Positions 1-64,000 of a stretch of 64,000 nucleotides of DNA are shown one piece after another; within the stretch, counting starts at the first letter, position 1; every line of letters begins with the position of its first letter. Below the pieces are notes generated by a model that was given only the letters and a program-made list of their open reading frames with translations, had not been told where the DNA came from and did no database searches. The translations under genes were made by a program, and so were the position numbers. This DNA comes from a virus. The stretch spans positions 200,604-264,603 of the IMG/VR virus record IMGVR_UViG_3300045988_173726; one strand, written 5' to 3'.

Positions 1-1467
1 AGCGGGACGGTAACTGTCCTTCGGGATAAGATTATTGTAACGGAAGTGCCTGTAGGTACGACAGTTGAGAAGATAGACGAGAAGATACGGGAGTTGATTG
101 CCGAGGGCAGGGTGTTAAAGGGAGTCCGAGATGTGATTAACTCATCGGGCTTTGACACAGTTAAGAACGAGGCGAAGTTAGGTCTTACGATAGAGTTAAA
201 GAACGGAGCGGATGCAGATAGGACGCTTGCGGAGCTTTGTCGGTATACGCCTCTTAGAACTCGGGTAAGCTTTACGACACGGGTCTTAATGGGAGAGGGT
301 TGTAAAGAGGGTCGTCCGACCGAGCTAGGCGTTTATGAGCTACTTTGTAAGTGGCTTGAGTGGCGACAGGGGACGGTAATTCGGCAGTATAGCTATAAGC
401 TTGAGAAAGAGAAGCGTAACGAGTATCTGCTATCGTCTTGGGAGAAGATAAGCAGTCGTTGCAGTGAGTTTGTGCAGGATGTAGCTACGAATGACGAGGA
501 TAAGCTGTTTACTCTTTGCGAAGAGAAGTATGGACTCACAAAAGAGCAGACAGAGTATCTAATTGAGAAGAAGATACGGAGTATCACGCAGGACAAGGTA
601 GCGAGTGCTTTAGCCCAGCTTAAGAAGTCCAGAGAGGATATGTCGTATTACGAGCGGGTTGTGACGGATGAGGGAGAGAGAACGAAGTTAATCGTGTCAC
701 AGCTTGAGCGGGTAAGAGACACTTACGGGATTGAGAGAAAGTGCGCGGTAGCGGACGCGGTTGTAGAGTCCGAGATAGACGAGCGTCTAGCAGAGGTCGT
801 GCAGGACTGTGATGTAAGCGTGGTAGTCACGAGAAGCGGTCTTGCGAAGCGGTTTATGAATCCTTCGGACAGCGAGGGGGCGGATAGCCTGCTTGTAAGC
901 AAGGATGACGAAGTAAGGTGGAAGATAGACTGCAATAACCGAGATACGCTATTGGTGTTTACGACAACAGGCGTTTGTTACAAAGTAGCCGTGCATGATA
1001 TAGACAATTCAAGTAGGACTAGAATCAAGAACAGCCTTTGGAATATCGCAACAAAGACAGAGGACGGTGGAATCCTGTATGTAACGAATGCAGGAGACTA
1101 TTCTGGTGGCTTTACGGTCATTTACGGTGACGGAAAGGCTATGTATGTACCTCTCTGCACGGTAAACGGAAAGCGCAGTAAGTATATCAATGTGTTTATG
1201 GATATTACGGCGCATAACGGCGGGATTGTGACAGAGCATGAGAAGTTTTTTGTCACGACAAAGCGGAATTACGCGAAGCTTGTAGACTTAGCAGGTTTAT
1301 CCAGTCTTGATAGGCGTTCAAAGTTTAGGGTTGCGAGTTTAACAAAGGGGGATAACATTGTTAAGCTCGTGCCGTCCGATAAGGTAGCGAATTTCGATAG
1401 TGTGGATTGGAGTCCATATTGCAAGCCTTATGCAGTAAAGATTAAGTCATATCTGCCGATTTTATAA
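1..1467 (+). CDS. Type II topoisomerase subunit A (GyrA/ParC-like), C-terminal part; 5' end outside window
   Basis: Frame 1 is open from base 1, with no stop before the track start at 46. GyrA/ParC-like motifs are present: 'IIVTEVPVGTTVEKIDEKIRELI', 'TIELKNGADADRTLAELCRYTPLRT', 'VVVTRSGLAKRF', 'LLVFTTTGVCYKVAVHDI'. Confidence 0.7.
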   Translation, partial: SGTVTVLRDKIIVTEVPVGTTVEKIDEKIRELIAEGRVLKGVRDVINSSGFDTVKNEAKLGLTIELKNGADADRTLAELCRYTPLRTRVSFTTRVLMGEGCKEGRPTELGVYELLCKWLEWRQGTVIRQYSYKLEKEKRNEYLLSSWEKISSRCSEFVQDVATNDEDKLFTLCEEKYGLTKEQTEYLIEKKIRSITQDKVASALAQLKKSREDMSYYERVVTDEGERTKLIVSQLERVRDTYGIERKCAVADAVVESEIDERLAEVVQDCDVSVVVTRSGLAKRFMNPSDSEGADSLLVSKDDEVRWKIDCNNRDTLLVFTTTGVCYKVAVHDIDNSSRTRIKNSLWNIATKTEDGGILYVTNAGDYSGGFTVIYGDGKAMYVPLCTVNGKRSKYINVFMDITAHNGGIVTEHEKFFVTTKRNYAKLVDLAGLSSLDRRSKFRVASLTKGDNIVKLVPSDKVANFDSVDWSPYCKPYAVKIKSYLPIL

Positions 1468-1505
1468 TCGGGTAATAAGGGGTAGTTGTCTGTTAAGGAG
1501 AGGCG

Positions 1506-3062
1506 ATGGCGAAGAAGCAAGTAATAGACTTCGATGCTGGTACGCTTGAGTCGCTAGAGATAATCTTTTCAGCGCTCACGGTCGGTAGCAGTCTAGTGAA
1601 GAATCCAGATATGCTTGCGCGGAAACGGGAAACATATCAAGAGGCTATGCGGGAGTTTATAAGCCAGTTTACGGTAAATGTATTCTATAACGAATATTAT
1701 TTCCTATACCAGCTAATCCGCGTAGCGAAGATAACAAATTTCGGAGAGGCACAGATAAGTTCCGAGATAGAGGCAAACAGTGCGGATATTCTGTCATCCC
1801 CGTTTATTGAGGTCGTTACAGAGTATGTAGCGGGGAACGGAAATGTAATATCGGATGACGAGAAGGTAGAGTATTTTCGAGAGGTAGTGATTGAGCGGGT
1901 TACGAAGCTTGCGAATCGGGAAGTAACGATGAGTGAGTTTTTGTCAGCCTGTGAGCAGTATAAGAGAGCCTATAAGAATCAAGTGATGTTGCAGACTGCG
2001 AATGCGATGTCTATGATAATGCAGAGTACAGGGTATGATGAGCCTCGTAAGCGCGGTGGAGTAAAGCATTTGCAGGGTTATCTTGACGCTTCTGACTATT
2101 ATAGTCGCCAGTCAGCCCGTATACGGGAGTTAGATAACGAGAGTGGGAGTAGGGCTATCGTCATTGATAATGACTGGGTGATGAATGAGAACGAGAGAGA
2201 TAAGTCGCCCGAGGATACGATAGTCCTAGACTACGGGATAGAGGAGCTGGATAAAGTTTGCCGAGGGATACGGCGAACGAATATGCTAAACATTATTGGA
2301 CCAACGAAGGGTGGTAAGACAACTTTCACTTGTTACATGGTGCATAGAGCCTTGAAGCGTGGCTTAAATGTAGCTATTTGGGCGTTAGAGGGAACATATA
2401 GCGAATGGATGGCGCAGTTAATCGCCTTGACAGCATTGGATATGCGAAAAGAGGGCGATGTTTCGGTAATCCAGAAGTCAGATATACTGCATCAGAGCTA
2501 CAAGACGGACGAGGTTCGTGTAGCGGTAGGAGCGGCGAGACAGCATTTGGTATCTGGTGCGGGAATGGGGAAGCTTTCGTTTATCGGTGGAGCGGCGTAT
2601 ATTGAAGATTATATTGATACAATAGATAATCACAGGAGAAACGAGAACAAGTTTGATGTGATAGTCGTAGACTCGCCCGTGCTTGTGGTAAGTAGGACAG
2701 GTCGAACGAAGGTGGATAGAGCGGGAGAGGCGTTCACTTCGCTAAAGAACTATGTTGCGAATCAAGTGCCAGAGGGTGCGGTAGCGATAGTTACAGCGCA
2801 GTTAAAGCAGGATGTAGTAAACAGCATGAGAGCGAACAAAGACCAGACTTTGGATGTGACGGTAGGTGCAGAGACTTCGGAGACTATCAAAACGCCAGAC
2901 GAGGTAATTGGTTTGTTTAGCTCAAAGGAAGAGCGCTTAACGGGAAAGATGAAGATATATAATATAGCGGCGCGGCATCATGAGACATTTAGGGACTGTT
3001 ATATCGGGTGTGACATGAGTTGCGGGACATTCTTTAGTCAGCCAGAGTTAAACGAGGGTTAA
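1506..3062 (+). CDS. DnaB-like / RecA-fold replicative helicase
   Basis: Walker A 'GPTKGGKTTF' and Walker B-like 'FDVIVVDSPVL' sit in the C-terminal half, with a long helical N-terminal region. RBS 'aaggagagg' lies upstream of the ATG. Confidence 0.55.
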   Translation: MAKKQVIDFDAGTLESLEIIFSALTVGSSLVKNPDMLARKRETYQEAMREFISQFTVNVFYNEYYFLYQLIRVAKITNFGEAQISSEIEANSADILSSPFIEVVTEYVAGNGNVISDDEKVEYFREVVIERVTKLANREVTMSEFLSACEQYKRAYKNQVMLQTANAMSMIMQSTGYDEPRKRGGVKHLQGYLDASDYYSRQSARIRELDNESGSRAIVIDNDWVMNENERDKSPEDTIVLDYGIEELDKVCRGIRRTNMLNIIGPTKGGKTTFTCYMVHRALKRGLNVAIWALEGTYSEWMAQLIALTALDMRKEGDVSVIQKSDILHQSYKTDEVRVAVGAARQHLVSGAGMGKLSFIGGAAYIEDYIDTIDNHRRNENKFDVIVVDSPVLVVSRTGRTKVDRAGEAFTSLKNYVANQVPEGAVAIVTAQLKQDVVNSMRANKDQTLDVTVGAETSETIKTPDEVIGLFSSKEERLTGKMKIYNIAARHHETFRDCYIGCDMSCGTFFSQPELNEG

Positions 3063-3088
3063 GTAAAAGTTTTTTGGAGGGAAGAGGA

Positions 3089-3757
3089 ATGGGACGAGTA
3101 AATTTATCGGATGACGCAGTAGGAAAGCTCGCAGAGGTCATTTGCACGGATATTCACACGAATATCGTAAAGGGCGTGACTTATATTCTGTTAGAGGAGA
3201 AGCCGAATACTAAGGTAAGGCTTGATATGTATATGGGTCTTCGCAGGGAGATAGACAGCGAGGGGTTTAAGCCAGACGAGGTATTTCGGGTTTATAAGGT
3301 ATCAAACGGGTATGTGTTTGATATGGAGCAGGAGATAGCGGTTTCGATTACAAAGGCGATAATGCAGAAGTCTGGGTCGCTAGATGATAAGAACATGCGG
3401 GCGGTGCTAAACAGCGTGGTAGAGAGAAGCAAGGTACGGCGAGAGAAAGAGATGAAGCGGCTTGCGGCGCTTTGTTATAAGGCGTATAAGGCAGGAAAGA
3501 CATCTCTTGAGGTATTGCTGTTTGGTAAGAACGAGGTCGGGAAAGTTATCATCACGGTAAAGGATGGGAAAGACGACTATGTAATCACATATCCTTCGTT
3601 TATGCTCCGTCCGAGTGATATGCAGAGTGTAAACGAAGAGTATTTGATTAAGAGTGGTATACGGATAAAGAGTATCGAGACAGGTGAGATAGTGGGGACG
3701 AATCGTGGTCTAAGGGTCGTGGTGAACTTAGGTGCGAATGTAAAGAAGGTGCTGTAA
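3089..3757 (+). CDS. Hypothetical protein
   Basis: Long ORF. The track starts at TTG 3074, but ATG 3089 sits behind RBS 'ggaggg'. No family recognised. Confidence 0.55.
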   Translation: MGRVNLSDDAVGKLAEVICTDIHTNIVKGVTYILLEEKPNTKVRLDMYMGLRREIDSEGFKPDEVFRVYKVSNGYVFDMEQEIAVSITKAIMQKSGSLDDKNMRAVLNSVVERSKVRREKEMKRLAALCYKAYKAGKTSLEVLLFGKNEVGKVIITVKDGKDDYVITYPSFMLRPSDMQSVNEEYLIKSGIRIKSIETGEIVGTNRGLRVVVNLGANVKKVL

Positions 3758-3759
3758 AT

Positions 3760-4707
3760 TTGAAAGCGAGTATACGGGGGATAACGCTAGGTACGGACGG
3801 GGCGAGGCAAGCTTATTGTATGCAGGAGATAAGTCTTGAGAGTTTAGCAAAGACTTGTGCGGGGGTTAAGGTCTTACTCGGGATAGACGGGTCGTCTACA
3901 TGTACGGGCGTGTCGGTATTTAACCTAGGGAACGGCGGGCTAATCGGGACGATAGCGTTAAAGCGTAGCAGTAAAGAGGACGCGGTTCACTATAAGGTGG
4001 AGTTAAAGCGGTTTCTGGTAGAGTTACTGGGGGCAGTGGATGCGCGTGAGGCAGTGTATGAAGAGCCGTTCTTCGGGGTAAACGCTTTAACGAATAAGGT
4101 GCTGTTTATGCTCCGCTCGTCTGTCGAAGAGGTCATCGCCGAGAACGAGCCAAGGTTTAATCAGCTTAATTTTCACGAGATAAGTAACGCTAGGTGGAAG
4201 AAGCTGTTTTTAGAGAAAGTCCCGAAGGGCGGGAAAGAAGTGCAGAAGGCGGCGATACGGGAGAAAGTGCTTGCCTTGTACCCGTTCATGTGTGTATGCA
4301 CACAGGATGAGTGTGACGCGACAGGGATAGGGTACGCGGCGTGTAGGGCGGACAGTATAAAGGGGCTTGAGAATCAGCGTAAGCCGCGCCCGTTCCAGTA
4401 TTGCATTGAGTTTTTCGGTGGGGACAGTGACGAGGAGTTTGTAGGGTGGTTTGACGGGAACTGGGAGAGGGTTTCAGTTCCCGAGGCGCTGGTTTGCGGT
4501 GGGTATTGGATTGTGCCGATAAAGGGGACAGGGAGCTTTGAGAACTATATCTACCGTGAGATGGGGGACGAGGATAATCTGCTGGTGCTAAGGTTTAGTA
4601 GTCAGCATCATGCGAATGTGGTGATGCAGTATCGGATAGCGGATTTGACGGTACGGAATAAGTTTATTTACGCAGTCGTCTGGAGGAAGCACAGGAAGAA
4701 AGCATAG
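3760..4707 (+). CDS. RuvC-like Holliday junction resolvase with C-terminal extension
   Basis: RuvC-fold acidic motifs appear in order: 'LLGIDGSSTCTGVSVF', 'YEEPFFG', 'QDECDATGIGYAAC'. Roughly 110 aa at the C terminus are unassigned. Confidence 0.55.
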   Translation: MKASIRGITLGTDGARQAYCMQEISLESLAKTCAGVKVLLGIDGSSTCTGVSVFNLGNGGLIGTIALKRSSKEDAVHYKVELKRFLVELLGAVDAREAVYEEPFFGVNALTNKVLFMLRSSVEEVIAENEPRFNQLNFHEISNARWKKLFLEKVPKGGKEVQKAAIREKVLALYPFMCVCTQDECDATGIGYAACRADSIKGLENQRKPRPFQYCIEFFGGDSDEEFVGWFDGNWERVSVPEALVCGGYWIVPIKGTGSFENYIYREMGDEDNLLVLRFSSQHHANVVMQYRIADLTVRNKFIYAVVWRKHRKKA

Positions 4708-4919
4708 GGGGAGCATGGGGGAGTCTTTTAGTCGAAATGGTTTGACAAAAGACAGATAGGTGCGTTGCGGTAACAGCAGTGCGCGTTATATAAGGGCTTG
4801 GGCGGGTAGTAAAGATTGCCTGTTCAAGTCCTTTTGTAGTAATTAGTCGTACCGCTCCTAGTACTTTAGCAGTTTGGGCTTGCAAATAAAAGAATTTTGC
4901 CGAAAGGAGATTTTGGGTC

Positions 4920-5291
4920 ATGGGAGTTTGTAAGTTGTGCGGAGCGGATACCGAGCTTATTGATGGCAAGTGCTACAGGTGCTTATCGCTGTCTGTGTAT
5001 GAGGAAGCAAAGATAGAGCCTGCGAGTGAAGAGGAAGAGGCGAAGTTTGCGGAGTCGTTAAAGGGTATGGCGGCTATGCTAGTCACGAAAACGCCGCTTG
5101 AGCTAATGAAAGAGCAGATAGCGGGTATTACTGACTCGGAGGCAGAGGAGTTTAAGCCAGACTATCAGATTATGTATCACAGGTATCGGGAGGCTATCGA
5201 CAGCGGAGCGTACTGTATGGTTTTGGCGTGGAACAGTGCAGGGAAAGAGGTAGTAGACGCTTCTAGGGCGATAGCTGTTTGTAAGGCGTAA
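4920..5291 (+). CDS. Small zinc-ribbon protein
   Basis: N-terminal 'CKLCGADTELIDGKCYRC' is a CxxC...CxxC pattern. RBS 'aaaggag' lies upstream. Confidence 0.5.
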   Translation: MGVCKLCGADTELIDGKCYRCLSLSVYEEAKIEPASEEEEAKFAESLKGMAAMLVTKTPLELMKEQIAGITDSEAEEFKPDYQIMYHRYREAIDSGAYCMVLAWNSAGKEVVDASRAIAVCKA

Positions 5292-5302
5292 GGGTAGCGA
5301 GA

Positions 5303-6442
5303 ATGGACGGGAGCGATAGCACGACTAAGTTACTGCTAGGGGCAGGGTTTAACAGCGTTGAGGGTCTTGAGCGGTATATACGGGGCTTACAGGAAGCCGA
5401 GCAGATTGGAGAGCCAGAGGTAAGCGACTCTGTGTATGATAATCTCATTCGGGTCTTACGGACAGTAAAGCCAGAGAGTAAGGTGTTAAATCGGAGTTTA
5501 CCAGAGAGATGCTATCGTGGCGCAGGGCTAACAGTTATACGGGATTTATCGGAGTTAAGCTATCTAAGGCGGTTGTTTTTAGAAAAAGGGATAGATACAA
5601 GTCTCTTATCGAGCGCAAAGATAGTCGGGCATAGCGTAACGATTAGGTATATTGACGGTAGGTATGCGAGTGGGGAATTTCGGTGCGGTATAGACATAAC
5701 CGAGGTTTTGCATAGCATAGTTCCAGCATATCTTCCAGAGCTAGGGTTTTACAGAGTGGTAACAATAGGCGGGGTAGTGACGATAAGCCGAAAGAACTTT
5801 GATAAGGTCAGTCGGGTTTATAAAACGCCGTTAAGTGCGGTAACTTCGTTTATGCGGGAGACATCGAGCGCGGAAGAGAGAGGGCTACTAAGCCTAGTGT
5901 GTGACTCTATATCGAGTGAGGAAGATGATAGCTTTCGTAGCCTGCTTAATGAGTATCAGACGCTATCTGCTCTCGGGTTTTTGATTCCTACCTTTCGGGT
6001 AACGGATGGAGTGGGGGCGTATAACTTTGACACTCGGGTAGAAGAGATATTAAGCGAGTTTACGGGGCTTACGCTTCCCTTTGACGCAGACGGAGTGGTG
6101 GTAAGAGTAAACGATAACGCTTTGTTTCGAGAGTTAGGAGAAAACGGTAACACTTATCTCGGTGGGTTTATCCTAAAGACAGGGGAACGGTTTGGAGCGA
6201 AGGTCTATAGCGGGTTAATTCACGAGATAGAGTGGGAGTACGGGAGTGATAAGCTAAGTCCTAGGGCGGTAATAAGTCCTGTTACAGTGTATGACGGTAA
6301 TACGATAAACACTGTGCCGCTTTATAGCGTGGGGGTTATGCGGGACAACAGCTTTACAGTAGGTTCTAAGATATATTTTTTATACGACAACGAGACAGGC
6401 GCGATGCTTTGTGACGAGGATGGAAAGGTCGTAAGCGCCTAG
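5303..6442 (+). CDS. NAD-dependent DNA ligase (LigA)-like adenylation + OB domains; lacks Zn-finger/HhH/BRCT
   Basis: Colinear with LigA by eye. Matches are 'PEVSDSVYDNLIRVLRTVKPE' (Ia region), 'AKIVGHSVTIRYIDG' (KxDG position), 'DADGVVVRVND' (motif IV) and an OB-like 'ISPVTVYDGNTINTVPLYS'. Confidence 0.6.
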   Translation: MDGSDSTTKLLLGAGFNSVEGLERYIRGLQEAEQIGEPEVSDSVYDNLIRVLRTVKPESKVLNRSLPERCYRGAGLTVIRDLSELSYLRRLFLEKGIDTSLLSSAKIVGHSVTIRYIDGRYASGEFRCGIDITEVLHSIVPAYLPELGFYRVVTIGGVVTISRKNFDKVSRVYKTPLSAVTSFMRETSSAEERGLLSLVCDSISSEEDDSFRSLLNEYQTLSALGFLIPTFRVTDGVGAYNFDTRVEEILSEFTGLTLPFDADGVVVRVNDNALFRELGENGNTYLGGFILKTGERFGAKVYSGLIHEIEWEYGSDKLSPRAVISPVTVYDGNTINTVPLYSVGVMRDNSFTVGSKIYFLYDNETGAMLCDEDGKVVSA

Positions 6443-6459
6443 AGAGGGGGCAAAGAGAG

Positions 6460-8220
6460 ATGGATGGATTTAATAGCTTTGACGATGACGAGATAGAGCT
6501 TCCAGAGGACAAGGGAGAGGTTACAGACCTAGCGGATAACGGAGAGCTTGAAAGTAGCGAGGATACCTTTGATGACGACATAGACGGTCTTTTGGGTAAC
6601 TATAACGGGGAAGCGGATGAGACAGAGGACAGTCATGCGGGCGAGGAAGTTCTGTATGACGATAACGGAGAGCCTTATTACGCGAGTGACTTGGTAGATG
6701 AGGACGAGAGCGAAGAGTCGGGTCACGAGAGTTTATCAGAGGACGTAGAGGGTAGCACAGTAGGTTCGGACGAAGAGGACGGATTAGACACTATCAGCGA
6801 GGAAAGTGTTGATAGCATAGACGAGGAAGCGGATAGCGAAGAAGCCGAGGATGATACGAGTGATAGTACGGGTGAGGTGGCTACGGTTCGGAGTGATAGT
6901 TTCCTAGACGAGAACGGAAATGTTCGGGTCATGGACACGGAGGCTTCGGGAGAGACTTTCGAGTTAATCAAGATAAAGTACGAGAATCTAGGCTATAGTA
7001 AGAGAATCCGCACGAGTAAGAATGTGGACGACTTGACAAGTAGCATACGGAGTACGGGTTTACTCAATCCTATCGTAGTTGCGCCGTCAGTCACAGAGGG
7101 CGTTTATGCGATAATTGACGGGTATCGAAGGATTCTTGCTTGTTCAAAGGTCGGAATCAAAGAGATTCCTGCAATCGTAAACAGAAAGATAACTACGAAA
7201 GAGATAGCTGTAGTAGAAGCTCTTTATAATCACAAGAAGCCCTACACGATGCAGGAGATAGTAGATTATATCGAGTATCTTGAAAAGGAGAAGGGAATCA
7301 CCGACCCGCCGACAGTTGAGTATTTATTAGACTTAAATAACGGTGACTACAGTAAGCTAAAAGACATTCTGTCGGACAATGACGAAGAGATAGTGAGTAA
7401 GCTCCTTGAGGGTCAGCTTACTATCGGGGAAGCGTTTAAGAGGCTTGAGAAGCGCCGTTCAAAGGAGACCCGTGAAGAGAAAGACATTAAGAAAGCGGGG
7501 AAAGTTTATAACGAGGGGGGCGGCACAGAGGAGAGCGCGTTAAATAACTCTGGCGAGATGGCAGACAGCGGAGAGGAGTCGGAAGAGGACAAGGGGTCGC
7601 GTTTAACAGCCGACCAGATAGCGGCGCTAGCTGTTGACCCGAGTAAGATAGATTCCGAGATAGAGGATAAGTCGCTTGACGAGATGATAGCGGAGAGCGA
7701 TAAGACAGAGGGCTTTGAGCCGCATCAGCAGAAGGTAGGGGAGAGGGAGTATTTAGACCCTGCAATCAAGAAAGCGGTTTTAGCGAGAGACAAGTTTACT
7801 TGCCAGTGCTGTGGAATTGGAAAAGACGATAGCGAGAGTTATGTAAGCGTAATGGACGCGCATCACATTATACCAGTCTTTCTCGGGGGCAAGGACACCT
7901 CGGAGAGCGGAGTAACGAATATAGATAACATCGTTACGCTCTGCATCATCTGTCATAAAATGGTACATGAGTTTTCTACGGGAGATTTGCACTTGCCGAG
8001 AGAGCGTAAGGCAGACGAAGTAGCAGAGATGAGTGTGGAAGAGCGTGAGCAGTATAAGAAAGAGCAGACGCGCTTCAAGAAAGTCGTTTATTTTGGAGAT
8101 TTAATCAGAAAGGCGATGGCACAGCGAGGTATCAATCGCAAGGAGTTTAAGAAACAGCATCCTTCTAACGCAATAGGACGAAGGAAGCCGGGAAAGAACA
8201 CGCCACAGGTCGATATTTAA
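6460..8220 (+). CDS. ParB-like nuclease domain + HNH endonuclease fusion with long acidic N-terminal region
   Basis: ParB N-domain 'GLLNPIVVAPSVTEGVYAIIDGYRRILACSKVG'. HNH 'CQCCG...HHIIPVFLGG...NIVTLCIICHKMVH'. The first ~160 aa are D/E/S-rich. Confidence 0.8.
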   Translation: MDGFNSFDDDEIELPEDKGEVTDLADNGELESSEDTFDDDIDGLLGNYNGEADETEDSHAGEEVLYDDNGEPYYASDLVDEDESEESGHESLSEDVEGSTVGSDEEDGLDTISEESVDSIDEEADSEEAEDDTSDSTGEVATVRSDSFLDENGNVRVMDTEASGETFELIKIKYENLGYSKRIRTSKNVDDLTSSIRSTGLLNPIVVAPSVTEGVYAIIDGYRRILACSKVGIKEIPAIVNRKITTKEIAVVEALYNHKKPYTMQEIVDYIEYLEKEKGITDPPTVEYLLDLNNGDYSKLKDILSDNDEEIVSKLLEGQLTIGEAFKRLEKRRSKETREEKDIKKAGKVYNEGGGTEESALNNSGEMADSGEESEEDKGSRLTADQIAALAVDPSKIDSEIEDKSLDEMIAESDKTEGFEPHQQKVGEREYLDPAIKKAVLARDKFTCQCCGIGKDDSESYVSVMDAHHIIPVFLGGKDTSESGVTNIDNIVTLCIICHKMVHEFSTGDLHLPRERKADEVAEMSVEEREQYKKEQTRFKKVVYFGDLIRKAMAQRGINRKEFKKQHPSNAIGRRKPGKNTPQVDI

Positions 8221-8244
8221 GCGTATAAGAGGGGGTAAAGTCCT

Positions 8245-8910
8245 TTGAGGGTAGGAAAGATAAGGTTAAGTCTGCATGGAGTGGCGTTAGCTTGCTACTG
8301 CGCGGTATTTCTAGCGTTAGCGGTATTATCGGCAATGTTTTACGACATGCAGACCTTGGTTTACGGGTTTCTAGGAATATCAATGCTTGAACTCGGATAC
8401 TTGGTTATTCAGCAGAGCAGAGGAAAGACAGCTACTAAGAGTCCGAGCGTGAGGCTTGGGTTGGTAGCAGTTCTCGGGATTACGGTAGGCAGTCACTTTA
8501 TAAGCTATGGTGCAGTGACTGCGGCGGCGGTGATAGCGGTGACAGGGCTTATTGTTATCGTGTTAAGCCTAAAGGAGATAGGTGCAAAAGAGGTTGTGCT
8601 TGCGTTTTGCTTAATGGTCGGTATGTCAGCGCTCACGCTTGTTTATCCGATGGGTTTATCAAGGTTTACGGATGAGCGGGATTTAAGAAGTGTAAGGGCG
8701 GTAGACAAGTATAGCGAGTATCTAGGAAACAGCGAGAAGCTATTAAGGCTTTCGCTAGACTATGATTTCTCGGTCGGGGGTAACGACATAGACGCGGATA
8801 CCCTAACGGTGCTTTCTTCGATTACTGGGAGAGAGGCAACGGTCGAAGCAGTTACGGACAGTGCGCTTGTAGACAGGGCGATAAGTGACTATAAGAATAG
8901 TCGGGAGTAA
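8245..8910 (+). CDS. Multi-pass membrane protein
   Basis: Four or five hydrophobic helices, for example 'ALACYCAVFLALAVLSAMF' and 'AAAVIAVTGLIVIVLSL'. TTG start lies behind RBS 'agggggt'. Confidence 0.55.
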   Translation: MRVGKIRLSLHGVALACYCAVFLALAVLSAMFYDMQTLVYGFLGISMLELGYLVIQQSRGKTATKSPSVRLGLVAVLGITVGSHFISYGAVTAAAVIAVTGLIVIVLSLKEIGAKEVVLAFCLMVGMSALTLVYPMGLSRFTDERDLRSVRAVDKYSEYLGNSEKLLRLSLDYDFSVGGNDIDADTLTVLSSITGREATVEAVTDSALVDRAISDYKNSRE

Positions 8911-8913
8911 ACT

Positions 8914-9501
8914 ATGAAAGGCAAGATAATCACGCGAGAAGAGGTTATGAAGCGGAGTCTTATTTTGCCTGAGGTTTTAGCGAATATACCCGATAGGTGC
9001 GAGTGCGGGGGCGAAGTAGGGTTTAGTAGTGACCTTAGAGAAGTGGTCTGTCTAAATCCGAAGTGCTTTTATAAGACAGCGGAGCGGCTGGGCGACATGG
9101 CAGAGGCTATGGGGGTAACGGGGTTTGATAAGTGGACTTGTACTCGGATTTGTAAAGAGTTTAAGTTAGAAAGCCCGTTTATGGCGTTTCTGATAGAGAG
9201 TAAAGATAAAGGTCTTAATGAGAAACTTAACGCCTTAAGGGAGAGTCCTAGCCGAGAGTGTAGCCTAGTCGAAATGGCAGAATACAGTGGGATTCCGTTG
9301 ATAGCCGATAATGCAGAGACGCTGTTTCGTAAGGTAGGGAGTATCGAGCAGTTTTACGGCAGTATCATCGGGGAGCGAGTACGAGAGTGCTGTAGAGGCG
9401 GAGTTGGACTTTCGGAGTTAAGCGTAGCGCTTCAAGAGAGTAAAGAAGAATTGACGCTTGGCGAGCGGGTGTTTTATATAAGGGGTCGGCATGGCAGATA
9501 A
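8914..9501 (+). CDS. LigA-like C-terminal Zn-finger + HhH fragment (stand-alone ORF)
   Basis: 'CECGGEVGFSSDLREVVCLNPKC' matches the LigA Cys4 finger. 'AERLGDMAEAMGVTGFDK' and 'LVEMAEYSGIPLIADNAETLFRKVGSIEQF' match the LigA HhH region by eye. Confidence 0.5.
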   Translation: MKGKIITREEVMKRSLILPEVLANIPDRCECGGEVGFSSDLREVVCLNPKCFYKTAERLGDMAEAMGVTGFDKWTCTRICKEFKLESPFMAFLIESKDKGLNEKLNALRESPSRECSLVEMAEYSGIPLIADNAETLFRKVGSIEQFYGSIIGERVRECCRGGVGLSELSVALQESKEELTLGERVFYIRGRHGR

Positions 9502-9904
9502 ATACCGAGTAACTGGAAAAGTTTATTCTGGTGTGGAGATAGCAGGGTTTTCAATAGAGGACAGCGCGGGAGCGGTTAAGCATATCTCAAAGAAGAAGTT
9601 AATTGAGATGATAAAGGCAGGGCTTATAGAGAACATGGGTCTTGTTGAGAGGGACGGAGAGACAATAATAACTGGGGCATTTGACAAGATACCTTCGGTC
9701 GCAACGGTCGGGAGGCTCGGATATAAGAGCAGGGTTACGGACGACAGCGGTCATGTTACGGGGTACACGCTCTCTATTGAGGGAAAAGAGGACGAGATAG
9801 AGGTAAGTATAGACAAGGCGTGGGAGCTGTGCTTTAGTGTCGGGGTAGCCGACATGAAAGCCTATCTTTCGCCAAGCAACGAGAAATATATCATTGTGAG
9901 TTGA
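9491..9904 (+). CDS. Hypothetical protein (two copies of the N-module also seen in the LRR-family N-termini)
   Basis: 'YRVTGKVYSGVEIAGFSIEDSAGAVKHISKKKLIEMIKAGLIEN' is repeated more loosely as 'GYKSRVTDDSGHVTGYTLSIEG...'. Confidence 0.5.
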   Translation: MADKYRVTGKVYSGVEIAGFSIEDSAGAVKHISKKKLIEMIKAGLIENMGLVERDGETIITGAFDKIPSVATVGRLGYKSRVTDDSGHVTGYTLSIEGKEDEIEVSIDKAWELCFSVGVADMKAYLSPSNEKYIIVS

Positions 9905-9919
9905 TAGAGAGGTAACAAA

Positions 9920-10264
9920 ATGAGAAGTGCAGTGACAGCGGGTATCTTAATCGCGAATCTCCTGTTTATTTGGTGGTTTCGTAGATATAGCGAGGACAGG
10001 GGAATGGTAGCCGAGAATCCGTTTAAGTTTATATACACATTTTATTGTGTGACGCTGTTTGGCGGGCTGTATGCGGCAAGGTTAAGCGATGTTTCGATAG
10101 CTTCTAGGTTTACGAAAGCCTTTATGGAGTTACAGGTAATGCTTTTACTGTATAGTTTAGTAGTTCCGTTTGTAATCGGGGTAAAGAGCCTTGTTAATAA
10201 GATTGCTACGGTGATTCTGGTATACAGTGCGAGCCTTCTTGTAATAAGGATTCTGGTTAGGTAA
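9920..10264 (+). CDS. Small membrane protein
   Basis: Three to four hydrophobic helices across 114 aa. Confidence 0.5.
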   Translation: MRSAVTAGILIANLLFIWWFRRYSEDRGMVAENPFKFIYTFYCVTLFGGLYAARLSDVSIASRFTKAFMELQVMLLLYSLVVPFVIGVKSLVNKIATVILVYSASLLVIRILVR

Positions 10265-10308
10265 AGGCTGTGGATAGGGTGTAAAATAAAGACAACAGGG
10301 GAGTATTC

Positions 10309-11751
10309 ATGCAGAGTAGCGATATAACGAGAAGAAATGCGGCGAAGAGGATATTTGAGTATATAGCGACCGCAGAGAGTCCGAGTGCTAACGACTATCT
10401 AAGGAGAGTGGTTAAGCAGTTTAAGGACGAGGATATAGACGCAGTAAGCGTGGTGTTTAGCACAGATTGCAAAAACCTTACTACGATTCAGAACTATATC
10501 GAGTATGTAGTAGCAGAGAAGCATAAGGCAGAGATTTCAGAGCGTTATTCTTCATATAAGCTAGGTTTATCTACGGCGACTGATTTAAGTGAGCAGTTAG
10601 CGGAGTGGGTAGCTACGCCGTGCTTTGAGTCGGTAGAGATAAACGAGGGTTTGCTAGGTACTAGCATAGAGACGCTTAAGAGCCTAGGCGTTCCCGCGAT
10701 ATATGTTAGGTATTTAACGAGTTATTACGGAACGACTTACGGAGAGGTCGTAAATACGAACGCTTTTAGGGTATTAGAGCCTAGGTTTCATTTGTCTAAG
10801 ATGCTCTCTAAGCCGTTGGCAGAGGTAATAGACGAGATACTAAAGGAAGGCTGTGCTAGGTTTAAGACGAATGTCTACGAGTTTATAGAACTCTACTTAG
10901 ACCCGTCAACGCGGATAACTTGTGCAGAGTTTGCGCGTAAGGTCGGCATTACGAAGCAGTTTATAAGTTTTAGTCTCGGCAGGGCGCTCGGAGAGGTAAG
11001 GGATATAGCGAAGGTTTATGCGTTTGGTGCAGATTTTTCAAAGCGTATACGGGTTTTAACAGAGAGTAGATATGATACGCTTATAAGTCTTATATTAGCA
11101 CCGAGTCAGAGCCGTTATCCCCGTGTCGTAGGAATAGATGAGGGCGAGGTAGCAGAGCTAATCGGTGCGGTAGAGGAGCTTGGCGTAAGGGTTACTAAGC
11201 TAGGCGAAGCATATAGAGAGTTACACAACGAGTTTAATCTAAATCGTGACGAGTTTAATATGCTAATCGGTATGCTTGATAAGAAGCGGTATACGATTAC
11301 GGAGAGCAGTATAACGAGAAAGAAGCAGGAGATTTTCGACACACTAAACAGCCTTGTATCAGAGCAGTACGGAAGTAGCGGTATAGACATCAACGACAAC
11401 GAAGTGGTAGAAGCCCTAAACACTAAGATTAACGCCTTAAAGGGCTATGATAGAACGGTAGACGGACTAAAGGTAGCGATAAGGCGTGACTTAATGGATT
11501 TAGGTAACGGCAGATATGCAAGCTTTGACGATGTGGAGTATAAAGCGACGGTAGTTCCGAGGTTAATGACTTATATCGTTTCAAACGGCGGTAAGGTAAA
11601 CTACCTTGAGATGTTTGACGACTTAGAGTTTGTGTTAAAGAAGTACGGAATTACGAGTGCGGCGTATCTAAAGACAGTGCTTATAGTGGCGCTTGGGCAT
11701 AAGGTTAAGTGCGGTCGGTGGTCTTGTGAAGTAAGGGAGGGAGTAGAGTGA
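10309..11751 (+). CDS. Hypothetical protein with possible HTH
   Basis: Long ORF. 'ITCAEFARKVGITKQFISFSLGRAL' looks like a helix-turn-helix. Function unknown. Confidence 0.5.
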   Translation: MQSSDITRRNAAKRIFEYIATAESPSANDYLRRVVKQFKDEDIDAVSVVFSTDCKNLTTIQNYIEYVVAEKHKAEISERYSSYKLGLSTATDLSEQLAEWVATPCFESVEINEGLLGTSIETLKSLGVPAIYVRYLTSYYGTTYGEVVNTNAFRVLEPRFHLSKMLSKPLAEVIDEILKEGCARFKTNVYEFIELYLDPSTRITCAEFARKVGITKQFISFSLGRALGEVRDIAKVYAFGADFSKRIRVLTESRYDTLISLILAPSQSRYPRVVGIDEGEVAELIGAVEELGVRVTKLGEAYRELHNEFNLNRDEFNMLIGMLDKKRYTITESSITRKKQEIFDTLNSLVSEQYGSSGIDINDNEVVEALNTKINALKGYDRTVDGLKVAIRRDLMDLGNGRYASFDDVEYKATVVPRLMTYIVSNGGKVNYLEMFDDLEFVLKKYGITSAAYLKTVLIVALGHKVKCGRWSCEVREGVE

Positions 11752-12962
11752 AGAGGCGTAAGGTAGTTTATGCGGCACTTTTAGCGACAGCGGTGCTGGG
11801 GCTAACGGCTTGTGGAAAGACAGTGGTTTATGACGAGTCGAATCTGCCGACCGAGACGGTAAAGGGAGCAGAGACAGGGGAAGCTGTGACAGAAGCGGCT
11901 AGGTCAGAGAGCGCAGAAAGTACGGATAGTGGGAAGCCCGAGAATGACGGCGCACGGTCAGCGGGGATAGATAAAGTCCATGAGGTTGTAGATAATAAGG
12001 CAACCAATACAAAGATAGAGGACACGGCTAAGCAACAGGAAGTGATAGCGGCGATACGTGGGAAATTAAACGAGGCGCACAGCAGTTTATCCTCGGTCGG
12101 GACGGTAAACTTCGAGATGATACAGCTTGACAAAGCGTCTTATGCGCCGAAGCGGTATATTGCGAACATAAATCGGACGGTTAAAAAGACGGGCAAGGTG
12201 TATTCGGTAGAGTCCTTGTCGGACGAGACATATAAGGGAGTGGAATCGCTTACGAACAGAAAGACTTATCTAATCGACAGCGGGGAGAGGACTTTAAGCT
12301 ACTCTAAGAAGTACGATTCAACGCTAGAGGACGGAAGTAAGAAGCCGTGGCTTGCGGTAATCGTAGATAAGGACATAGAGAACGAGCCAATAAACTTATC
12401 GGAGATAGACAAGGTGATTGACCTAAGTTTATTTGAGGTAGGCGAGGAGACGAATGACAACATCGAGAGTTATACGCTGACTTGCTATATACCAATCTAC
12501 AGCGAGCTTGAGTTAATGGGCATCAATCCAGACAGTGTGCTTGTAAGTAAGGATAACTCTGGCGGGTATAAGGGAACGATAAAGATTTACGCAGATAAGA
12601 GCGACTATACGATACATAAAATTGAGTTTTCTGGAAAGAAAGCGATGGATGTGTATTACAATAACACATATACGGCGAGCGGAGAGTCGAGTGAAGAGGT
12701 AAAGATACAGAAGTGCAGGGCATCGTTTAAGCTGGGCGACTATAGCGACCTTAAGATAGACATTCCGAAGGAGATAGAGGAGAAGCTTCCAGAGGATGCG
12801 AAGGCGGCGGCAGAGTCGTTTGTAACGCCGACCGAGGATAAGGAGTCGATAAGCCTAGACGGAGACTTTAGTTTAGGGCTAGACGCAGAAAAGGCGGACG
12901 ATAGCGGCAAGGCAGAGACGAGCGGCACAGACGCGGCGAGTGAAGATTCCCTTAAAAAGTAA
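11748..12962 (+). CDS. Lipoprotein
   Basis: Signal peptide with lipobox 'AVLGLTAC|GK'. GTGA start/stop overlap with the upstream gene. Confidence 0.65.
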   Translation: MKRRKVVYAALLATAVLGLTACGKTVVYDESNLPTETVKGAETGEAVTEAARSESAESTDSGKPENDGARSAGIDKVHEVVDNKATNTKIEDTAKQQEVIAAIRGKLNEAHSSLSSVGTVNFEMIQLDKASYAPKRYIANINRTVKKTGKVYSVESLSDETYKGVESLTNRKTYLIDSGERTLSYSKKYDSTLEDGSKKPWLAVIVDKDIENEPINLSEIDKVIDLSLFEVGEETNDNIESYTLTCYIPIYSELELMGINPDSVLVSKDNSGGYKGTIKIYADKSDYTIHKIEFSGKKAMDVYYNNTYTASGESSEEVKIQKCRASFKLGDYSDLKIDIPKEIEEKLPEDAKAAAESFVTPTEDKESISLDGDFSLGLDAEKADDSGKAETSGTDAASEDSLKK

Positions 12963-13007
12963 GGGGAAATAAGGGAAAGTAGACAAGAGTAAGGGCAATA
13001 GCTTTCG

Positions 13008-13040
13008 GGCGGGGTTTAGGAGACCCCGCCTTTTTATTTT
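13008..13040 (+). terminator. Rho-independent terminator
   Basis: 8-bp GC-rich stem ggcggggt/accccgcc with loop ttaggag, followed by tttttatttt. Confidence 0.8.
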
Positions 13041-13091
13041 GGGGAAAAGCGGGCGTGGGGTTTAACAGGTACGGTAGGGGCTGGCAGTCTT

Positions 13092-13157
13092 AATTTTGAT
13101 TTTGAGCTATTTTTGCCCGAGAGTTCTTTAGGGATTTCAGAGGGAAAGGCTTTAGGG
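13092..13157 (+). repeat. Intergenic repeat module, copy A
   Basis: 'attttgattttgagctatttttgcccgagagttctttagggatttcagagggaaaggctttagg' aligns by eye with 34518-34556 and 34768-34848. Confidence 0.7.
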
Positions 13158-13505
13158 GCAGGGGAATAGGGGTAAGAGGGAGAGTGGTCTTAAAAGGGCT
13201 TCTCGTGGGTATAGCGGGGTAACAGATGGGACGGGAGGTGGAGTCGGACATTGAGCGGGTCAGTAGCGGCACAGGGGAGGTGGGGCGAGATAAGGGGAGG
13301 GTCTTTGGGGATGTTCCCGAAACAAATGTCGGGAACATAGGATGGCGAGACAGAAAGCCCCTGTCGCGCACGGGAAGGGGTCAAATCGGGGCTTTAGTGG
13401 TTTCTGGGTAGGAACAAGTAGGATGGGGGCAGATGGCGGTTTATGGGGTTTCTCGTGGGTCTTAGGGGCAAGTGATTATTTTGCTAGGAGTTTATAAGAA
13501 AGTGG

Positions 13506-13534
13506 TTGCAAGCTAATAACTTTCGTGCTAAAAT
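13506..13534 (+). promoter_or_regulatory. Sigma70-like promoter for methyltransferase 1
   Basis: TTGCAA, 17-nt spacer, TAAAAT. The downstream leader 'taaaataggcttaaatagtataactag' is conserved upstream of 34991. Confidence 0.55.
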
Positions 13535-13573
13535 AGGCTTAAATAGTATAACTAGTTGGAAACGGAGGGCAAA

Positions 13574-14542
13574 ATGGCAGGGAACAGTAATCTTCACAGA
13601 GCAAAAGAGGCGAAGAACGATGAGTTCTACACACAGCTTTCGGATGTAGAGAATGAGCTTGTGCATTATCGGGAGCATTTTAGGGGTAAGACAGTGTTTT
13701 GTAACTGTGATGACCCGACATGGAGTGCGTTCTGGAAGTATTTTCATTTGAATTTCGGCTTTCTTGGTCTTACGCGTCTTGTTTCTACGCATTACGACAA
13801 AGAGCAAAGCACATATATGATGGAGTATCTTGGCGGGGATGATAACGATGTGAGTGTCGGGACGAAAACGCCGCTCAAGGGAAACGGAGATTTTAGAAAC
13901 GAAGAGTGTTTGGAATTGCTTCGGCAGAGTGACATCGTGGTGACGAACCCGCCGTTTTCGCTGTTTAGAGAGTTTATCGGGACGCTGATGGAGTATGAGA
14001 AGAAGTTTATTGTGTGGGGAAACAATAACGCTGTAACATATAAGGAATTCTTTCCGTTGATTCGTGAAGATAAGTTATGGCTCGGGTATTTGTCGAATAA
14101 GACCTGCATATTCGGGGTAGGTGAAGGCTATAGGTACGATGAGAAGATAACGGCACAGATGAATGACGGAATGAAGTACGGGAAAGTTCCTGCAATTTCG
14201 ACTTTTACCAACCTCGACATCAAGAAGCGTCACGAAAATCTTATTCTCTATAAGCATTATAGTCCCGAGGGATTTCCGAAGTATGATAACTACGATGCAA
14301 TCAACGTAGACAAGGTATCGGATATACCGATGGATTATGACGGAGTAATGGGAGTTCCTATTACATTTCTCGACAAGTATAATCCAGAGCAGTTTGTGCT
14401 TATCGGAACAGATTTTCAAGTAAAAGACGGCGAGTTAGCTGACATCAGAAATAAGAGTTGGGGCGGTAAGTTTGACAGGGGCTATATTAACGGTAAGCGT
14501 CTCTATTCGAGGGTGTTTATTCGTAAAACATTACATAGCTAA
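13574..14542 (+). CDS. N6-adenine-type DNA methyltransferase (NPPF motif), paralog 1
   Basis: 'KNDEFYTQLSDVE' and 'DIVVTNPPFSLFREFI' (motif IV NPPF). Highly similar to 34991..35998. ATG 13574 sits behind 'ggaggg'; the track starts at 13556. Confidence 0.75.
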   Translation: MAGNSNLHRAKEAKNDEFYTQLSDVENELVHYREHFRGKTVFCNCDDPTWSAFWKYFHLNFGFLGLTRLVSTHYDKEQSTYMMEYLGGDDNDVSVGTKTPLKGNGDFRNEECLELLRQSDIVVTNPPFSLFREFIGTLMEYEKKFIVWGNNNAVTYKEFFPLIREDKLWLGYLSNKTCIFGVGEGYRYDEKITAQMNDGMKYGKVPAISTFTNLDIKKRHENLILYKHYSPEGFPKYDNYDAINVDKVSDIPMDYDGVMGVPITFLDKYNPEQFVLIGTDFQVKDGELADIRNKSWGGKFDRGYINGKRLYSRVFIRKTLHS

Positions 14543-14806
14543 AGCAAGTAAGCTTGGCGCTAGTTAATGAATGTGTCATTTTATGCGTGCAATAGATATG
14601 GGACAGAAATCGAGACGATAGACTTGTTTTATCCAAAGTCTATGGCGATTTGTGGATGTATGAACTCTCCAAAAGACACCTTAGTGAGTGGTGTAAAGAA
14701 GTATGCGAGGCTTCTGATTAGGTTTCGGCAGAAGTAGGCTTAGTGAAAGCAAGAGCGAGAGCTGATTGACTAGCTTATTTGCGAGTTAGCAGAAAGGGGG
14801 GTTTGT

Positions 14807-15121
14807 TTGGGCAACGATAATAAATCTTCGGAGGTAGTAGGGATTATCTCTGTGATAGCTTTTGTAAGCGTGCTTGTTCTGTTGTCATGGTGGATTTCGT
14901 CTACTGCATTGGAGAGGTTTCAAGCGTCAAAGGGTAGTGATTCAGACACTACACGGGTATACGCTGTGTTTAACCGTGCAACTGTAAATTATTGGACGAA
15001 AGCCCGTTTAGACGCACTGAAAGTAAAGTACGGAACAGAGATAGCAGAGCCTTTGACAGAGGATATGTCAATGGAAAGCGTATGTATTCGCGTATTCTCA
15101 TTAGGTATCATAACGATTTAA
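14807..15121 (+). CDS. TM-anchored family paralog, truncated (N-terminal part only)
   Basis: TM 'VVGIISVIAFVSVLVLLSWWI', then 'TRVYAVFNRATVNYWTKARLDALKVKYGTEIAEP', shared with the next two genes. It lacks their C-terminal domain. Confidence 0.5.
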   Translation: MGNDNKSSEVVGIISVIAFVSVLVLLSWWISSTALERFQASKGSDSDTTRVYAVFNRATVNYWTKARLDALKVKYGTEIAEPLTEDMSMESVCIRVFSLGIITI

Positions 15122-15136
15122 GCGAGGGAAACAGTT

Positions 15137-15997
15137 TTGCAGTACAATAGCGACAATGTAATGAGGCGGCTATTACAGCTGTGTGCAACGATTTTTCTCA
15201 TGGTGATTACGGTTTCCGTTATCGTGTCGGTAGTTTCTGAACAGAAGGCATTTGAGGAAAACAGTAAAACAGAGGATACTCGGGTAAGCGCTGTTTTTGA
15301 GCGAGCAACAGTTGTATATTGGAGTAAGAGTCGTTTAGACGGGTTGAAGGTAAAGTACGAGGCAGAGATAGCCGAGCCGAGGATAGATTATTGGACTCGG
15401 GAGTATTTGGATACTTCATATGTTAGGTATCAGCAGGGGTTTATAGATATTCCTGCTAGGACAGCTTATTTGCCAAAGTATCGTCCGACAAGAAGGAATC
15501 GCTTGAAGGTAGAGACTCTAGTAAGGTCTACGAGGTATGTGTATAGCTGGGTAGTTCCGCTTACGCTTTATAGGAACGAAATTAATTCCGAGGTAAACCC
15601 AGACAGTGAGGCGGTATGTGATATTATTTTCCAGTCCGGAGAAACAGAGGAGTATACCTTCAAGGCAAAGTATTCAGTGAGTGAGAGAGCCTTTCATATA
15701 AGTACTTATGTGTCGGATGGGTGGTCTGACAGGCAAGAGGGAATTTTTGATGTTCATTTTAAGTTGAAAAACTTAGTTTCTGGAAGAAAGTATCTTTTAG
15801 GTAGCCAAGAGTTTATTGCAGATGACAGCGGGGAGCGGGATTGCAGTATAGACATACCAAATTACGGTCTGCGTTCATATTTGTTTAATGAAGATTCTTC
15901 TTATCGTGTGCTGTTGCATAGTATGGACGATAGCGGGGTGCTTAAAGAGGAGTTAGCGTTTGATGTGTCGTTAGGAGATATAGACTGGAAGAGATGA
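15137..15997 (+). CDS. TM-anchored beta-domain family paralog
   Basis: TM 'LCATIFLMVITVSVIVSVV'. Also 'RVSAVFERATVVYWSKSRLDGLKVKYEAEIAEP' and the C-terminal 'FKLKNLVSGRKYLLGSQEFIADDSGERDCSIDIPNYG'. Confidence 0.65.
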   Translation: MQYNSDNVMRRLLQLCATIFLMVITVSVIVSVVSEQKAFEENSKTEDTRVSAVFERATVVYWSKSRLDGLKVKYEAEIAEPRIDYWTREYLDTSYVRYQQGFIDIPARTAYLPKYRPTRRNRLKVETLVRSTRYVYSWVVPLTLYRNEINSEVNPDSEAVCDIIFQSGETEEYTFKAKYSVSERAFHISTYVSDGWSDRQEGIFDVHFKLKNLVSGRKYLLGSQEFIADDSGERDCSIDIPNYGLRSYLFNEDSSYRVLLHSMDDSGVLKEELAFDVSLGDIDWKR

Positions 15998-16920
15998 GCA
16001 GAGAACGGACGGATGCAGACGATTTTAGCTTGGCTATGGTTGGTGCTATTGTGGTTGCGGTGGTGCTAATTTTTGTAATAGCTGGGCTTGTGACGCATTG
16101 GGAGAAGAAAGAGGCTTCTGAAAACTTAAAAGGCGACCCGTCAAGGGTAAACGCAGTGGTGGAGTCCGCACGGGTAACATATTGGTCGAAAGATAGGCTT
16201 GACGGGTTAAAGATACAGTTCGGGGGCGAAGTTTATACGCCAAAGGTTACACCTGTGGCTCGGAATTATAGCGTAGTTCACCGAGGACATGGGAACTCTG
16301 GTGTTGGAGTTTATGAGAAGTCGGATGGGAAGCTTGGGATTGGCTTTGTATCTGGAACAGGTTACGGATGGTATATTGGTTCGGATGGAGAGACGGGGAC
16401 AGGCTGGGTTGTGAGTGGTAGTAATACGCCGACAACGCGCGAGAGCGTAACTGCTGTTAGGTATCTGTACAGCTTTAATGTCCCTGTAGGTGTGTATGCG
16501 AATGACGGTGGCAGTCTTGTAAATCCAGACTGCGGTGCAGAGTGCAGTGTAATTTTGCCTAATGGTGGGATAGAGAGGTTTTTATTTTCTGCGAAGTATG
16601 ACTTAGTGAATCGAGGCTACGACATATTGTCGGTATCAAAGACAGGGCTAGGAAGTGCCTATGACATTGAGTGTGGAGTATATAGGGTAAATCTTCGACT
16701 TAATAACCTTACGGTCGGAAAGACTTATATTCTTGGCGGGTATCGGTTTACGGCAGACAGTAAGGAGCGTGAGTGTGTGATAGATATTCCGAATTACGGA
16801 GTTTATTACAGGGAGCTTGGCGACCAAGCTGTGTATCGGGTTGACTTATCGAGTATAGACGAGCAGGGGAATGCGGAGCTTGAGCTACGGTTTAATGTAT
16901 ATTGCGGTCGGGTAGATTAA
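15994..16920 (+). CDS. TM-anchored beta-domain family paralog
   Basis: TM 'MVGAIVVAVVLIFVIAGLV'. Also 'RVNAVVESARVTYWSKDRLDGLKIQFG' and 'LRLNNLTVGKTYILGGYRFTADSKERECVIDIPNYG'. ATGA overlap with the upstream gene. Confidence 0.65.
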   Translation: MSRERTDADDFSLAMVGAIVVAVVLIFVIAGLVTHWEKKEASENLKGDPSRVNAVVESARVTYWSKDRLDGLKIQFGGEVYTPKVTPVARNYSVVHRGHGNSGVGVYEKSDGKLGIGFVSGTGYGWYIGSDGETGTGWVVSGSNTPTTRESVTAVRYLYSFNVPVGVYANDGGSLVNPDCGAECSVILPNGGIERFLFSAKYDLVNRGYDILSVSKTGLGSAYDIECGVYRVNLRLNNLTVGKTYILGGYRFTADSKERECVIDIPNYGVYYRELGDQAVYRVDLSSIDEQGNAELELRFNVYCGRVD

Positions 16921-16948
16921 GCGGCGCAAGCCCTTTGTACAAATCTTA

Positions 16949-16977
16949 TTGACAGGTTTCTATTAGCCTGTTATGAT
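16949..16977 (+). promoter_or_regulatory. Sigma70-like promoter
   Basis: TTGACA, 17-nt spacer, TATGAT, in the 100-nt gap upstream of 17023. Confidence 0.55.
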
Positions 16978-17022
16978 TATCTCATAGCAAAGCATTTAAG
17001 GCTTGGGTGGGGGAGATAGAAG

Positions 17023-17772
17023 ATGTATAACAGAGGGCTAATGGACGATATGATTGTTGTGGGGACTGGGGTTTTTCTGGCTCTGCTTTTATGTGGGGGT
17101 TTAATTGTCCATGAGGAGATAAAGGATAGAACAGGGGATGTTAGCCCGATAGAGGTTGAGTTCTTGTCGGTGTCGCCTTGCCTTTACGATAAGACACCGA
17201 TAGGTGGAACACTGCTTTCCGCAAGCGGAGAGAATAGCGGGTTAAAGACGGGTGACCCGATTTCGTATCAGTCGGGGCGTGCAGGGTATGTTTATCAGCA
17301 GAACAGTGGGCTTGGTGTTTATACATATTCCTCAAACGATATGTTGTTTTCGTGCTACGCAGAGGTTGTTCCGACACAGGACGCGAAGGGGAACTGGAAT
17401 GCAGGATTTAATTTGTTGTCCCCGAGCGGAGATACAGTAAATGTAGGCTTTAAGGCAAGTTCAAATCGCAGAAAGACAGAATACAGCTTGATTAGCGGGG
17501 GTAACACTTCGCTCGACACAGGTATTTATGGTTTCATGCTAAAGTTTAGTGGTTTAACGGTGGGAGATAGATATGTGTTTGCGGGGCAGGAGTTGCATGT
17601 TTCCGAGGACGGAAGTGCGATAGCGAGTGTTCTTACGCCTTGCGGGGGAGTCGGGTTTACTCGGGAAGGCACGCTTTCACAGCATGGCTATCATTATCTA
17701 AATCTGGTTAAGATTTTGGATAGTGGCACGGTAGAGAAAGAGATTGAGTTTAGCATCGAGATGGCACATTAA
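17023..17772 (+). CDS. TM-anchored beta-domain family paralog
   Basis: TM 'IVVGTGVFLALLLCGGLIV'. C-terminal 'MLKFSGLTVGDRYVFAGQELHVSEDGSAIASV'. Confidence 0.6.
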   Translation: MYNRGLMDDMIVVGTGVFLALLLCGGLIVHEEIKDRTGDVSPIEVEFLSVSPCLYDKTPIGGTLLSASGENSGLKTGDPISYQSGRAGYVYQQNSGLGVYTYSSNDMLFSCYAEVVPTQDAKGNWNAGFNLLSPSGDTVNVGFKASSNRRKTEYSLISGGNTSLDTGIYGFMLKFSGLTVGDRYVFAGQELHVSEDGSAIASVLTPCGGVGFTREGTLSQHGYHYLNLVKILDSGTVEKEIEFSIEMAH

Positions 17773-17785
17773 GGGGGAGTGGGAG

Positions 17786-17980
17786 ATGGTTTTCTCGGTA
17801 ATGCTCTGTATTGCGAGTCTGTGTATGCTCGTTAATACGCTGAAAGAGAAGGAAGTTCCTGCCGAGCGGTTTGTCGGGTTTGGGATTCTGTTTATTTTGT
17901 GGGGTGTTACCGTCTTGTTTCCGAGCTTCGGAGAAGCCCCTGCCGAGCTGGTGAGGTCAATGTTTAATGGTGGAAGTTAG
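17786..17980 (+). CDS. Small two-helix membrane protein
   Basis: 'MVFSVMLCIASLCMLVN...FGILFILWGVTVLF'. ATG sits behind RBS 'gggggagtgggag'. The track start at 17744 overlaps the previous gene. Confidence 0.45.
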   Translation: MVFSVMLCIASLCMLVNTLKEKEVPAERFVGFGILFILWGVTVLFPSFGEAPAELVRSMFNGGS

Positions 17981-18176
17981 ACGGTTTATTCAGCGCATCA
18001 GAAGCGATATTTGCCGTTACAGGATTCGCCTTTATTTGTATGATACTGCGAAAATTCGCAGTATCATCGTGGTAACTATTTGTGTGGTTATAGCTTGTCT
18101 TTATATATACAGCGTTGGACAGGCGCGTTTAGAAGAAATTCGGTATATAAGGGGACACACTGTAGTTAGGTTTTAA
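17967..18176 (+). CDS. Small membrane protein (doubtful)
   Basis: One TM, 'IIVVTICVVIACLYIYS'. The ORF contains a perfect 11-bp hairpin (18040-18067), so the coding call is uncertain. Confidence 0.3.
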   Translation: MVEVRRFIQRIRSDICRYRIRLYLYDTAKIRSIIVVTICVVIACLYIYSVGQARLEEIRYIRGHTVVRF

Positions 18177-18229
18177 GTATCGTAGCGTTCCGCGATTATC
18201 CGATAAAGCTAAAGAGGGGGTATATAGGG

Positions 18230-18907
18230 TTGTTTGAGAAATTGTATGGGCGATACAAAAATGTATTTGATGGCATATTAGTAGCCTTTGCGCTAGTTGT
18301 ATTTGTTTGCTTTGTCTTATTGTTTTGTGGGTGGGTCAGCCCGTCTTGCAAGCGGCATAGTCCCATCACAAGTTCCGTGAAAGTAAGCTTCGAGTCAGTA
18401 ACGCTTTGTTATTATTCATACTCTCCTGTTAGCTGTAGTTGGATGTACGGAGACAATATAGCGAGTCCAGAGCCGACAGTTGGGGCAGTCGGAATAATGT
18501 CTAAAAGCGAATTGTATTCCTATCCGTCTTTCCCTTTAACTGTAACAGACAGCAATAGCGGTTCTAAGATGGCTGGTTGCGCTCTTCTTGTGAACAATAA
18601 TCCCGCAGATTGCAGTGTTTATCTGGACAGTGACAATACGCTTTCTGCCGAAGCTAAATTCGAGTGTTCGAAGGAACAGCTAGGTATATTGGGCGGTCGT
18701 GTTAGGTTTAGTGGCTTGACTTACGGGAAGAACTATGTGTTTGACGGAAAGAGATTGGATGTGCAAGAGGACGGCACAGCGGTCGGAGAGTTTGTGTCTA
18801 TGGACGTTTACGGAGGGGTTTATTATATCCCGCTATTGGAAGTTGATGCAGGAGAGCAGATTAGTCTATTGGAGATAGGAGTCAAGAGACTCGTTCCTTG
18901 GGATTAA
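18230..18907 (+). CDS. TM-anchored beta-domain family paralog
   Basis: TM 'ILVAFALVVFVCFVLLFCGWV'. C-terminal 'VRFSGLTYGKNYVFDGKRLDVQEDGTAVGEFVSMDVYG'. Confidence 0.6.
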   Translation: MFEKLYGRYKNVFDGILVAFALVVFVCFVLLFCGWVSPSCKRHSPITSSVKVSFESVTLCYYSYSPVSCSWMYGDNIASPEPTVGAVGIMSKSELYSYPSFPLTVTDSNSGSKMAGCALLVNNNPADCSVYLDSDNTLSAEAKFECSKEQLGILGGRVRFSGLTYGKNYVFDGKRLDVQEDGTAVGEFVSMDVYGGVYYIPLLEVDAGEQISLLEIGVKRLVPWD

Positions 18908-18963
18908 CGGCGGTATGCGTTAAGCGTGCAGAAGTTAGATAGTGTGAGTTTGGAGGTGTAATT

Positions 18964-19071
18964 GTGAAGTTTAATCGAACGGCAGTCAGTATGGTTGTAG
19001 TTATCTGTATAGGACTTTTAATATTGAGTGTGCTTTCATTTGTTGAGGCAGGGGGTTTAGGTAGAATATGA
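18964..19071 (+). CDS. Small TM peptide (35 aa), not in ORF track
   Basis: GTG sits behind RBS 'ggaggtg'. Product 'VKFNRTAVSMVVVICIGLLILSVLSFVEAGGLGRI'. Stop overlaps ATG 19068 (ATGA). Confidence 0.3.
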   Translation: MKFNRTAVSMVVVICIGLLILSVLSFVEAGGLGRI

Positions 19072-19913
19072 TTGTAACAGCGGAGACTTTTATTCCTGCC
19101 CTTTTGGGGATTATGCTTGGCTTGATGGTGATATTTATTGCCAGCCTTTGGGTAATCAAGCGTTATGTGTTGTCTGCCTCTCTTGCTATATTAGCCGCAT
19201 GTGCGGTATTTACTGTATTTATAGGCTCTATCATATGGTTTTGCAACGATGCTCCAGTAGATAAGCCAGATTTTATACCTAGGGCAAGTAACGAAGTAAT
19301 TTCTGGCAGTAACACTAGTATTAACTTCGAATCCTTAACAGTTACAGGCTATTCTGTTGGTTCTCCAGTTCCCTGTAGTTACTCTTCTAACGGGAGTGTA
19401 GGCGGTTCAGCTTCGATTCAGAGTGGTAGTGTTAATGGAGATATGAATACTAGCTTTAATTGGTATGCCTATCCTATGACCGTGCCTGTTGATAGCCAAA
19501 ATTCTGGGAGCTTAGTGTCTTTTGGCATTCTGTTTGATAACTTGTCAGCTAATTGCAGTGTAAATCTTTCTTCTCCTGCTACAAACGGAGACAACAAGTA
19601 TATTTTGAACGCGAAAGCCGACTTTAATAACGGGGTGTCAGAGTCGTTTGGAATTGCTGGTGGTAAGGTGCGGTTTAGCGGGTTGCAGTACGGAAAGAGT
19701 TATGCTTTTGGTGATAAGAGCCTTACAGTGGCAGAGGATGGAACGGCAGAGGTAGAGTTTACTGTTCCAGACTACGGGTATGTGGACAGTATGTTTCCAG
19801 ATTTGTATTCGGTTAGGCTTGTAAAAGCCGAGGGAAATTCCTTGGAGACAGAGTTAATTTTGTATGTGAAGCGTCCAATAAAGAGGGCTGTGGATGTGCG
19901 AGCGGGGAAGTGA
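19068..19913 (+). CDS. TM-anchored beta-domain family paralog (two N-terminal TM helices)
   Basis: TMs 'LLGIMLGLMVIFIASLWVI' and 'LAILAACAVFTVFIGSIIWF'. C-terminal 'VRFSGLQYGKSYAFGDKSLTVAEDGTAEVEFTVPDYG'. Confidence 0.6.
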   Translation: MIVTAETFIPALLGIMLGLMVIFIASLWVIKRYVLSASLAILAACAVFTVFIGSIIWFCNDAPVDKPDFIPRASNEVISGSNTSINFESLTVTGYSVGSPVPCSYSSNGSVGGSASIQSGSVNGDMNTSFNWYAYPMTVPVDSQNSGSLVSFGILFDNLSANCSVNLSSPATNGDNKYILNAKADFNNGVSESFGIAGGKVRFSGLQYGKSYAFGDKSLTVAEDGTAEVEFTVPDYGYVDSMFPDLYSVRLVKAEGNSLETELILYVKRPIKRAVDVRAGK

Positions 19914-19943
19914 ATTTGGCTAAAAATTTTCCTGTAAAAACAG

Positions 19944-19972
19944 TTGACAGCTTAGAGGCAATCTGCTAGACT
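19944..19972 (+). promoter_or_regulatory. Sigma70-like promoter for the tRNA array
   Basis: TTGACA (19944-19949), 17-nt spacer, TAGACT (19967-19972), about 165 nt upstream of the first tRNA. Confidence 0.6.
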
Positions 19973-20135
19973 ATGGTTGTGGTTAAGAGAGAGGCGGGAG
20001 CGGCTGAATCGTCATGGGACTTTTACAGGTTCTGCGCATCTCAAGACCACTTAAGAGAGGGGATAGCGTTATCTCCTAGCGCAGAGGGTACTGCGGGATG
20101 CGCGGCGTTTAACAGAGTTTAAGCGCCGTAAGGAA

Positions 20136-20208
20136 CGGGATGTGGCTCAAGTGGTAGAGCGCTTGCTTTGGGAGCAAGACGTTGCAGGTTCAAGTCCTGT
20201 CATTCCGA
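20136..20208 (+). tRNA. tRNA-Pro (anticodon TGG)
   Basis: Hand-folded cloverleaf: acceptor cgggatg/cattccg, D gctc/gagc, anticodon stem cttgc/gcaag with loop tttggga, T gcagg-ttcaagt-cctgt. 73 nt. Confidence 0.85.
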
Positions 20209-20281
20209 TTTACCGTATGGGGATGTACGGTAAGCCACTTTGCCTCCTTACAATGTGGGATTTTCCAGACGGATAGACGGT

Positions 20282-20347
20282 GTGGCGGTAGTGTAGAGGG
20301 AGCATGACGCTAAGGCGTAGGAGCGGGTTCGAGCCTCGCCCGTCACA
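20282..20347 (+). ncRNA. Shortened tRNA-like module (no 7-nt anticodon loop)
   Basis: Acceptor gtggcgg/ccgtcac, T arm gcggg-ttcgagc-ctcgc and a GG-containing D-like arm. The central arm is only acgc-taag-gcgt (4 bp, 4-nt loop). 66 nt. Confidence 0.45.
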
Positions 20348-20423
20348 TTAGCTGACTTCGGTCAGCGAACATTTTCCTCATCTCCAACAAACAGAGCGGC
20401 GAGTGCGTGAATACCATTCGCCT

Positions 20424-20472
20424 CGGATACGCGACATATGGTCGCCGCTGGGTGCAAGTCCTAGGTATCCGA
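20424..20472 (+). ncRNA. Mini tRNA-like module (acceptor + one hairpin + T arm)
   Basis: Acceptor cggatac/gtatccg, hairpin gcgac-atatg-gtcgc, T-like arm ctggg-tgcaagt-cctag. 49 nt. Confidence 0.4.
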
Positions 20473-20528
20473 TTTGCTAGAGCATCCGTGAACAGTGCTT
20501 TAGCGGTTAACCAATCAAATTGTCTTGG

Positions 20529-20587
20529 AAGTCAGTAGTTTAGTGGTAAAACGCTTTGAGACGCGGGTTCGAGTCCCGTCTGACTTC
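20529..20587 (+). ncRNA. Shortened tRNA-like module (anticodon arm missing)
   Basis: Acceptor aagtcag/ctgactt, canonical D arm gttt-agtggta-aaac, T arm gcggg-ttcgagt-cccgt. Only about 10 nt (gctttgagac) lie between the D and T arms. 59 nt. Confidence 0.45.
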
Positions 20588-20657
20588 TTCCGTCCCTCGG
20601 AATTTCCCCCGTTGGCTTGAGAAGGCTCACCGACACACAACTCCGAGGAGACGGTTT

Positions 20658-20703
20658 ACGGGCGCGGTAAGGCGCAGTGGGGGTTCAACTTCCCCCGCCC
20701 GTT
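20658..20703 (+). ncRNA. Mini tRNA-like module (acceptor + T arm)
   Basis: Acceptor acgggcg/cgcccgt, T arm ggggg-ttcaact-tcccc, 14-nt connector. 46 nt. Confidence 0.4.
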
Positions 20704-20765
20704 CTGTGCGGTCGTTGTCTTGCAAAATACCTGCCAAGTGAGACAGCGCTCCGCACTCCCCCCAA

Positions 20766-20839
20766 GGAAAGGTGGCTCAATAGGTGAGAGCATTCGGCTC
20801 ATAACCGAACGGTTGCGGGTTCGAGTCCCGCCCTTTCCA
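20766..20839 (+). tRNA. tRNA with CAT anticodon (Met, or Ile2 if lysidinylated)
   Basis: Acceptor ggaaagg/cctttcc, D gctc/gagc, anticodon stem ttcgg/ccgaa with loop ctcataa, T gcggg-ttcgagt-cccgc. 74 nt. Confidence 0.85.
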
Positions 20840-20852
20840 CTAGAGTTTTTAG

Positions 20853-20916
20853 ACGACAGTAGTTTACGGGAATGCGCCAAAGGCGCGGAGAGAGGTTCGA
20901 TTCCTTTCCTGTCGTA
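20853..20916 (+). ncRNA. Shortened tRNA-like module (triloop hairpin in place of anticodon arm)
   Basis: Acceptor acgacag/ctgtcgt, T arm agagg-ttcgatt-ccttt. The central hairpin is gcgcc-aaa-ggcgc. 64 nt. Confidence 0.4.
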
Positions 20917-20984
20917 TAGCCGTAGTTCCGTGATACTCCATATCTGCTACGGTGAATCCTTTCTGGTACCTGCTGGTGCTTGGT

Positions 20985-21049
20985 TGTGCGGTAGCTTAAC
21001 GGCTAGAGCTAGGCGTAGTCCGATGCGGGTTCGACTCCCGCCTGCACAA
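20985..21049 (+). ncRNA. Shortened tRNA-like module (anticodon arm missing)
   Basis: Acceptor tgtgcgg/ctgcaca (one G-U), D arm gctt-aacggcta-gagc, T arm gcggg-ttcgact-cccgc. Only 15 nt lie between D and T, and no 5-bp/7-nt arm is possible. 65 nt. Confidence 0.45.
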
Positions 21050-21093
21050 TTTGTCCGAAGGTCGGGCAAAAATACTATGGTTTCGATTACTCG

Positions 21094-21159
21094 GTAGGGC
21101 GTTCGTTTAAGCGGAAAGACGGCATATTGCCATGTAGGTTCGACTCCTACGCGCCTACT
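21094..21159 (+). ncRNA. Shortened tRNA-like module (triloop hairpin in place of anticodon arm)
   Basis: T arm gtagg-ttcgact-cctac, acceptor-like stem gtagggc/gc(g)cctac with a 1-nt bulge, central hairpin ggca-tat-tgcc. Confidence 0.35.
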
Positions 21160-21223
21160 CGTAACTGTAGAGTTTGGTTGGGCTTTGCAGTTACGGGATA
21201 CAAGCCCAGAGTTTGTATCCTAC

Positions 21224-21297
21224 GCTTTGTTAGTTCAGTTGGGAGAACGCACGGCTGTAAAGCGTGGTCGCCATTGGTTCGAGTCCAATACAGAGCG
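21224..21297 (+). tRNA. tRNA, anticodon GTA by position (Tyr), short variable loop
   Basis: Acceptor gctttgt/acagagc (one G-U), D gttc-agttggga-gaac, anticodon stem cacg(g)/(g)cgtg with loop ctgtaaa, T attgg-ttcgagt-ccaat. The 31-39 pair is G-G. The lack of a long variable arm is atypical for bacterial tRNA-Tyr. Confidence 0.55.
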
Positions 21298-21326
21298 TTA
21301 GACCATATGGTCTAAAGAGTTTATCT

Positions 21327-21405
21327 GCTGTCGTGGTGGAATAGGTATACACGGCGGACTTAAAATCCGCTGGCTTCGAGCCATGTTCAAATCCGACCGT
21401 CAGCA
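21327..21405 (+). pseudogene. tRNA-Leu(TAA)-like, degenerate T stem
   Basis: The anticodon arm gcgga-cttaaaa-tccgc and the variable hairpin ggct-tcg-agcc are good. The 5' strand of the T stem, expected to pair with ccgac, is absent (ccatg). The acceptor has one T-T mismatch. Confidence 0.4.
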
Positions 21406-21567
21406 TTGCTTGTGCCATAGATGCCCTAAGTATTGTTCCTTGGAGCAGGATGCAGGCATCACAAGTAGAACTTCCGTCTAAGCGAGGCGAATGCTCCAGT
21501 CCTTGCGATGACGGGGAGAGCCGAAGTTCAAATCATTAGAGTAGGCATAGTTATAGGCTTTCAGTGT

Positions 21568-21655
21568 GGAGAGGTACTCAAGTGGTTTAAGAGAACGGTC
21601 TTGAAAACCGTGAGGTCGTGAAAACGGCGCGAGGGTTCAAATCCCTCCTTCTCCG
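21568..21655 (+). tRNA. tRNA-Ser (anticodon TGA)
   Basis: Class II fold: acceptor ggagagg/cttctcc, anticodon stem acggt/accgt with loop cttgaaa, long variable arm, T gaggg-ttcaaat-ccctc. 88 nt. Confidence 0.85.
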
Positions 21656-21795
21656 TTAGAGGTGTTTTGCTGGTTCACCTCTAAACCTCCTTCTTTTTGG
21701 AAACAGCCGTTCGCTTATTTCGGGCAAGATAAGCGGAAAAGTAAGTACTGTGGCTAAGGACGCAGTGTTTACCAGAGGGATGGCGACCCTCATAT

Positions 21796-21883
21796 GGAGA
21801 GATACTCAAGTTGGTGAAGAGGACAGGTTGCTAACCTGTTAGGTCGCGAAAGTGGCGCAAGGGTTCAAGCCCCTTTCTCTCCG
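21796..21883 (+). tRNA. tRNA-Ser (anticodon GCT)
   Basis: Acceptor ggagaga/tctctcc, anticodon stem acagg/cctgt with loop ttgctaa, long variable arm, T aaggg-ttcaagc-ccctt. 88 nt. Confidence 0.85.
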
Positions 21884-21940
21884 TTCTGCCGTTTATTTCC
21901 CTAAGTGTGTGCTTTGGGAGCGAGCGGCAGTATTAAACAG

Positions 21941-21992
21941 TCCTATATAGATGTATTAAACTCAAGATAGTTTAGCATCTCCCTGTAGGACG
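21941..21992 (+). repeat. Structured ~52-nt direct repeat, copy 1
   Basis: 'tcctatatagatgtattaaactcaagatagtttagcatctccctgtaggacg'. Its ends pair (tccta/tagga, agatg/catct). A near-identical copy lies at 22386-22436. Confidence 0.75.
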
Positions 21993-22148
21993 TAGATTAC
22001 TTGCCTCGTGTGAGCGTAAAGCGTTCACAGAAAAGTATGGGCGTTGCACACGCGCCTATGCACTGCAGAATGCCGCACTGTAAATGCGGAAGCCGAATGG
22101 CATAAAGTGTCTGCGGGGACAGTGGCTAGGGCGGGCGCTGTCCGATTT

Positions 22149-22222
22149 GAGGCTGTAGCTTATCTGGATAAAGCGACAGATTCCTAATCTGTAGACGGTA
22201 GGTTCGAGTCCTATCAGCCTCA
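22149..22222 (+). tRNA. tRNA-Arg (anticodon CCT)
   Basis: Acceptor gaggctg/cagcctc, D gctt/aagc, anticodon stem acaga/tctgt with loop ttcctaa, T gtagg-ttcgagt-cctat. 74 nt. Confidence 0.85.
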
Positions 22223-22229
22223 TTGTTTT

Positions 22230-22301
22230 GCCGTGATAGCACAATGGCAGTGCATTTGATTTGTAATCAAAAGGTTATCGGTTCGAGTCCGATTTGCGGC
22301 T
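22230..22301 (+). tRNA. tRNA-Thr (anticodon TGT)
   Basis: Acceptor gccgtga/ttgcggc (two G-U), D gcac/gtgc, anticodon stem tttga/tcaaa with loop tttgtaa, T atcgg-ttcgagt-ccgat. 72 nt. Confidence 0.8.
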
Positions 22302-22304
22302 TAT

Positions 22305-22384
22305 GCCCGCATGGTGGAATAGGCAGACACGCTGGATTTAGGTTCCAGTGGGAAACCGTGTAGGTTCAAATCCTACTGTGGGCA
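22305..22384 (+). tRNA. tRNA-Leu (anticodon TAG)
   Basis: Acceptor gcccgca/tgtgggc, anticodon stem ctgga/tccag with loop tttaggt, 11-nt variable arm, T gtagg-ttcaaat-cctac. 80 nt. Confidence 0.8.
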
Positions 22385-22385
22385 T

Positions 22386-22436
22386 TCCTATACAGATGTA
22401 TCAACACAAGATAGTTGGGCATCTCCCTGTAGGATG
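22386..22436 (+). repeat. Structured ~52-nt direct repeat, copy 2
   Basis: 'tcctatacagatgtatcaacacaagatagttgggcatctccctgtaggatg' lies immediately 3' of tRNA-Leu(TAG). Confidence 0.75.
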
Positions 22437-22511
22437 CGTGGCTATCGTAGTTGTTTACCCCTTATGACTGCGGTAGCCCCTTTGTTTGTATAGGGGATAG
22501 AGGAGGTAGAG

Positions 22512-22853
22512 ATGAGCGAAAGACAGGGAGATATGAGTTATAAGGGCTTTGTGGGCGAGGTCAAGTATTCGGAAGAGGACGGAAAGTTTATCGGTCGAGT
22601 GCTTGATATTGAGGATGCAGAGCTTGAGTTTGCGGGTAGCTCCGTGAGTGAGTTGCAGGAGGGCTTTCGTGCGGTGGTTGACCGTTATCTGGAGCTTAAG
22701 GGTGACGACCAAGATGTAGAAATCGAGGTTACGCTAAAGAAAAGCCTTTTGCGGGCGGTTGTAGAGTGTGCGGAAGAGCAGGAAGTGACGATTGACGAGT
22801 TTGTGAGCGCGGCGCTGTTTGACTATTGCAGTGCGAATTACGGGGAAGAGTAA
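22512..22853 (+). CDS. hicB: HicB-family antitoxin-like protein with C-terminal RHH
   Basis: 'YKGFVGEVKYSEEDGKFIGRVLDIEDAELEFAGSSVSELQEGFRAVVDRYLEL' fits the HicB-like fold pattern. The C terminus 'VTLKKSLLRAVVECAEEQEVTIDEFVSAAL' is RHH-like. Strong RBS 'gaggagg'. No HicA-like ORF is adjacent. Confidence 0.6.
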   Translation: MSERQGDMSYKGFVGEVKYSEEDGKFIGRVLDIEDAELEFAGSSVSELQEGFRAVVDRYLELKGDDQDVEIEVTLKKSLLRAVVECAEEQEVTIDEFVSAALFDYCSANYGEE

Positions 22854-22859
22854 CGCGCG

Positions 22860-23849
22860 GTGATTACGAATAGAGTATTTTCGGCAGTAAAACAGAGCCT
22901 TGACAAAGCGACCAGTGCAGAGGATGTACTGGTCGTTGCTGTATCTGGGGGCGCGGATAGTATGTGTTTATTAGACACTGTGCGACAGATACGGAGACAG
23001 GTCGGGAAAGTAGTTGTGTGTCACTTGCATCATGGGGTAAGGACGGACGGTAGTGCAGAGCGGGATATGCTCTTGGTAAAGGGGTATTGTGACGGATGCG
23101 GGATACCCTTCTTTTATCGGCGGGTAGATGTGCCGAGTATTGTAGAGGAAACGGGGAAGTCGGCAGAGCTTGTCGGGAGAGAGCTTCGGTATCGGTTTTT
23201 TAACGAGGTAGGGTCGTGTTACGGTTCGTATAAGATTCTGACTGGGGCAAATGCGAATGATTCTGTAGAGACAGTGCTTATGCACTTAATTCGTGGGGCT
23301 TCGGTAGATGGTTTATGCGGGATACGGGAAGTAAACGGTAGGGTAGTTCGTCCTTTGGTCGGGGTAAGTCGGAGAGAGATAGAGGCTTATGTTAAGGGAA
23401 ACGGAGTTCCGTATAGCATAGACCCTACAAACCTAGAAGTAGAGTATACGAGAAACAAGGTTAGATTAGAGCTACTCCCGTATATCGAGGGGAATTTGAA
23501 TCCTAACATCGTGAATACGCTTTTAAGTAGCATAAAGTCGTTTTCGGAGGACAGTGAGACGCTTAATCGGCTTACGGAGAGGGCGTATCAGAAGTATTTA
23601 CTTAGGGATACGGGGAAGGAGCGAGTGTTTTCGCTTAGTCTTTTAGGTGAAGATAGGTCGATAGTGAAGCGGGTACTGCTTAGAGCAGTACGAGAGGTGC
23701 TTAACACAACGCAGTTTAGCTTTAAGACAGCGATGATAGATAAGCTACTGGATAGCCCGCTTACAGATGGCAGGACTCGGCAGGTAAGTTTATCAAAGCG
23801 CCTAAAGGTAGTTGTATCAAAGGGAAGGATAGCAGTCATTTCGGAGTGA
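22860..23849 (+). CDS. tilS: tRNA(Ile)-lysidine synthetase (TilS), PP-loop ATPase
   Basis: PP-loop 'VAVSGGADSMCLL', plus 'CHLHHGVR' and 'GRELRYRFF'. Length and order are typical of the TilS N-terminal and substrate-binding domains. Confidence 0.8.
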   Translation: MITNRVFSAVKQSLDKATSAEDVLVVAVSGGADSMCLLDTVRQIRRQVGKVVVCHLHHGVRTDGSAERDMLLVKGYCDGCGIPFFYRRVDVPSIVEETGKSAELVGRELRYRFFNEVGSCYGSYKILTGANANDSVETVLMHLIRGASVDGLCGIREVNGRVVRPLVGVSRREIEAYVKGNGVPYSIDPTNLEVEYTRNKVRLELLPYIEGNLNPNIVNTLLSSIKSFSEDSETLNRLTERAYQKYLLRDTGKERVFSLSLLGEDRSIVKRVLLRAVREVLNTTQFSFKTAMIDKLLDSPLTDGRTRQVSLSKRLKVVVSKGRIAVISE

Positions 23850-23868
23850 CGCGCGGGGGATTTGGAAG

Positions 23869-25587
23869 ATGAGAAAAGTAGTAGCTCGGATTACCGAGGA
23901 CAAAGTAGAGAGGTTTGTGGTAGCAGACACGGAGACGCTTTCGGTAGACGAGGTTTATAAGGACGAGTTAGCGACTTACGGGTTTAGCGAGGCAGACTGC
24001 TCGGATATTATGGCATTATATTGTGGCGGAAAGAGTGAATTTTACGGGATTGCTGACTTTGTAGACACAGAGTATGCGTGGATTCTTGAGGTGTCTAATA
24101 GCGGGACGCTTAACTATCTTCGTAAGAAAGCAGAGCTTGATTACGGAGAGGTGCACTCTATTCTTGATAAGAACCTTGAGAATCATTACTTTGCGCTTGA
24201 GATTCCTGCAACAGACGGAGTTTACGCGGAGCTTGCATCATTTAAGAATCGCATCCGAGGCGAGTTTATGCTTAGAGGGTCTGGAGATGTTAATCTCGAC
24301 ATTGTAAGAAAGACGATTAGCGTGTGTAGTGGAAGTGGAAATGCAGTAATTCCGAAGGTAGACGGGATTGAGACGCTTGAGGGGTTCATTGGGTATAGGA
24401 ATCGGCGTGTTCTAGTCGGAGATGGGATAAAGCGAGTGCTTGGCGGTGGGCTTGATGGTTTAGTGGTAGTCGGAGAGAAACTTTGCATTCAAGAGATTGT
24501 AGGGGTTAATTACAGTGTTTCTTTCGATGGTGCGTGTTATTTTGAAAGCCCTGTTAAGATTACGGGTAATATTACTGTAGCTGACTTCTCGGAGTTGTCT
24601 ATTAATGTAAAGAGGATTTGTACATACGGAATTACGCTCTCTGGGACGGACTCGCCTGTATCGTTACGCCTTTACTCGAGCGTTGATGGCGTGGTTGAAA
24701 GGGACGGAATAAATTTTGGTATGTTTGATAACGCTCGGCTTACGCTCGAGGACGGTCTTAGTTTGTGCGGTCATAGCATATACGGAAGTTTAACAGAGCT
24801 TATCTTAGACGGTGAAATTGCGACTTTAGACGATGAGTCCCCGTTTAGCGGTTCGATAGAGCGGGTAGTCATTACAGAGAAGTGTAAGGAGTTGCCGCCG
24901 TATTTGTTTTATGGATTGAGTATTGGGAGTATAGAGATTCTTCCAAGGGAAACGCCGTTATATATCGGAGCGTGTGCGCTTACGACAAAGGATTTGCTTA
25001 GGACGGACGGCTATTCTGGGTTTATTGGGTCGGTTTTTAGTAATGAGAGAGTCGTGTTGCGTGAGGACGCGCTTAATGGAGCGCATATTTCCTTGGCAGT
25101 TGGGGTAGATATAGCGTGTAAAGCAGAGACAAGAGCATTTAGGGGTGTAACATTTGCGGATACGCAAGTTCGTGTTACTGCTGGTAGCGAAGATTCGTTT
25201 TTGTTCAGCGGGACAGAGTTTTTAAGCTGTAAGATAGAGCTTCCGTGCTATACGAATGGTATGTTTTACGATGCAAAGCTGATTTGGTGTAGGTTAGCAG
25301 TAAAGGGAAAGAAGAAAGCGCTTGACTGGGGCTTGTTCTGTGGGGCTACTGTTGATGTAGAGAATATAGTAGATACCTTTAACTTAGACTCTGGAGAACT
25401 CACGCTTATGCCTTTTAGCATAGACAATGCTCGGTTTATTCGTTTCGGGAGTGAACAATTTAGCGCGGTTAGTCTTGTGGCAGACAAAGCTACAGAAGCC
25501 GAGAAAGAGATTAAGCGGGCAGAAATCGTGTGTGACAGAGGGTTTACTGTTTACGCTAGCCTCCCGTCTGGGGTAAAGATTTTTTAA
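23869..25587 (+). CDS. BspA-type leucine-rich-repeat protein
   Basis: Repeated 'x(I/V)xIPxxVxxIGxxAFxGC'-like units, for example 'IERVVITEKCKELPPYLFYGLSIGSIEILPRETPLYIGACAL'. Confidence 0.55.
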   Translation: MRKVVARITEDKVERFVVADTETLSVDEVYKDELATYGFSEADCSDIMALYCGGKSEFYGIADFVDTEYAWILEVSNSGTLNYLRKKAELDYGEVHSILDKNLENHYFALEIPATDGVYAELASFKNRIRGEFMLRGSGDVNLDIVRKTISVCSGSGNAVIPKVDGIETLEGFIGYRNRRVLVGDGIKRVLGGGLDGLVVVGEKLCIQEIVGVNYSVSFDGACYFESPVKITGNITVADFSELSINVKRICTYGITLSGTDSPVSLRLYSSVDGVVERDGINFGMFDNARLTLEDGLSLCGHSIYGSLTELILDGEIATLDDESPFSGSIERVVITEKCKELPPYLFYGLSIGSIEILPRETPLYIGACALTTKDLLRTDGYSGFIGSVFSNERVVLREDALNGAHISLAVGVDIACKAETRAFRGVTFADTQVRVTAGSEDSFLFSGTEFLSCKIELPCYTNGMFYDAKLIWCRLAVKGKKKALDWGLFCGATVDVENIVDTFNLDSGELTLMPFSIDNARFIRFGSEQFSAVSLVADKATEAEKEIKRAEIVCDRGFTVYASLPSGVKIF

Positions 25588-25590
25588 GCC

Positions 25591-25619
25591 TTGACTAGCC
25601 AAGAGTAAAAATTTAATTT
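25591..25619 (+). promoter_or_regulatory. Possible sigma70-like promoter
   Basis: TTGACT, 17-nt spacer, TAATTT, just after the stop of 23869..25587. Confidence 0.35.
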
Positions 25620-25683
25620 GTAGTAAAATGCTTGATTTTCTACCAACTTATGCTATATTAGTAGGCAAGGGGGATGTCGAGTC

Positions 25684-26517
25684 ATGCGAGTCTGGAATGA
25701 ATATGCTACAGAGTATTGCGCGAAGCGGGAAGAACTTCTTTCGGAGCTTACAGGACGGTATCGGGCGGCAGAGGAGAGCGGGGACGCAGAGGCACAGTTT
25801 AACTGTATGCTTGCACTGATGCGTTATAAGCTCGTTTCGAAGGGCAGTGAGTTGGTGTCCAAAGAGGCGTTTTCCCAAGTAAAGCGAGCGGCAAAGGGGA
25901 ACGCGCGGATTTCCGACTATGAGACGAAGAAGCGCCGTCCTCCGAAGGTAACGGATGTGTCGGACGCATGGCTTGAGGCTTACGGTTATGAGAGTAACCC
26001 TTACGATTATCGAACTAGCGGGAACGGGCAGTATTTGCCGAGTCGTGTCGGGTTTGTCGGGGATAGTTTTACGGTTGTTCGAGTGAAGTATGGCGAGCGA
26101 ACGGTGCGAAGAGAAGAGTATGGTCGTATCGGGGAACAGAAGATAGACGAAGGCGAGGTTTCATATAAACTCGGGAGTACTAGCCTATCTGGGGCGGCGA
26201 AACGCTATGCAGAGGGCATGAAAGGTTTGTATGAGCGGCTTAGAAAAGAGCGCCTAGACCTTTCATTAAACTTTTCAAATGGGGAATCTGGCATTTCAGA
26301 GATAGTTCTTCACGAGCATAACGCCTATCAGTTAAAGAGTATCGGATATGTTGTTTATTGCTACGGAGATAGGCGCGTTCGGGTTTATGTGCTTTTGGAT
26401 AGTGAGGGCTTGGGGGCTTGTAAGATAAGCGAAGATGAGACATTTTCGCGCATTGAGCAGGCGTTGATTAAGCATTACGAGGCGCTAGGGAGCAAAATAG
26501 AGGTAGTAAAGCTGTAA
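25684..26517 (+). CDS. Hypothetical protein
   Basis: Long ORF with the local codon style. No family recognised. Confidence 0.5.
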   Translation: MRVWNEYATEYCAKREELLSELTGRYRAAEESGDAEAQFNCMLALMRYKLVSKGSELVSKEAFSQVKRAAKGNARISDYETKKRRPPKVTDVSDAWLEAYGYESNPYDYRTSGNGQYLPSRVGFVGDSFTVVRVKYGERTVRREEYGRIGEQKIDEGEVSYKLGSTSLSGAAKRYAEGMKGLYERLRKERLDLSLNFSNGESGISEIVLHEHNAYQLKSIGYVVYCYGDRRVRVYVLLDSEGLGACKISEDETFSRIEQALIKHYEALGSKIEVVKL

Positions 26518-26528
26518 GGGGGGAAGAG

Positions 26529-27341
26529 ATGAGACTTGGCAGGGGTCTAATCGTAAAGGTTGCGGTCGGTGTAGTGGCTCTTGGGCTTGTCGGGTTTTGG
26601 GCGAGTTCAATCATTCGTGACAAGGCAGAGCGGGAGTATGAGAGGCGAGAGACAGTTGCAAAGGCGGCATATGACGGGAGCGGAATAAAGGCAGACATAA
26701 CTTCCGTTAAGGTCGCATTTGCGGTGCGGAAAGAGGGAGTTTATTCAGCTTTCTCTGGGGATTCGTTTCTCGGTTTATCAGTGGACAAGTGGGATAGAAG
26801 CTATGTCAGTAACTACACAAGTAGTAGTACGGATAAAGACGGAAACAATTCCTATCATAGCCACTCACAGCTAGTGAAGCAGATACGGTATCTTTATAGC
26901 ACATCTATTGCGCTTAATAACTCTTTAGAGTCAGAATTAGACAAAGAGGCAGGGTTTAAGGTTACAAACAGTAAGGGAAAGAGCTTTTCTGTAAAGGTAG
27001 CCGCAAAGTATGGCTACTCAAGAAATAGCTATTGCATTACGGCGAAGGCTTCAAACGGCAGAGACTTAGGCGTAGCCGAGGTAACGGTTCGACTTAGCGG
27101 TTTAGTTCCGAATAAGAATTACGCTATGGCGGGAGTCCCGTTTACTGCGGGGTCGGATGGAACGGCAGAAGTTTCGTTTAACACAGTAGACAGAGGCTTT
27201 GAGAATCCAGACACTTTTGGTCGGGTTACGAAGTATAGTCTAATGAGCCTAGACAGTAAGGGGAACGCAAAGACAGAGATGACGATTATAATTCCAGAGG
27301 CGCATATCAAGGGATTTATTTGGAATTTCCCGCGCATATAA
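26529..27341 (+). CDS. TM-anchored beta-domain family paralog
   Basis: TM 'VAVGVVALGLVGFWASSII'. C-terminal 'VRLSGLVPNKNYAMAGVPFTAGSDGTAEVSFNTVDRG'. Confidence 0.6.
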   Translation: MRLGRGLIVKVAVGVVALGLVGFWASSIIRDKAEREYERRETVAKAAYDGSGIKADITSVKVAFAVRKEGVYSAFSGDSFLGLSVDKWDRSYVSNYTSSSTDKDGNNSYHSHSQLVKQIRYLYSTSIALNNSLESELDKEAGFKVTNSKGKSFSVKVAAKYGYSRNSYCITAKASNGRDLGVAEVTVRLSGLVPNKNYAMAGVPFTAGSDGTAEVSFNTVDRGFENPDTFGRVTKYSLMSLDSKGNAKTEMTIIIPEAHIKGFIWNFPRI

Positions 27342-27352
27342 GGGGGGCAGGG

Positions 27353-28159
27353 ATGAGTTTACTAGATTACTCGGGGCTTTTACAGAGAGCTGGCGAGACG
27401 AAAGGTATAAGCAAGAGCGAGTCAAGCGTAGGCACGCATAAGGGTCTTACCGAAGAAGAGAAAGCCGAGATATTCGCGCGAGTAGACAGGGAGTTTCGAG
27501 GTCGGGAGTGCAGACGGGTTCAGTTAATCGGTTTAGCGGCTATGGTGCTTTCGGTTGTTCTCGCGATAGGCGGGATACGGTATCTAAACTCGCATAGTGT
27601 AGCTATCGGGGCGCGGTTTATGGGAGTTACGGTAAGTCGTGTGGTGGATACAGCTTCTACTGGGGAGACAGGGAACGATGACATAGCGCTTCTTCCGAGT
27701 AACTCGCTTTCTGACGGTAGGGTAGTAGAGAGCTATCGGTTAAGCGGGATACTGCATGAGATAGACGAAAACAATGCAGTTAAGAATAACGGCGACCGTT
27801 TTCTAAAGGAGTCGTTTAGCGTTGGCGGGGCATTACGGCAGATAGACTTAGCTGTAGCCTATGACGGTGGTTCTGCGACTTATACCTTAAAGAAAGCCAA
27901 GTTGTCTGGGGAGTTTGGTGTATCTGATTTAGGCATTTCGGAGATTGAGCTGTCTCTCGGCGGTCTAAGTACGGATAGCAAGTATCTGTTAAACGATAGT
28001 CCTGTAGATGTTTTGTCAGACGGAACGGCTACGGCAGTATTAAAGCTAGCTAACTACGGGTTAAGTAGCGGGCAGAAGTTTACTTTGTATCGAGTAGACG
28101 GTACGAACAAGGTGCGGACGCTACGGTTTATCATTCCCGCAATCGGGAAAAGGGGGTAA
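27353..28159 (+). CDS. TM-anchored beta-domain family paralog
   Basis: ATG sits behind RBS 'aagggggg'; the track start is 27320. TM 'LIGLAAMVLSVVLAIGGI'. C-terminal 'LSLGGLSTDSKYLLNDSPVDVLSDGTATAVLKLANYG'. Confidence 0.55.
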   Translation: MSLLDYSGLLQRAGETKGISKSESSVGTHKGLTEEEKAEIFARVDREFRGRECRRVQLIGLAAMVLSVVLAIGGIRYLNSHSVAIGARFMGVTVSRVVDTASTGETGNDDIALLPSNSLSDGRVVESYRLSGILHEIDENNAVKNNGDRFLKESFSVGGALRQIDLAVAYDGGSATYTLKKAKLSGEFGVSDLGISEIELSLGGLSTDSKYLLNDSPVDVLSDGTATAVLKLANYGLSSGQKFTLYRVDGTNKVRTLRFIIPAIGKRG

Positions 28160-28162
28160 TGA

Positions 28163-28912
28163 GTGAGCGGTTTGTTATCCGTTTTGGGAGTAATCGGTAA
28201 ATTAGGGATTCTTCTGATTATTTTGATTCTTCTAGCAGTACTGTCTTATCTGATTTTGAATAAGAGTTTCCCGTGGTTTAGAAACTTTAATGTGAACGCA
28301 TTTAAGCCAAGTGAGCGCAGAGAGCGGTCTAGCGAGGAAGCATATTTAGCCGCTTTGGAGAGCGGTGAGGTAGTAGCGCCGAAGGTGACTGTGAAAGAAA
28401 TTTCGTTGGCTACAAGAACAAGAGGTTTCGCTAGGATTTTTCAGATTACAAACAGTGGTTTGAAGGAATTGAAGGAAACAACGCATTGTTGCGAGCTGGG
28501 AGGTCTGTATTCGGCGTGGTGGGATTCTGATAGTGTGAGTCTATCCGATAGCCCCTTTACTGGAAGCGAGAAGTATCGGTTTTTAGGCGTTTTGAGTAAT
28601 GGAAATCGCGTTCAGTTTCACTTACATGAGCGGTACCAAGACAACGGGAAGTTATATGAAATTTCTTCATCTGTGTGTCTTGGCGCACGCAAAGTAGTAT
28701 TTACAATATCAAATCTAACGCCTAATGCTACTTATCTTCTTGACGAGGTAACACATACGGCGGATGAGAGCGGTTGTATCACTCAATCCTTCCGGCATAA
28801 AGATAGCCACGGTTGGCTCTTTGATGGTGTGTATCATCTTCGCAGATTGGATAGCTACGATTTTACAGATATTATTGACATAAAGCTTTCGTTATGGAGA
28901 CCAAACGAATAA
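28163..28912 (+). CDS. TM-anchored beta-domain family paralog (divergent)
   Basis: TM 'LGVIGKLGILLIILILLAVLSYLIL'. C-terminal 'FTISNLTPNATYLLDEVTHTADESGCITQSF'. Confidence 0.5.
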   Translation: MSGLLSVLGVIGKLGILLIILILLAVLSYLILNKSFPWFRNFNVNAFKPSERRERSSEEAYLAALESGEVVAPKVTVKEISLATRTRGFARIFQITNSGLKELKETTHCCELGGLYSAWWDSDSVSLSDSPFTGSEKYRFLGVLSNGNRVQFHLHERYQDNGKLYEISSSVCLGARKVVFTISNLTPNATYLLDEVTHTADESGCITQSFRHKDSHGWLFDGVYHLRRLDSYDFTDIIDIKLSLWRPNE

Positions 28913-28964
28913 CCGCCAATAAAACCATAGAGGTTTTGCACAGTAAACTAAGAAAAGGAGAGAT

Positions 28965-29117
28965 ATGCAGAAGAGTTATCGTGAGTTACAGCATTTGCGA
29001 GAGGAGCTTGAGGAAGCGCTTTCAGAGTGTGAGGAGTCCGAGAGGAAGAAACTTTCGGATAAGTTACGAGGTGTGATGAAGCAGTTACAGCAGTATGAGG
29101 ACGAACGCTTAATCTAA
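28965..29117 (+). CDS. Small coiled-coil protein (50 aa), not in ORF track
   Basis: ATG sits behind RBS 'aaaggagag'. Product 'MQKSYRELQHLREELEEALSECEESERKKLSDKLRGVMKQLQQYEDERLI'. Preferred over the overlapping track ORF 28894..29076. Confidence 0.4.
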   Translation: MQKSYRELQHLREELEEALSECEESERKKLSDKLRGVMKQLQQYEDERLI

Positions 29118-29142
29118 GACAACAGAAAGAGAGGTAGACGGG

Positions 29143-29415
29143 ATGGTGACGATACGGTTACGGACGCTTGCGGATTGCAAGGATTTTGTGGATTTAGTCG
29201 GGTCTGGAAAGTACGAGGAATGCACAGTGGATGTTTACCTCGGAGACCAGAGGTCTAAGGTTACGGTAGATGGAAAGTCCTTGCTCGGGATAATGAGTTT
29301 AGAGCCGAACAAGGTGCTTAATGTTACGGTTTCAAGCTTTGATAGCGATTTAGCTACAGAGTTAGAACATAAAATAGGTGAGAAATTCGGAGGACAAGAG
29401 CATGGATGCAATTAA
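29143..29415 (+). CDS. HPr-fold-like small protein (no active-site His recognised)
   Basis: 'VTVDGKSLLGIMSLEPNKVLNVTVSSFDSDLATELEHKI' resembles the HPr 'vnaKSimgvmsLgi..g..i.i.a.G.De' region. The N-terminal His15 region is not conserved. Confidence 0.4.
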   Translation: MVTIRLRTLADCKDFVDLVGSGKYEECTVDVYLGDQRSKVTVDGKSLLGIMSLEPNKVLNVTVSSFDSDLATELEHKIGEKFGGQEHGCN

Positions 29416-29560
29416 CAGGTTTAACCACGGTGACAAGGACGGAAAGAACGAGGCAGACGGGCTGGATAGCTTGAATCTCGACTTAGACATTGAGGATGGC
29501 GAAGAGGTCGAGGGTCTTGATGATGACGACAGTCTGTTTGCGAATCCAGAGGAGGAGTGA
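29402..29560 (+). CDS. Small acidic protein
   Basis: 'MDAINRFNHGDKDG...DLDIEDGEEVEGLDDDDSLFANPEEE'. The track start is 29378. Confidence 0.4.
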   Translation: MDAINRFNHGDKDGKNEADGLDSLNLDLDIEDGEEVEGLDDDDSLFANPEEE

Positions 29561-29562
29561 GA

Positions 29563-30516
29563 ATGGGGAGAAAGAAACGGGTAGGTAGCTCTACGGAGAA
29601 CGACCGCGACATTCTTGCGGATTTAGGTAGTTTGTCGGACAAAGATTTCGACACGGCTAATGATTTGCCTTTTGACTTGGATTTGGATGACGAAGAGGAT
29701 GCAGACGAGGAAGCCGTTGATAACGGCATGAGCGAAGAGGACGCGGCAAAGCGTGTCGCAGAGCTTCTATCGGGTCTTTTTGAGGCGGCGGGTCATAAGG
29801 GCGCTAAACAGAAAGACGCAGTGTCTAAGTCGGGCGACAGTGACGCAGAGATTGACGCTATGGTGTCTAAGGCGGCTTCTAAGGTTGGAAAGGCGTTAAA
29901 GAAGGCAAAGCGCGGTGCAGAGGTCGGTAAGAAAGGTCTTGAGACAGCGGCAGAGAGTGTTACAGAGTCGGAGGCATTTAAGAAGCTTGTAGACAGTGTT
30001 TATCGCGCGATGGAAGTCGCAAAGGTTGGCGCTGATAAGGTGAAGGATGCCGTAAAGAGAGAGGAGACAGAGACTAAGTGCGAGGAGTTTGATACAGTTC
30101 GCACGGAGTCCGAGTCTTTGGATTATGACAATCTGCTTGCCACAGTAGGTTTATCGAAGCCGACCAAAGAGGGGAGCGCGACAGAGGTACTGAACGAGGC
30201 TCTTACAGCGATTAGTGAGAAGTATCGTGGGCTTTCTGGAACAGTGATTGAGGAAGCGCTTCTTGCGGCTTTGGCGGCAGACACAGAGAGCCGCTTAAAC
30301 GGCAAGGTCGTTGAGACAGAGAACAGGCTTCTTACCTATCGTGTCCGTAGCTTAGTGAATCTTAGTGCTGAACTGCGCGAGTCTATTAGCTCTTGTATGC
30401 TCACAGCGAGCGAGTATATTGAGTTAAAAGAGAAGGTTGAGAAGCTTGACAAGCAGATTGCGGGGCTTCGGGAGATTAATGCCGAGTTTACGAGACTTGG
30501 GAAGAAATCCCGATAA
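29563..30516 (+). CDS. Acidic / coiled-coil protein
   Basis: ATG sits behind 'gaggagg'; the track start is 29557. D/E-rich N terminus and a helical K/E/A-rich body. Confidence 0.5.
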   Translation: MGRKKRVGSSTENDRDILADLGSLSDKDFDTANDLPFDLDLDDEEDADEEAVDNGMSEEDAAKRVAELLSGLFEAAGHKGAKQKDAVSKSGDSDAEIDAMVSKAASKVGKALKKAKRGAEVGKKGLETAAESVTESEAFKKLVDSVYRAMEVAKVGADKVKDAVKREETETKCEEFDTVRTESESLDYDNLLATVGLSKPTKEGSATEVLNEALTAISEKYRGLSGTVIEEALLAALAADTESRLNGKVVETENRLLTYRVRSLVNLSAELRESISSCMLTASEYIELKEKVEKLDKQIAGLREINAEFTRLGKKSR

Positions 30517-30533
30517 GGTTTGGAGGTGCCGAA

Positions 30534-32495
30534 ATGCAGAGAGAGCGTTTAACGCTTGCTGTGCTTGTAGGTGCGATGGTGCTTGGCTTGTCTGGGTGCA
30601 GAGATACAGGGCATCGTAAACAGAATAACGATTATGTGGTAGGGTACATAGATAAAAATATGTACCCTATTTATAATTTGCGACAGGATGCTAAGTTCAC
30701 TTATCGTGCAAACGAGCCGTTAGAAGTAGAGTGCTTCACAGACAGCAGTTTATCCGAGGATTCAAAGGCAGAAATCATTGTAACGCCAGACGGAGCAGAG
30801 TCTAAGAGTAGGGATGGTGTGCTTTATACGGTACAGCCCGTAAGGGAATGGGAGCGGGATAAGGCATATTACCTTAGGGTCGGAAAGACGGTAATACCGT
30901 TTCGGACAGCTTCGATTGCGGAGAAGCCCGTGCTTGGGTATAGCATTTCAGATAACGGGGAGTTGAGCCTTATCTGGAGCGAGGTAGCAGGGGCTACGGG
31001 GTATAAGATATATAAGTCGGGTCGGGATTTATGTACAGTTCCGAGCAGTCCGCTCCTGTTTCGGGATTTTTCTCTAAACGGCTCGCACGGAATCGGGAAA
31101 GTGAGTAACGAGGTTACGCTGTATCAGAACTACGGGTTAGCGTGGGACGATGTTTATTCGGTTTCGGCGGTAGTCGGGGATAGGGAGAGTGCAGAGAGTA
31201 ATCGTTTAGCGATAGCGGATATTGCGGGGATGTTGCCTGTTAAGATAAGCGAGGACACGCTAAAGGTAGGTTCAGAGGTTTCGAGGACGAAGGATTTGCC
31301 GCGTTCGGTCGGGGTAGAGATGCTAGACGGCGGGGTAGTGCGGCAGAGCATTGAGTATGAGATAGACGATTCGACAAGGTATAACAGTAATGTGTATTAC
31401 GGTTATCATGTGCTTGGGACAGAGCTTCGGGGTTATGTTGAGATAGCTGTCGGAGACAGAGGAGCATTGCAGGGTAGGATTGAGAACGGAATCGAGACTT
31501 ATGCAGATGCGATGTCGCCGCTTGCTGTTAAGCAGGACGGGGGAAAAGAGCTTTGGGGAGCTGTAAAGTCGGTTTATCTAAATGCCTATGTAAGTAAGGG
31601 CGAGGGAGAGAGCGAGAGTGCTGGCTTTGAAGAGTATTTGATAAGCGCTTTGAAAGCACACGAGACAGAGATAAGTCTTAAGGGGTATCCAGAGTTTACG
31701 GATACGGATAGCTTGCAGGGGGCTGTAACGCGGGCTTTGTCGCAGAATCTAATTTACGGGGTCGAGCGGGTAGCCTTAAACTCCGATAGGACGGGTTTAA
31801 CGGTAGAGTATACGGATAAGGCGTTTGAGCGTCAGGTAGAGATATACAAGTCGATTTCTGGGGTGAAGATAGACGGCTTGTCGGATATGGATGCGGAAGC
31901 CAAAGAGGATGCGCTTTATAAGTATGTGAATGACAACTTCCAGTATGAGGAGGGGTCAGATATATACGATATGGTAACAGAGGGAAGAGGGGACGCGGTA
32001 GCATATGCGCAGTATTTCAAGGATTTGTGCCGATATAACGGGGTAGACGCAGACATTGTAACGGGGTGTATGTACGGCAGGCGACACACTTGGAACAGCG
32101 TAAAGCTCGGGGATTCTATCGTTTATGTAGATGCGGTAAACTGCTTTAAGAATACAGGCGTTACGCGAATTTGTTATAACATGAGTCCCGAGTATGCGAA
32201 GAGTGTCGGGTATGTAAGCGACAGGTTTATAGAGGGAAGTGATAACAGCCACGAGTATTACAGCCAGAACGGGCTTGTAGCCACGAATTTAGAGGAGTAT
32301 AGGAATCTGGTTCGGGGAGAGCTTGATAAGGGCAAGAAGGTAATCACGATTCGGTATACGGGAGATGAAATTCCGTCTGGTGAGATAACGAGTAATGTAG
32401 CGGAGGTATATAAGGCGGCTGGGAAAGAGAGTTTATTAAAGACGCTTCGGTTTGGGGACGGGTTAGGCTATTATGTCCTCTGGAACGAAGAATAA
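30534..32495 (+). CDS. Lipoprotein with FN3-like and transglutaminase-like core domains
   Basis: Lipobox 'VLGLSGC|R'. FN3-like 'LSLIWSEVAGATGYKIYKSG'. Transglutaminase-core-like 'GRGDAVAYAQYFKDLCRYNGVDADIVTG...RRHTWNSVKLGDSIVYVDAVN'. Confidence 0.6.
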   Translation: MQRERLTLAVLVGAMVLGLSGCRDTGHRKQNNDYVVGYIDKNMYPIYNLRQDAKFTYRANEPLEVECFTDSSLSEDSKAEIIVTPDGAESKSRDGVLYTVQPVREWERDKAYYLRVGKTVIPFRTASIAEKPVLGYSISDNGELSLIWSEVAGATGYKIYKSGRDLCTVPSSPLLFRDFSLNGSHGIGKVSNEVTLYQNYGLAWDDVYSVSAVVGDRESAESNRLAIADIAGMLPVKISEDTLKVGSEVSRTKDLPRSVGVEMLDGGVVRQSIEYEIDDSTRYNSNVYYGYHVLGTELRGYVEIAVGDRGALQGRIENGIETYADAMSPLAVKQDGGKELWGAVKSVYLNAYVSKGEGESESAGFEEYLISALKAHETEISLKGYPEFTDTDSLQGAVTRALSQNLIYGVERVALNSDRTGLTVEYTDKAFERQVEIYKSISGVKIDGLSDMDAEAKEDALYKYVNDNFQYEEGSDIYDMVTEGRGDAVAYAQYFKDLCRYNGVDADIVTGCMYGRRHTWNSVKLGDSIVYVDAVNCFKNTGVTRICYNMSPEYAKSVGYVSDRFIEGSDNSHEYYSQNGLVATNLEEYRNLVRGELDKGKKVITIRYTGDEIPSGEITSNVAEVYKAAGKESLLKTLRFGDGLGYYVLWNEE

Positions 32496-32516
32496 CGAAA
32501 AGGGTAACAAGAGAAC

Positions 32517-32595
32517 AAAGCATACACTCTAAAATACCGACCTAGATTTTTGGCGTTGTAATGAAAATCTGGGAGGTGCATAGAGTGTATGCTTT
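32517..32595 (+). promoter_or_regulatory. Long bipartite hairpin sequestering the SD and AUG of gene 32589
   Basis: The outer 15-bp perfect stem pairs 32517-32531 with 32581-32595 and contains ATG 32589-32591. The inner 10-bp stem pairs 32541-32550 with 32564-32573 and overlaps SD 'gggagg'. Confidence 0.6.
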
Positions 32596-33263
32596 ATTTT
32601 GTTGGTTACGCAAGGAAGGAGTCCGAGACTAAGGCGCGGGTTTATTCCTGTAAAGAGGGGTGCATTTCAGACCTAAGCCTAGACAAGCTTTACGAGTATA
32701 CTAGGCTAAATCGCGTGCGGAATGCGAAGATGAGTGAGGGTGGCGTATTCGAGGTAAGCGGGTGCGAGGAGAAATACCCGAGTATCGACTACGACAGTGG
32801 GTATGTGTGGTACGGCGGGGTGGTAGTGGACGACAGTGTAGAGGATGGGGAGTCTGTCTATCATGTCGTGGACATAACAGGCGGGGAATCGGATATGCGA
32901 GCCTATGAGCTTCGGGATTTTACAAAGAGCGGTCTTTTAGGTAACGCAACGGTAGAGGGGGACACGGTAACGGTCGCCTCGTTTAATCCCGACAGAGTGC
33001 GCGAGGTATATGAGATGCGGGACAAGGTGTTAGATATATACTTGTCACGGCTTCGCGCGGTGAAAACATTCTTTGAGGCGTGTGATGCGCTTAAGACAGA
33101 GCAGTATGAGTTAGATGATGAAGAGATTGAGCGATATTCCGAGGAGTTAAAGCGGCGTGCAGAGTATTTTATAGACGAGAGTTTAGCTAGCTCTGTAGTG
33201 CGCCGAGGAATAGCCGCGTCTCAAGGAAAGAATTGGCTTAGACAGGAGGAAAGCGATGCATGA
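32589..33263 (+). CDS. Hypothetical protein (N-module similar to LRR-family N-termini)
   Basis: 'LYFVGYARKESETKARVYSCKEGCISDLSLDKLYEYTRLNRVRN' followed by an acidic helical C terminus. Confidence 0.5.
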   Translation: MLYFVGYARKESETKARVYSCKEGCISDLSLDKLYEYTRLNRVRNAKMSEGGVFEVSGCEEKYPSIDYDSGYVWYGGVVVDDSVEDGESVYHVVDITGGESDMRAYELRDFTKSGLLGNATVEGDTVTVASFNPDRVREVYEMRDKVLDIYLSRLRAVKTFFEACDALKTEQYELDDEEIERYSEELKRRAEYFIDESLASSVVRRGIAASQGKNWLRQEESDA

Positions 33264-34330
33264 GGGTAGTTAGGCACATAGCGGTAGCCTCGACTGTAGT
33301 AGCGTTTGTGGCGTTTAGTGGCGTGACAGCGTATGCGGCGGGGAATATCGCAGAGAACAGTACGATAGACTTTAACGAGGCTTCAAAGTACGGAGAGAAG
33401 GCAACGCCTGTGATTACGGACGGGAAGCTGGTGGTAAAGTCATCGCCCGATAGTAATGCGGGGGCGGTAGGAACGATGGCGGTCGGTTCGGCGGTAGATG
33501 TAATGCGGTCGGATGACAGCGGGGACGGGTGGATAAAGATAAGCTCGAACGGCATTGAGGGGTGGGTAAAAGCCTCGGATGTAGTGACGGGCTACAACAT
33601 GGAGGCGTATGTCATAGACAACAGCGCGGTTTATCCGAGGGAAGCAACGATAATTGCGGATGGCGGGGCGACTCTAACGAAAGACGGGGGAGACAGTGCG
33701 TTAGCGGTCTTAAAAGAGAATGACACGGTAAAGATAGTTCGGGAGTCAGAGGATTATCTATATGTAAAGGCAGATAGGGGGCTAACGGGGTATATCGAGA
33801 AGAGTAAGGCGCGGGTAGACGAGCCAGAGTTTAAGGGAGCGGACAAGATAGAAGTTCCAAAGCCCGTAGTCCCGCAAGTCTCGAATCCGAATTACAGCGA
33901 GTATTATACTTTGCCAGACGACCCCGACACATGTAACGGGTATACGCCGAATAGCGAGACAGAGCTTCGGAAGGAGATATCGAATTACGGATTGCAGTGG
34001 CTAGGTCGTCCGTATGTGTTTGGTGGGACAAGTTTCGACACAGGAATCGACTGTTCAGCGTTTACGCAGAACATCTATCGGCAGTTTGGGATAAGTTTGC
34101 CGAGGACAGCGGCAGAGCAGGCTATGGTAGGCAGGGAGATAACGCAGAGCGAGCTAAGACCTGGAGATTTGCTGTTTTATTGGGACAGTGGACGAGGCTG
34201 TGTCGGACATGTAACGATGTATATTGGCAACAACAAGGTAGTTCATGCGTCAAATCCGAGGAACGGAGTTATCGTATCGAATGCGTTTTACAGAGCGCCT
34301 ACAACGATACGGCGGTATATCGAGGATTAA
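33260..34330 (+). CDS. Secreted SH3b + NlpC/P60 (C40) peptidoglycan hydrolase
   Basis: Signal peptide 'VASTVVAFVAFSGVTAYA'. SH3b-like 'VVKSSPDSNAGAVGTMAVGSAVDVMRSDDSGDGWIKISSNGIEGWV'. NlpC/P60 'GRPYVFGGTSFDTGIDCSAFTQNIY...GDLLFY...GHVTMYIG'. Confidence 0.85.
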   Translation: MRVVRHIAVASTVVAFVAFSGVTAYAAGNIAENSTIDFNEASKYGEKATPVITDGKLVVKSSPDSNAGAVGTMAVGSAVDVMRSDDSGDGWIKISSNGIEGWVKASDVVTGYNMEAYVIDNSAVYPREATIIADGGATLTKDGGDSALAVLKENDTVKIVRESEDYLYVKADRGLTGYIEKSKARVDEPEFKGADKIEVPKPVVPQVSNPNYSEYYTLPDDPDTCNGYTPNSETELRKEISNYGLQWLGRPYVFGGTSFDTGIDCSAFTQNIYRQFGISLPRTAAEQAMVGREITQSELRPGDLLFYWDSGRGCVGHVTMYIGNNKVVHASNPRNGVIVSNAFYRAPTTIRRYIED

Positions 34331-34341
34331 GAGAGAGAGGG

Positions 34342-34372
34342 GAGCGTCCTAGCGGGCGCTCTTTTTTGTTTT
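34342..34372 (+). terminator. Rho-independent terminator
   Basis: Stem gagcgtcc/gggcgctc with loop tagc, followed by ttttttgtttt. Confidence 0.75.
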
Positions 34373-34517
34373 AGGGGAAGCCGAGAGGGGCAGGGGAGGA
34401 CAAGGGGGGTTTTAGGGACGCGGGCGGTAGGGTAGAAGTTTAAGGGTGGGGTGCTTGGACGATAAGAGACGGGTTTTAGGGGCGACAGGGTTTATCTGGC
34501 TAGGGGGGTAGCCTAGG

Positions 34518-34556
34518 ATTTCGATTCTGGCGTGTTTTCGCCCGAGAGTTTCTTAG
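34518..34556 (+). repeat. Intergenic repeat module, copy B (short)
   Basis: 'atttcgattctggcgtgttttcgcccgagagtttcttag' aligns with copies A and C. Confidence 0.65.
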
Positions 34557-34767
34557 TATGCTTTGCTGTCTAGGGTCTTTAAGCTATCGGTGTAGGGGTG
34601 GGAGGGTAGTGCGAGAGATTCCTAGGTAATGTTAAGGCGAAAACGGGTAAGAGAACCTTTGTTCTATTCTGTACGGGGCGAGGGGGGTTTGTGGAAAAGT
34701 GGATAAGATTGTTAGTAAGATTGGGAGCTGTTCTGGTTTATGGGGTAGCAAGGGGGCGGCTACTCGC

Positions 34768-34848
34768 ATTTCGATTCTGGCGCGTTTCTGCCCGATAGTT
34801 CTTTAGGAATTTAGGCGGGAAAGGTATTTAGGCTATAAGTGTAGCCTA
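34768..34848 (+). repeat. Intergenic repeat module, copy C
   Basis: 'atttcgattctggcgcgtttctgcccgatagttctttaggaatttaggcgggaaaggtatttaggctataagtgtagccta'. The 3' part recurs at 61723-61763. Confidence 0.7.
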
Positions 34849-34928
34849 AAACGTTTCCGTGCGTTCTAGGGGGCTTCTCGTGGCTCGTAGAGGGTCATAG
34901 GACGAGGCATGAGTTTATTAGATTTCAG

Positions 34929-34957
34929 TTGTTTTAGGGAGGCATTTGTGGTAAAAT
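34929..34957 (+). promoter_or_regulatory. Promoter (extended -10) for methyltransferases 2 and 3
   Basis: TTGTTT, 17-nt spacer ending in TGg, then TAAAAT. The leader 'taaaataacttaaatagatagctag' parallels that of 13529-13556. Confidence 0.5.
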
Positions 34958-34990
34958 AACTTAAATAGATAGCTAGACAGGAGGCTTGGG

Positions 34991-35998
34991 ATGGGACGAA
35001 ACAGCGAGCTAAATCGGGCGCGAGTTGGTAAAAATGACGAGTTTTATACAGATATGTCGGATGTTTCAAAGGAGATGGTGTGTCATAGGGAACAGTTTAG
35101 GGGAAAGACTGTGTTTCTTAACTGTGATGACCCAGTTACAAGCGCCTTTTGGGAGTATTTTCACTTAAATTTCGGGTTTCTCGGGCTTAGGCGGCTCATT
35201 GCTACGCATTACGACAAGGATAAGCCGACATATAAGCTTGAGTATTGCGGTGGGGACGATAACGAGGTTCTTGTAGGGTATAAGACAGCTCTTATCGGGA
35301 ACGGAGATTTTAGGAACGAAGAGTGCCTTGCACTCTTAAAAGAGAGCGACATAGTAGTTACAAACCCGCCGTTTTCTCTGTTTCGGGAGTTTATCGGGAC
35401 GCTTATAGCATATGAGAAAAAGTTTATTATCCTCGGGAATATGAACGCAGTAACAGCGAAAGAGGTATTCGATTTATTCCGCGAGAATAAGGTCTGGTAC
35501 GGTGATTCGATTCATTCTGGGGATAGACGATTTTATGTGCCAGAGAGCTATCCGCTTAACGCGGCTGGGTGCGGAGTCGATGCGGACGGTAGGCGGTTTA
35601 TACGGGTCAAGGGAGTTCGCTGGTTTACGAATCTTCCTGTCAAATGTAGGTCTGAAAAGATTATTCTGTATAAGCAATACAGTGAAGCAGAATATCCGAA
35701 GTTTAATAAGTTTGATGTGATAAATGTGGACAAGACAGCGGAGATACCTGTGGATTATTCTGGCGTTATGGCAGTTCCGATTTCATTTCTCGATAAATAT
35801 AATCCAGAGCAGTTTGAGATAGTTACACTAAGAAAGTTATCGGACGGGAGTGTGAGAGCGTTTAGCGGGAACGAGGGAAGTGAGTTTCCCGTTGCTACGA
35901 GGATAGCGGGGATGTTAAGGGGAAATGAAGGAGAGGTTGGAGATAGAACAACTTATGCGAGGATAACGATACGGGGGAAAGTCGGTGGCAGAGAATGA
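34991..35998 (+). CDS. N6-adenine-type DNA methyltransferase (NPPF motif), paralog 2
   Basis: 'KNDEFYTDMSDVS' and 'DIVVTNPPFSLFREFIGTL'. The N-terminal ~170 aa closely parallel paralog 1. The middle region differs, which suggests a different target-recognition domain. Confidence 0.75.
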   Translation: MGRNSELNRARVGKNDEFYTDMSDVSKEMVCHREQFRGKTVFLNCDDPVTSAFWEYFHLNFGFLGLRRLIATHYDKDKPTYKLEYCGGDDNEVLVGYKTALIGNGDFRNEECLALLKESDIVVTNPPFSLFREFIGTLIAYEKKFIILGNMNAVTAKEVFDLFRENKVWYGDSIHSGDRRFYVPESYPLNAAGCGVDADGRRFIRVKGVRWFTNLPVKCRSEKIILYKQYSEAEYPKFNKFDVINVDKTAEIPVDYSGVMAVPISFLDKYNPEQFEIVTLRKLSDGSVRAFSGNEGSEFPVATRIAGMLRGNEGEVGDRTTYARITIRGKVGGRE

Positions 35999-36860
35999 AA
36001 AGATAAATGAGCGGCTTAAGCGTGCAAAGGATAGGCAGGACGATGAGTTTTATACGCAGTATTCGGACATAGAGCGGGAGCTAAGATATTACGAGTCTAA
36101 GTTTGTCGGAAAGCGGATTTATTGTAACTGTGATAATCCGCTTGAGAGCGCATTCTTTCGATATTTTCACTTAAATTTTAATAGGCTCGGGCTTCGGAGT
36201 TTAACAGCAACACATCTTTCAGAGAATAGAGCCTTTTGTGCCAGATATACAGGGGAATGCGATAAGGATGTGCGAGTTTATTTATCAGAGCCGCTTAAGG
36301 GGGACGGTGACTTTAGAAGTGATGAGTGCAGGGAGCTATTAAAGAGTTCCGATATAGTTTGTACGAATCCACCGTTTTCTTTGGCAAGAGAATTTATTGA
36401 GACACTGGTAACAGAGGACAAGTTATTTTTAATTGTCGGAGCGTTGCCTTGGCTCGGGTACGGTACGGTGTTTCCGCTTATTCGGGATAATAAGATTTGG
36501 GTCGGGATTAACGACATAACCGAGTTTATCCGTCCCGATGGGACTTTTCGGCATATCGGTTTCGGGCTTTGGCTCACGAATCTTGATAACGAGCGGCGGC
36601 ATAAACGAATAGAGTTAAAGGCGCAGTTTTCTAGTGAAGCGTATACGAAATATGATAATTTTGACGCTATAAATGTGGATAAGGTAGCGGATATACCAAA
36701 AGATTATTTCGGAGTAATGGGGCTTCCTCTGCCGTTTCTGAAACAATATAATCCCGAGCAGTTTGAGATAGTGGGGTTTCGGAAAGGGAATGACGGGAAA
36801 GATTTGAGAGTAGGGGAGCAAGAGCTTTTTAGCCGAGTGTTAATTCGGAGAAAGGAGTAA
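35985..36860 (+). CDS. N6-adenine-type DNA methyltransferase (NPPF motif), paralog 3
   Basis: 'QDDEFYTQYSDIE' and 'DIVCTNPPFSLAREFIETL'. Overlaps the upstream gene by 14 nt. Confidence 0.75.
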   Translation: MAENEKINERLKRAKDRQDDEFYTQYSDIERELRYYESKFVGKRIYCNCDNPLESAFFRYFHLNFNRLGLRSLTATHLSENRAFCARYTGECDKDVRVYLSEPLKGDGDFRSDECRELLKSSDIVCTNPPFSLAREFIETLVTEDKLFLIVGALPWLGYGTVFPLIRDNKIWVGINDITEFIRPDGTFRHIGFGLWLTNLDNERRHKRIELKAQFSSEAYTKYDNFDAINVDKVADIPKDYFGVMGLPLPFLKQYNPEQFEIVGFRKGNDGKDLRVGEQELFSRVLIRRKE

Positions 36861-36864
36861 AGGT

Positions 36865-37074
36865 ATGAGTGTAGATAAGTCGAATGAGGTAGCCGAAGAG
36901 GAGTTCTGGGGCAAGAAGAGTGCTAGGGAGTATGCGCTGTATGCTTTGTGTGACTACTTGTTAAACTTTCAGTTTCCAGTGTCCGTTGAAATGGGGTCGC
37001 ACTTTGCAGAGGATAGTATACGGCGGAACGATAGGTTCAGTGTAGATATTGTCTATTACGTCTATTACGGTTGA
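36865..37074 (+). CDS. Small hypothetical protein ending at an in-frame TGA followed by 66 further open codons
   Basis: The ORF ends '...VDIVYYVYYG*'. The same frame stays open from 37075 to TGA 37273-37275, which overlaps the next ATG. Confidence 0.4.
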   Translation: MSVDKSNEVAEEEFWGKKSAREYALYALCDYLLNFQFPVSVEMGSHFAEDSIRRNDRFSVDIVYYVYYG

Positions 37075-37271
37075 ATAGGCAGAGATAGTTTAGAGATACT
37101 TGATGCGCTTGGTATTTTCAGAGCAAAGGACGGTAATCCAAGAGTTTACGGTGATTGTGGCGTTTATGTTTATGCTCATGGTGTTTATAGGCTGTCTGTA
37201 GACGCAGAAGTATACATGGAAATGAACAATATTTGGAGAGAGGTTTTTCTTATGCAGAGAGGAAATGAGTT

Positions 37272-38432
37272 ATGAAGATTTCAGAGCGTAAATTAAAGGT
37301 TTCGGAGCTTGTGGCGGGCTATACCGATGACGGCGAGGACGGTGTTTTCGGATTTGGTGGGAAGCTTTCGATTCGTCCCGCATATCAGAGAGAGTTCGTT
37401 TATAAGGATGCACAGAGGAATGCGGTGATTGATTCGGTGCTTTGCGGGTATCCTCTGAATGTGATGTATTGGTCGAAGGTCGGGGATGACAAGTATGAGG
37501 TGCTTGACGGACAGCAGAGAACGATTTCGATTTGTCAGTTTATTAACAGCGGTTTCTCTATGAAGATAGACGGAAACGCGAAGTTTTATCATAATTTAAC
37601 CGAGGATGAGAAGCAGATAATCCTAAACTACGAGTTATCGGTTTATGTGTGTGAGGGTAACGAGTCAGAAAAGCTTGCTTGGTTTAAGAGGATAAACATA
37701 CCTGGGGCTGTTCTCACAGAGCAAGAACTTCTTAACGCGACATATACAGGAACTTGGCTTTCGGATGCGAAGAACTACTTTTCTCGGCGTAATTGCGTAG
37801 CTGGAAAGGTAGGAGAAGGGTTTATCAAGGGAAATCCGATACGGCAGGATTATCTTGAGAAAGCGTTAGCTTGGATAGCACTTCGAGACGGGTTAGCGAG
37901 TGGAGAGCAGTATATGGCGTTGCATCAGCATGACGCGGACGCAAGTGACATATGGCTTTATTTCCAAGAGGTGATTGCGTGGGCGAAGCGGTATTTTCCA
38001 GATATGGATAAGAAGCTCACGGAGGCACAGGATTGGGGCGCACTGTATACTAAGCATAAGACATGGAAGTATAATCCCAGTGAGCTAAAGAAAGAGGTTT
38101 CAAAGCTTTTGGAGGACGATGATGTAACGAAGCAGACAGGAATCATTCCGTATGTCTTATCGGAGAAAACGAGGCATGATGAGAGATACTTGTCGATTCG
38201 GGCATTTTCCGACCAGATGAAGCGAAGAGTTTATCAGCGTCAGACAGAGGAAGCCGAGAAGAAGCACTTGTCAAACTGCCCGTATTGTGCGCAGGAGGGT
38301 CTTACTAAGATTTACGAGTATAGCGAGATGCAGGGCGACCATATAGTAGCGTGGCGAAACGGTGGAAAGACGGTAGAGAGTAACTTGCAGATGCTCTGTG
38401 CGGCTTGTAATAACGCAAAGAGCGGGAAGTAA
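37272..38432 (+). CDS. DUF262 (ParB/GmrSD N-terminal-like, DGQQR motif) + HNH nuclease
   Basis: 'YEVLDGQQRTISICQF' is the DUF262 signature. C-terminal HNH 'CPYCAQ...GDHIVAWRNGGKTVESNLQMLCAACNNAKSGK'. Confidence 0.8.
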   Translation: MKISERKLKVSELVAGYTDDGEDGVFGFGGKLSIRPAYQREFVYKDAQRNAVIDSVLCGYPLNVMYWSKVGDDKYEVLDGQQRTISICQFINSGFSMKIDGNAKFYHNLTEDEKQIILNYELSVYVCEGNESEKLAWFKRINIPGAVLTEQELLNATYTGTWLSDAKNYFSRRNCVAGKVGEGFIKGNPIRQDYLEKALAWIALRDGLASGEQYMALHQHDADASDIWLYFQEVIAWAKRYFPDMDKKLTEAQDWGALYTKHKTWKYNPSELKKEVSKLLEDDDVTKQTGIIPYVLSEKTRHDERYLSIRAFSDQMKRRVYQRQTEEAEKKHLSNCPYCAQEGLTKIYEYSEMQGDHIVAWRNGGKTVESNLQMLCAACNNAKSGK

Positions 38433-38445
38433 GAGGGATATAGAC

Positions 38446-38622
38446 ATGGCGAGAGAGAAAAGAGACGGAGAGTTTAGGAGTTTGAATGTGCGGTTACCAG
38501 AGGAAGTTCTAGATAAACTTGACGAGTACGCAAAGGAGTCGCGGATTCCGAAGAACGCGATAACGGAGCTTGCTTTGAGTGAGTATCTGGACGCGCGGCT
38601 TAAGAGGAGCAAAGGGAAGTAA
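38446..38622 (+). CDS. Ribbon-helix-helix (CopG-like) protein
   Basis: 'FRSLNVRLPEEVLDKLDEYAKESRIPKNAITELALSEYL'. ATG sits behind 'aagaggga'; the track start is 38398. Confidence 0.6.
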   Translation: MAREKRDGEFRSLNVRLPEEVLDKLDEYAKESRIPKNAITELALSEYLDARLKRSKGK

Positions 38623-38722
38623 GAGGACAAAAAGAGGAGGAGAGCCGTTTTTAGGGGGATGAATAGCCTAGCGGCTCTTCCTTTGGCTTACAGGGCTTTT
38701 GGTAGGTAAGGGGGATAGGGAG

Positions 38723-40399
38723 ATGAGAGATAAGTTTCTTGTGTGTTCATATGTTGAGGGTAGTGGATTTTTGGTTGTGTCAGAAATGTCCGCAGAGGGA
38801 GCGGTTAAGACACAGGAAGAGATAGAGCGGGAGATGGCAGGGGATGATAGCGCCGAGTATCTGTTTGTGCGGGATAAGGCAGGAGAGCTTGACTTTAGTA
38901 TTGAGGCAAACGGCTTGTCTGTATATCGCGAGGGGGAAGATGGGAAGCTTACACTTGTGTCCGAGGGAAGGAATCGCATTATAGGCGTGATTGACGAGGT
39001 AATTGGAAGTAAACTTCTGTATAAGGTGATTGACGCATATGGGAAAGCATCTGTAAAAGAGCTGTCGTTTGACGAAATCGCACGGGATAACTACTTAATC
39101 ATGCCATTTATCGGTGACAGCGGAAAATACCGCTCATTTTTAGATAAGATAGAAGAGAGAAGGAGAGTAATTTCAGAAAATCCGAAGTATTTCGAGGAAG
39201 AGGCTCGTAGTCGGCTCGTAGGGCAGGATTGCGCAGTCTATACAGAGGAGCGGCAGGGTGCAGAGTTTGTGACTGTGGTTCGTTCGTTTAATCCCTGTGG
39301 TAGCGGGGTTTGTAAACTTTCAAATCGTGTGAATCATGTTTTTATAGAATTAGGTTCTTTTATTTCAGCGGGTATTCGGGTGCTGGATTTAAGTGAGTGT
39401 TCTTGTCTAACGAGATTTATTCTAACAAAGGTTAGTGTTGTTATAAGCGAATCTCCGATAACGATAATCTTTAATGAGGGGTATCATGCAGGCTTAGACG
39501 CACGCATACATGTGGAAGGGGCGAATATTAGGTTTATCGGGCTGTCCTCGGTAAAGGAGCTGAATATTGAGAATAGCCATATAGAGGGGATTTCTGCTTT
39601 GAGGGTAACAACTGGCTCACGAGTTCATGGTGAGGTGCGGATTAAGAATAGCACAGGGTTTAATCAGCTCAAGATTGATTTAAGCGAGAATGAGGGTAAA
39701 GAGGCTCTGGCGTATATTTGTGGGGTAGACGCGAATGAGATAGAGATTATCGGGAGTGGACAGGGAATCGGGGAAACGCACTGTGTTACTGGGTTAAAGG
39801 TTGCAAAGTGTAAGGAATTGACGCGCCTTAAAGTGAGTGGAGTTGGAGTTTGCTCATTGCAGGAAATCACAAGGTCGTTTTGTGACCTTCCAAAACTTGT
39901 TAGCTTTTCTCTTTACGCACATAAGCTAAATTTTACAGTCTCACAGTATGCGAGGCAGGAGGTGTTTAATTTGACTCTTGGCTCAACTGCGCTTCGTGAG
40001 CTTATTTTGTCAGCAGAGTATACGACTCGCGGGGCTAAGTGGCTAAAGGTCGGGTATGACAGGCGGGTAGCCTTAAGCCTTCCAGATTCGCTTCGGGAGT
40101 TTGTAGTTCCGATGGATTTAACAGACGAGTGCCTTAATTTACTGGCGCTTACGAGTTCATATAAAGGTCTTTTTATGGACGGTGATAAGCTTACGCTTGA
40201 CTTAGGGGATGTAGATAATCCAGATGTTTACCCGATACTTGTGAGTTCTGGTGGCAAGGCTAATTTTAGAGTTCCGTCATGTGTAGATAAGATTGTTGAC
40301 ACGAGCGTATATTCTTGTGACTTAAAGTTTAGGCTGTTTTTACATAGTAGGACAGAGGTAGCGGATTCTGTGGTTGAAGAGGTAGTGAGATGCGACTAG
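38723..40399 (+). CDS. Cys-linker + LRR-like family paralog 1
   Basis: 'ARSRLVGQDCAV...FNPCGSGVCKL...GIRVLDLSECSCL', then repeated L/I/V-x-L units. ATG sits behind 'aaggggga'; the track start is 38699. Confidence 0.65.
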   Translation: MRDKFLVCSYVEGSGFLVVSEMSAEGAVKTQEEIEREMAGDDSAEYLFVRDKAGELDFSIEANGLSVYREGEDGKLTLVSEGRNRIIGVIDEVIGSKLLYKVIDAYGKASVKELSFDEIARDNYLIMPFIGDSGKYRSFLDKIEERRRVISENPKYFEEEARSRLVGQDCAVYTEERQGAEFVTVVRSFNPCGSGVCKLSNRVNHVFIELGSFISAGIRVLDLSECSCLTRFILTKVSVVISESPITIIFNEGYHAGLDARIHVEGANIRFIGLSSVKELNIENSHIEGISALRVTTGSRVHGEVRIKNSTGFNQLKIDLSENEGKEALAYICGVDANEIEIIGSGQGIGETHCVTGLKVAKCKELTRLKVSGVGVCSLQEITRSFCDLPKLVSFSLYAHKLNFTVSQYARQEVFNLTLGSTALRELILSAEYTTRGAKWLKVGYDRRVALSLPDSLREFVVPMDLTDECLNLLALTSSYKGLFMDGDKLTLDLGDVDNPDVYPILVSSGGKANFRVPSCVDKIVDTSVYSCDLKFRLFLHSRTEVADSVVEEVVRCD

Positions 40400-42111
40400 A
40401 GGGAGAACTGTTCGAGGTTAAGCGCGGGATGTTCTACGCCTGTTTAGCCTGTGTAGAGGGTTATAAGGGGTCTGACGGGTTTATAGTAGTGCCGATGGTT
40501 CGGAGTAATTTACGGGAAGAGGGGTTTTCAGCCAACAGCGGGTGGGTTATTGAGAAAGGGCTTTTTAATTCAGTAGACCCGAATTTTTTAATCTTTGGCA
40601 AAACACACCAGCTTCCAGTTTATCGTGTAAGGAGTGACAGAAAGCTCTCTCTAAAGTCTAGGGGAATGGATAGGATTTTCACGGTAGGTAATAGCTTGGG
40701 GTCTCTTTGTATTACGGAGATAAATTCTGTGGGAGAGCTTTTGGTAGAGAAAGTGAATATTCCAAAGATTTTAGAAAAGCAGGCTAGTTCGGTGTTTATA
40801 AATGTTATAAGTGGCGAAGATGTGGCTTCTGTTAAGTTTAGGGACGCGTTGATGAATAAGCTAGGGGAGTTGAGGGGTAAATTCTCTGGAGATGATTTAG
40901 GGTTATCAATAGTACAAAATGCTCTAACAAACGCGGATTGCAGTATGTTAGAGCCAATGGGTCTTAATACTTGCCTAGTTGGTTTTTATGAATGTAAAAC
41001 AGGGGTCTGCCAAGTCCTTGATAGGGTAGATTATGTTAGAATTAGCATATATTCTATGATTAAGGCAGGGGTTAGGGTTCTTGACTTATCAAGATGCACG
41101 CGGTTAAAGGAGTTTACACTGACAGGTGGGGGAAGTGGTGGCATCATTACGATTATCTTTAATGACGCATTAAGTTATAGGATGGACAGTAAGATACAGA
41201 TTTCTTCTGCGGGGGTTCGGTTTATCGGGTTAAAGCATATTGGTATTCTGGAGGCTGACGATTGCCGTATAGAGGGTATTTCAGAAATCACCTTTGCTTC
41301 TCCTAGAGATACGATAAAGTCCTGTTGTGTTAATCTTCATAAGTGTGATGGATTTGATTCATTGAAGATTAACGTAGGAAATACAGCGTTTAACTTGGAA
41401 TCTTCCATTTCAATTTCTGATATAGACGCAAAAGAGATTTCAATTAAGATGCACGAGAAAAAGGTAGAAGCCGAGGATTTTGAGATAGCGCGTTGTGCTG
41501 AATTAGAGAGTCTTACAATAGACGGAGCAGGGGAGTGGTATTTTTCAGATTTAGTACAAAAGATTAGGCTGTTACCTAAGCTAAGGAGGGCAAGATTTAA
41601 TTTCGATTCCTTTAATATAAACCTGATTAATAACGAGAGAGGTGCAATTTCTAACCTAAGCCTAGGCTCTACAGTATTAGAGAGTCTTAAAATTTGCGCA
41701 GATTATTCAATGGACGAATACAGTATGAGTCCAGAGATATGGTGCGATAGTAGAGTGGAATTAGATTTGCCGAGTGAGTTAATGGAGCTGATAACTATAA
41801 AAAGGCTCACAGATATGGGTAGATTTCTACTCGCGTTTACTTGCGGTACGGTAGCACTTAAAAGAAATGGTAGAGAGGTTAGCTTAAACTTAGAGGAGCT
41901 TAGGGATTGGGATGGCTTTGATGATAACGGATGGTCTATGGTTACAAGAAACCTTTCACTGTATCCAAAGTGTGCGCAAGTAAACGGAGAGCCAGCTATC
42001 CGTATTCCAAAGAGCATAGTGAGTTCCGTGGATAGTAATTCTGTGAATGGTTGGAAGTCTGGGACAGGCTATCGAGTTTATTTAGGAGATGAGAGAATTG
42101 ATAAGGAATGA
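40390..42111 (+). CDS. Cys-linker + LRR-like family paralog 2
   Basis: 'QNALTNADCSM...ECKTGVCQV...GVRVLDLSRCTRL'. Confidence 0.65.
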   Translation: MRLEGELFEVKRGMFYACLACVEGYKGSDGFIVVPMVRSNLREEGFSANSGWVIEKGLFNSVDPNFLIFGKTHQLPVYRVRSDRKLSLKSRGMDRIFTVGNSLGSLCITEINSVGELLVEKVNIPKILEKQASSVFINVISGEDVASVKFRDALMNKLGELRGKFSGDDLGLSIVQNALTNADCSMLEPMGLNTCLVGFYECKTGVCQVLDRVDYVRISIYSMIKAGVRVLDLSRCTRLKEFTLTGGGSGGIITIIFNDALSYRMDSKIQISSAGVRFIGLKHIGILEADDCRIEGISEITFASPRDTIKSCCVNLHKCDGFDSLKINVGNTAFNLESSISISDIDAKEISIKMHEKKVEAEDFEIARCAELESLTIDGAGEWYFSDLVQKIRLLPKLRRARFNFDSFNINLINNERGAISNLSLGSTVLESLKICADYSMDEYSMSPEIWCDSRVELDLPSELMELITIKRLTDMGRFLLAFTCGTVALKRNGREVSLNLEELRDWDGFDDNGWSMVTRNLSLYPKCAQVNGEPAIRIPKSIVSSVDSNSVNGWKSGTGYRVYLGDERIDKE

Positions 42112-42268
42112 TAAGCTGACAGGTAGAAGTAGAGCAAGTAGTACGGTATATGCGAAAGAGGTTACAGGGGAAGCTAGGAGTAAAAACTTCGTTTATCTGA
42201 TTCGAGGCTTGGTCTGTGAGGCAGACGGGGAAAATTCAAGAATAGTAGGCTTTTTAGTCCAGAAATAA
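42098..42268 (+). pseudogene. Fragment of a family N-terminal module (frame 2), out of frame with 42280..42702
   Basis: It encodes '...FVYLIRGLVCEADGENSRIVGFLVQK*', which matches the first strand-turn-strand of the paralog N-termini. There is no good start or RBS. The next ORF continues the module in frame 1. Confidence 0.35.
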
Positions 42269-42279
42269 ACCTGCGAGGT

Positions 42280-42702
42280 ATGGTAGGCGGTGACGACAGC
42301 TGGTATTATATTCCGCTTGCCGTTTATGCTGAACTACTTCGCGGAGGTTTTGTGGAGCATTTTAGTCTTAATGAAAAAGAGCATAGCGAGTTTAGTCCTT
42401 ATTTGTTTCCGATATTTAAGCGCAGGAACGAGGGTGAATTTGTAGTGGTCGAGGCAGGGAAGGCGATACGAGTCTATGGTTCTGATAAGACAGGTTTATT
42501 TGGGGCATTTGATAGGCTTGGAAATAATATATCTGGAAGTGATGTGCCTTTTAGCTGGTACAGGGAGCATCTGGGGGAGTTTGCGCTGTCTACAAGCGCC
42601 TCGATGCGGCTAATGGACAAGTATGGTATGGGAGAGGCTAGATTTTACTGGTGCTTGTCTCGTTCAATAGAGAAAGAGAATTTAAGGAGGAGAAATAAGT
42701 GA
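42280..42702 (+). CDS. Stand-alone remnant of the family N-terminal module
   Basis: 'YLFPIFKRRNEGEFVVVEAGKAIRVYG' corresponds to the 'LPxF...G(K/R)xRI' motif of the paralogs. There is no linker or LRR part. Confidence 0.45.
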   Translation: MVGGDDSWYYIPLAVYAELLRGGFVEHFSLNEKEHSEFSPYLFPIFKRRNEGEFVVVEAGKAIRVYGSDKTGLFGAFDRLGNNISGSDVPFSWYREHLGEFALSTSASMRLMDKYGMGEARFYWCLSRSIEKENLRRRNK

Positions 42703-43004
42703 GTGTGTCGAATATAGAGCGCGAGACAGTGATTCTGTTTAACGAAGCAGAGGATACGGTGAGTGTATACACATTTAACCAGACTCTAAAGCGGAAGTTA
42801 GGAGATTTTAGCGAGAAGTATCCTGCACTTTGTAAAAAGACGGCAGAGGATAGCCTAGGAAGCGTGACCTATTCAGTCGCAAAGGACAGGCTTTCGATAA
42901 GTTTACGCGCTCCGCTTAGTGAGGAGAAGAAAGAAGCGCTTCGTGAGAGAGGTAAGAAGCTGTTTGAGAGGCTTAAGGCGAAGCAGAGTCGGGAAGAGGG
43001 GTAA
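42699..43004 (+). CDS. Hypothetical protein
   Basis: 101-aa ORF with a GTGA overlap to the upstream gene. No family recognised. Confidence 0.45.
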   Translation: MSVSNIERETVILFNEAEDTVSVYTFNQTLKRKLGDFSEKYPALCKKTAEDSLGSVTYSVAKDRLSISLRAPLSEEKKEALRERGKKLFERLKAKQSREEG

Positions 43005-43009
43005 GCCGA

Positions 43010-44986
43010 ATGGATTATTCTTATAATGGACGGAAGAAAGTAGAGGTTTACGCAGTTTACGGTAAGGTGGAGAGTTCCGATGAGTATTTGCTAGCGGTAG
43101 CAGACACTCATCGTGATGGATTTCGTTTTTCAGCCTGTAAGGTATGCGGCAGTGATTATATACGGGAGTTAGCGGAGAATGGTAGACTGCTGTTTTTCCG
43201 TAATTGCGGTGATAGGCTTACATCAAGTGTTCCGAACAGTATGTTTGCTTCATTTGTTGTGGGAGAAGATGGGAAGCCCGTGCTTAAGAAGCGTGGAGTT
43301 CCGATGCTTTTATCTGTAGAGAGTGTAGTGGAAAGCACAGCTACGGTAAATCTTATCCTAGCGGACGGCACGCTGTTTCATGGGGATATTGGGGCATGGG
43401 AGTTAGGTCGTAGGATAGTTTATCGGGGTGAAGATGTAGTCGAGGGGTCTATTCTTTCGGATGCCTATTACGAAGATACAAGCGAGGTTTTAGGGGATAG
43501 TCTAGAGCGTTTTATGATTCGCCGTTTTGAGATTGTTGCAAAGAACGCGGAGTATAGTAAAGAGGCTTCGAGGTCTGCACTGGTCGGCGGGGCTTTTGCA
43601 GAGTACAATGGAAATGCGAGGGATGCGTTTAAGGACGAGTTTTACAAAGAAAACGGTTTATTTTGGGTTGTAACGAGCTTTTATCAGTGTTCAAATCATG
43701 TGTGTAGGTTACCTTCTTATGTAGACGGGTTAGAGTTTAACATAGACCGTTGTATGGAGACTGGTGTAAAGGTGGTGGATGCGTCTTGTTGTGAGAAGTT
43801 GAGCTATATTAATATATTCTCCGCAAGTGGAAGGATTTATGATGAGAAAGTCACTGTAATTCTTCCCAGTAAGTTTAGGTCTATTAAGGATAAGTTAAGC
43901 CTCTACGGGGTAAGTATCGACTTTTTAGGGGCTAATATATCTGTAAAAGAGTTTTCGGCAACGGACAGTGAAGTTAAAAACATAGGTCGGGTTAAGACGA
44001 ATGGGATATACATAGCAGGAACTAGCTTTATGCAGGACGAATTAGAGGTGTCACTTGTGGGCGGGTATAGAAGTGACAGGGAAATTTTCCTAGAGGTACC
44101 GTCCCTTGTGTTAAACATTTCTTCAAAGTATGACGGATGTATTATAGAGAGTGATAGCCTAGAGCGTTTGTCGGTATCCTGTAAGAGCGTCTGCTTAGAG
44201 AGTTTTTCCGAGTGCGTTACAGCGCAGAATCTAAAAGAAGTTCGTCTGGTTGCTGGGGAAGTGAGTTCTTTGCTCGCTGGTAGAGTAGAGGATAGGTTTC
44301 ATGTGTTATTGTTTGGGTCAGAGCGTCTTTCGAGCATAAGTATCATGGCAGACAGTATAAAGGGGCGTGCGACTACTTTGTTTTGTAGGGACAGTGTGAG
44401 GGTAAACATAGAGACCAAGGACGGGAGTGAGGAGAAGGTTTGTATTTCTCCTAGGCAGTTTAGCGATAGGTTTATTAGGATATGTAGCGTGCTTGGTGGC
44501 GGCTGTATTCGGTATCATAACGGGGTATTTGCGCTGGCTTTTGACTATGATTATTCGTTTGATAAGATGGCACGGGTATTTAGGACAGAGGGAGACAAAA
44601 TAATCCTAGACATACCGGAAGAAATCAAAGAGTTTAGAGGGTTTTCTAGGGATTATGAGTTTGATTTCGAGACGGTTCTGCGCTTTAACGGGGATATAGC
44701 AATAACTGGGCAGATGGACGGGCTTAAGCCTGTTCGTATTGAGAACAGTGAGTTTATTACGAGTCTTTGTAACTATGCGTTTGCGGATTGCGAGGTAGCG
44801 AAGTTTGAGTTTAGGATAGGTGATAAGCTAAAGAGGTTGCCTGATAACTGTTTTCGGAGTTCTGGGATAAGTAGGATTTACGGGATAGAGAAGCTAGAGA
44901 GCGTATCTCCGACTGCGGTAGAGAATTGCGTATTAGATAGTGCGACCGAGAGGGAGCTAAAGGCTAAGATTCAGCGGAAGGTTTAA
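43010..44986 (+). CDS. Cys-linker + LRR-like family paralog 3 (with C-terminal BspA-type LRRs)
   Basis: 'SRSALVGGAFAE...QCSNHVCRL...GVKVVDASCCEKL'. C-terminal 'ITSLCNYAFADCEVAKFEFRIGDKLKRLPDNCF'. Confidence 0.65.
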   Translation: MDYSYNGRKKVEVYAVYGKVESSDEYLLAVADTHRDGFRFSACKVCGSDYIRELAENGRLLFFRNCGDRLTSSVPNSMFASFVVGEDGKPVLKKRGVPMLLSVESVVESTATVNLILADGTLFHGDIGAWELGRRIVYRGEDVVEGSILSDAYYEDTSEVLGDSLERFMIRRFEIVAKNAEYSKEASRSALVGGAFAEYNGNARDAFKDEFYKENGLFWVVTSFYQCSNHVCRLPSYVDGLEFNIDRCMETGVKVVDASCCEKLSYINIFSASGRIYDEKVTVILPSKFRSIKDKLSLYGVSIDFLGANISVKEFSATDSEVKNIGRVKTNGIYIAGTSFMQDELEVSLVGGYRSDREIFLEVPSLVLNISSKYDGCIIESDSLERLSVSCKSVCLESFSECVTAQNLKEVRLVAGEVSSLLAGRVEDRFHVLLFGSERLSSISIMADSIKGRATTLFCRDSVRVNIETKDGSEEKVCISPRQFSDRFIRICSVLGGGCIRYHNGVFALAFDYDYSFDKMARVFRTEGDKIILDIPEEIKEFRGFSRDYEFDFETVLRFNGDIAITGQMDGLKPVRIENSEFITSLCNYAFADCEVAKFEFRIGDKLKRLPDNCFRSSGISRIYGIEKLESVSPTAVENCVLDSATERELKAKIQRKV

Positions 44987-45009
44987 GAGTTTACAGAAAG
45001 CGGGTACAA

Positions 45010-45894
45010 GTGAACGGAAGCCTGTATTTTGATTGTGCGAGTGGGTGTAGATTTAACGAAGCGCTAAGTGCCTTTACAATGAGTTATGGAGTTGCGAATC
45101 TGCTTACGAGTGTCCCGCCATGTGATAATGGAGTTTGCGTGCTACCTTCATTTACAGACGGGATTGATTTAGACTCTGGCGACTTATCAGATATGGGGAT
45201 TAAGGTTTTAGACGCTTCTAAGTGCAAGAAGTTAAAGTTTGTTAGCTTATCGGCAGGAAGGGTAGAGAACAAGGTTAGGCTAATAATGCCGAGAAATTTA
45301 TCAGATTTAAGGGTATTGATGCTGTGTGGAGTGACAGTTGATTTTAAGTCAGCAGAGTTATGGCTAGATACTCTGGCAATAGACTTATTTAGCGAGGTAT
45401 CTGGAATTGAAGAGGTGCATTGTGCGAATGTGAGTATAGACAATACAGTTTGTTTTAGGCAGGATATCCTAGTGCTTAACAATGATGTAGTAACTTATGA
45501 CAACATACCTTCCATTAGCGAGGTATATAGCAGTCCTATTCGACTTAAAGTAGTGGGATTGGATAGGATTTCACAGCAGGAGATAGAGATTCAGAGTGAT
45601 GAGGTAGCGGAGCTAAGTTTATTTGGTAGTATATTTGCGGTGATTCCGTTTAGTGAGGCAATAAGAGCCAAAAATCTTCGAGTTCTAAATTTAGAGGTGC
45701 AAGAGGTAAGGTCATATATGCGCGGCTATGGTAGAGAAGTTTGCGTTGGTGCTTTTGGAAATCGTCTGTTGTTCGGTTCTGATAAGCTAAAAGAGATAAA
45801 TATACGCGCAGAGAAGATAGACAGCGAGGATGAGAGAACTCTTCGCGATTATTACAGTAAGTTCGGGGTGAGATTGAGCGTAACAAGAGTTTAA
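45010..45894 (+). CDS. Family paralog lacking the N-terminal module (LRR part only)
   Basis: It begins just before 'PPCDNGVCVL...GIKVLDASKCKKL'. 294 aa. Confidence 0.55.
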   Translation: MNGSLYFDCASGCRFNEALSAFTMSYGVANLLTSVPPCDNGVCVLPSFTDGIDLDSGDLSDMGIKVLDASKCKKLKFVSLSAGRVENKVRLIMPRNLSDLRVLMLCGVTVDFKSAELWLDTLAIDLFSEVSGIEEVHCANVSIDNTVCFRQDILVLNNDVVTYDNIPSISEVYSSPIRLKVVGLDRISQQEIEIQSDEVAELSLFGSIFAVIPFSEAIRAKNLRVLNLEVQEVRSYMRGYGREVCVGAFGNRLLFGSDKLKEINIRAEKIDSEDERTLRDYYSKFGVRLSVTRV

Positions 45895-45925
45895 GCGGAC
45901 GGTAGGAACAAAATTTGATTTAGAG

Positions 45926-45957
45926 ACGGGAGCTGATAAGTACACGCTCCCGTTTTA
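45926..45957 (+). terminator. Rho-independent terminator
   Basis: Stem acgggagc/gctcccgt with a 12-nt loop, then tttt. Confidence 0.65.
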
Positions 45958-46275
45958 GCGATATAAGTTTAAGTAAGAGTTTGGGCTTTATGAGGCTTAT
46001 TTTGCCTCTAGCCTTATGGGGGACGAGAGTGCTGTTTTAGGGGAGTTTAACAATTAGGGGTAGAGGGGGCCGAGTAATCGGTTTAAGCGGCGTAGCGGGG
46101 CGCGTGGTGCGTCACAGGGCATGCAGAAGATGTTTGCTGGGGCAAGCGTTAGTATCGAAGCAAGTGCGGTTGTCTGGGAATCTTATGGTTCAGATAGCCC
46201 ACGCAATAGCGACACAGAGGTAGGATTTAGTAAGTTGCCAGAGAGTCTAAGAGGAATTATTGTGAGGAGGGGGAG

Positions 46276-47979
46276 ATGAGCGAGCAAGAGTTTATTTTGG
46301 AGGCGAAAGAATATAGCTTTGATGAAAATAAGAAGGATTCTGTCTTTCAGATAGCGGCTATTGTTATAGCTACAGTAGGAGATGTAACGCGGCTAGGTAA
46401 ATCTTTCAAGCATGGGGCTGGCGGGTTTAAGGGAGCGCTTATAACTTATTGGCAGAGCTTGGAGAACAAGGAGACAGGTGAGTTAGAGGGAAAGTATTCT
46501 GACTATGAGTATGTTAGTGAAGCAGAGCTAGTGAAGCTATATAACGAGTCAGAGGAGCATGGTAAGCGCTATGTTTATTACGGCGAAGATGAGAACTTGT
46601 TTCCCTATAAGATTGCTGAATATGCTGTAGTGGCTACTGACGGATGGTCTGCTTTATGGTATGAGCCTATATCCTATCCTAATTATATTTCATGTGGTGA
46701 CGGTAAGTATCAACTGGTAAGTGAGGGGCATATTCGGGGTTTGTTTGGTAGTTTATATGATTGTTTGAACTACGGAACAAGCGGTTTAATCGTGTCTAAG
46801 TTTGAGTATTTTGATTCAAAAGGAGTTATAAAGGAAAAGATTTGGTCTGACGAAGCTTTGATTTGGGTTCAGCGGAAGCTGTTGGTTGAGGACGACCTGT
46901 TTCTTAGCCTTAATGATAGAGAGTCTGCTTTTGTGAAGTATTGGATTAGAAAGACAGCAGAGCTTTCCACTAATGAGGAGTATGCGTTGGCTGTGGCAAG
47001 AAACAGGATAACTTATGCGGACTGTAGCGCGGAAATATATTCTGAATTTAATGCAGAATACGGGAAGTGCTTAGACGGGTTCAACCCCTGTGCCAGTGGA
47101 GTTTGTAAGCTAATTGGGGATATTGATACAGCAGAGCTTATGTTGCCACTTCCCGATGACATGCGAGTTCTGGATTTTTCAAACTGTAAGTATCTATCAA
47201 AGATTAAGTTCGCTATGTATGAAGCTAACGCGGGGTTGCCAAAGGATAGTATAGTTCTACCTAAAGGCGGTAAAAGTATTTTGTCGGTGTTAGCGTGGGA
47301 TGAAGGTGAAGATATTTCAGAGATTGGGTTGCCCTCGTATGGTGGGAGTACAATTGCGTTTATTGGGGAAGGATGGTTAAAGGCAGAGTCATTGTTCTTT
47401 AACGAGGCTGTGATTGAGGGTATATCTAAAATACAAATCATAGGGTGTGAGAATACTTCTGCTCCTTATGAGGATTATATTTGGGCTATTCATCCCGACC
47501 CTATACGGTTTTATAGCGTGACTGGCATTCCGAATCTTGATATATGGTGCAACTATGCAAAGATTCTTTGCGGAAGAGAGGTATCGGAGGCTTTAGACTT
47601 AACCTGTAGGATAGACATGTATAATACTGATACAGAGGTTTTGCGTATAACAGGTAACGCGCCGAATCTTGTTGTAGAGGTTAGTAACTGCGGTAAGCTT
47701 CGAGAGGTAGAGATTAAAACCGAAGGTACGGTATGTTTTACGGATATTATTAAACTGGTGAATGATAATCATTCTTTAGCGCGTGTAACTGTAAAGGCGG
47801 GTAGGCTTGTAGGTAAAGTAGACAGTTTCGAGGACTTTCCTGTTTTTAAGAAGGCTCTAAAGAGAGGGGTGCTTGTCACAGTAGAGGCAAATTCCCTACA
47901 GATAGACGGTAAGGTATCCCTTTCGTTTGATACTGGCAAGGCAGAATCCTGCACACTTAGTTGGGGAGGAAAGAAATGA
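46276..47979 (+). CDS. Cys-linker + LRR-like family paralog
   Basis: 'ARNRITYADCSA...NPCASGVCKL...MRVLDFSNCKYL'. RBS 'gaggaggggg'. Confidence 0.65.
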   Translation: MSEQEFILEAKEYSFDENKKDSVFQIAAIVIATVGDVTRLGKSFKHGAGGFKGALITYWQSLENKETGELEGKYSDYEYVSEAELVKLYNESEEHGKRYVYYGEDENLFPYKIAEYAVVATDGWSALWYEPISYPNYISCGDGKYQLVSEGHIRGLFGSLYDCLNYGTSGLIVSKFEYFDSKGVIKEKIWSDEALIWVQRKLLVEDDLFLSLNDRESAFVKYWIRKTAELSTNEEYALAVARNRITYADCSAEIYSEFNAEYGKCLDGFNPCASGVCKLIGDIDTAELMLPLPDDMRVLDFSNCKYLSKIKFAMYEANAGLPKDSIVLPKGGKSILSVLAWDEGEDISEIGLPSYGGSTIAFIGEGWLKAESLFFNEAVIEGISKIQIIGCENTSAPYEDYIWAIHPDPIRFYSVTGIPNLDIWCNYAKILCGREVSEALDLTCRIDMYNTDTEVLRITGNAPNLVVEVSNCGKLREVEIKTEGTVCFTDIIKLVNDNHSLARVTVKAGRLVGKVDSFEDFPVFKKALKRGVLVTVEANSLQIDGKVSLSFDTGKAESCTLSWGGKK

Positions 47980-49403
47980 ATAGTGAGGAGAGTTTTCGTG
48001 AACTCTTGTGTGAGAAAGAGGGCGGTGTTTTAACGGTAGACGGGGAATCAAAGCACTGGAATATGCTGTATCTCGTGGGGCTTGTCGGGTATTCGGAAAA
48101 GCGTATAATGGGAAAACTTGTTACTGCGAAGTCCCCGAGTAGTGGAAAGGGTGAAGTCTTTTATATCTCTGTCAAAGCGTTTAATCGGTGGTGTGTAAAA
48201 CCAAGAGGTACAAAGCCAGAGAACAAGCATAGGTGGGACTGCGCCGTGAGGGGAAGGTCGGATGAGAGCAACCCAGATAATAGACTTAGCTTTGAAGTAT
48301 CGGATTTTCCTTTTTATAAAAAGGATGGTGCAGTGTTTACGCGACTTTCGTTGGGTAGGTATCGCTTTTTCGGGGATTTCAAAGATTTTAAGGACGGAAA
48401 TCCCTTTGTAGGGTTTAGCGGAGAGGGAGAGCCTTTATGTTTTACTCCGAGTTATGAGTGGTTGAAACGAGAGTATGAGAATGTATCTTTTATTAGCGAT
48501 ACAGATTATGGGTCGGATGTTTGTAAGCGTATAATTATGCGGCATCTTCGTCTTGTAGAAGATGAAGAGTATCAGCTAGAGGCGGTGAGGAGTAAGCTAA
48601 CGGGGAGTGATTGCGCAGTTAAGGCTGTGGGAAATGACGGGGTTAATGTATACTATTTTAATTCCTCGAATAATGGGGTTTGTAAGTTACTGAATGATGT
48701 AGACTGTCTGTATATTGGCAGGGCTGACTATCTTAATGGGGTTAAAGTTATTGACGCATCTAGCTGTAAAGACCTTCATAACATTGACATAGCATGGGTT
48801 GGTGATTGCACTTTTATCATGCCTTCCGCGTCTAATGGATTAAAGAAGTTAAGTCTTTGCGCGGTTAATGTTGTTGGTTTATCTAAAGTCATATTTAGAC
48901 GCGAGCTAGGGGACACTGGAAATTTTACATTAGAGTTAAAGTCGTGTACAGGGTTAGACATGCTTAGTGTCGAGGCTACTGGATATTCAAGAAATGACGC
49001 TAGTAACGCTATTGTAATTGAAGATGCTACGCTTAGAGGGTTAGTCATAAACGCTCCTACATTAAGGCTGTCGGCTGGAACATTTCGTCTTACGACCCCG
49101 TGTTTACGGAGTTTAGAGGTAGAAGCGGGGGCGTTAAAAGTGAGTGAATTGTTCGCAATGCTTTTAGAGATGCCAGAGGTAGAGAATATTAGCCTAAGAG
49201 TTAGTAAGATAGAGGTATCTAAAGATGAGCGCGGGTCTATATGGCTTAATTTTGACGCATTTAAGAGGTTAAAGTGCCTGCATATAGAGGTAGCAGAGCA
49301 GTGTAACGAGGAGTTTCGGCTTGTATTGCCAGAGGGTTGTTCTGCGACTGCCAGAGGAGTGATGTGTTCAGTTTATAAGAAAGTAGGTGAACTTGGTGGA
49401 TAA
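47976..49403 (+). CDS. Cys-linker + LRR-like family paralog
   Basis: 'VRSKLTGSDCAV...SSNNGVCKL...GVKVIDASSCKDL'. ATGA overlap with the upstream stop; the track start is 47961. Confidence 0.65.
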   Translation: MNSEESFRELLCEKEGGVLTVDGESKHWNMLYLVGLVGYSEKRIMGKLVTAKSPSSGKGEVFYISVKAFNRWCVKPRGTKPENKHRWDCAVRGRSDESNPDNRLSFEVSDFPFYKKDGAVFTRLSLGRYRFFGDFKDFKDGNPFVGFSGEGEPLCFTPSYEWLKREYENVSFISDTDYGSDVCKRIIMRHLRLVEDEEYQLEAVRSKLTGSDCAVKAVGNDGVNVYYFNSSNNGVCKLLNDVDCLYIGRADYLNGVKVIDASSCKDLHNIDIAWVGDCTFIMPSASNGLKKLSLCAVNVVGLSKVIFRRELGDTGNFTLELKSCTGLDMLSVEATGYSRNDASNAIVIEDATLRGLVINAPTLRLSAGTFRLTTPCLRSLEVEAGALKVSELFAMLLEMPEVENISLRVSKIEVSKDERGSIWLNFDAFKRLKCLHIEVAEQCNEEFRLVLPEGCSATARGVMCSVYKKVGELGG

Positions 49404-50484
49404 TGGAGTGTTGAAGATTAGAGAAACAAGTTTACAGGAGATGCTTGATAAAGGCGAGTGTTTGGTTCGTTTTCCAGACGGTAGGGAGGAGATGGTAAAA
49501 CTAACTTTTGACTTTGTAAAGGCGAATTACGAGCAAATAGAGTTTCCGCTGATTAACGAGAAGGAGGAGGAAGTGTATAAGGCGAATCTTTATCGCCGTC
49601 TTAAGCTAACAGATAATGACGAGTATCGGCTTGCCCGTGCAAGGAGCGCGCTTACCCATGAGGATTGCGGGGTTAGAGAGTGCAGTAGAGACGGGATTGT
49701 AGAGATTAATGAGTTGTGTGAGAGCCATAACGGAGTTTGTAAGCTAATAAATGATATAGATAAGTTGTCACTTGACACTAGAGAGCTTTCAAAGAGTGGA
49801 GTTAAGGTTCTTGATTTAGGCGCGTGTGACGATTTATTGAATCTACAGCTATTTATTGACCAGTCCAATAAGCCTGATACTGTGTTAATTCTTCCGTCTG
49901 CTTCAAATGGTTACGAGAAGTTTTTTATTGGAAACTGTGCAGTAAAGGGTTTATCGGAGATAAAGGTTTTGCTAAGCAGGATGACTATTGGTCGTAAGGC
50001 TGGTCATTATGTAAGAGTAGCTAGTGTAACTGGTCTTGATAGTCTTAGCATACGGTTGGAAGGTAGTGATTACTGTGCTGGAGACAGTCATGATATAAGC
50101 GTATATGAAAATGACGACCTAAAGAGCCTAGATATAGACTATATTTTGCCGTCTTACGGTACGAAGTTTGGCTTGTCTGTAAGGAATAACGACAAATTAA
50201 AGAAATTATCAATTAGGACTCTTGAGTTTAAATTTGATATTGATTCCGCATTTGGCTTTCTTCCGAGTCTCGAAGAGCTTAGTATTTCTGTGCTTTCGTC
50301 ATATGGAATCACAGCGCTTGATTTAAGCAATTTGGAAAGTCTTAAGAGGTTTTCGTTTACATCGGAGGAATCTGGCTGTATCAATATTCTTGTCAGTAAT
50401 GAGTGTGAGGTTGTGGTAAACGGAACGAGCGCGAAGGTTTTTAGATACGATAGGTATATTGAAGGAGGAAAGCATGAAGAATAA
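49387..50484 (+). CDS. Cys-linker + LRR-like family paralog (short N-terminus)
   Basis: 'ARSALTHEDCGV...ESHNGVCKL...GVKVLDLGACDDL'. The start codon is uncertain. Confidence 0.6.
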   Translation: MNLVDNGVLKIRETSLQEMLDKGECLVRFPDGREEMVKLTFDFVKANYEQIEFPLINEKEEEVYKANLYRRLKLTDNDEYRLARARSALTHEDCGVRECSRDGIVEINELCESHNGVCKLINDIDKLSLDTRELSKSGVKVLDLGACDDLLNLQLFIDQSNKPDTVLILPSASNGYEKFFIGNCAVKGLSEIKVLLSRMTIGRKAGHYVRVASVTGLDSLSIRLEGSDYCAGDSHDISVYENDDLKSLDIDYILPSYGTKFGLSVRNNDKLKKLSIRTLEFKFDIDSAFGFLPSLEELSISVLSSYGITALDLSNLESLKRFSFTSEESGCINILVSNECEVVVNGTSAKVFRYDRYIEGGKHEE

Positions 50485-50531
50485 GCTAGTAGCAAAGGCG
50501 TTAAATCCTTGTATTTTGGTCGAGGGCATAA

Positions 50532-52181
50532 ATGATTGATAGAGAGGGTTTATTTAGCCCGAATGCGACTAGTAGAGGAGAGCCAGATAGCGACAAGCTA
50601 GCATATTTGTCTCTTAGGATAAATGGTCTGGCGGGTGATGTTGACATAAGAACACTTGAAAAAATATCGTTTTATGCCGCATTAGCCTACGACCCGATTC
50701 GGACAAGAGTCCAAGAATCAGTTCAATGTAAATTTGCGACTGCTGGTTTTGGGATTACAAAAGAGGGTTTACCATTTGCTTTGGTAGTACCAATGAGCAG
50801 TTTTTTGTCTCGTAATGTCGGACGGGATTGGTCGGTACGCGCCGTTACGACGTCCGAGTATTGGGAGCATGTATCATTGAATGTGGTAGTCGAGTTTAGC
50901 GCAGGAATCCCTTTGTCAGATGAATGGAAAGCCGAATTTCCTTTGATGGACGAGGAAGGCAATTTACTAGAGAGTGGTAGGCTTCGGGTTTATGCTTTTG
51001 GGGATGTACTTGTAGCTAACGGGTTTGACGTGGAGATACCGTGCGGCTTTGTTTCTGTGGATGGTGAGCTTTGGAATGGAAGTGAGTTAAATGACAGTTA
51101 TTTTGTAGATAACGAAGAAGTTAAGGTTTATTCAGATAAACAGGAATATAAGGATAGCATTACGAACGGTATAGCTCGGTTGTCTAGCTATTTAAGTAGA
51201 AGTGTAGCGGCGCGTAATCGTTTAACAGGTGCAGACTGTTGTGTTTATAAGCTAGTCGCAAGCAAGACAGCTCCGATTGTAGTGACTGGGTTTAATTCAA
51301 GTCAGAACGGTGTTTGTACAGTAAGTGATTGTGCCGATTGGATAGGTGCAAGAGAGGATAGCTTATATAACGCAAACATCAAAGTGCTTGATATGCAGAA
51401 GAGCGCGGTAAAGCGTGTTCAGATATTTGAGAGTAAGGGGGATAGCCTGTCTTTATGCTTTCCAGAGAGCCAGTATTTCGGAAGCCTTGTATTTTCAGAC
51501 CTAGAGGTAATACTTGTAGGTCAAGTTTGTGTCCGAGGTTTTAAGGCGACATCCTGTAAGGTTTCTGGTTTAAGCTATGTGCAGTATGTGGATTATGACG
51601 CTTTTGGAATTACGCCGATAAAGGAAGGGATGGATGACGAGTTCGAGAGAGGGCTTATCTTTCACTTGATACGAGTGGTAGGGCTTGGTTTAGTCGTAAT
51701 AGAGGGAAGTAACTGTTTATCGGAGACAACGCATTCAGAGCTGTTAATAAGCAACACAGATATAAAGAGTTTAACGGTTAAGTTGTATGGGACTGTTATA
51801 AAGATGCTTCGTGTTTCGGATTGTCTTTATATTAAGTCTATAGATATTGACTGCGACGAGGTAAGCCTTAGAGAAATAATAGGATTTGTGCAGAACTGTC
51901 CTAGGCTAAAGGAGATTAAGATACATGTAAAGAGGATGCCGTTTGTAACATACGATACGAAGTCGAAATGGGTCGGCGAAGAGTTTGTAAACAAGACATA
52001 CAGTGAAATTACGGCAGATGCGATGTTGTTGCTGACGAACGAGGCTCTTACAAAGTTTACGCTATTGGCAGACAACCTAGTAGATTTTCCGAGCATAAAG
52101 GTTAAGTTCCCGATTTTGCACAAGATGGAGCTAAGTTTATCCGACAATTTGAAAAAGTTTATAGATGTCATAAAGTGTTAG
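50532..52181 (+). CDS. Cys-linker + LRR-like family paralog
   Basis: 'ARNRLTGADCCV...SSQNGVCTV...NIKVLDMQKSAV'. Confidence 0.65.
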   Translation: MIDREGLFSPNATSRGEPDSDKLAYLSLRINGLAGDVDIRTLEKISFYAALAYDPIRTRVQESVQCKFATAGFGITKEGLPFALVVPMSSFLSRNVGRDWSVRAVTTSEYWEHVSLNVVVEFSAGIPLSDEWKAEFPLMDEEGNLLESGRLRVYAFGDVLVANGFDVEIPCGFVSVDGELWNGSELNDSYFVDNEEVKVYSDKQEYKDSITNGIARLSSYLSRSVAARNRLTGADCCVYKLVASKTAPIVVTGFNSSQNGVCTVSDCADWIGAREDSLYNANIKVLDMQKSAVKRVQIFESKGDSLSLCFPESQYFGSLVFSDLEVILVGQVCVRGFKATSCKVSGLSYVQYVDYDAFGITPIKEGMDDEFERGLIFHLIRVVGLGLVVIEGSNCLSETTHSELLISNTDIKSLTVKLYGTVIKMLRVSDCLYIKSIDIDCDEVSLREIIGFVQNCPRLKEIKIHVKRMPFVTYDTKSKWVGEEFVNKTYSEITADAMLLLTNEALTKFTLLADNLVDFPSIKVKFPILHKMELSLSDNLKKFIDVIKC

Positions 52182-52191
52182 AGTAATACTA

Positions 52192-52237
52192 ATAGGCGGG
52201 ACAGCGGTTAATCCGAAAGACCCGCCTATGTTTATGT
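52192..52237 (+). terminator. Probable terminator hairpin
   Basis: 9-bp stem ataggcggg/cccgcctat with a 20-nt loop, followed by the T-rich gtttatgtt. Confidence 0.45.
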
Positions 52238-52265
52238 TAAAAATAATTTACAGGAGGCTTGTCAA

Positions 52266-54491
52266 ATGGCGGGTAAAACTAAGATTGTAACGGGGGTGCT
52301 TTGTAAGCATAAAGCAGACGGAAGCCCCGTAGTAACGCATATGATAGTTAGGGAGTTACAGTGGGAATCTAGCAAGAAGGCTCGGCTTGGAGACTATCGG
52401 TATGTTGGGATAAAGGCTTGGAAGAATAGCACGAGCAAGGCTAAGTTTATTGGGTTTAAGTGGGTATATAACAGTGGGAATAGGGAGAGAGAGTATATAC
52501 AGCAGTATTCTGATAGCGATTTACCAGTCTTTATCGGGGATAAAGAGAAGAATACGCTTTATAAGAAAGGTAAGCTTCGTGTGATTTACGCGGATAGGAC
52601 AGGCGTAGCGGCGCGGGGTGTAGGGGTTTTATATCTTGATGAGGCGGGGGTTCTTCGTGAGTACTCTGAATTTAGTTCATTTGTAGAGAGGCATCGCGGG
52701 GAGTATGCGCTTTTGCAGGGAGTGAGTGGGTCAGCAAAGCTTAGTAGCTTAGAGGAACAGGCAGTTACGCTTTTAGAGGATAATGAGTATAAGTTAAATC
52801 GCGCAAGGAATCGTATGACGGGAGAGGATTGTACGATAAGCGAGGTAGCAGAGGACGGAGTTCATGTAACGGGGCTTAATAGGTGTGAAACTGGGATATG
52901 TAAGGTAAATCCTAGAGCGAGTGAGATTGATTTAGAAATTTCAAGCGGGAGCGGGGTTAGAGTGCTTGACTTAAGCGGGTGTAATGAGCTTAAGAAGTGT
53001 CGGTTATCGGTTAAGGGAGTAGCGTCCTTTGTTTATGTTTCGCCGCCTGTAGGTGCTAAGAATGTAATACTAGATATTACAGATTGTAGTGATTTAACAC
53101 TCATGGGGGATAAGCCAGAGTTTTTTTCGTTGTCGGTAAATCATAGTAAGCTTCAAGGGCTTAAGAAAATTATAGTGGATTATAGCTTAGTGCTTAACGG
53201 TTGCACTGGGATACCAGAACTTTTTGTGAGTTCTTATTCTAGGAGATTTGAGAAGTTAGAGATAAGTAATTGTGATTTAGAGAGACTAAAGGTTGCTGTG
53301 GCTGTTAATGTAGCTATCCGAAACTGTAGTCTACTTAAAGAGCTGTCTATAGATATGGATACGCTTTTTATTGACAAGTTATCTAGGCTTGTTAGCAACT
53401 GTAGAGCGCTTGAGAAGGTAGTAGTACACGCAAGACGGGTTAGCTATAGTGTAGACTCAAATAGAGACGGAAATCCGATAGTTACTGCAACATTCGGGTC
53501 TATGTCGTTAAAGCGAATAGAAATTAATGTGGAGGATAAGCTTAGTGTAGGGATACTTCCAGTTCCGAATGACTTTGCAATCGGGTATGAGGATAGAGTA
53601 AGAGTTGCGTGTAACAACGATAAGCTACGGGCATATTTTAAGCCAGTGAAGTTTAGTGATGAGATTAAAGACTTGCTGTGTGCGTCAGTGTTTGCGCCAC
53701 TTTTTTATGTAAAGGATAGAGTGACGGTACAGTTTAACTCGCTATTGTTTAGGGGCGCAATGGTGGGGAATCCTTTGTTTAGAGGGGGAGAGCTTCGGAT
53801 TCCAAAGGAGGTAGAGGCGCTACAAGGTAGTTTAGGCAGTGATTTTCCTATTAAGAGTCTGCATTTAAGCGGTAAGGTATCAGTAGGGGACTCGGTGTTT
53901 AAGAATACAGGTCTTTCAGAGGTTGTAGGCAGTGAGTATTTAACTTCGGTCGGGGCGCTGTCGTTTGCGGGGACGAAGCTTAGTCGGTTGGCTCTGGGGA
54001 AAGAGGCGAAGCTTTCGGAGTTTTCGTTTGGTGGATGTGAGAGTTTAACAAGTGTAAGTGGGCTTTGGGAGATAAAGAGTGCAAAGAGGACAGCATTTGC
54101 TCTTTGTAATAACCTAGATAGCGACACTTTTGGGGTTCTTTATAAGAAGCAGTGGTATATGTCAACGGATGAGCTATTAAGCGAGTATCCAGAGAGGGCA
54201 TACGAAAAGTATGTTCATAGGGAAATAGACGGAGTGATTACGGAGGACGACTGCAAATATACACAGCGCTTAATCGAGCTTAGGATAGATGACGCGGCTA
54301 TAAAGAGGTTTATGAAGGAGCAAGGGGTAAGCCGAGAGGAGAAAGCGGGGTTAAAGGAGCTTCTTAGTATTATCAGCAATGTTTATTACACTTACGAGGG
54401 GAAGGGGATTTCGCCAGTGGCGAGTTATTATGTTGACCTAGGGACTACGGAGCGTCTTATCTATCGTTTACGCAGGGTATTGGAGTTGTGA
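52266..54491 (+). CDS. Long family paralog: N-module + Cys-linker + CC-LRR + BspA-type LRR + HTH-like tail
   Basis: 'ARNRMTGEDCTI...RCETGICKV...GVRVLDLSGCNEL'. BspA-like 'GSEYLTSVGALSFAGTKLSRLALGKEAKLSEFSFGGCESLTSV'. Tail 'DLGTTERLIYRLRRVL'. Confidence 0.7.
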   Translation: MAGKTKIVTGVLCKHKADGSPVVTHMIVRELQWESSKKARLGDYRYVGIKAWKNSTSKAKFIGFKWVYNSGNREREYIQQYSDSDLPVFIGDKEKNTLYKKGKLRVIYADRTGVAARGVGVLYLDEAGVLREYSEFSSFVERHRGEYALLQGVSGSAKLSSLEEQAVTLLEDNEYKLNRARNRMTGEDCTISEVAEDGVHVTGLNRCETGICKVNPRASEIDLEISSGSGVRVLDLSGCNELKKCRLSVKGVASFVYVSPPVGAKNVILDITDCSDLTLMGDKPEFFSLSVNHSKLQGLKKIIVDYSLVLNGCTGIPELFVSSYSRRFEKLEISNCDLERLKVAVAVNVAIRNCSLLKELSIDMDTLFIDKLSRLVSNCRALEKVVVHARRVSYSVDSNRDGNPIVTATFGSMSLKRIEINVEDKLSVGILPVPNDFAIGYEDRVRVACNNDKLRAYFKPVKFSDEIKDLLCASVFAPLFYVKDRVTVQFNSLLFRGAMVGNPLFRGGELRIPKEVEALQGSLGSDFPIKSLHLSGKVSVGDSVFKNTGLSEVVGSEYLTSVGALSFAGTKLSRLALGKEAKLSEFSFGGCESLTSVSGLWEIKSAKRTAFALCNNLDSDTFGVLYKKQWYMSTDELLSEYPERAYEKYVHREIDGVITEDDCKYTQRLIELRIDDAAIKRFMKEQGVSREEKAGLKELLSIISNVYYTYEGKGISPVASYYVDLGTTERLIYRLRRVLEL

Positions 54492-54504
54492 GGGGGTGGC
54501 AAGA

Positions 54505-56820
54505 ATGAGTAGAGATAGAAATGGTAGACAGATAAGGTTTTGTTATGTGGCGGGATTTCTCTGTAATCGGGACGCGGATGGAGAGATTAAGAGGGAAGCC
54601 GCAGTTACGGTAGAGGCAGTCGTTGAGCGGCAGTATTATAAAGACGATAGCGTGGCTATTCTAAGGGCTAAGAAGAAGTTTATCCCGATTAGCGATTGGG
54701 AAGCCTTTAAGCGGACAGAGACTCATGAATACGCAGGGTTTAGCCTCCAGAGGGATGGGTGTGAGTTTGAGCAAGGGTTTTTAGACGCTGATTTGCCTTT
54801 ATTTATCGGAAAGAAGAAAGGGTACAAGGTTTATCGAGAGGGGAAGTTACAGATATTCGCTTATTGTGCGCTTTTCCGTAAACAGGCAGTAATTGCTTAT
54901 GCTGATAGTGACGGTGAGCTTAAGTTATCATTCGGAGTTAACGCTAGCCAATTTATGTTAGAGCATAGCGGGAAGTATATCTTAAATCAAGTGCGGGGAT
55001 TTAGCGGAGAGAACTTAACAATGCTCGAAGAGGAGGCGGTTAAGCTAGCTAGTGATAAAGAATATCAGCTTAATGCGGCGCGTAGCAGGATGACGGCGGC
55101 AGACAGCACAGTAACGGATGTAAGAGCCGAGGGTTTAACTGTGACTAAGGTTTTAAGAAGTGAGTCGGGGGTTTGTAGGGTTAATCCGAATGTCAATGTA
55201 TTTCGTCCAAGCGAAAGGATAAACGGGACACTCTTAAAGGTTTTGGATTTAAGCGCGTGTAAAGAGCTAAGGATGGCAGATGTTTGGCTTGAAAACGCGG
55301 ATAGTGTGGCAGTGTTGTTTCCGTCAGAGAGGTTAAACTGGTTATCGCTTAAATTACAAGATGTAAAGCAGGCTAATCTTGTAAATCTTGGAGCTTTCTC
55401 CTATATGGAGGCAATGGACAGCGAGATAGAGGGTTTTCCGAGTAGGTTATCTTGTAAGCGGCTAGAGCTACTTAGGTGCAAAGGGGTTAGAACGCTTGAC
55501 ATATCCATAGACGACAGTGCAGGGGAATTTAGCATTGTCGAGTGCGACACAGAGCGTCTAAGTTTAACCGTGAGTAATCTTCGGAGGGTTAAGATTGCGG
55601 ACTGTGAGAGACTGGAAGAAGTGAATATTACAGTAGAGCAAATTAGCCTGTTTGAGTTAGATAAGTTTATATGTAATTGCAGGAAGTTAAAGAAGGTTAG
55701 TATTGCGGCAAAGGAGCTTAAGTTTAGAGAGCCTATTGCGACACTCGATATTAAAGGTGATGAAGCGCGTCTAAGTGACATTATGACAGCAAGTTTAGGG
55801 TCAACTTGCCTTAAGGAGTTCCATTTAACGGTAGAGGCGGTAGAGGGAGAGTTAGATAGTAAGTTAAATAGTGGGTTTATCATCGCAGTGCCGTCCGAGG
55901 TAGATTTTAGGTGCAGTGAGAATGTTCGGAAGTATTTTATCGGGGTTCGGTTTAGCAGTGAGATGCGAGAATTGCTGTGTGCCTTGCCCTCTGTCAGTTT
56001 AACTTATGTTAATGATAAGATTACGCTTGGGTTTGACAGGGATGTGGGTTCGGTATCCCATGTAAACGGGTTTCATAACAGTTTGCTATTTAAGGGCGGA
56101 GTATTAGAGATACCTAGCGAAATCGAGTGTATAAGAGAAAGTAAAGCAGGGTTTGACTACCATTTTAAGGTTAATAGGCTTGTTATTAAGAGTCATCTTG
56201 AAGTCGGGCGCAGAGCGTTCCTCGGTGCAGAAATAGAAGAGATAGTGGGGAGTGAGAATCTAACCAAAATTGGGGAAGCGGCGTTTGCAAATAACAGTAG
56301 TCTTAAGAGTCTGGTACTCGGGGATAAAGCACGTCTTTCAGAGCTTTCCTTTGACGAGTGTAGCGGTCTTACGAGCATAATAGGGGTAGAGAGAGCAAAG
56401 GCGATAAACATGTCAGCGTTTTCGGGCTGTTACAATATAAACGAGGGGGTAAGAAAAGCCTTGCGAGCGCGGGGAGTTTATACGGATAAGCTAACGCTTA
56501 CACATCGCCTGTCGGATTCTGCTTATAAGAAGTTTAGGTCGTTTTGTTCTGGTGTAAGCTTAACCCCGTCCGAGTGCGTGTATCTCAACGAGTTTATACA
56601 GAAGGGGGTATCAAAAGAGGAAGTTTCTCGGGTAATAGACGCATTGAGAGGGAAGTCAGCAGATTTTAAGCAGTTAAATGAGTTGTATTCTTACTACGAT
56701 AGGCTTGTAGATGTGTATACAAAGGGTATTTTATCTGGAATGGCAGAATTCGGAGACCATGAGCGCACGGTTTACAAGTTCCGAAAGGAGTTTGGGATAG
56801 AGTTGCAGGGATACGAGTAA
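54505..56820 (+). CDS. Long family paralog (same architecture)
   Basis: 'ARSRMTAADSTV...RSESGVCRV...LLKVLDLSACKEL'. BspA-like 'GSENLTKIGEAAFANNSSLKSLVLGDKARLSELSFDECSGLTSI'. Tail 'GDHERTVYKFRKEFG'. The track start is GTG 54496. Confidence 0.7.
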   Translation: MSRDRNGRQIRFCYVAGFLCNRDADGEIKREAAVTVEAVVERQYYKDDSVAILRAKKKFIPISDWEAFKRTETHEYAGFSLQRDGCEFEQGFLDADLPLFIGKKKGYKVYREGKLQIFAYCALFRKQAVIAYADSDGELKLSFGVNASQFMLEHSGKYILNQVRGFSGENLTMLEEEAVKLASDKEYQLNAARSRMTAADSTVTDVRAEGLTVTKVLRSESGVCRVNPNVNVFRPSERINGTLLKVLDLSACKELRMADVWLENADSVAVLFPSERLNWLSLKLQDVKQANLVNLGAFSYMEAMDSEIEGFPSRLSCKRLELLRCKGVRTLDISIDDSAGEFSIVECDTERLSLTVSNLRRVKIADCERLEEVNITVEQISLFELDKFICNCRKLKKVSIAAKELKFREPIATLDIKGDEARLSDIMTASLGSTCLKEFHLTVEAVEGELDSKLNSGFIIAVPSEVDFRCSENVRKYFIGVRFSSEMRELLCALPSVSLTYVNDKITLGFDRDVGSVSHVNGFHNSLLFKGGVLEIPSEIECIRESKAGFDYHFKVNRLVIKSHLEVGRRAFLGAEIEEIVGSENLTKIGEAAFANNSSLKSLVLGDKARLSELSFDECSGLTSIIGVERAKAINMSAFSGCYNINEGVRKALRARGVYTDKLTLTHRLSDSAYKKFRSFCSGVSLTPSECVYLNEFIQKGVSKEEVSRVIDALRGKSADFKQLNELYSYYDRLVDVYTKGILSGMAEFGDHERTVYKFRKEFGIELQGYE

Positions 56821-56851
56821 GGTCACGGTAGAAAATGGGAGGTAATTAGGG

Positions 56852-59218
56852 ATGGGTCAATTTTCTAGGTTTTTGCAGGGAGTTGTCGTAGCAAAGGATA
56901 AGAGCGGAGCATATGTTCCGAAGAAGTATATCGTAAGGCGGCACGGTAGCGGTTATCTAAACGGGTCTACAGAGTGGTTGAATGACGCGCTGGATGGTGA
57001 CTATCAGAGGCTTGTGACAGAGCATGGACTTGCTGAATTAAGTGAAGGAAAGTCTGTGCACAAGGATTTCACAGCAAAGTCAATCTCGGATACATTTCAT
57101 TTGGACGCGCTTCCGAAGTTTATTCTTGAGAAAGACGGTAGTCTTAGGCTTTTATCGCGCGGGAAGTATAGGATTATGGAGGTGCAACCCTATAGTAGAG
57201 ACGGAAGTATTAAAGTTACCTATCAAGATGACAGCGGGAATTTCAAGCGAGTGCCGATTAGTAAGGAAGCATGGGGGTCGTGGCTTTTAGCGAGAGACTA
57301 TGTTCCGACTTTTACATCGAATAGGGAACAGAGTAACTTTATCGAGAGCATTCCGATAGATGTCTTGATGCATGGGAATGACAAGTTTAATCTTGAATCC
57401 TCTCGCATGAAGCTAACGAACGGGGACTGTGCTAGGATTAAGGTAGACACAAGTGATGGTTTAGAGCCTAAGCTTGCAGTATTTGGGTTTAATAAGAGTG
57501 ATAATGGGGTTTGTAAGGTAAATAGCCAAGTAGATATAGTAGAAATAAGCGTAGCATCAGCTTTAAGTAGCGGGGTTGCCGTTTTAGATTTAAGTTCTTG
57601 CGAGAAGCTTTCAAAGGTTAGCCTTAGCGGTTCAATCAGTGAGAAGTTTAGTGTGATATTCCCGAGTAGGCATGCTAAGTCACTTGATATAAGCCTTGAC
57701 CTATCTGGCGGGGAACTTAATCTGGTAAATTTCGGGGAGTTTACTAATGGAAGTGACTTTAATTTACTTTGTTTAGAGTATGTTCAACTAACAGGGGATT
57801 TTCCGAAAAAGATTAAGGGCAGTGGAGTGGTTAGATTAACTACTGTAATAGGGCTACCCAGCAGTTTATCTGTTGACGGGTGTGCGGCTGATAGCTGGTT
57901 TTGTGATTTAGTTGATGTAAATAAGATTAGCGTGACTTGTCCTTATAAGATTCCGCTTTTTGCAAGTCTTAACAGTCTTACAGAGCTTTCGATTGAGGAG
58001 ACTGACACCTTTTCACCTTATTGGTTTTCCCGTAGTTTTAGCAAATTGAGAAACTTGAGAGTGGTGAAAATAAAGTGTAGGGAGTTTTCTGGGGTAATTG
58101 GATATGGAAACAAATACGAGGTTTTAAGTGCTAACTTTTCCTCCGATAAGTTAGAGAGTATTGAGGTTTATGCGGATAGGGTGTCTGCTAGAGACATCGT
58201 AATAGGGTATTCGAGCGGGGTAAAGGTTAGATGTAGCGATAGCTTAAAGGATGTCTTTGTCCCAGTGAGTTATAGTGAATATGTTCGTGAGTTACTAAAG
58301 TTTAATGGGTTTATTGAGCTATTATATTTGCGTGATTCACATAAAATTTGCCTTAATATGGCACAGGTTAATGTACCTTCTGGAGCAAGCGACAGAGTAA
58401 AGAATTGTCTTGATTCAGCATTTCGCTCTCTGCTATTAGAGAGCAAACTGTTCACGAAAGACTGTTTAACAGTTCCACCAGAGTTAGAGGTACTTTCAAG
58501 TCCAGATGATAGAGAAGTGTTTGAGCAGTTAAATTGGAATCCTTCAAGGATTAAGATTCTGTCAGAGCTTTCAATCAATAAGGGTACCTTTATGGGTGTG
58601 GAAGGTCTTAAAGAGATAGTAGGGAGTGAGTATCTGGTATCCGTAGGAGAAGAAGCCTTTGCTGGGACAGGATTATCTAAGGTAATGTTTGGCGATAAGC
58701 TAAGGGAGATTAAAGATAGAGCGTTTTGTCTTTGTGATAAGCTAGTAGATGTTTCTATACCAACTGATTGCCCTGCGGTTAAAAATCGAGGTATAGAAGA
58801 GAGTGCGTTTGGAGCTTGCGCTGTGCTAAGTAGAGACACGATAGAGAGACTTGATGCGCTTGGAATTAATGTTTATAGAGGTAGTAGCTATATAATTTGG
58901 GGGTTAATGCGTAGCAGAGGTTTCTTGGTGTCTAAGGATGAGCTAGTAAAGCACATTAGTCCAGATAATCTATACTATTTACGCAAGGTATATAGTCTTA
59001 TAGACAAGTACGGAGAAGTTCCGTTGAGGACAAGAAGAGTTGCTGATTCGTTTAAGTACAATATCAACACTGTGAAAGCATATCGTGAGCAGTATAACAA
59101 AGAGGTTGCCGAGTATAGGAGAACTGGCGCATCGTTATCGGAGGAAGTTCTAAAGAAAGAGTATTCTGCCATGTGCTTGTTTAAGCAATTTGACTATATA
59201 GCGGAGGAGAAGATATGA
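56852..59218 (+). CDS. Long family paralog (same architecture)
   Basis: 'SRMKLTNGDCAR...KSDNGVCKV...GVAVLDLSSCEKL'. BspA-like 'GSEYLVSVGEEAFAGTGLSKVMFGDKLREIKDRAFCLCDKLVDV'. Tail 'FKYNINTVKAYREQY'. Confidence 0.7.
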   Translation: MGQFSRFLQGVVVAKDKSGAYVPKKYIVRRHGSGYLNGSTEWLNDALDGDYQRLVTEHGLAELSEGKSVHKDFTAKSISDTFHLDALPKFILEKDGSLRLLSRGKYRIMEVQPYSRDGSIKVTYQDDSGNFKRVPISKEAWGSWLLARDYVPTFTSNREQSNFIESIPIDVLMHGNDKFNLESSRMKLTNGDCARIKVDTSDGLEPKLAVFGFNKSDNGVCKVNSQVDIVEISVASALSSGVAVLDLSSCEKLSKVSLSGSISEKFSVIFPSRHAKSLDISLDLSGGELNLVNFGEFTNGSDFNLLCLEYVQLTGDFPKKIKGSGVVRLTTVIGLPSSLSVDGCAADSWFCDLVDVNKISVTCPYKIPLFASLNSLTELSIEETDTFSPYWFSRSFSKLRNLRVVKIKCREFSGVIGYGNKYEVLSANFSSDKLESIEVYADRVSARDIVIGYSSGVKVRCSDSLKDVFVPVSYSEYVRELLKFNGFIELLYLRDSHKICLNMAQVNVPSGASDRVKNCLDSAFRSLLLESKLFTKDCLTVPPELEVLSSPDDREVFEQLNWNPSRIKILSELSINKGTFMGVEGLKEIVGSEYLVSVGEEAFAGTGLSKVMFGDKLREIKDRAFCLCDKLVDVSIPTDCPAVKNRGIEESAFGACAVLSRDTIERLDALGINVYRGSSYIIWGLMRSRGFLVSKDELVKHISPDNLYYLRKVYSLIDKYGEVPLRTRRVADSFKYNINTVKAYREQYNKEVAEYRRTGASLSEEVLKKEYSAMCLFKQFDYIAEEKI

Positions 59219-59430
59219 AAACAAGATATTTGATAGGTAAGCTTGTGTCGTCCGAGGGGAATCATCCCCTCGGATATTTGGTAGGGGAGGTTTCCTTTAA
59301 GGGTGATGGCGCTCCATCCATCGTGGGTAGTTTTGGAGTGAAGGAGCTTATCAGCGAGAGTGAGATTGGGGCAGAGGTGGAATTTGTACAGTGGCTTAAA
59401 GGGTCTTTTCGTATAAGGAGTTTAACATAG
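59215..59430 (+). CDS. N-terminal fragment of the next family paralog (separated by a frame change)
   Basis: 'YLIGKLVSSEGNHPLGYLVGEVSFKGDG' matches the paralog N-termini. It stops at TAG 59428, while frame 3 is open from 59400 and continues the module. Confidence 0.45.
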   Translation: MKTRYLIGKLVSSEGNHPLGYLVGEVSFKGDGAPSIVGSFGVKELISESEIGAEVEFVQWLKGSFRIRSLT

Positions 59431-59465
59431 ACAGGCTTCCTGTTTATGAGGGTAGCGCGGAAAAT

Positions 59466-61580
59466 TTGAGTTCGTCTGGTCTAAAGCTAATAAAGGCGGG
59501 TGACATTAGGCTAATAATGCTGTATGACAGAACTGTTTACTACTTAAATGAGCGCGGTAGAATTACATATAAGATTTTTTCAACGGAGGATGGGATAAAA
59601 GAGTGGATAAACAGTCATAGGGTGCTGTTTGCGTGTGCTACGGACAGCAAATTAAACAGGCTTTGTAAGTATGTAACAGTAGATGGTAGGATGTTCGGTG
59701 ATAAGGAGTATGAGAAGAGGGTAGCTCGGAATAGGCTTACGCATGAGGATTGTGGGTTATATAGTGTGGAAGGCACTAGCGGTTTGATTAGTTTGTCTGG
59801 CTTTTCGCAGTGTTATAACGCTGTTTGTAAGCTAGGGGACTTTTTAGAGGAAGCTAGAATTACTGGTAGAGGGGTTCGTGAGAGTGGAATAGAAGTTCTT
59901 GATATGAGCGAGTGCCATAGGCTAAGAAGTCTAAGCTTAGGCGCTGTTGACGCAAAGATAATATTGCCAGAAGCCATTGATAATCCTTGCACAGTAGATA
60001 TTACTGTAGGAAGCACTGTTCCAGACGGCTTTTCTAAGTTTATCAGTAACAGAAATGTAACTCTAGCACTTAGTGCAAGAAAGGTGAAGCTTGATAGCTT
60101 AGGTAATGCGGACAGTTTAGAGTTTAACTGCACGAGTGCGAAGTTATTAGATGTAAAGGGGCTTCCAAGAAAGGTTTCAATCAACTGTAGCGATATTACT
60201 GTAGTGACAGGGTGTCCAGACATAGAGGAGATGACAATAAACCTTACAGATTGCGGAGAGGCTAGAGTTTATAATTGCGAAAACTTAAGGGTGGCAAAGA
60301 TTTTTGGAATGATAGATTTAAGTGTGTCGGATTTAGAGGGATTATTCCTAAATTGCCCGAAGTTAGAGGAGATAGAGCTTTCTTGCGAGGAGTTTCATCC
60401 GAGTGGGTCAATCAATAGTAGTGGGTTAGCTTTTAAGCGGAGGTTGCTTACGATAAACGGGATAACAGGTGGGAATGTAAAGAGGTTTTCGCTTAACGCA
60501 GAGAGGTGTGCCAAGTATGCTGACTATCATTATCATGAACCAGTAATCTACACTATAGGAGATACTAAACATATCGTAAGTGAAAATATACAGCAATTTT
60601 TCGCAGATTACAAAGCGAGTGCGGAGTTAGCAGAGCTTCTTCGTTTTAGTAGGCTGTTTGCAGTGCTTGAGAGAGATAGCGGAGAGCTATTCTTAGCTGG
60701 GACTCAACTGTATATTGATTCAAGAGTCTGCATTGATATGTTTAATAGGCTGTCAAGAAACAGTTCAGTGTTTAGCGGGGATGTGTTTAATGTTCCGAAG
60801 GAGATTCGTTATTTAGAGCAATTTAACATTGATAAATTTTACAATATAAGGCGCGTTTCGGTTAGGTCTGCGCTAGCACTTAGGGAGGAAACATTTTATA
60901 AGTCCAAGGTAGAGGAGATAGACGGTAGCGAGTATATAGACGAGATTTCTCGTTATTCGTTTTCTGGAAGTAGCCTAAAGAGCATTGTGATTAGTGATAA
61001 GATAGTGGGTATTCCAGACTATGCGTTTAGTGGTTGCGGTGAATTGAGGGATGTAAAGTTTCTAGGTAATACGAGAGTAAACACCAGAGCATTTCTTGGT
61101 TGTAGTGCATTAAGCGATGAGTCTCTTAAAGAGATTTGGAAGCGTGGAGCGGGAAAAGATAGCGAGTTTATCTTTGAAGTCTTGTTCGCTGGAGATTGGA
61201 AGAGTCTAGCGGACAAGACTATGCTAATAACGCCAGAGCATCTTAAGTACACATACGCAATTTATAGGCTAGTTAGTATTTATGGCAAAGAGAGCCTTGC
61301 TTCTACGATGACAAATGGTAGGGACGATTTGTTTTCCCGTGATTTGTTGGTGCTTTGGACGCGGCGTAGTGAGGTGGAAGCCGACATACGGGAAAGGCTT
61401 AAGACGCGGGGAAAGGGTTCAGAGGATACGCTGGTTTGCGAGAGGGCGGCGCGGGAGCTGTTTCAAGATTACGGGAAGTTCATGCAGGAGGCAGTCGAGG
61501 CTAGGGAGCTGATTCCGACAGGTCATGAGAATAAAGCGGAATGGGAAAGGTTAAGTGGTTTTCAGCGTGGCAGTTTATAA
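59466..61580 (+). CDS. Long family paralog (body), 5' part probably in the upstream ORF
   Basis: 'ARNRLTHEDCGL...QCYNAVCKL...GIEVLDMSECHRL'. BspA-like 'GSEYIDEISRYSFSGSSLKSIVISDKIVGIPDYAFSGCGELRDV'. The track start is a weak TTG. Confidence 0.6.
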   Translation: MSSSGLKLIKAGDIRLIMLYDRTVYYLNERGRITYKIFSTEDGIKEWINSHRVLFACATDSKLNRLCKYVTVDGRMFGDKEYEKRVARNRLTHEDCGLYSVEGTSGLISLSGFSQCYNAVCKLGDFLEEARITGRGVRESGIEVLDMSECHRLRSLSLGAVDAKIILPEAIDNPCTVDITVGSTVPDGFSKFISNRNVTLALSARKVKLDSLGNADSLEFNCTSAKLLDVKGLPRKVSINCSDITVVTGCPDIEEMTINLTDCGEARVYNCENLRVAKIFGMIDLSVSDLEGLFLNCPKLEEIELSCEEFHPSGSINSSGLAFKRRLLTINGITGGNVKRFSLNAERCAKYADYHYHEPVIYTIGDTKHIVSENIQQFFADYKASAELAELLRFSRLFAVLERDSGELFLAGTQLYIDSRVCIDMFNRLSRNSSVFSGDVFNVPKEIRYLEQFNIDKFYNIRRVSVRSALALREETFYKSKVEEIDGSEYIDEISRYSFSGSSLKSIVISDKIVGIPDYAFSGCGELRDVKFLGNTRVNTRAFLGCSALSDESLKEIWKRGAGKDSEFIFEVLFAGDWKSLADKTMLITPEHLKYTYAIYRLVSIYGKESLASTMTNGRDDLFSRDLLVLWTRRSEVEADIRERLKTRGKGSEDTLVCERAARELFQDYGKFMQEAVEARELIPTGHENKAEWERLSGFQRGSL

Positions 61581-61722
61581 GGGGCGGTGGCGCACGAGAC
61601 GGTTTTCTGTGGGGCTTAAAGGGAGTAGACAGTAAAAGTATCAGGTAAGGGCTAGAATCCCTTCTAGGGGGCTTCTAGTAGCTCATAATGGCAAATAGGT
61701 CTTAGACGCACCAGAATGCGTT

Positions 61723-61763
61723 TTAAGGCGGGATAAGGCAGTTAGGCTATAAGGGTAGCCTAG
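61723..61763 (+). repeat. Intergenic repeat module, copy D (3' part of copy C)
   Basis: 'ttaaggcgggataaggcagttaggctataagggtagcctag' aligns with 'ttaggcgggaaaggtatttaggctataagtgtagcctaa' at 34810-34848. It includes the hairpin taggct-ataag(g/t)gt-agccta. Confidence 0.65.
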
Positions 61764-61825
61764 AGTGGTTTCGGTGGCTCCTAGGTGGCTTCCCGTGGGT
61801 GACAGAGGCATAGAAAGAGGCAAGT

Positions 61826-63250
61826 ATGAGTTGGTACGAGACAGGTGAAGTAGATTTTCCTTTGTATCGGTTTATTTTGTTTGGGTATATGGTTTCAGAG
61901 CAGGGGGAGGTAATAGCATATCGCTTTGGGCTTTTGCGTGTAGTTCGGGATAGGTCAAACTCAACGAGCATCGGGACAGAGGATTGGGTTAGCCAAGATA
62001 GCCTAGATGAGTTTCTTCGGGAGTATGGTAGCCTAGTTCTAAAGGGAACAAAGGAGATGCTTTCGGATGGAAGTTTTCGTTGGCGTTTGTCTGCGGTTAA
62101 TCGGGACATGGAGTTAGTGACAGAGGGAAGAAAGGCGCTGGTGGTTACTGGTGGAAGTAGCCCGCTAGAGTACTTTTACTCGCTTGATGAGAAGGGGAAG
62201 TTTACATATTCTGGAGTTGTGAAAGGTGACGCGCATAAGATTGCGGAGCGGCTGTTTAACGGGGAGCTTCTGTTAGCGGACGAGGAGTTTATATCGGATG
62301 AGTATAAGAGGATTGTTATGCTCGGGGAAGAGTATAGAAGGAAATATGCGGCAGAGATAGCGAGAGACGCACTAACCAATCGAAATATTTCAGAGATATA
62401 CCTTTCAGAAGCGGGAGAATTATGTGCGAGAGGGTTAAAAGGGGTAAGTAACGGGGTAAACAGCTATCCTAGCTTTGTGAAAGGGGTAACGGTATCTACG
62501 CGGAGTCTATATGACAGTAAGACGGAAGTTCTTGATATGTCTAAATGTGCTGGGTTAAAGTCATTCGAGATATATGAAGCCGCGAAAGCATACCGTAAAA
62601 AGCTCCCCAGTTTATCGCTTATATTCCCTAAAGAGTTGCGTGAGGATTTGTCCTGCCATATAAAGTTAGAGGTGGAGTCAGAGGGATTAAAGATTATAGA
62701 CTACCCAAAGGGAGCAGTTTTTAATAAGCTGTGCGTAACAGATGGTAAGATAACAGGAATAGACAGGACTGTTAAGGTAGAGAATTGTTATATTAGAGAT
62801 TGCACGGGGTTATCGGAGCTTTCTATCGAGGTTATTGAAAAGGAAGATGTGTATCAAGATTTGACACTTTGTAGCCTTGACACTGTTAAACTTTCTGTAA
62901 CATTAGTTTCTGTTAAGTATTTAGATATAGAATTAAGCCTAGATTTTCTAAAGGAGTTTAGATTAACAATTAGTGGAGAAGAAACTGAACTATGTAACCT
63001 CACTTTACAGTGTATTGGTTTTGATATTGGGGTTGACGGTCTTGAAACTCTTGTGATTGAGAGTAAGAAAGGCTTCGTATTCGGTGGTTGCGCAGACTTT
63101 GCGCGTGTGTATCCCTCTCTTAAGCGCCTAGAGATTAGAGGATATATGGCTTTTGGGAACAATGTAGAGGATGAGGTAGTATTTGTTCCTAGAGGTTGCA
63201 AAGTAATTTGCAACAATGCCGAGTTTATAAAGCATGTGAGGGAGCGATGA
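61826..63250 (+). CDS. Cys-linker + LRR-like family paralog (divergent linker)
   Basis: 'ARDALTNRNISE...KTEVLDMSKCAGL'. N terminus 'FILFGYMVSEQGEVIAYRFGLLRVV'. Confidence 0.6.
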   Translation: MSWYETGEVDFPLYRFILFGYMVSEQGEVIAYRFGLLRVVRDRSNSTSIGTEDWVSQDSLDEFLREYGSLVLKGTKEMLSDGSFRWRLSAVNRDMELVTEGRKALVVTGGSSPLEYFYSLDEKGKFTYSGVVKGDAHKIAERLFNGELLLADEEFISDEYKRIVMLGEEYRRKYAAEIARDALTNRNISEIYLSEAGELCARGLKGVSNGVNSYPSFVKGVTVSTRSLYDSKTEVLDMSKCAGLKSFEIYEAAKAYRKKLPSLSLIFPKELREDLSCHIKLEVESEGLKIIDYPKGAVFNKLCVTDGKITGIDRTVKVENCYIRDCTGLSELSIEVIEKEDVYQDLTLCSLDTVKLSVTLVSVKYLDIELSLDFLKEFRLTISGEETELCNLTLQCIGFDIGVDGLETLVIESKKGFVFGGCADFARVYPSLKRLEIRGYMAFGNNVEDEVVFVPRGCKVICNNAEFIKHVRER

Positions 63251-63661
63251 ATGGGAGAGTCAAAGAGACCCGAAGAAATCTACGCGATTTCGGGATATGT
63301 GCTTAATGATAGCGGTGATATAGGTTATTTACGGATTATAAAACTTGGGTTTGAGCGTTTCTACGAATATAAACAGGTAGATTCCGTGTATATTCCCTTA
63401 GAGGACATGAATGAGTTTTTGAGTGACGGTAAGGAGTTTGCTTATAGGGAGATGCCAAGTGCCGAGTTTATCCGTAGCCTTCCTAGGTTTAGCGCGGCGG
63501 GTCGGGTCTTAAAGTCTGGGGTTAGTCAGATATTAGATATTCAGTCCAGCGGGAGTGACGGTGAAATCAGTAGTTTCCAACAATGTAGGAGGAAAGTTGA
63601 ATTGTTTCTCGATTTTCTATTAGGCGTGATGATGTTCTGGTTAGGCTACGTTGTAAGATAG
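63251..63661 (+). CDS. Truncated family paralog (N-module only), probably interrupted by a downstream insertion
   Basis: 'IYAISGYVLNDSGDIGYLRIIKLG...IPLEDMNEFLSDGKEF...LPRFSAAGRVLKSG' follows the family N-module. The last ~35 aa are unrelated and hydrophobic. Confidence 0.45.
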   Translation: MGESKRPEEIYAISGYVLNDSGDIGYLRIIKLGFERFYEYKQVDSVYIPLEDMNEFLSDGKEFAYREMPSAEFIRSLPRFSAAGRVLKSGVSQILDIQSSGSDGEISSFQQCRRKVELFLDFLLGVMMFWLGYVVR

Positions 63662-63673
63662 AAAGGAGTTGAA

Positions 63674-64000
63674 ATGCACAGTAGAAAATTTACAGTAGTG
63701 AATCAGCTACATGAGTGGAGTAACAGAGATGTAATTGAATACATTGACTCTTCTCGTAGGGATTACGGGAAAGCATTTAGAGAAGTGTTTTATGCAATCA
63801 AGCGTGGTGGTTTCAATAAGTCAAAGTATAATACTTATCTTCAAAATAAATACGGAATTGTTAGTCGAACTGCAAGCTCTATTATTTCTGACGCTCAAGG
63901 AAGATTTAATTCTCTTAAAGCGTTAAAAGAGCATGAGAAGAAGCAGTTAGAGCGAAAGATTAAATATCTTGAGAGTACAGTTATTCCTAAGTTAGTTGAG
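63674..64000 (+). CDS. Possible IS605/IS1341-type TnpB-like protein, N-terminal part (runs off window)
   Basis: ATG sits behind 'aaaggag', and frame 2 is open to base 64000. Product 'MHSRKFTVVNQLHEWSNRDVIEYIDSSRRDYGKAFREVFYAIKRGGFNKSKYNTYLQNKYGIVSRTASSIISDAQGRFNSLKALKEHEKK...'. It is visibly more AT-rich, with A/T-ending codons unlike the rest of the window. Confidence 0.35.
   Translation, partial: MHSRKFTVVNQLHEWSNRDVIEYIDSSRRDYGKAFREVFYAIKRGGFNKSKYNTYLQNKYGIVSRTASSIISDAQGRFNSLKALKEHEKKQLERKIKYLESTVIPKLVE

Follow-up and report, generated by a model that had tools for sequence, protein, structure and literature searches.

Why phages carry tRNA genes is a question that has stood for fifty years. 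To our knowledge, the tRNA-like stable RNAs which phages T4 and T5 encode besides true tRNAs have never been assigned a function. These are annotated as RNA1, RNA2 and RNA3 in the tRNA region of the T5 record, and as rnaC (species 1 RNA) and rnaD in the T4 record. Like the elements described here, they lie between true phage tRNA genes and consist of an acceptor-type stem on a consensus T arm with a non-decoding middle. They are longer, at 73-144 nt, and instead of a clean deletion of the anticodon arm they have additional hairpins where a tRNA has its D and anticodon region. A genome encodes between one and three of them, while the present phage has seven in a row.

Comparable RNAs are found outside phages. 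The mascRNA is freed by RNase P and RNase Z and then CCA-tailed. The mascRNA/MEN-beta tRNA-like family (RF01684) resembles the phage elements in its length of about 58 nt, in its acceptor, D and T arms and in an anticodon arm that is reduced and cannot decode, but it is the 3'-end element of a eukaryotic nuclear lncRNA. The TMERs of murine gammaherpesvirus 68 consist of a non-aminoacylated tRNA-like part followed by hairpins, which are split by RNase Z. They share with the present array the viral, repeated arrangement of tRNA-like and hairpin units; they are eukaryotic Pol III units, their hairpins are pre-miRNAs, and there is no homology. The bacterial YrlA RNA includes a tRNA-like part which has T and D arms but lacks an anticodon; there, however, this part is internal, the ends form a Ro-binding stem and the rsr (Ro60) gene is linked. 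In plant mitochondria, t-elements built of an acceptor stem and a T arm mimic tRNAs and act as RNase P and RNase Z signals that fix the termini of adjacent transcripts (Forner et al. 2007, PMC1920247). Whereas t-elements flank organelle mRNAs and their cleavage was mapped experimentally, the phage elements flank short hairpin RNAs and tRNAs, and their cleavage is predicted. The closest precedents are the T4/T5 stable RNAs, the t-elements and mascRNA.

The array was analyzed in a 64-kb window of viral DNA (the whole stretch under study, 64,000 nt). Nine canonical tRNAs were identified by ARAGORN at 20136-22385, all on the plus strand, and seven shortened elements (E1 to E7) are interleaved with them, making up 7 of the 16 modules (Table 1). 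Nearly half of this huge phage's tRNA operon is thus given to conserved, non-decoding, tRNA-shaped RNAs. The promoter-like site upstream of the array is the sole such site within 19800-22900, and none lies inside the array. The tRNA(CAT) is probably tRNA-Ile2, on which the TilS-like enzyme encoded downstream would act. Open reading frames of 61-125 aa with TTG starts cross the array, overlapping tRNAs, and were judged spurious. A search with the TilS-like protein returned only bacterial chromosomes with TilS-FtsH synteny and no phages, BLAST of the array against GenBank phages matched canonical tRNAs only, and searches through the neighbouring proteins recovered only close relatives (78-94% amino-acid identity).

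Table 1. Features of the tRNA array and its surroundings in the 64-kb window
Feature	Position	Strand	Basis
Sigma-70-type promoter-like site (TTGACA-17-TAGACT with TG)	19944..19972	+	upstream of whole array; consensus match only
tRNA-Pro(TGG), canonical, array module 1	20136..20208	+	ARAGORN; Rfam tRNA 64.6 bits
Spacer RNA: 10-11-bp hairpin directly after discriminator, then hairpin with CCUCC loop	20209..20281	+	1/73 columns variable in nine genomes
E1: 7-bp acceptor, D arm, 4-bp stub hairpin with 4-nt loop at anticodon-arm position, T arm	20282..20347	+	Rfam tRNA (RF00005) 39.6 bits; fold; scanner
Spacer RNA: UUCG hairpin, about 30 nt of single strand with UUUUCCUCAUCUCC, then 3' hairpin	20348..20423	+	fold z -3.1
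E2, minihelix type: 7-bp acceptor, one 5-bp hairpin, T arm (loop UGCAAGU)	20424..20472	+	fold z -3.0; scanner
Spacer RNA: 11-12-bp hairpin	20473..20528	+	folding
E3, typical armless tRNA-like: acceptor, D arm, 10-nt linker, T arm; G15:C48 retained	20529..20587	+	Rfam tRNA (RF00005) 48.4 bits; scanner
Spacer RNA: long stem-loop spanning nearly all of the spacer, UCCCCC in internal loop	20588..20657	+	fold z -3.5; 5.7% columns variable
E4, minihelix type: acceptor, 14-nt insert, T arm	20658..20703	+	fold; scanner; class model 13.2 bits
Spacer RNA: long stem-loop and single-stranded UCCCCCC tail	20704..20765	+	fold z -5.4; 6.5% columns variable
tRNA(CAT), canonical	20766..20840	+	ARAGORN; Rfam
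E5: acceptor, unpaired D-like region, GCGCC-AAA-GGCGC hairpin, 6-bp T stem	20853..20916	+	fold; class model 16.4 bits
Spacer RNA: two hairpins	20917..20984	+	folding
E6, armless tRNA-like: 15-nt unstructured linker; A15:U48 retained	20985..21049	+	scanner; class model 42.7 bits
Spacer RNA: 9-bp hairpin from first base past discriminator	21050..21093	+	folding
E7: bulged acceptor (5+2 bp), D-like hairpin without GG, GGCA-UAU-UGCC stub, T arm	21094..21159	+	fold; 2/66 columns variable
Spacer RNA: two near-perfect hairpins (16 bp, 10 bp)	21160..21222	+	fold z -6.9
Array remainder: tRNA-Tyr, Leu(TAA), Ser(TGA), Ser(GCT), Arg(CCT), Thr(TGT), Leu(TAG), hairpin-containing spacer after each	21223..22385	+	ARAGORN; Rfam; folding
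TilS-like PP-loop ATPase (tRNA-Ile lysidine synthase, N-terminal domain only)	22860..23849	+	nearest RNA-related gene

A preliminary description of this DNA had proposed seven shortened tRNA-like modules of 46-66 nt without an anticodon arm, and these are confirmed in number and length. Minimum free energy folds of the intervals gave, in all seven, an acceptor-type terminal stem that leads into a T arm, whose 7-nt loop is of the UUCRANN type, while the position of the anticodon arm is taken by 3-15 nt or by a 4-5-bp stub with a 3-4-nt loop. ARAGORN called none of the seven. The gathering score of the Rfam tRNA model (RF00005), 29 bits, was exceeded among the elements by E1 and E3 only, with the anticodon arm deleted; in E3, 3 nt replace 15 model positions. 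Full-length or intron-containing tRNAs that had been mis-parsed, a possibility which the same description had named, are excluded by the lengths and by ARAGORN.

With a strict pattern, in which a T stem of 5 bp carries a T[TG]CRANN loop and is joined without a gap to an acceptor stem of 7 bp, 14 matches were found on the plus strand of the window, corresponding to eight tRNAs, E1, E2, E3, E4, E6 and one stray at 53120; there were none on the minus strand. The chance expectation from 200 Markov-simulated sequences is 0.18 matches per window. The uniform 7-bp acceptor and consensus T arm described earlier hold generally, with exceptions: the acceptor of E7 is 5+2 bp with a one-nt bulge, the T stem of E5 has 6 bp, the loop of E2 is UGCAAGU and the T stem of E4, in the window copy, is closed by a G-U pair. 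A GG-containing D-like arm in five elements was not recovered. D-type stems were found in four (E1, E3, E6 and E7), the loop of E7 lacking GG, and E5 has no D stem. G-U pairs are common in the stems, which indicates structure in the plus-strand RNA, and a function as palindromes at the DNA level was rejected on the same ground. Remnants of attP sites were also considered and rejected, as integration leaves 3' tRNA fragments only and the elements have both acceptor strands. The seven elements may, with confidence a little short of even, be taken as genes for small, tRNA-shaped, non-decoding RNAs.

Selection was assessed in nine syntenic related phage genomes of about 260 kb with about 91-93% identity. 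Variable columns amounted to 7.6% in the tRNAs and 12.3% in the elements, compared with 46% of the four-fold degenerate sites of the adjacent TilS-like gene (Fisher p about 1e-14 for elements versus four-fold sites). Within the elements 8.8% of paired and 16.9% of unpaired positions vary, and 16 stem substitutions keep pairing (two of them altering both sides) while 5 break it. The hairpin of E5 has 5 bp in the window copy and 10-12 bp in most relatives, a C-to-A change restoring a pair; the exchange of compensated hairpins of differing length indicates that a hairpin, and not a decoding loop, is wanted there. The internal parts of the elements are as variable as the acceptor/T half (12.2% versus 12.3%). 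Purifying selection thus acts on the entire body of each element and on its pairing. This bears out the earlier argument for selection over random decay, and the conservation in related genomes to which that argument had looked extends across all nine; covariation within this clade is thin and mostly of the wobble type because the available relatives are close.

The same data bear on the idea that the elements are young pseudogenes, the anticodon hairpin being a deletion hot spot and the copies having inherited their stems from parent tRNAs without time to decay. E2 is still tRNA-Pro-like, its 3' half being 76% identical to that of tRNA-Pro, armless forms are rare against true tRNAs (0 of 132 unbiased pattern matches), and diverse acceptor stems could mirror different parent tRNAs rather than compensatory evolution. 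Yet neither the neutral rate nor the lost stem complementarity of pseudogenes was found. The seven deletions are older than the split of the nine genomes, since when the rate of change in the elements has been about a quarter of that at four-fold sites, with stem changes biased towards pairing, and E5 has two different compensated hairpins. Seven armless forms in one operon, at a class frequency below about 2%, would not be expected from random mutation. We regard this origin as scarcely credible.

The elements are an extreme case of a broader and apparently undescribed class. Its members, of about 58 nt, have an acceptor stem, a D arm, a variable loop and a T arm but no anticodon arm, and occur in many IMG/VR contigs, in Lactococcus P335-group phages, where they are unannotated, and in the Enterococcus phage phiEF17H. 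When IMG/VR was searched for D and T arms, in that order, too close together to accommodate an anticodon arm, 76 of 120 matches had at least 6 of 7 acceptor pairs, compared with 2.8% for shuffled partners. The class is rare relative to true tRNAs, as given above. The matches score 41-55 bits with the Rfam tRNA model and none is called by ARAGORN. U8, A14 and A21 do not vary, and in 41 of 43 cases the tertiary pair 15:48 covaries. About 21 of 62 members are followed on the same strand, after 16-35 nt, by a start codon, as with terS/terL, portal or tail tube genes; for a family member upstream of terS no match was found in GenBank phages. A scan of bacterial genomes gave mostly chance matches, a good acceptor stem being present in 25 of 112, and is unfit for density estimates. 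No description of anticodon-arm-less phage tRNA-likes was found in the literature searched, in which subscription journals are thinly covered, so that absence is no proof.

A class model (R1) was built of the acceptor stem, U8 A9, the D arm, a short linker with a variable-loop-like end and 15:48 complementarity, and the T arm, spanning 55-68 nt. E3 (59.8 bits, in the training set) and E6 (not trained on) conform to it, E5 and E4 score marginally (Table 1), E1 was not reported by the model despite its arms and stub hairpin, and E2 and E7 were not found. Five of the seven elements are accordingly derived variants and not typical members. On T5 RNA1, RNA2 and RNA3 and T4 rnaC the model found T arms only, at 14-18 bits, and they have no sequence relationship to the elements; what they share with the elements is a design, not homology. 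The best match to RF01684 was E3 with 19.3 bits (E = 1.4), which at a gathering score of 42.5 does not make it a member. The Y-RNA-like mimics suggested earlier are not supported: the YrlA model (RF02553, gathering score 69) gave 16.2-16.9 bits, only at 20156-20268 and 22170-22287, which overlap canonical tRNAs, the elements end at the acceptor stem, and no Ro/TROVE domain was detected among 41 window ORFs scanned with Pfam.

G1 is present in the large majority of bacterial tRNAs. Acceptor stems differ widely across the class, only 39% having G1, which points to drift with pairing maintained and is a further argument against recent pseudogenes. It also argues against non-ribosomal amino-acid carriers, that is, modules charged by anticodon-independent synthetases which deliver to a non-ribosomal acceptor. 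The alanine identity set G3:U70 with A73 does occur in a few class members (L032, L134 and a 53-nt element in L029), and E2 shares C1:G72/A73 with the tRNA-Pro next to it. G3:U70 is found in none of the seven window elements, however (E1 has G4:U69), and no gene of the aminoacyl-transferase type was seen nearby among the window ORFs scanned. Such carriers are very unlikely.

By analogy with t-elements, mascRNA and the tRNA-like/hairpin units of MHV68, we tentatively prefer, at slightly under even probability, processing punctuation as the main role of the elements in this operon. It also fits best, as we infer, among the roles listed in the preliminary description. The elements and the nine true tRNAs would be transcribed together from the one upstream promoter as a single precursor. 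All seven elements retain the features that host tRNA maturation would measure, the acceptor stem stacked on the T arm together with the T loop, and E1, E3 and E6 also the D arm, which makes up the elbow; with the acceptor/T-arm determinants retained, host RNase P is expected to cut their 5' ends. Since CCA is encoded in none of the seven, host RNase Z would cut after the discriminator, ahead of CCA addition. Both kinds of cut would release the tRNAs on either side, as well as the conserved hairpin RNAs lying between the modules. The products would be tRNA look-alikes of element length which are unable to read codons, stable by-products possibly with a function in themselves; the annotated T5/T4 stable RNAs provide a precedent for such accumulation. 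Transcription, the three enzymatic steps, product accumulation and biological purpose are predictions.

The spacers are part of this proposal. A hairpin begins within 0-3 nt after every module, and 24% of spacer columns vary in the nine genomes; in the direct comparison with four-fold sites the figures are 21% against 46% (p 6e-8). In three spacers only 1-6% of columns vary, and fold z values reach -3.5, -5.4 and -6.9. Positions 20372-20384, in the spacer after E1, are complementary to 22509-22521. The nine true tRNAs already supply RNase P and RNase Z sites, so that seven extra signals would need a reason; release of the spacer RNAs would be one if the spacers are functional, as their conservation and folding suggest. 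Pure cutting signals should also show freer internal parts than the acceptor/T half. The equal conservation of both in the elements, together with the 15:48 pair kept in the class, suggests that the RNA body itself matters and counts against punctuation alone.

That constraint on the entire body is what would be expected of decoys or sponges, in which matured, CCA-tailed look-alikes bind proteins recognising the acceptor end or the elbow and stay out of translation, RNase P and RNase Z merely making them. Candidate partners are tRNA-targeting immune effectors, or toxins which modify or cleave the acceptor end, and among host factors EF-Tu, a synthetase, the CCA-adding enzyme and modification enzymes; mimicry towards the CCA-adding enzyme, EF-Tu or a synthetase, as proposed earlier, is possible. 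The conserved U8, A14 and A21 and the covarying 15:48 pair of the class imply that the full tRNA core and elbow shape are kept, and seven differing acceptor stems per operon would suit titration of several partners. Many defence systems attack tRNAs (e.g. PMC11464382, PMC12673091, PMC12445682, PMC12330615). The Lactococcus P335-type element appears to be free-standing, with no same-strand gene close downstream and a TGnTATAAT-like motif, read by eye, about 100 nt upstream. It is identical in two phages with unrelated flanks, a mosaic context which speaks for decoys and against pseudogenes, and it looks more like an sRNA gene than punctuation. The window ORFs scanned, on the other hand, show no linked partner gene except the TilS-like enzyme, which needs the anticodon, and no such RNA decoys were described in the literature searched. 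The tight siting of many class members just before start codons is not required of decoys. The decoys for anticodon nucleases proposed earlier make little sense because the cleavage target is the missing part; they could at best bind, not absorb cleavage. Decoys are on balance a somewhat unlikely main role.

Less probable still is that phages widely encode a dedicated class of anticodon-arm-less tRNA mimics, with core and elbow under selection, which act in trans as decoys or sponges for tRNA-targeting immune effectors that recognise the acceptor end or the elbow, or for tRNA-handling host enzymes. The present phage would then have seven such mimics in alternation with processed hairpin RNAs, and the locus would be a polycistronic non-coding RNA operon for host takeover, matured wholly by host tRNA-processing enzymes. 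The unpaired, C-rich, anti-Shine-Dalgarno-like motifs of the spacers might in such an operon target ribosome-binding sites.

The armless design is scattered through uncultured phages and stands unannotated in well-studied dairy phages; its presence in Lactococcus P335-group phages and an Enterococcus phage makes laboratory tests feasible. Pipelines based on Infernal and Rfam would label such elements 'tRNA' (40-55 bits) while ARAGORN skips them, so that the catalogue is wrong in either case. One prophage map shows 'a predicted unspecified tRNA' (PMC3757294). If processing punctuation is the true role, the elements would offer small, naturally occurring parts with which RNAs of defined ends could be released in bacteria.

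As a minor observation, C-rich motifs in the spacers are enriched about 2-3-fold only over composition, and are a lead.

The preliminary description placed seven tRNA-like elements lacking an anticodon arm (E1 to E7) among the canonical tRNAs, and this was borne out by folding, ARAGORN, Rfam and a pattern scanner. In all seven, a terminal acceptor-type stem closes directly onto a T arm with a 7-nt loop, generally of the UUCRANN type, leaving too few nucleotides between the two for an anticodon arm. ARAGORN, run on the window as had been proposed, called none of the seven. With the Rfam tRNA model (gathering score 29) E3 and E1 scored 48.4 and 39.6 bits, respectively, and the E3 alignment has 3 nt in place of 15 model positions. 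A home-made, strict acceptor plus T arm scanner, with an expectation of 0.18 matches per 64 kb, returned eight tRNAs, E1, E2, E3, E4, E6 and one stray match elsewhere on the + strand, and nothing on the - strand of the window. A 6-bp T stem is the sole reason why E5 was missed, and a one-base bulge in the acceptor stem why E7 was. The claim of 7-bp acceptor stems and consensus T arms throughout stands except for this bulge, the 6-bp E5 T stem and the E2 T loop, which reads UGCAAGU. GG-containing D-like arms had been claimed for five elements; a D-type stem is present in E1, E3, E6 and E7, but the E7 D loop lacks GG and the E5 D region is unpaired. CCA is encoded in none of the modules of the array.

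The array recurs, its order unchanged and all of E1 to E7 present, in eight related genomes. In the nine-genome alignment (window plus these relatives), variable columns made up 7.6% of the true tRNAs, 12.3% of E1 to E7, 24% of all array spacers (the RNA between modules) and 21% of the spacers from tRNA-Pro to tRNA-Tyr, compared with 46% of four-fold degenerate sites in the TilS-like gene adjacent to the array, taken from eight of the nine genomes. Compared with the four-fold sites by Fisher tests, the elements gave p ~1e-14 and the Pro-Tyr spacers 6e-8. Inside the elements, variability was 8.8% at paired and 16.9% at unpaired positions. A standard pair is preserved in 16 of 21 stem changes (distinct changes, with letters on both sides), evidence which is mostly wobble-type and not double compensatory since the relatives are merely 7-9% diverged. 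The window shares GCGCC-AAA-GGCGC at the anticodon-arm position of E5 with one relative; in the remaining genomes the hairpin there is longer, 10-12 bp closing an 11-13-nt loop, and a C-to-A change restores a pair. These sequences indicate that a hairpin is selected at this position and its size is free, contrary to a decoding arm. The low variability relative to four-fold sites and the pairing-preserving changes uphold the earlier proposal of selection rather than random decay and, with the E5 hairpins, rule out decaying pseudogenes; that the elements are young pseudogenes is very improbable.

IMG/VR was scanned for the 3' half of a D arm (TGGTAGAGC) followed, after a gap of 2-20 nt, by a T arm (a real tRNA needs a gap of ~26 nt), giving at least 120 matches. 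Among the matches listed, 76 of 120 had 6-7 of 7 acceptor pairs in the canonical register, vs 2.8% with shuffled partners, and at least 62 distinct armless elements were recognized, 55-68 nt in length with a mode of 58. Their architecture is acceptor, U8 A9, D arm, 6-17-nt linker, T arm and discriminator; the discriminator is mostly A and CCA is rarely present. These listed elements scored 41-55 bits with the Rfam tRNA model, and ARAGORN called none of them. When 43 were aligned, 97.7% of stem cells were paired (65% after shuffling), all seven acceptor pairs had changed on both sides, and U8, A14 and A21 were invariant. The tertiary pair 15:48 was G:C or A:U in 41 of 43, which 0 of 5000 shuffles reached. 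As judged from this alignment, the missing part is precisely the anticodon stem-loop, with the tRNA core and elbow retained. Some variants have a stub hairpin of 3-5 bp with a tri- or tetraloop and others are smaller minihelix forms, paralleling the three gap-filling modes of E1 to E7. A covariance model built from the class (R1) finds E6, which was outside the training set, at 42.7 bits, and E5 and E4 weakly; its other matches in the window were true tRNAs and weak ones (E 0.007-0.03) at 2911-2946 and at 22359-22376, the T arm of tRNA-Leu(TAG).

ARAGORN found no tRNA gene in about half of 60 armless loci from the matches listed. Approximately one third of the listed elements have a same-strand start codon 16-35 nt downstream, ahead of terS/terL, portal or tail genes. 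Further elements sit between the tRNAs of arrays, as in locus L029 with Val-(53 nt)-(66 nt)-Ser-Ser. At L029:2754-2806 and in L032 and L134, a GGGCCG acceptor stem occurs with G3:U70 and discriminator A, the alanine identity set. A 180-kb phage contig (L058) carries four dispersed copies (47-62 nt) in 12.5 kb, between same-strand genes in a region devoid of canonical tRNAs; three acceptor stems are related (AGCGATG, AACGATG, AGCGGTG) and that of the 47-nt element differs (TAGCAGG). A recurrent ~43-nt family, GGTAG-11 nt-AGCAGGG UUCGAUU CCCUGC-CUACC (L090, L098, L112, L121, L125, L131, L044), looks like a minihelix of 5-bp acceptor and 6-7-bp T stem with neither D nor anticodon arm, and resembles E2 and E4 in design.

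An unbiased scan allowing gaps of 2-30 nt gave 132 matches, none with a gap below 22 nt; armless forms are therefore rare relative to true tRNAs, less than about 2%, and the 7 of 16 modules in the window operon are far above the class frequency. The acceptor stems of the class could be diverse through descent from different parent tRNAs, and their diversity alone is no proof of compensatory evolution. Against pure inheritance count the G at position 1, present in just 39% of the class (matches listed), and a Lactococcus phage element conserved in mosaic contexts. This 61-nt element lies unannotated downstream of the lysin gene in the records of at least 30 Lactococcus phages, P335-group members such as P335, ul36, bIL309, bIL286 and TP712 among them. 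It is identical in two phages with unrelated flanks, and a TGnTATAAT-like motif was read by eye ~100 nt upstream. Enterococcus phage phiEF17H has a 55-nt armless element, and "a predicted unspecified tRNA" is drawn on one published map of a prophage (PMC3757294).

The tRNA region of T5 contains RNA1 and RNA2, annotated in GenBank as "tRNA-like stable RNA with unknown functions", and RNA3, a "putative tRNA-like RNA"; T4 has rnaC and rnaD. Their folds share with E1 to E7 the idea of a non-tRNA middle enclosed by an acceptor stem and T arm. These RNAs are longer, however, each genome has only a few, and R1 revealed no homology to the armless class. No description of an anticodon-arm-less class in phages was found in the searchable literature. 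Rfam assigned the elements neither to mascRNA nor to YrlA, and the Y-RNA-like role once suggested is not supported. These elements are of interest for the number of modules in the window operon, for how widely the class occurs and for the cultured phages available for tests.

RNase P, RNase Z and the CCA-adding enzyme are established to gauge a tRNA by its acceptor/T coaxial helix and elbow. E1 to E7 retain both and lack just the one part that decoding requires. In the best-supported model the elements would be transcribed inside the tRNA precursor, excised at the 5' end by RNase P and, because they are CCA-less, cut past the discriminator by RNase Z, whereupon CCA would be added; the cuts would also release the flanking tRNAs and conserved hairpin RNAs. 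Processing punctuation could well be their main role in the window operon, although we propose it tentatively. In its favour are the close spacing to start codons downstream, the conserved structured spacers and precedents, the working analogues being plant mitochondrial t-elements (PMC1920247), the 58-nt mascRNA and the MHV68 tRNA-like/hairpin units. The closest rival, less likely on balance, makes the look-alike RNAs the actual product, acting as mimics or decoys for proteins reading the acceptor end or elbow; for it speak the element interiors, conserved as much as the acceptor/T halves, and the apparently free-standing Lactococcus copy. A function as amino-acid carriers is very improbable, and the remaining probability belongs to explanations outside those listed.

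As to the spacers, a hairpin begins 0-3 nt past the discriminator of each tRNA and each element. In several of them, one or two long stem-loops make up essentially the whole spacer and z is strongly negative, and three vary less than the elements (1.4%, 5.7% and 6.5% of columns). Four Pro-to-Met spacers contain C-rich, anti-Shine-Dalgarno-like motifs (CCUCC, UCCUCA, UCCCCC, UCCCCCC), which are a lead and not a result because enrichment over base composition is merely 2-3-fold (CTCC 11 vs 4.0 expected, CCCC 7 vs 3.1). Single-stranded 20372-20384 is complementary at 11 of 13 positions to 22509-22521, where the first ORF past the array has its start-codon region.

Features of the window and of contig L058 (contig coordinates for the latter)
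Feature	Location	Strand or remark
E1 to E7	20282-20347, 20424-20472, 20529-20587, 20658-20703, 20853-20916, 20985-21049, 21094-21159	+
Sigma-70-like promoter match	19944-19972	ahead of tRNA array; sole such match there, consensus only
C-rich spacer motifs	20243-20247, 20375-20381, 20605-20610, 20757-20763	loops or single-stranded in predicted folds
Spacer	20588-20657	z -3.5
Spacer	20704-20765	z -5.4
Spacer	21160-21222	z -6.9
tRNA with anticodon CAT	20766-20840	probably tRNA-Ile2
tRNA-Tyr(GTA) slot	21223-21298	
~53-nt motif, two copies	21938-22059, 22383-22435	
TilS-like PP-loop protein, 329 aa	22860-23849	just 3' of array
Three EcoRI-type adenine methyltransferase paralogues and GmrSD_N/HNH protein	13556-14542, 34991-35998, 35985-36860, 37272-38432	within 64 kb
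L058 armless copies	350-410, 2052-2113, 3556-3610, 12833-12879	-

Every long ORF of the window is on the + strand. Among the products recognized are a topoisomerase II subunit, a DnaB-like helicase, a ParB/HNH protein, three EcoRI-like methylases and an NlpC/P60 lysin-type protein, and numerous others lack a family assignment. Its syntenic relatives in IMG/VR and ENA are contigs 214-268 kb long, which places the window in a huge phage. The region 19914-22511 contains nine canonical tRNAs (ARAGORN) and no credible ORFs. Downstream are a 113-aa ORF and the TilS-like enzyme, which lacks the C-terminal domains of bacterial TilS (~460 aa) and has its nearest cellular relatives in Bacillota/Clostridia (35-46% identity). 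The tRNA-Tyr slot is the most variable module of the array (37% of columns). Five relatives (L004, L006, L007, L014, L015) share its acceptor stem with the window and have a different body, with an irregular anticodon loop according to ARAGORN (anticodons "taaa", "ta", "ataa"); the tRNA there may have been replaced or be non-standard. The two ~53-nt motif copies, 86-91% identical, flank tRNA-Arg, tRNA-Thr and tRNA-Leu(TAG) and match the Rfam IS605-orfB-I RNA at 47-49 bits, below the threshold of 94. One relative has a complete TnpB (OrfB_IS605 plus Cas12f1-like TNB) between tRNA-Thr and tRNA-Leu, and two others a 263-aa ORF without family between tRNA-Arg and tRNA-Thr; the loci concerned include L003:4247-5362 and L014:1298-2089. 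An IS605/TnpB-type element seems to be mobile within the tRNA array, the window apparently retaining its gene-less ends only.

What the first reader, a model, noticed from the sequence alone, without database searches (positions are those of the whole stretch)
38699..63661. ~25-kb tandem array of 13-14 divergent paralogs with a conserved Cys linker and cysteine-containing LRR-like repeats
**Seen.** Thirteen consecutive + strand ORFs, plus fragments, share one architecture.
- A variable N-terminal module with a 'hydrophobic strand-G-x-V...DG' start and a later 'LPxF....G(K/R)xR(I/V)' motif.
- A strongly conserved linker, '(A/S)R(N/S)(R/A)(L/M)T(G/x)xDC(x)V ... (G)FNxxxNGVCK(L/V) ... G(V/I)(K/R)VLD(L/M)SxCxxL'. 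This is followed by many 'LxxLx(L/I)xxCxxL' units.
- Four long members (52266, 54505, 56852, 59466) and 43010 add BspA-type LRRs ('GSEYLxS(V/I)GxxAFxG...L'). The four long ones end in HTH-like tails.
- The copies are too diverged for DNA-level repeats to be visible.
- The array also contains an N-less copy (45010), N-only remnants (42098-42702, 63251-63661) and a frame-broken copy (59215/59466).
- Terminators at 45926 and 52192 and G-rich spacers split it into several transcription units.

**Established.** Cys-containing LRRs of the form LxxLxLxxCxxL are typical of RNI-like/F-box-type LRR proteins. BspA-type LRRs are common in host-associated bacteria. Both are protein-binding solenoids.

**Inference.** This is a birth-and-death multigene family taking up well over a third of the window. 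It may be a diversified panel of binders aimed at host proteins or defence components, or DNA-tethered via the HTH tails. I do not recognise it as any described phage system.
Basis: partly seen in the sequence, partly recalled or inferred. Interest (0 to 1): 0.85.

Follow-up and report, generated by a model that had tools for sequence, protein, structure and literature searches.

The report
Jumbo-phage tandem array of LRR binder genes
An uncultivated ~265-kb human-associated phage spends about 15% of its genome on some 24 tandem, very diverged copies of one gene family that joins an N-terminal domain with no known structural relative to a leucine-rich-repeat binding scaffold; no deposited phage has this family and its function is unknown.

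Summary
Thirteen co-oriented ORFs (38699-63250) are mutually significant paralogs at 20-31% identity. There are also three decayed copies: an N-domain-only gene broken by a 46-bp deletion, a frameshifted copy, and a 14th copy cut off at 63573.

The shared build is a ~150-aa beta-rich N-domain with no fold match, a two-helix linker, and a leucine-rich-repeat (LRR) solenoid with cysteines at the ladder position. Five members add a BspA-type LRR_5 block.

The array is larger than reported. The window is part of a 264.6-kb contig, and the array continues past the window end. Relatives carry about 10 more copies, giving roughly 24 genes over ~40 kb.

The copies are old, keep 1:1 orthologs in 240-273-kb relatives, and evolve under purifying selection (dN/dS 0.14-0.46, against 0.02-0.12 for neighbours).

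There is no match in 50,697 GenBank phages, PHROGs, PADLOC or NCBIfam. The "HTH tails" are not supported, and the RNI/F-box LRR subclass is not met.

My best guess (about 0.4) is a panel of intracellular LRR adaptors that bind host proteins. Virion adhesins are the main rival (about 0.3).

The parts
38446..38622 (+). 58-aa ribbon-helix-helix (CopG-type) ORF directly upstream of the array. It is a possible regulator; the link to the array rests on position only.
   Evidence: Pfam RHH_1 at 26.3 bits, above the 20.5 cutoff.
38699..40399 (+). Copy 1: N-domain, linker, LRR and a C-terminal extension. The likely true start is the ATG at 38723.
   Evidence: BLASTP. A2 profile E 2.5e-124 (a self-hit, since this copy is in the profile). 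Ortholog P0122 begins MRDKF.
40390..42111 (+). Copy 2. It overlaps copy 1 by 10 nt and is its closest paralog (29% identity).
42086..42702 (+). N-domain-only gene. It is 214 aa in relative L001 and is frame-broken here by a 46-bp deletion near 42257.
   Evidence: N-domain profile E 1e-4 in the window and 4.6e-7 for the intact L001 ORF. The DNA alignment shows the 46-bp gap.
42699..43004 (+). 101-aa non-family ORF embedded in the array. It is conserved in relatives.
   Evidence: phrog_1709, function unknown, E 5e-9. No family hit.
43010..44986 (+). Copy 3, with a C-terminal BspA-like LRR block.
   Evidence: LRR_5 at 26.5 bits, just below the 27.7 cutoff. 113 orthologs at 82-98% identity.
45010..45894 (+). 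Copy 4, which lacks the N-domain and starts at the LRR cap.
   Evidence: Matches A2 profile positions 83-359 only. Closest paralog is 43010 (31% identity).
45923..45956 (+). Intrinsic-terminator-like hairpin followed by UUUU. It ends the first transcription unit.
   Evidence: -18.3 kcal/mol, z -5.0, 0 of 200 shuffles fold as well.
46276..47979 (+). Copy 5, with a long N-domain.
   Evidence: Ortholog identity is only 50-63% among relatives.
47961..49403 (+). Copy 6.
49387..50484 (+). Copy 7, with a shortened N-domain. It is the closest paralog of copy 6 (30% identity).
50532..52181 (+). Copy 8.
52192..52229 (+). Terminator-like hairpin with a U-rich tail. It ends the second transcription unit.
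   Evidence: -20.2 kcal/mol, z -3.8.
52266..54491 (+). Copy 9, a long form: N-domain, linker, LRR, BspA LRR_5 and a helical tail. This is the copy modelled with AlphaFold2.
   Evidence: LRR_5 at 37.7 bits. Mean pLDDT 73.6; blocks over residues 190-400 are mostly 81-94, and 530-630 is >90. Foldseek top hit 4fs7.
54496..56820 (+). Copy 10, a long form. It is the closest paralog of copy 9 (30% identity over 769 aa).
56852..59218 (+). Copy 11, a long form.
59215..61580 (+). Copy 12, a long form that is frameshifted. The N-terminal 71 codons (59215-59430) are in one frame and the rest (59400-61580) in another.
   Evidence: Intact 788-aa ortholog P0125 at 83% identity. N-domain profile hits both pieces. 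dN/dS 0.32, like the intact copies.
61826..63250 (+). Copy 13, a short form.
63251..63573 (+). Copy 14, truncated after about 107 codons. Homology to relatives stops at 63573/4.
   Evidence: N-domain profile E 2.5e-12. Intact 495-aa ortholog P0151. Breakpoint located.
63674..64000 (+). Start of a 443-aa TnpB-family gene that replaces the rest of copy 14. It is not a family member, and the array resumes after it beyond the window.
   Evidence: L012 is identical to the window. tblastn to Thermus phage TnpB E 2e-6. phrog_506 transposase E 5e-7.

Best explanation
**What it is (shown).** This is a lineage-specific tandem expansion in an uncultivated ~265-kb phage. It comprises about 24 genes over roughly 40 kb; 13 of them plus 3 decayed copies lie in the window. 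The genes encode non-enzymatic proteins built from two binding modules:
- a ~150-aa beta-rich N-domain with no detectable structural relative;
- a conserved two-helix linker and cap;
- a short-repeat LRR solenoid of about 9-11 coils, many with Cys at the ladder position;
- in some members, a second BspA-type LRR_5 block and a helical tail.

The copies are old, syntenic among relatives, tightly packed into at least three operon-like units, and under purifying selection.

**How it works (inferred).** Each paralog uses its own LRR surface to bind a different target inside the infected cell. The targets would most likely be host proteins such as defence or regulatory factors. The conserved N-domain/linker would couple all paralogs to one common partner, or simply sequester the target. 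On this reading the array is a polyvalent host-takeover or counter-defence repertoire that helps set host range. The intracellular site and the nature of the targets are inference, not shown.
For: **Family and fold**
- Paralogy is significant.
- The LRR fold rests on three results: the AlphaFold2 model, Foldseek hits (4fs7 at E 9e-5, then LRRC8, LGR5, SspH1, TIR1, TpLRR), and PDB-sequence hits (TIR1 at E 1.2e-5, BRI1, TLR4/VLR, internalins).
- The A2 profile also hits bacterial DUF285/LRR_5/LRR_4 proteins.

**Binder rather than enzyme**
- The N-domain model is confident (pLDDT 79, pTM 0.74).
- It has no fold match.
- Its nearly invariant residues are only Gly, so there is no catalytic signature.

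**Functional genes**
- dN/dS is 0.14-0.46 per gene. The linker is usually the lowest domain (0.07-0.24 in 11 of 14 comparisons).

**Pointers to a non-virion, intracellular role**
- No signal peptide or transmembrane segment.
- Flanks are DNA-metabolism and counter-restriction genes: two m6A methyltransferases, GmrSD_N-HNH and an RHH protein upstream; guanylate kinase, a PIF1 helicase and AAA_5 downstream in relatives.
- PHROGs recognises no capsid or tail-shaft gene in the 64 kb; its only tail-category hits are to the NlpC/P60 hydrolase domain of 33260-34330.
- Cys-ladder LRRs are typical of intracellular LRR proteins (established LRR classification), and the best PDB sequence match is the F-box protein TIR1.

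**Strain-level variation, as expected for host-interaction genes**
- Mosaic allele exchange and presence/absence differences among relatives.
Against: - There is no direct evidence on timing, location or targets.
- The LRR type also resembles bacterial cell-surface adhesins. The top structural hit is a Bacteroides BspA-like protein, and the profile hits carry SLH, dockerin or Listeria-Bacteroides repeats. That resemblance fits a virion-surface role equally well.
- Gene order in jumbo phages is often scrambled, so neighbourhood is weak evidence.
- No domain reaches dN/dS above 1, and the 113 orthologs of 43010 show no hypervariable patch. There is therefore no signature of an arms race at the level I could test.
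- No common partner for the N-domain is known.
Confidence: 0.4

Rival explanations
1. **Virion-displayed adhesins or receptor-binding proteins.** The N-domain/linker anchors each paralog to the capsid, tail or fibres. The LRR then binds host cell-wall glycans, other bacteria or mucosal ligands. This would give a polyvalent adsorption apparatus.
For: - The LRR blocks are of the bacterial surface-adhesin kind: LRR_5/BspA, DUF285/LRR_5 giants with SLH or dockerin anchors, and 4fs7 as top structural hit.
- Among strains the alleles are mosaic. For 38699 the N-domain stays conserved (90-96%) while the LRR diverges (53-71%), as is typical of receptor-binding proteins.
- A cell-wall hydrolase (SH3_3 plus NlpC/P60) and a transglutaminase-core protein lie a few kb upstream.
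- There is a precedent. In jumbo phage Goslar, 10 DUF7941 paralogs combine a shared N-module with CBM, GH or LRR domains, and some are abundant virion proteins (bioRxiv 10.64898/2026.04.21.720040).
Against: - No known anchor, fibre or baseplate domain was found.
- The array lies between DNA-metabolism genes, not in a recognisable structural module.
- From my own knowledge, about 24 types exceeds any described receptor-binding-protein set.
- The N-terminus is the more variable part and the linker the most conserved, which is the reverse of the usual conserved-anchor layout.
Confidence: 0.3
2. **Effectors aimed at something other than the bacterial host.** Possible targets are human mucosal proteins or co-resident microbes. 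The proteins would be released at lysis and act like BspA-type adhesins or immune modulators.
For: BspA-type LRR_5 is present. The relatives' contigs carry human-microbiome-style sample labels (e.g. HMPC12-1, SRS013818_Baylor); the body site could not be checked.
Against: - No secretion signal.
- Only 5 of about 24 members carry LRR_5.
- Nothing ties the family to eukaryotic ligands.
Confidence: 0.07
3. **DNA-tethered regulators.** The helical C-terminal tails of the four long members are HTH domains that place the LRR on DNA.
For: The tails are helical in the model. An RHH gene precedes the array.
Against: - No HTH family matches the tails even at E<=5.
- The tails have low pLDDT (40-63).
- Most members have no tail at all.
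Confidence: 0.05
4. **Largely decaying or selfish DNA.** On this reading the array has little current function and is a relic expansion.
For: In this one genome, three or four copies are broken, truncated or missing relative to other strains.
Against: - Every copy tested is under purifying selection (dN/dS 0.14-0.46).
- 1:1 orthologs are kept in 240-273-kb relatives.
- The reading frames are long and tightly packed.
Confidence: 0.05

Closest known systems
Bacterial BspA-like / TpLRR / DUF285 surface LRR proteins (Pfam PF13306 LRR_5, PF03382; PDB 4fs7)
   Same: - Short, beta-rich LRR solenoid with Cys in the repeat.
- LRR_5 is above Pfam's cutoff in four members.
- 4fs7 is the best structural hit.
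- The family profile hits DUF285/LRR_5 giants.
   Different: - No signal peptide or wall anchor.
- The main (middle) LRR block matches no Pfam LRR model directly, and it is not significantly related to the family's own LRR_5 block (hhalign E 0.034).
- The N-domain and linker are unique to this family.
- These are phage-encoded, in about 24 tandem copies.
F-box/LRR adaptors with Cys-containing LRRs (e.g. TIR1, FBXL proteins)
   Same: - LxLxxCxxL units.
- TIR1 is the best PDB sequence match to the family profile (E 1.2e-5).
- An adaptor-like two-module build: a binding scaffold plus a second module.
   Different: - No F-box.
- Motif spacing clusters at 18-26 residues (commonest 22), not about 26, and the solenoid is almost helix-free.
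- No ubiquitin machinery is implied.
DUF7941 paralog family of Chimalliviridae (jumbo phage Goslar)
   Same: A jumbo-phage family of about 10 paralogs with a shared N-module followed by varied binding domains, including LRR/beta-helix. It also includes members made of the N-module only.
   Different: - No sequence match to any Pfam family other than LRR_5.
- A different phage lineage.
- Here the LRR is common to all members and the array is 2-3 times larger.
- Virion association is shown for Goslar and not here.
Lineage-specific expansions in large viruses (about 35 zinc-ribbon copies in phage G; ankyrin, LRR and other repeat-protein families in amoebal giant viruses)
   Same: One family of binding domains is amplified into tens of tandem copies that take up a sizeable share of a large viral genome (PMC7824862; PMC5753266).
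   Different: The domain family and host kingdom differ. I found no report of an LRR expansion of this size in a phage.

Membership tests
LRR superfamily | Tandem LxxLxLxx(N/C)xL units that form a curved solenoid | tested here: met
   AlphaFold2 predicts an all-beta solenoid with 10-residue block pLDDT mostly 81-94 over residues 190-400. The top Foldseek hits and all PDB-sequence hits are LRR proteins. The spacing of LxLxx[C/N] motifs clusters at 18-26 residues, commonest 22.
BspA-type LRR (Pfam LRR_5, PF13306) | Score above Pfam's gathering cutoff (27.7 bits) | tested here: met
   Scores are 37.7-53.9 bits in 52266, 54496, 56852 and 59466. 43010 scores 26.5, just below. The match covers only the C-terminal block. 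The other eight members have no hit.
BspA-type LRR (Pfam LRR_5, PF13306) | The main (middle) LRR block belongs to the same family | tested here: inconclusive
   No direct Pfam hit. hhalign of the middle block against the family's own LRR_5 block gives E 0.034 and probability 1.5%. The profile does hit DUF285/LRR_5 proteins at E down to 1e-21, summed over many repeats.
RNI-like / Cys-containing F-box-type LRR | Repeats of 26-29 residues with a helix on the convex side | tested here: not met
   Motif spacing clusters at 18-26 residues (commonest 22). DSSP of the model shows strands only, apart from one helix at 369-375.
RNI-like / Cys-containing F-box-type LRR | An associated F-box or comparable adaptor domain | tested here: not met
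   No F-box or any other Pfam domain N-terminal to the LRR. The N-domain has no fold match.
Phage tail fibre / receptor-binding protein families | Match to a known structural, anchor or fibre family | tested here: not met
   PHROGs returns only unknown-function families, and only through the LRR_5 block. BFVD Foldseek of the N-domain finds nothing at E<0.2. tblastn against 50,697 phage records finds no match.
Phage tail fibre / receptor-binding protein families | Presence in the virion | not testable with these tools
   This needs virion proteomics or cryo-EM.
DUF7941 family (Chimalliviridae) | DUF7941 N-terminal module | tested here: inconclusive
   A Pfam scan at E<=0.1 returned no such family for 10 members. 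I did not verify that this Pfam copy contains a DUF7941 model.
Known anti-phage defence / counter-defence components | Match to a PADLOC model | tested here: not met
   0 families for 10 proteins. NCBIfam also returned nothing meaningful.
HTH DNA-binding domain (C-terminal tails) | Match to an HTH family, or a confident HTH fold | tested here: not met
   No HTH family at E<=5 for the four tails. Tail pLDDT is 40-63.

The most novel reading that the evidence does not exclude
The array is a phage-encoded repertoire of substrate adaptors, the prokaryotic-virus counterpart of the F-box/LRR, ankyrin-PRANC or BTB families of eukaryotic viruses. Each LRR paralog would capture a different host defence or regulatory protein. 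The conserved N-domain/linker would hand the captured protein to one shared machine, such as a Clp/Lon-type protease or a phage enzyme. About 24 specificities would then be held in a germline-encoded recognition panel that determines host range.
Probability: 0.15. Interest if true: 0.85.

Novelty: new variant of a known kind. Interest (0 to 1): 0.62.

Why it matters
**Scale.** About 15% of a jumbo-phage genome is spent on one family of binding proteins. That is a large and conserved investment, which implies strong selection for polyvalent recognition.

**Possible uses.**
- If the targets are host defence or regulatory proteins, the array is a ready-made library of natural protein binders and a new route of host takeover.
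- If the proteins are virion adhesins, the array would be the largest receptor-binding set I know of. It would bear on how phages find hosts in dense oral or gut biofilms.

**New domain.** The N-domain matched no known fold (Foldseek against PDB and BFVD) and is confined to this phage clade, so it is a new protein domain to characterise.

**Testability.** The clade recurs in many human-microbiome metagenome assemblies. More than 100 non-identical orthologs of a single copy were recovered, on contigs of 240-273 kb. The question can therefore be approached from existing samples.

Tried and rejected
**Family libraries.** Pfam, PHROGs, PADLOC and NCBIfam gave nothing for the core beyond LRR_5.

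**Searches that did not reach beyond the clade.**
- The word-index homolog search found only close orthologs. The exhaustive profile search was needed to see the wider family.
- The genome-contig scan with copy 1 found no bacterial relative.
- The N-domain profile search of 5.8 billion proteins returned only fragments from the same clade.

**N-domain fold.** Foldseek against PDB and BFVD gave no hit better than E 0.2 or TM 0.23. Weak PH-like/FACT and sliding-clamp resemblances were rejected as noise.

**LRR subclass.** hhalign of the middle LRR against the LRR_5 block was not significant.

**Selection tests.**
- Hypervariable or DGR-like patch: rejected. Entropy is flat across the 113 orthologs of 43010.
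- Positive selection: rejected at domain level. All dN/dS values are below 0.55.

**Other ideas rejected.**
- HTH tails.
- A Zn or disulfide role for the conserved Cys. This is not needed, because the Cys occupy the N/C ladder position of the LRR consensus.
- Sigma-70 promoter enrichment: none (27 sites found, 33 expected).
- Alternative genetic code: considered because some oral phages recode, but table 11 gives dense uninterrupted ORFs.

Full report
**1. Where the window comes from**

The window is phage-like. It encodes:
- a topoisomerase II/gyrase-A-like protein, a DnaB-like helicase, an NAD-dependent ligase and a ParB-HNH protein;
- nine tRNAs at 20.1-22.4 kb;
- a transglutaminase-core protein and an SH3_3 plus NlpC/P60 hydrolase;
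- two EcoRI-like methyltransferases;
- a GmrSD_N-HNH protein.

Every sizeable ORF is on the + strand. GC skew is +0.28 to +0.38 everywhere except the tRNA cluster.

The window is identical (0 mismatches in 12 kb) to ENA assembly ERZ28665461, record ZHAN15-1_SAMEA2738161 scaffold_1, which is 264,603 bp long. Relatives are contigs of 240-273 kb from human metagenomes; several are HMP assemblies and four are IMG/VR UViGs.

There is no near-DNA match in 50,697 GenBank phage records. The gyrase-like protein is only 23-27% identical to proteins of Firmicutes phages. The NlpC/P60 domain's nearest bacterial relatives are Lachnospiraceae and Peptostreptococcaceae MAGs at 46-50% identity. That is a weak hint of a Clostridia host.

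**2.

All-vs-all BLASTP joins 13 ORFs between 38699 and 63250 into one family (E 1e-4 to 1e-82, 20-31% identity). Flanking ORFs join nothing.

Nearest paralogs are physical neighbours: 38699/40390, 43010/45010, 47961/49387, 52266/54496 and 56852/59466. That is the signature of tandem duplication.

Residual DNA similarity survives only at the NGVCKL-coding stretch.

The genes are tightly packed, with overlaps of 4-19 nt or gaps under 50 nt. The exceptions are three longer spacers. Two of them carry strong terminator-like hairpins, at 45923-45956 and 52192-52229. A 58-aa RHH (CopG-type) ORF sits immediately upstream of the array.

**3. Fragments**

A deeper N-domain profile was built from 30 sequences, including distant members found in the exhaustive search. 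It gave these results:
- 63251-63658 is an N-domain (E 2.5e-12, or 1.4e-7 without its ortholog in the profile).
- 42086-42702 is an N-domain-only gene. It is intact at 214 aa in relative L001 and broken here by a 46-bp deletion.
- The frameshifted copy 59215/59466 has an intact 788-aa ortholog, P0125. Its dN/dS is 0.32, like the intact copies, so the break is recent or an assembly error.
- 45010 lacks the N-domain.

**4. The array is bigger than the finding**

Homology to relatives stops at 63573/4. In the source contig, a 443-aa TnpB-family gene replaces the rest of copy 14 (tblastn E 2e-6 to Thermus phage TnpB; phrog_506 E 5e-7). At least six more family genes follow it.

In relatives, copy 14 is intact (P0151, 495 aa). 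In L007, ten further copies follow the 61826 equivalent, counting copy 14 itself. The array then ends before a guanylate kinase, a PIF1 helicase and an AAA_5 gene.

The total is about 23 genes with the family core plus the N-only gene, over roughly 40 kb. That is about 15% of the genome.

Content varies between strains:
- L001 has an extra split copy where the window has a 382-bp spacer.
- L006 has a 976-aa fusion of two copies.
- L007 has a truncated 273-aa copy.

**5. What the proteins are**

*Pfam.* Pfam recognises only BspA-type LRR_5, and only at the C-terminus of the four long members. 43010 falls just below the cutoff.

*Full-length model.* AlphaFold2 of 52266 was run with the 13 paralogs as the alignment. 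Mean pLDDT is 73.6. The predicted parts are:
- a beta-rich N-domain (residues 1-150);
- two helices (156-185);
- a beta-hairpin cap;
- an almost helix-free solenoid (190-400, block pLDDT mostly 81-94);
- a second, very confident LRR block (530-630, >90);
- a low-confidence helical tail.

*Fold and sequence matches for the LRR.*
- The only Foldseek match below E 0.001 is the Bacteroides BspA-like LRR protein 4fs7. It is followed by LRRC8, LGR5, SspH1, TIR1 and TpLRR.
- The family profile's PDB sequence hits are all LRR proteins, with TIR1 best at E 1.2e-5.
- In the exhaustive search of 1.84 billion cluster representatives, about 50 single-stretch hits are the family itself. The remaining hits (583 in all at E<=0.001) are giant bacterial repeat proteins. 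Four of these were checked with Pfam. Three carry DUF285 and LRR_5, one of them with a dockerin, one with SLH and one with Listeria-Bacteroides repeats; the fourth carries LRR_4/LRR_8.

*LRR subclass.* The conserved "linker" ending in VLDLSxCxxL is therefore the N-cap plus the first LRR. The cysteines sit at the N/C ladder position of the LRR consensus (established LRR knowledge). Motif spacing clusters at 18-26 residues, commonest 22. Together with the lack of helices, this argues against the RNI-like or 26-residue Cys-containing subclass. No F-box is present. The middle block is not demonstrably the same family as the C-terminal LRR_5 block.

*N-domain.* The N-domain modelled alone (32 sequences; pLDDT 79, pTM 0.74) has no structural relative in PDB or BFVD (best E 0.2-0.3, TM at most 0.23). 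It has no sequence relative in PDB. Outside this phage clade it was not found. Its only nearly invariant residues are glycines, so it looks like a binding or structural module, not an enzyme.

*Other properties.* The helical tails match no HTH family. There is no signal peptide or membrane segment. Cys content is 2.2-3.5%.

**6. Evolution**

Against relatives, family genes show dN/dS of 0.14-0.46. Flanking genes show 0.02-0.12.

By domain, the linker/cap is usually the most constrained (0.07-0.24 in 11 of 14 comparisons). N-domain and LRR values are 0.16-0.51. None exceeds 0.55.

dS ranges from 0.02 to 1.2 between genes of the same genome pair, and identity profiles are mosaic. For example, 38699 against L009-L011 has its N-domain at 90-96% identity and its LRR at 53-71%. 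This shows allele exchange by recombination.

The 113 orthologs of 43010 have no hypervariable patch.

The array is therefore old, maintained and recombining, with occasional loss of single copies. It is not a fast birth-and-death system.

**7. Function**

No tool result gives function.

*Shown.* The family encodes non-enzymatic proteins with two binding modules, under selection, in at least three operon-like units.

*Inferred.* Each LRR recognises a different ligand, and the conserved N-domain/linker gives a common connection.

I lean toward intracellular host-protein binders, meaning counter-defence or host takeover, at about 0.4. The reasons are:
- the flanks are DNA-modification, nuclease and helicase genes;
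- no capsid or tail-shaft gene is recognisable in the 64 kb (the only PHROG tail-category hits are to the NlpC/P60 hydrolase domain);
- Cys-ladder LRRs are typical of intracellular proteins;
- the best PDB sequence match is an F-box adaptor;
- the family is larger than any receptor-binding set I know of.

The main rival, at about 0.3, is virion adhesins or receptor-binding proteins. In its favour:
- the adhesin-type LRR relatives;
- the mosaic LRR alleles with a conserved N-domain;
- the nearby wall hydrolase;
- the precedent of the Goslar DUF7941 family, whose N-module plus LRR/CBM paralogs include abundant virion proteins.

Minor rivals are extracellular effectors, DNA-tethered regulators and decaying DNA.

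**8. Novelty**

Lineage-specific expansions of binding domains are known in large viruses. Examples are about 35 zinc ribbons in phage G (PMC7824862) and the repeat-protein families of giant viruses (PMC5753266).

I found no report of an LRR array of this size in a phage. No member of this family is in GenBank phages, PHROGs, PADLOC or NCBIfam.

I rate it a new variant of a known kind: a new protein family with a new N-domain, amplified in a known manner.

Noticed in passing
window 63574-64000 (continues in L012 11849-13180): A 443-aa TnpB-family gene sits where the last ~390 codons of copy 14 should be. Relatives L006 and L007 have the intact copy and no TnpB. This looks like a mobile-element insertion or replacement inside the array.
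   Followed up: partly
window 1-64000: GC skew is extreme and uniform, +0.28 to +0.38 (G about 29%, C about 15% on the coding strand). All sizeable ORFs are on one strand. The skew dips to +0.11 only at the tRNA cluster. The cause is unknown; replication or transcription asymmetry, or a base-modification-linked bias, are possibilities.
   Followed up: no
window 38446-38622: A 58-aa ribbon-helix-helix (CopG-type) ORF lies between the GmrSD_N-HNH gene and the first array gene. It is followed by a weak hairpin (z -1.7). It could be a regulator of the array.
   Followed up: partly
window 34991-35998 and 35985-36860: Two adjacent EcoRI-like adenine methyltransferase paralogs (45% identical) are followed by a GmrSD_N plus HNH protein at 37272-38432. 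Together they look like a DNA-modification or counter-restriction cluster just upstream of the array.
   Followed up: partly
window 42699-43004: A 101-aa non-family ORF (phrog_1709, function unknown) is embedded in the array and conserved in relatives.
   Followed up: partly
window 20136-22385: A cluster of nine tRNA genes: Pro, Met, Tyr, Leu x2, Ser x2, Arg and Thr. Two of them share 83-90% identity with tRNA genes in deposited phage records, mostly of Gram-positive hosts (Bacillus, Streptomyces, Enterococcus, Listeria).
   Followed up: no
L001 13100-14662, facing window 46122-46184: Relative L001 carries an extra family copy, split into two ORFs, where the window has only a 382-bp spacer that contains the terminator.
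   Followed up: partly
L006 14301-17231: A 976-aa ORF in a relative is a head-to-tail fusion of two family copies. Two full profile matches lie at residues 84-473 and 613-973.
   Followed up: partly
window 33260-34330: The NlpC/P60 domain of the SH3_3-NlpC/P60 hydrolase has its closest bacterial relatives in Lachnospiraceae (46-50% identity) and Peptostreptococcaceae MAGs. This is a weak pointer to a Clostridia host.
   Followed up: partly
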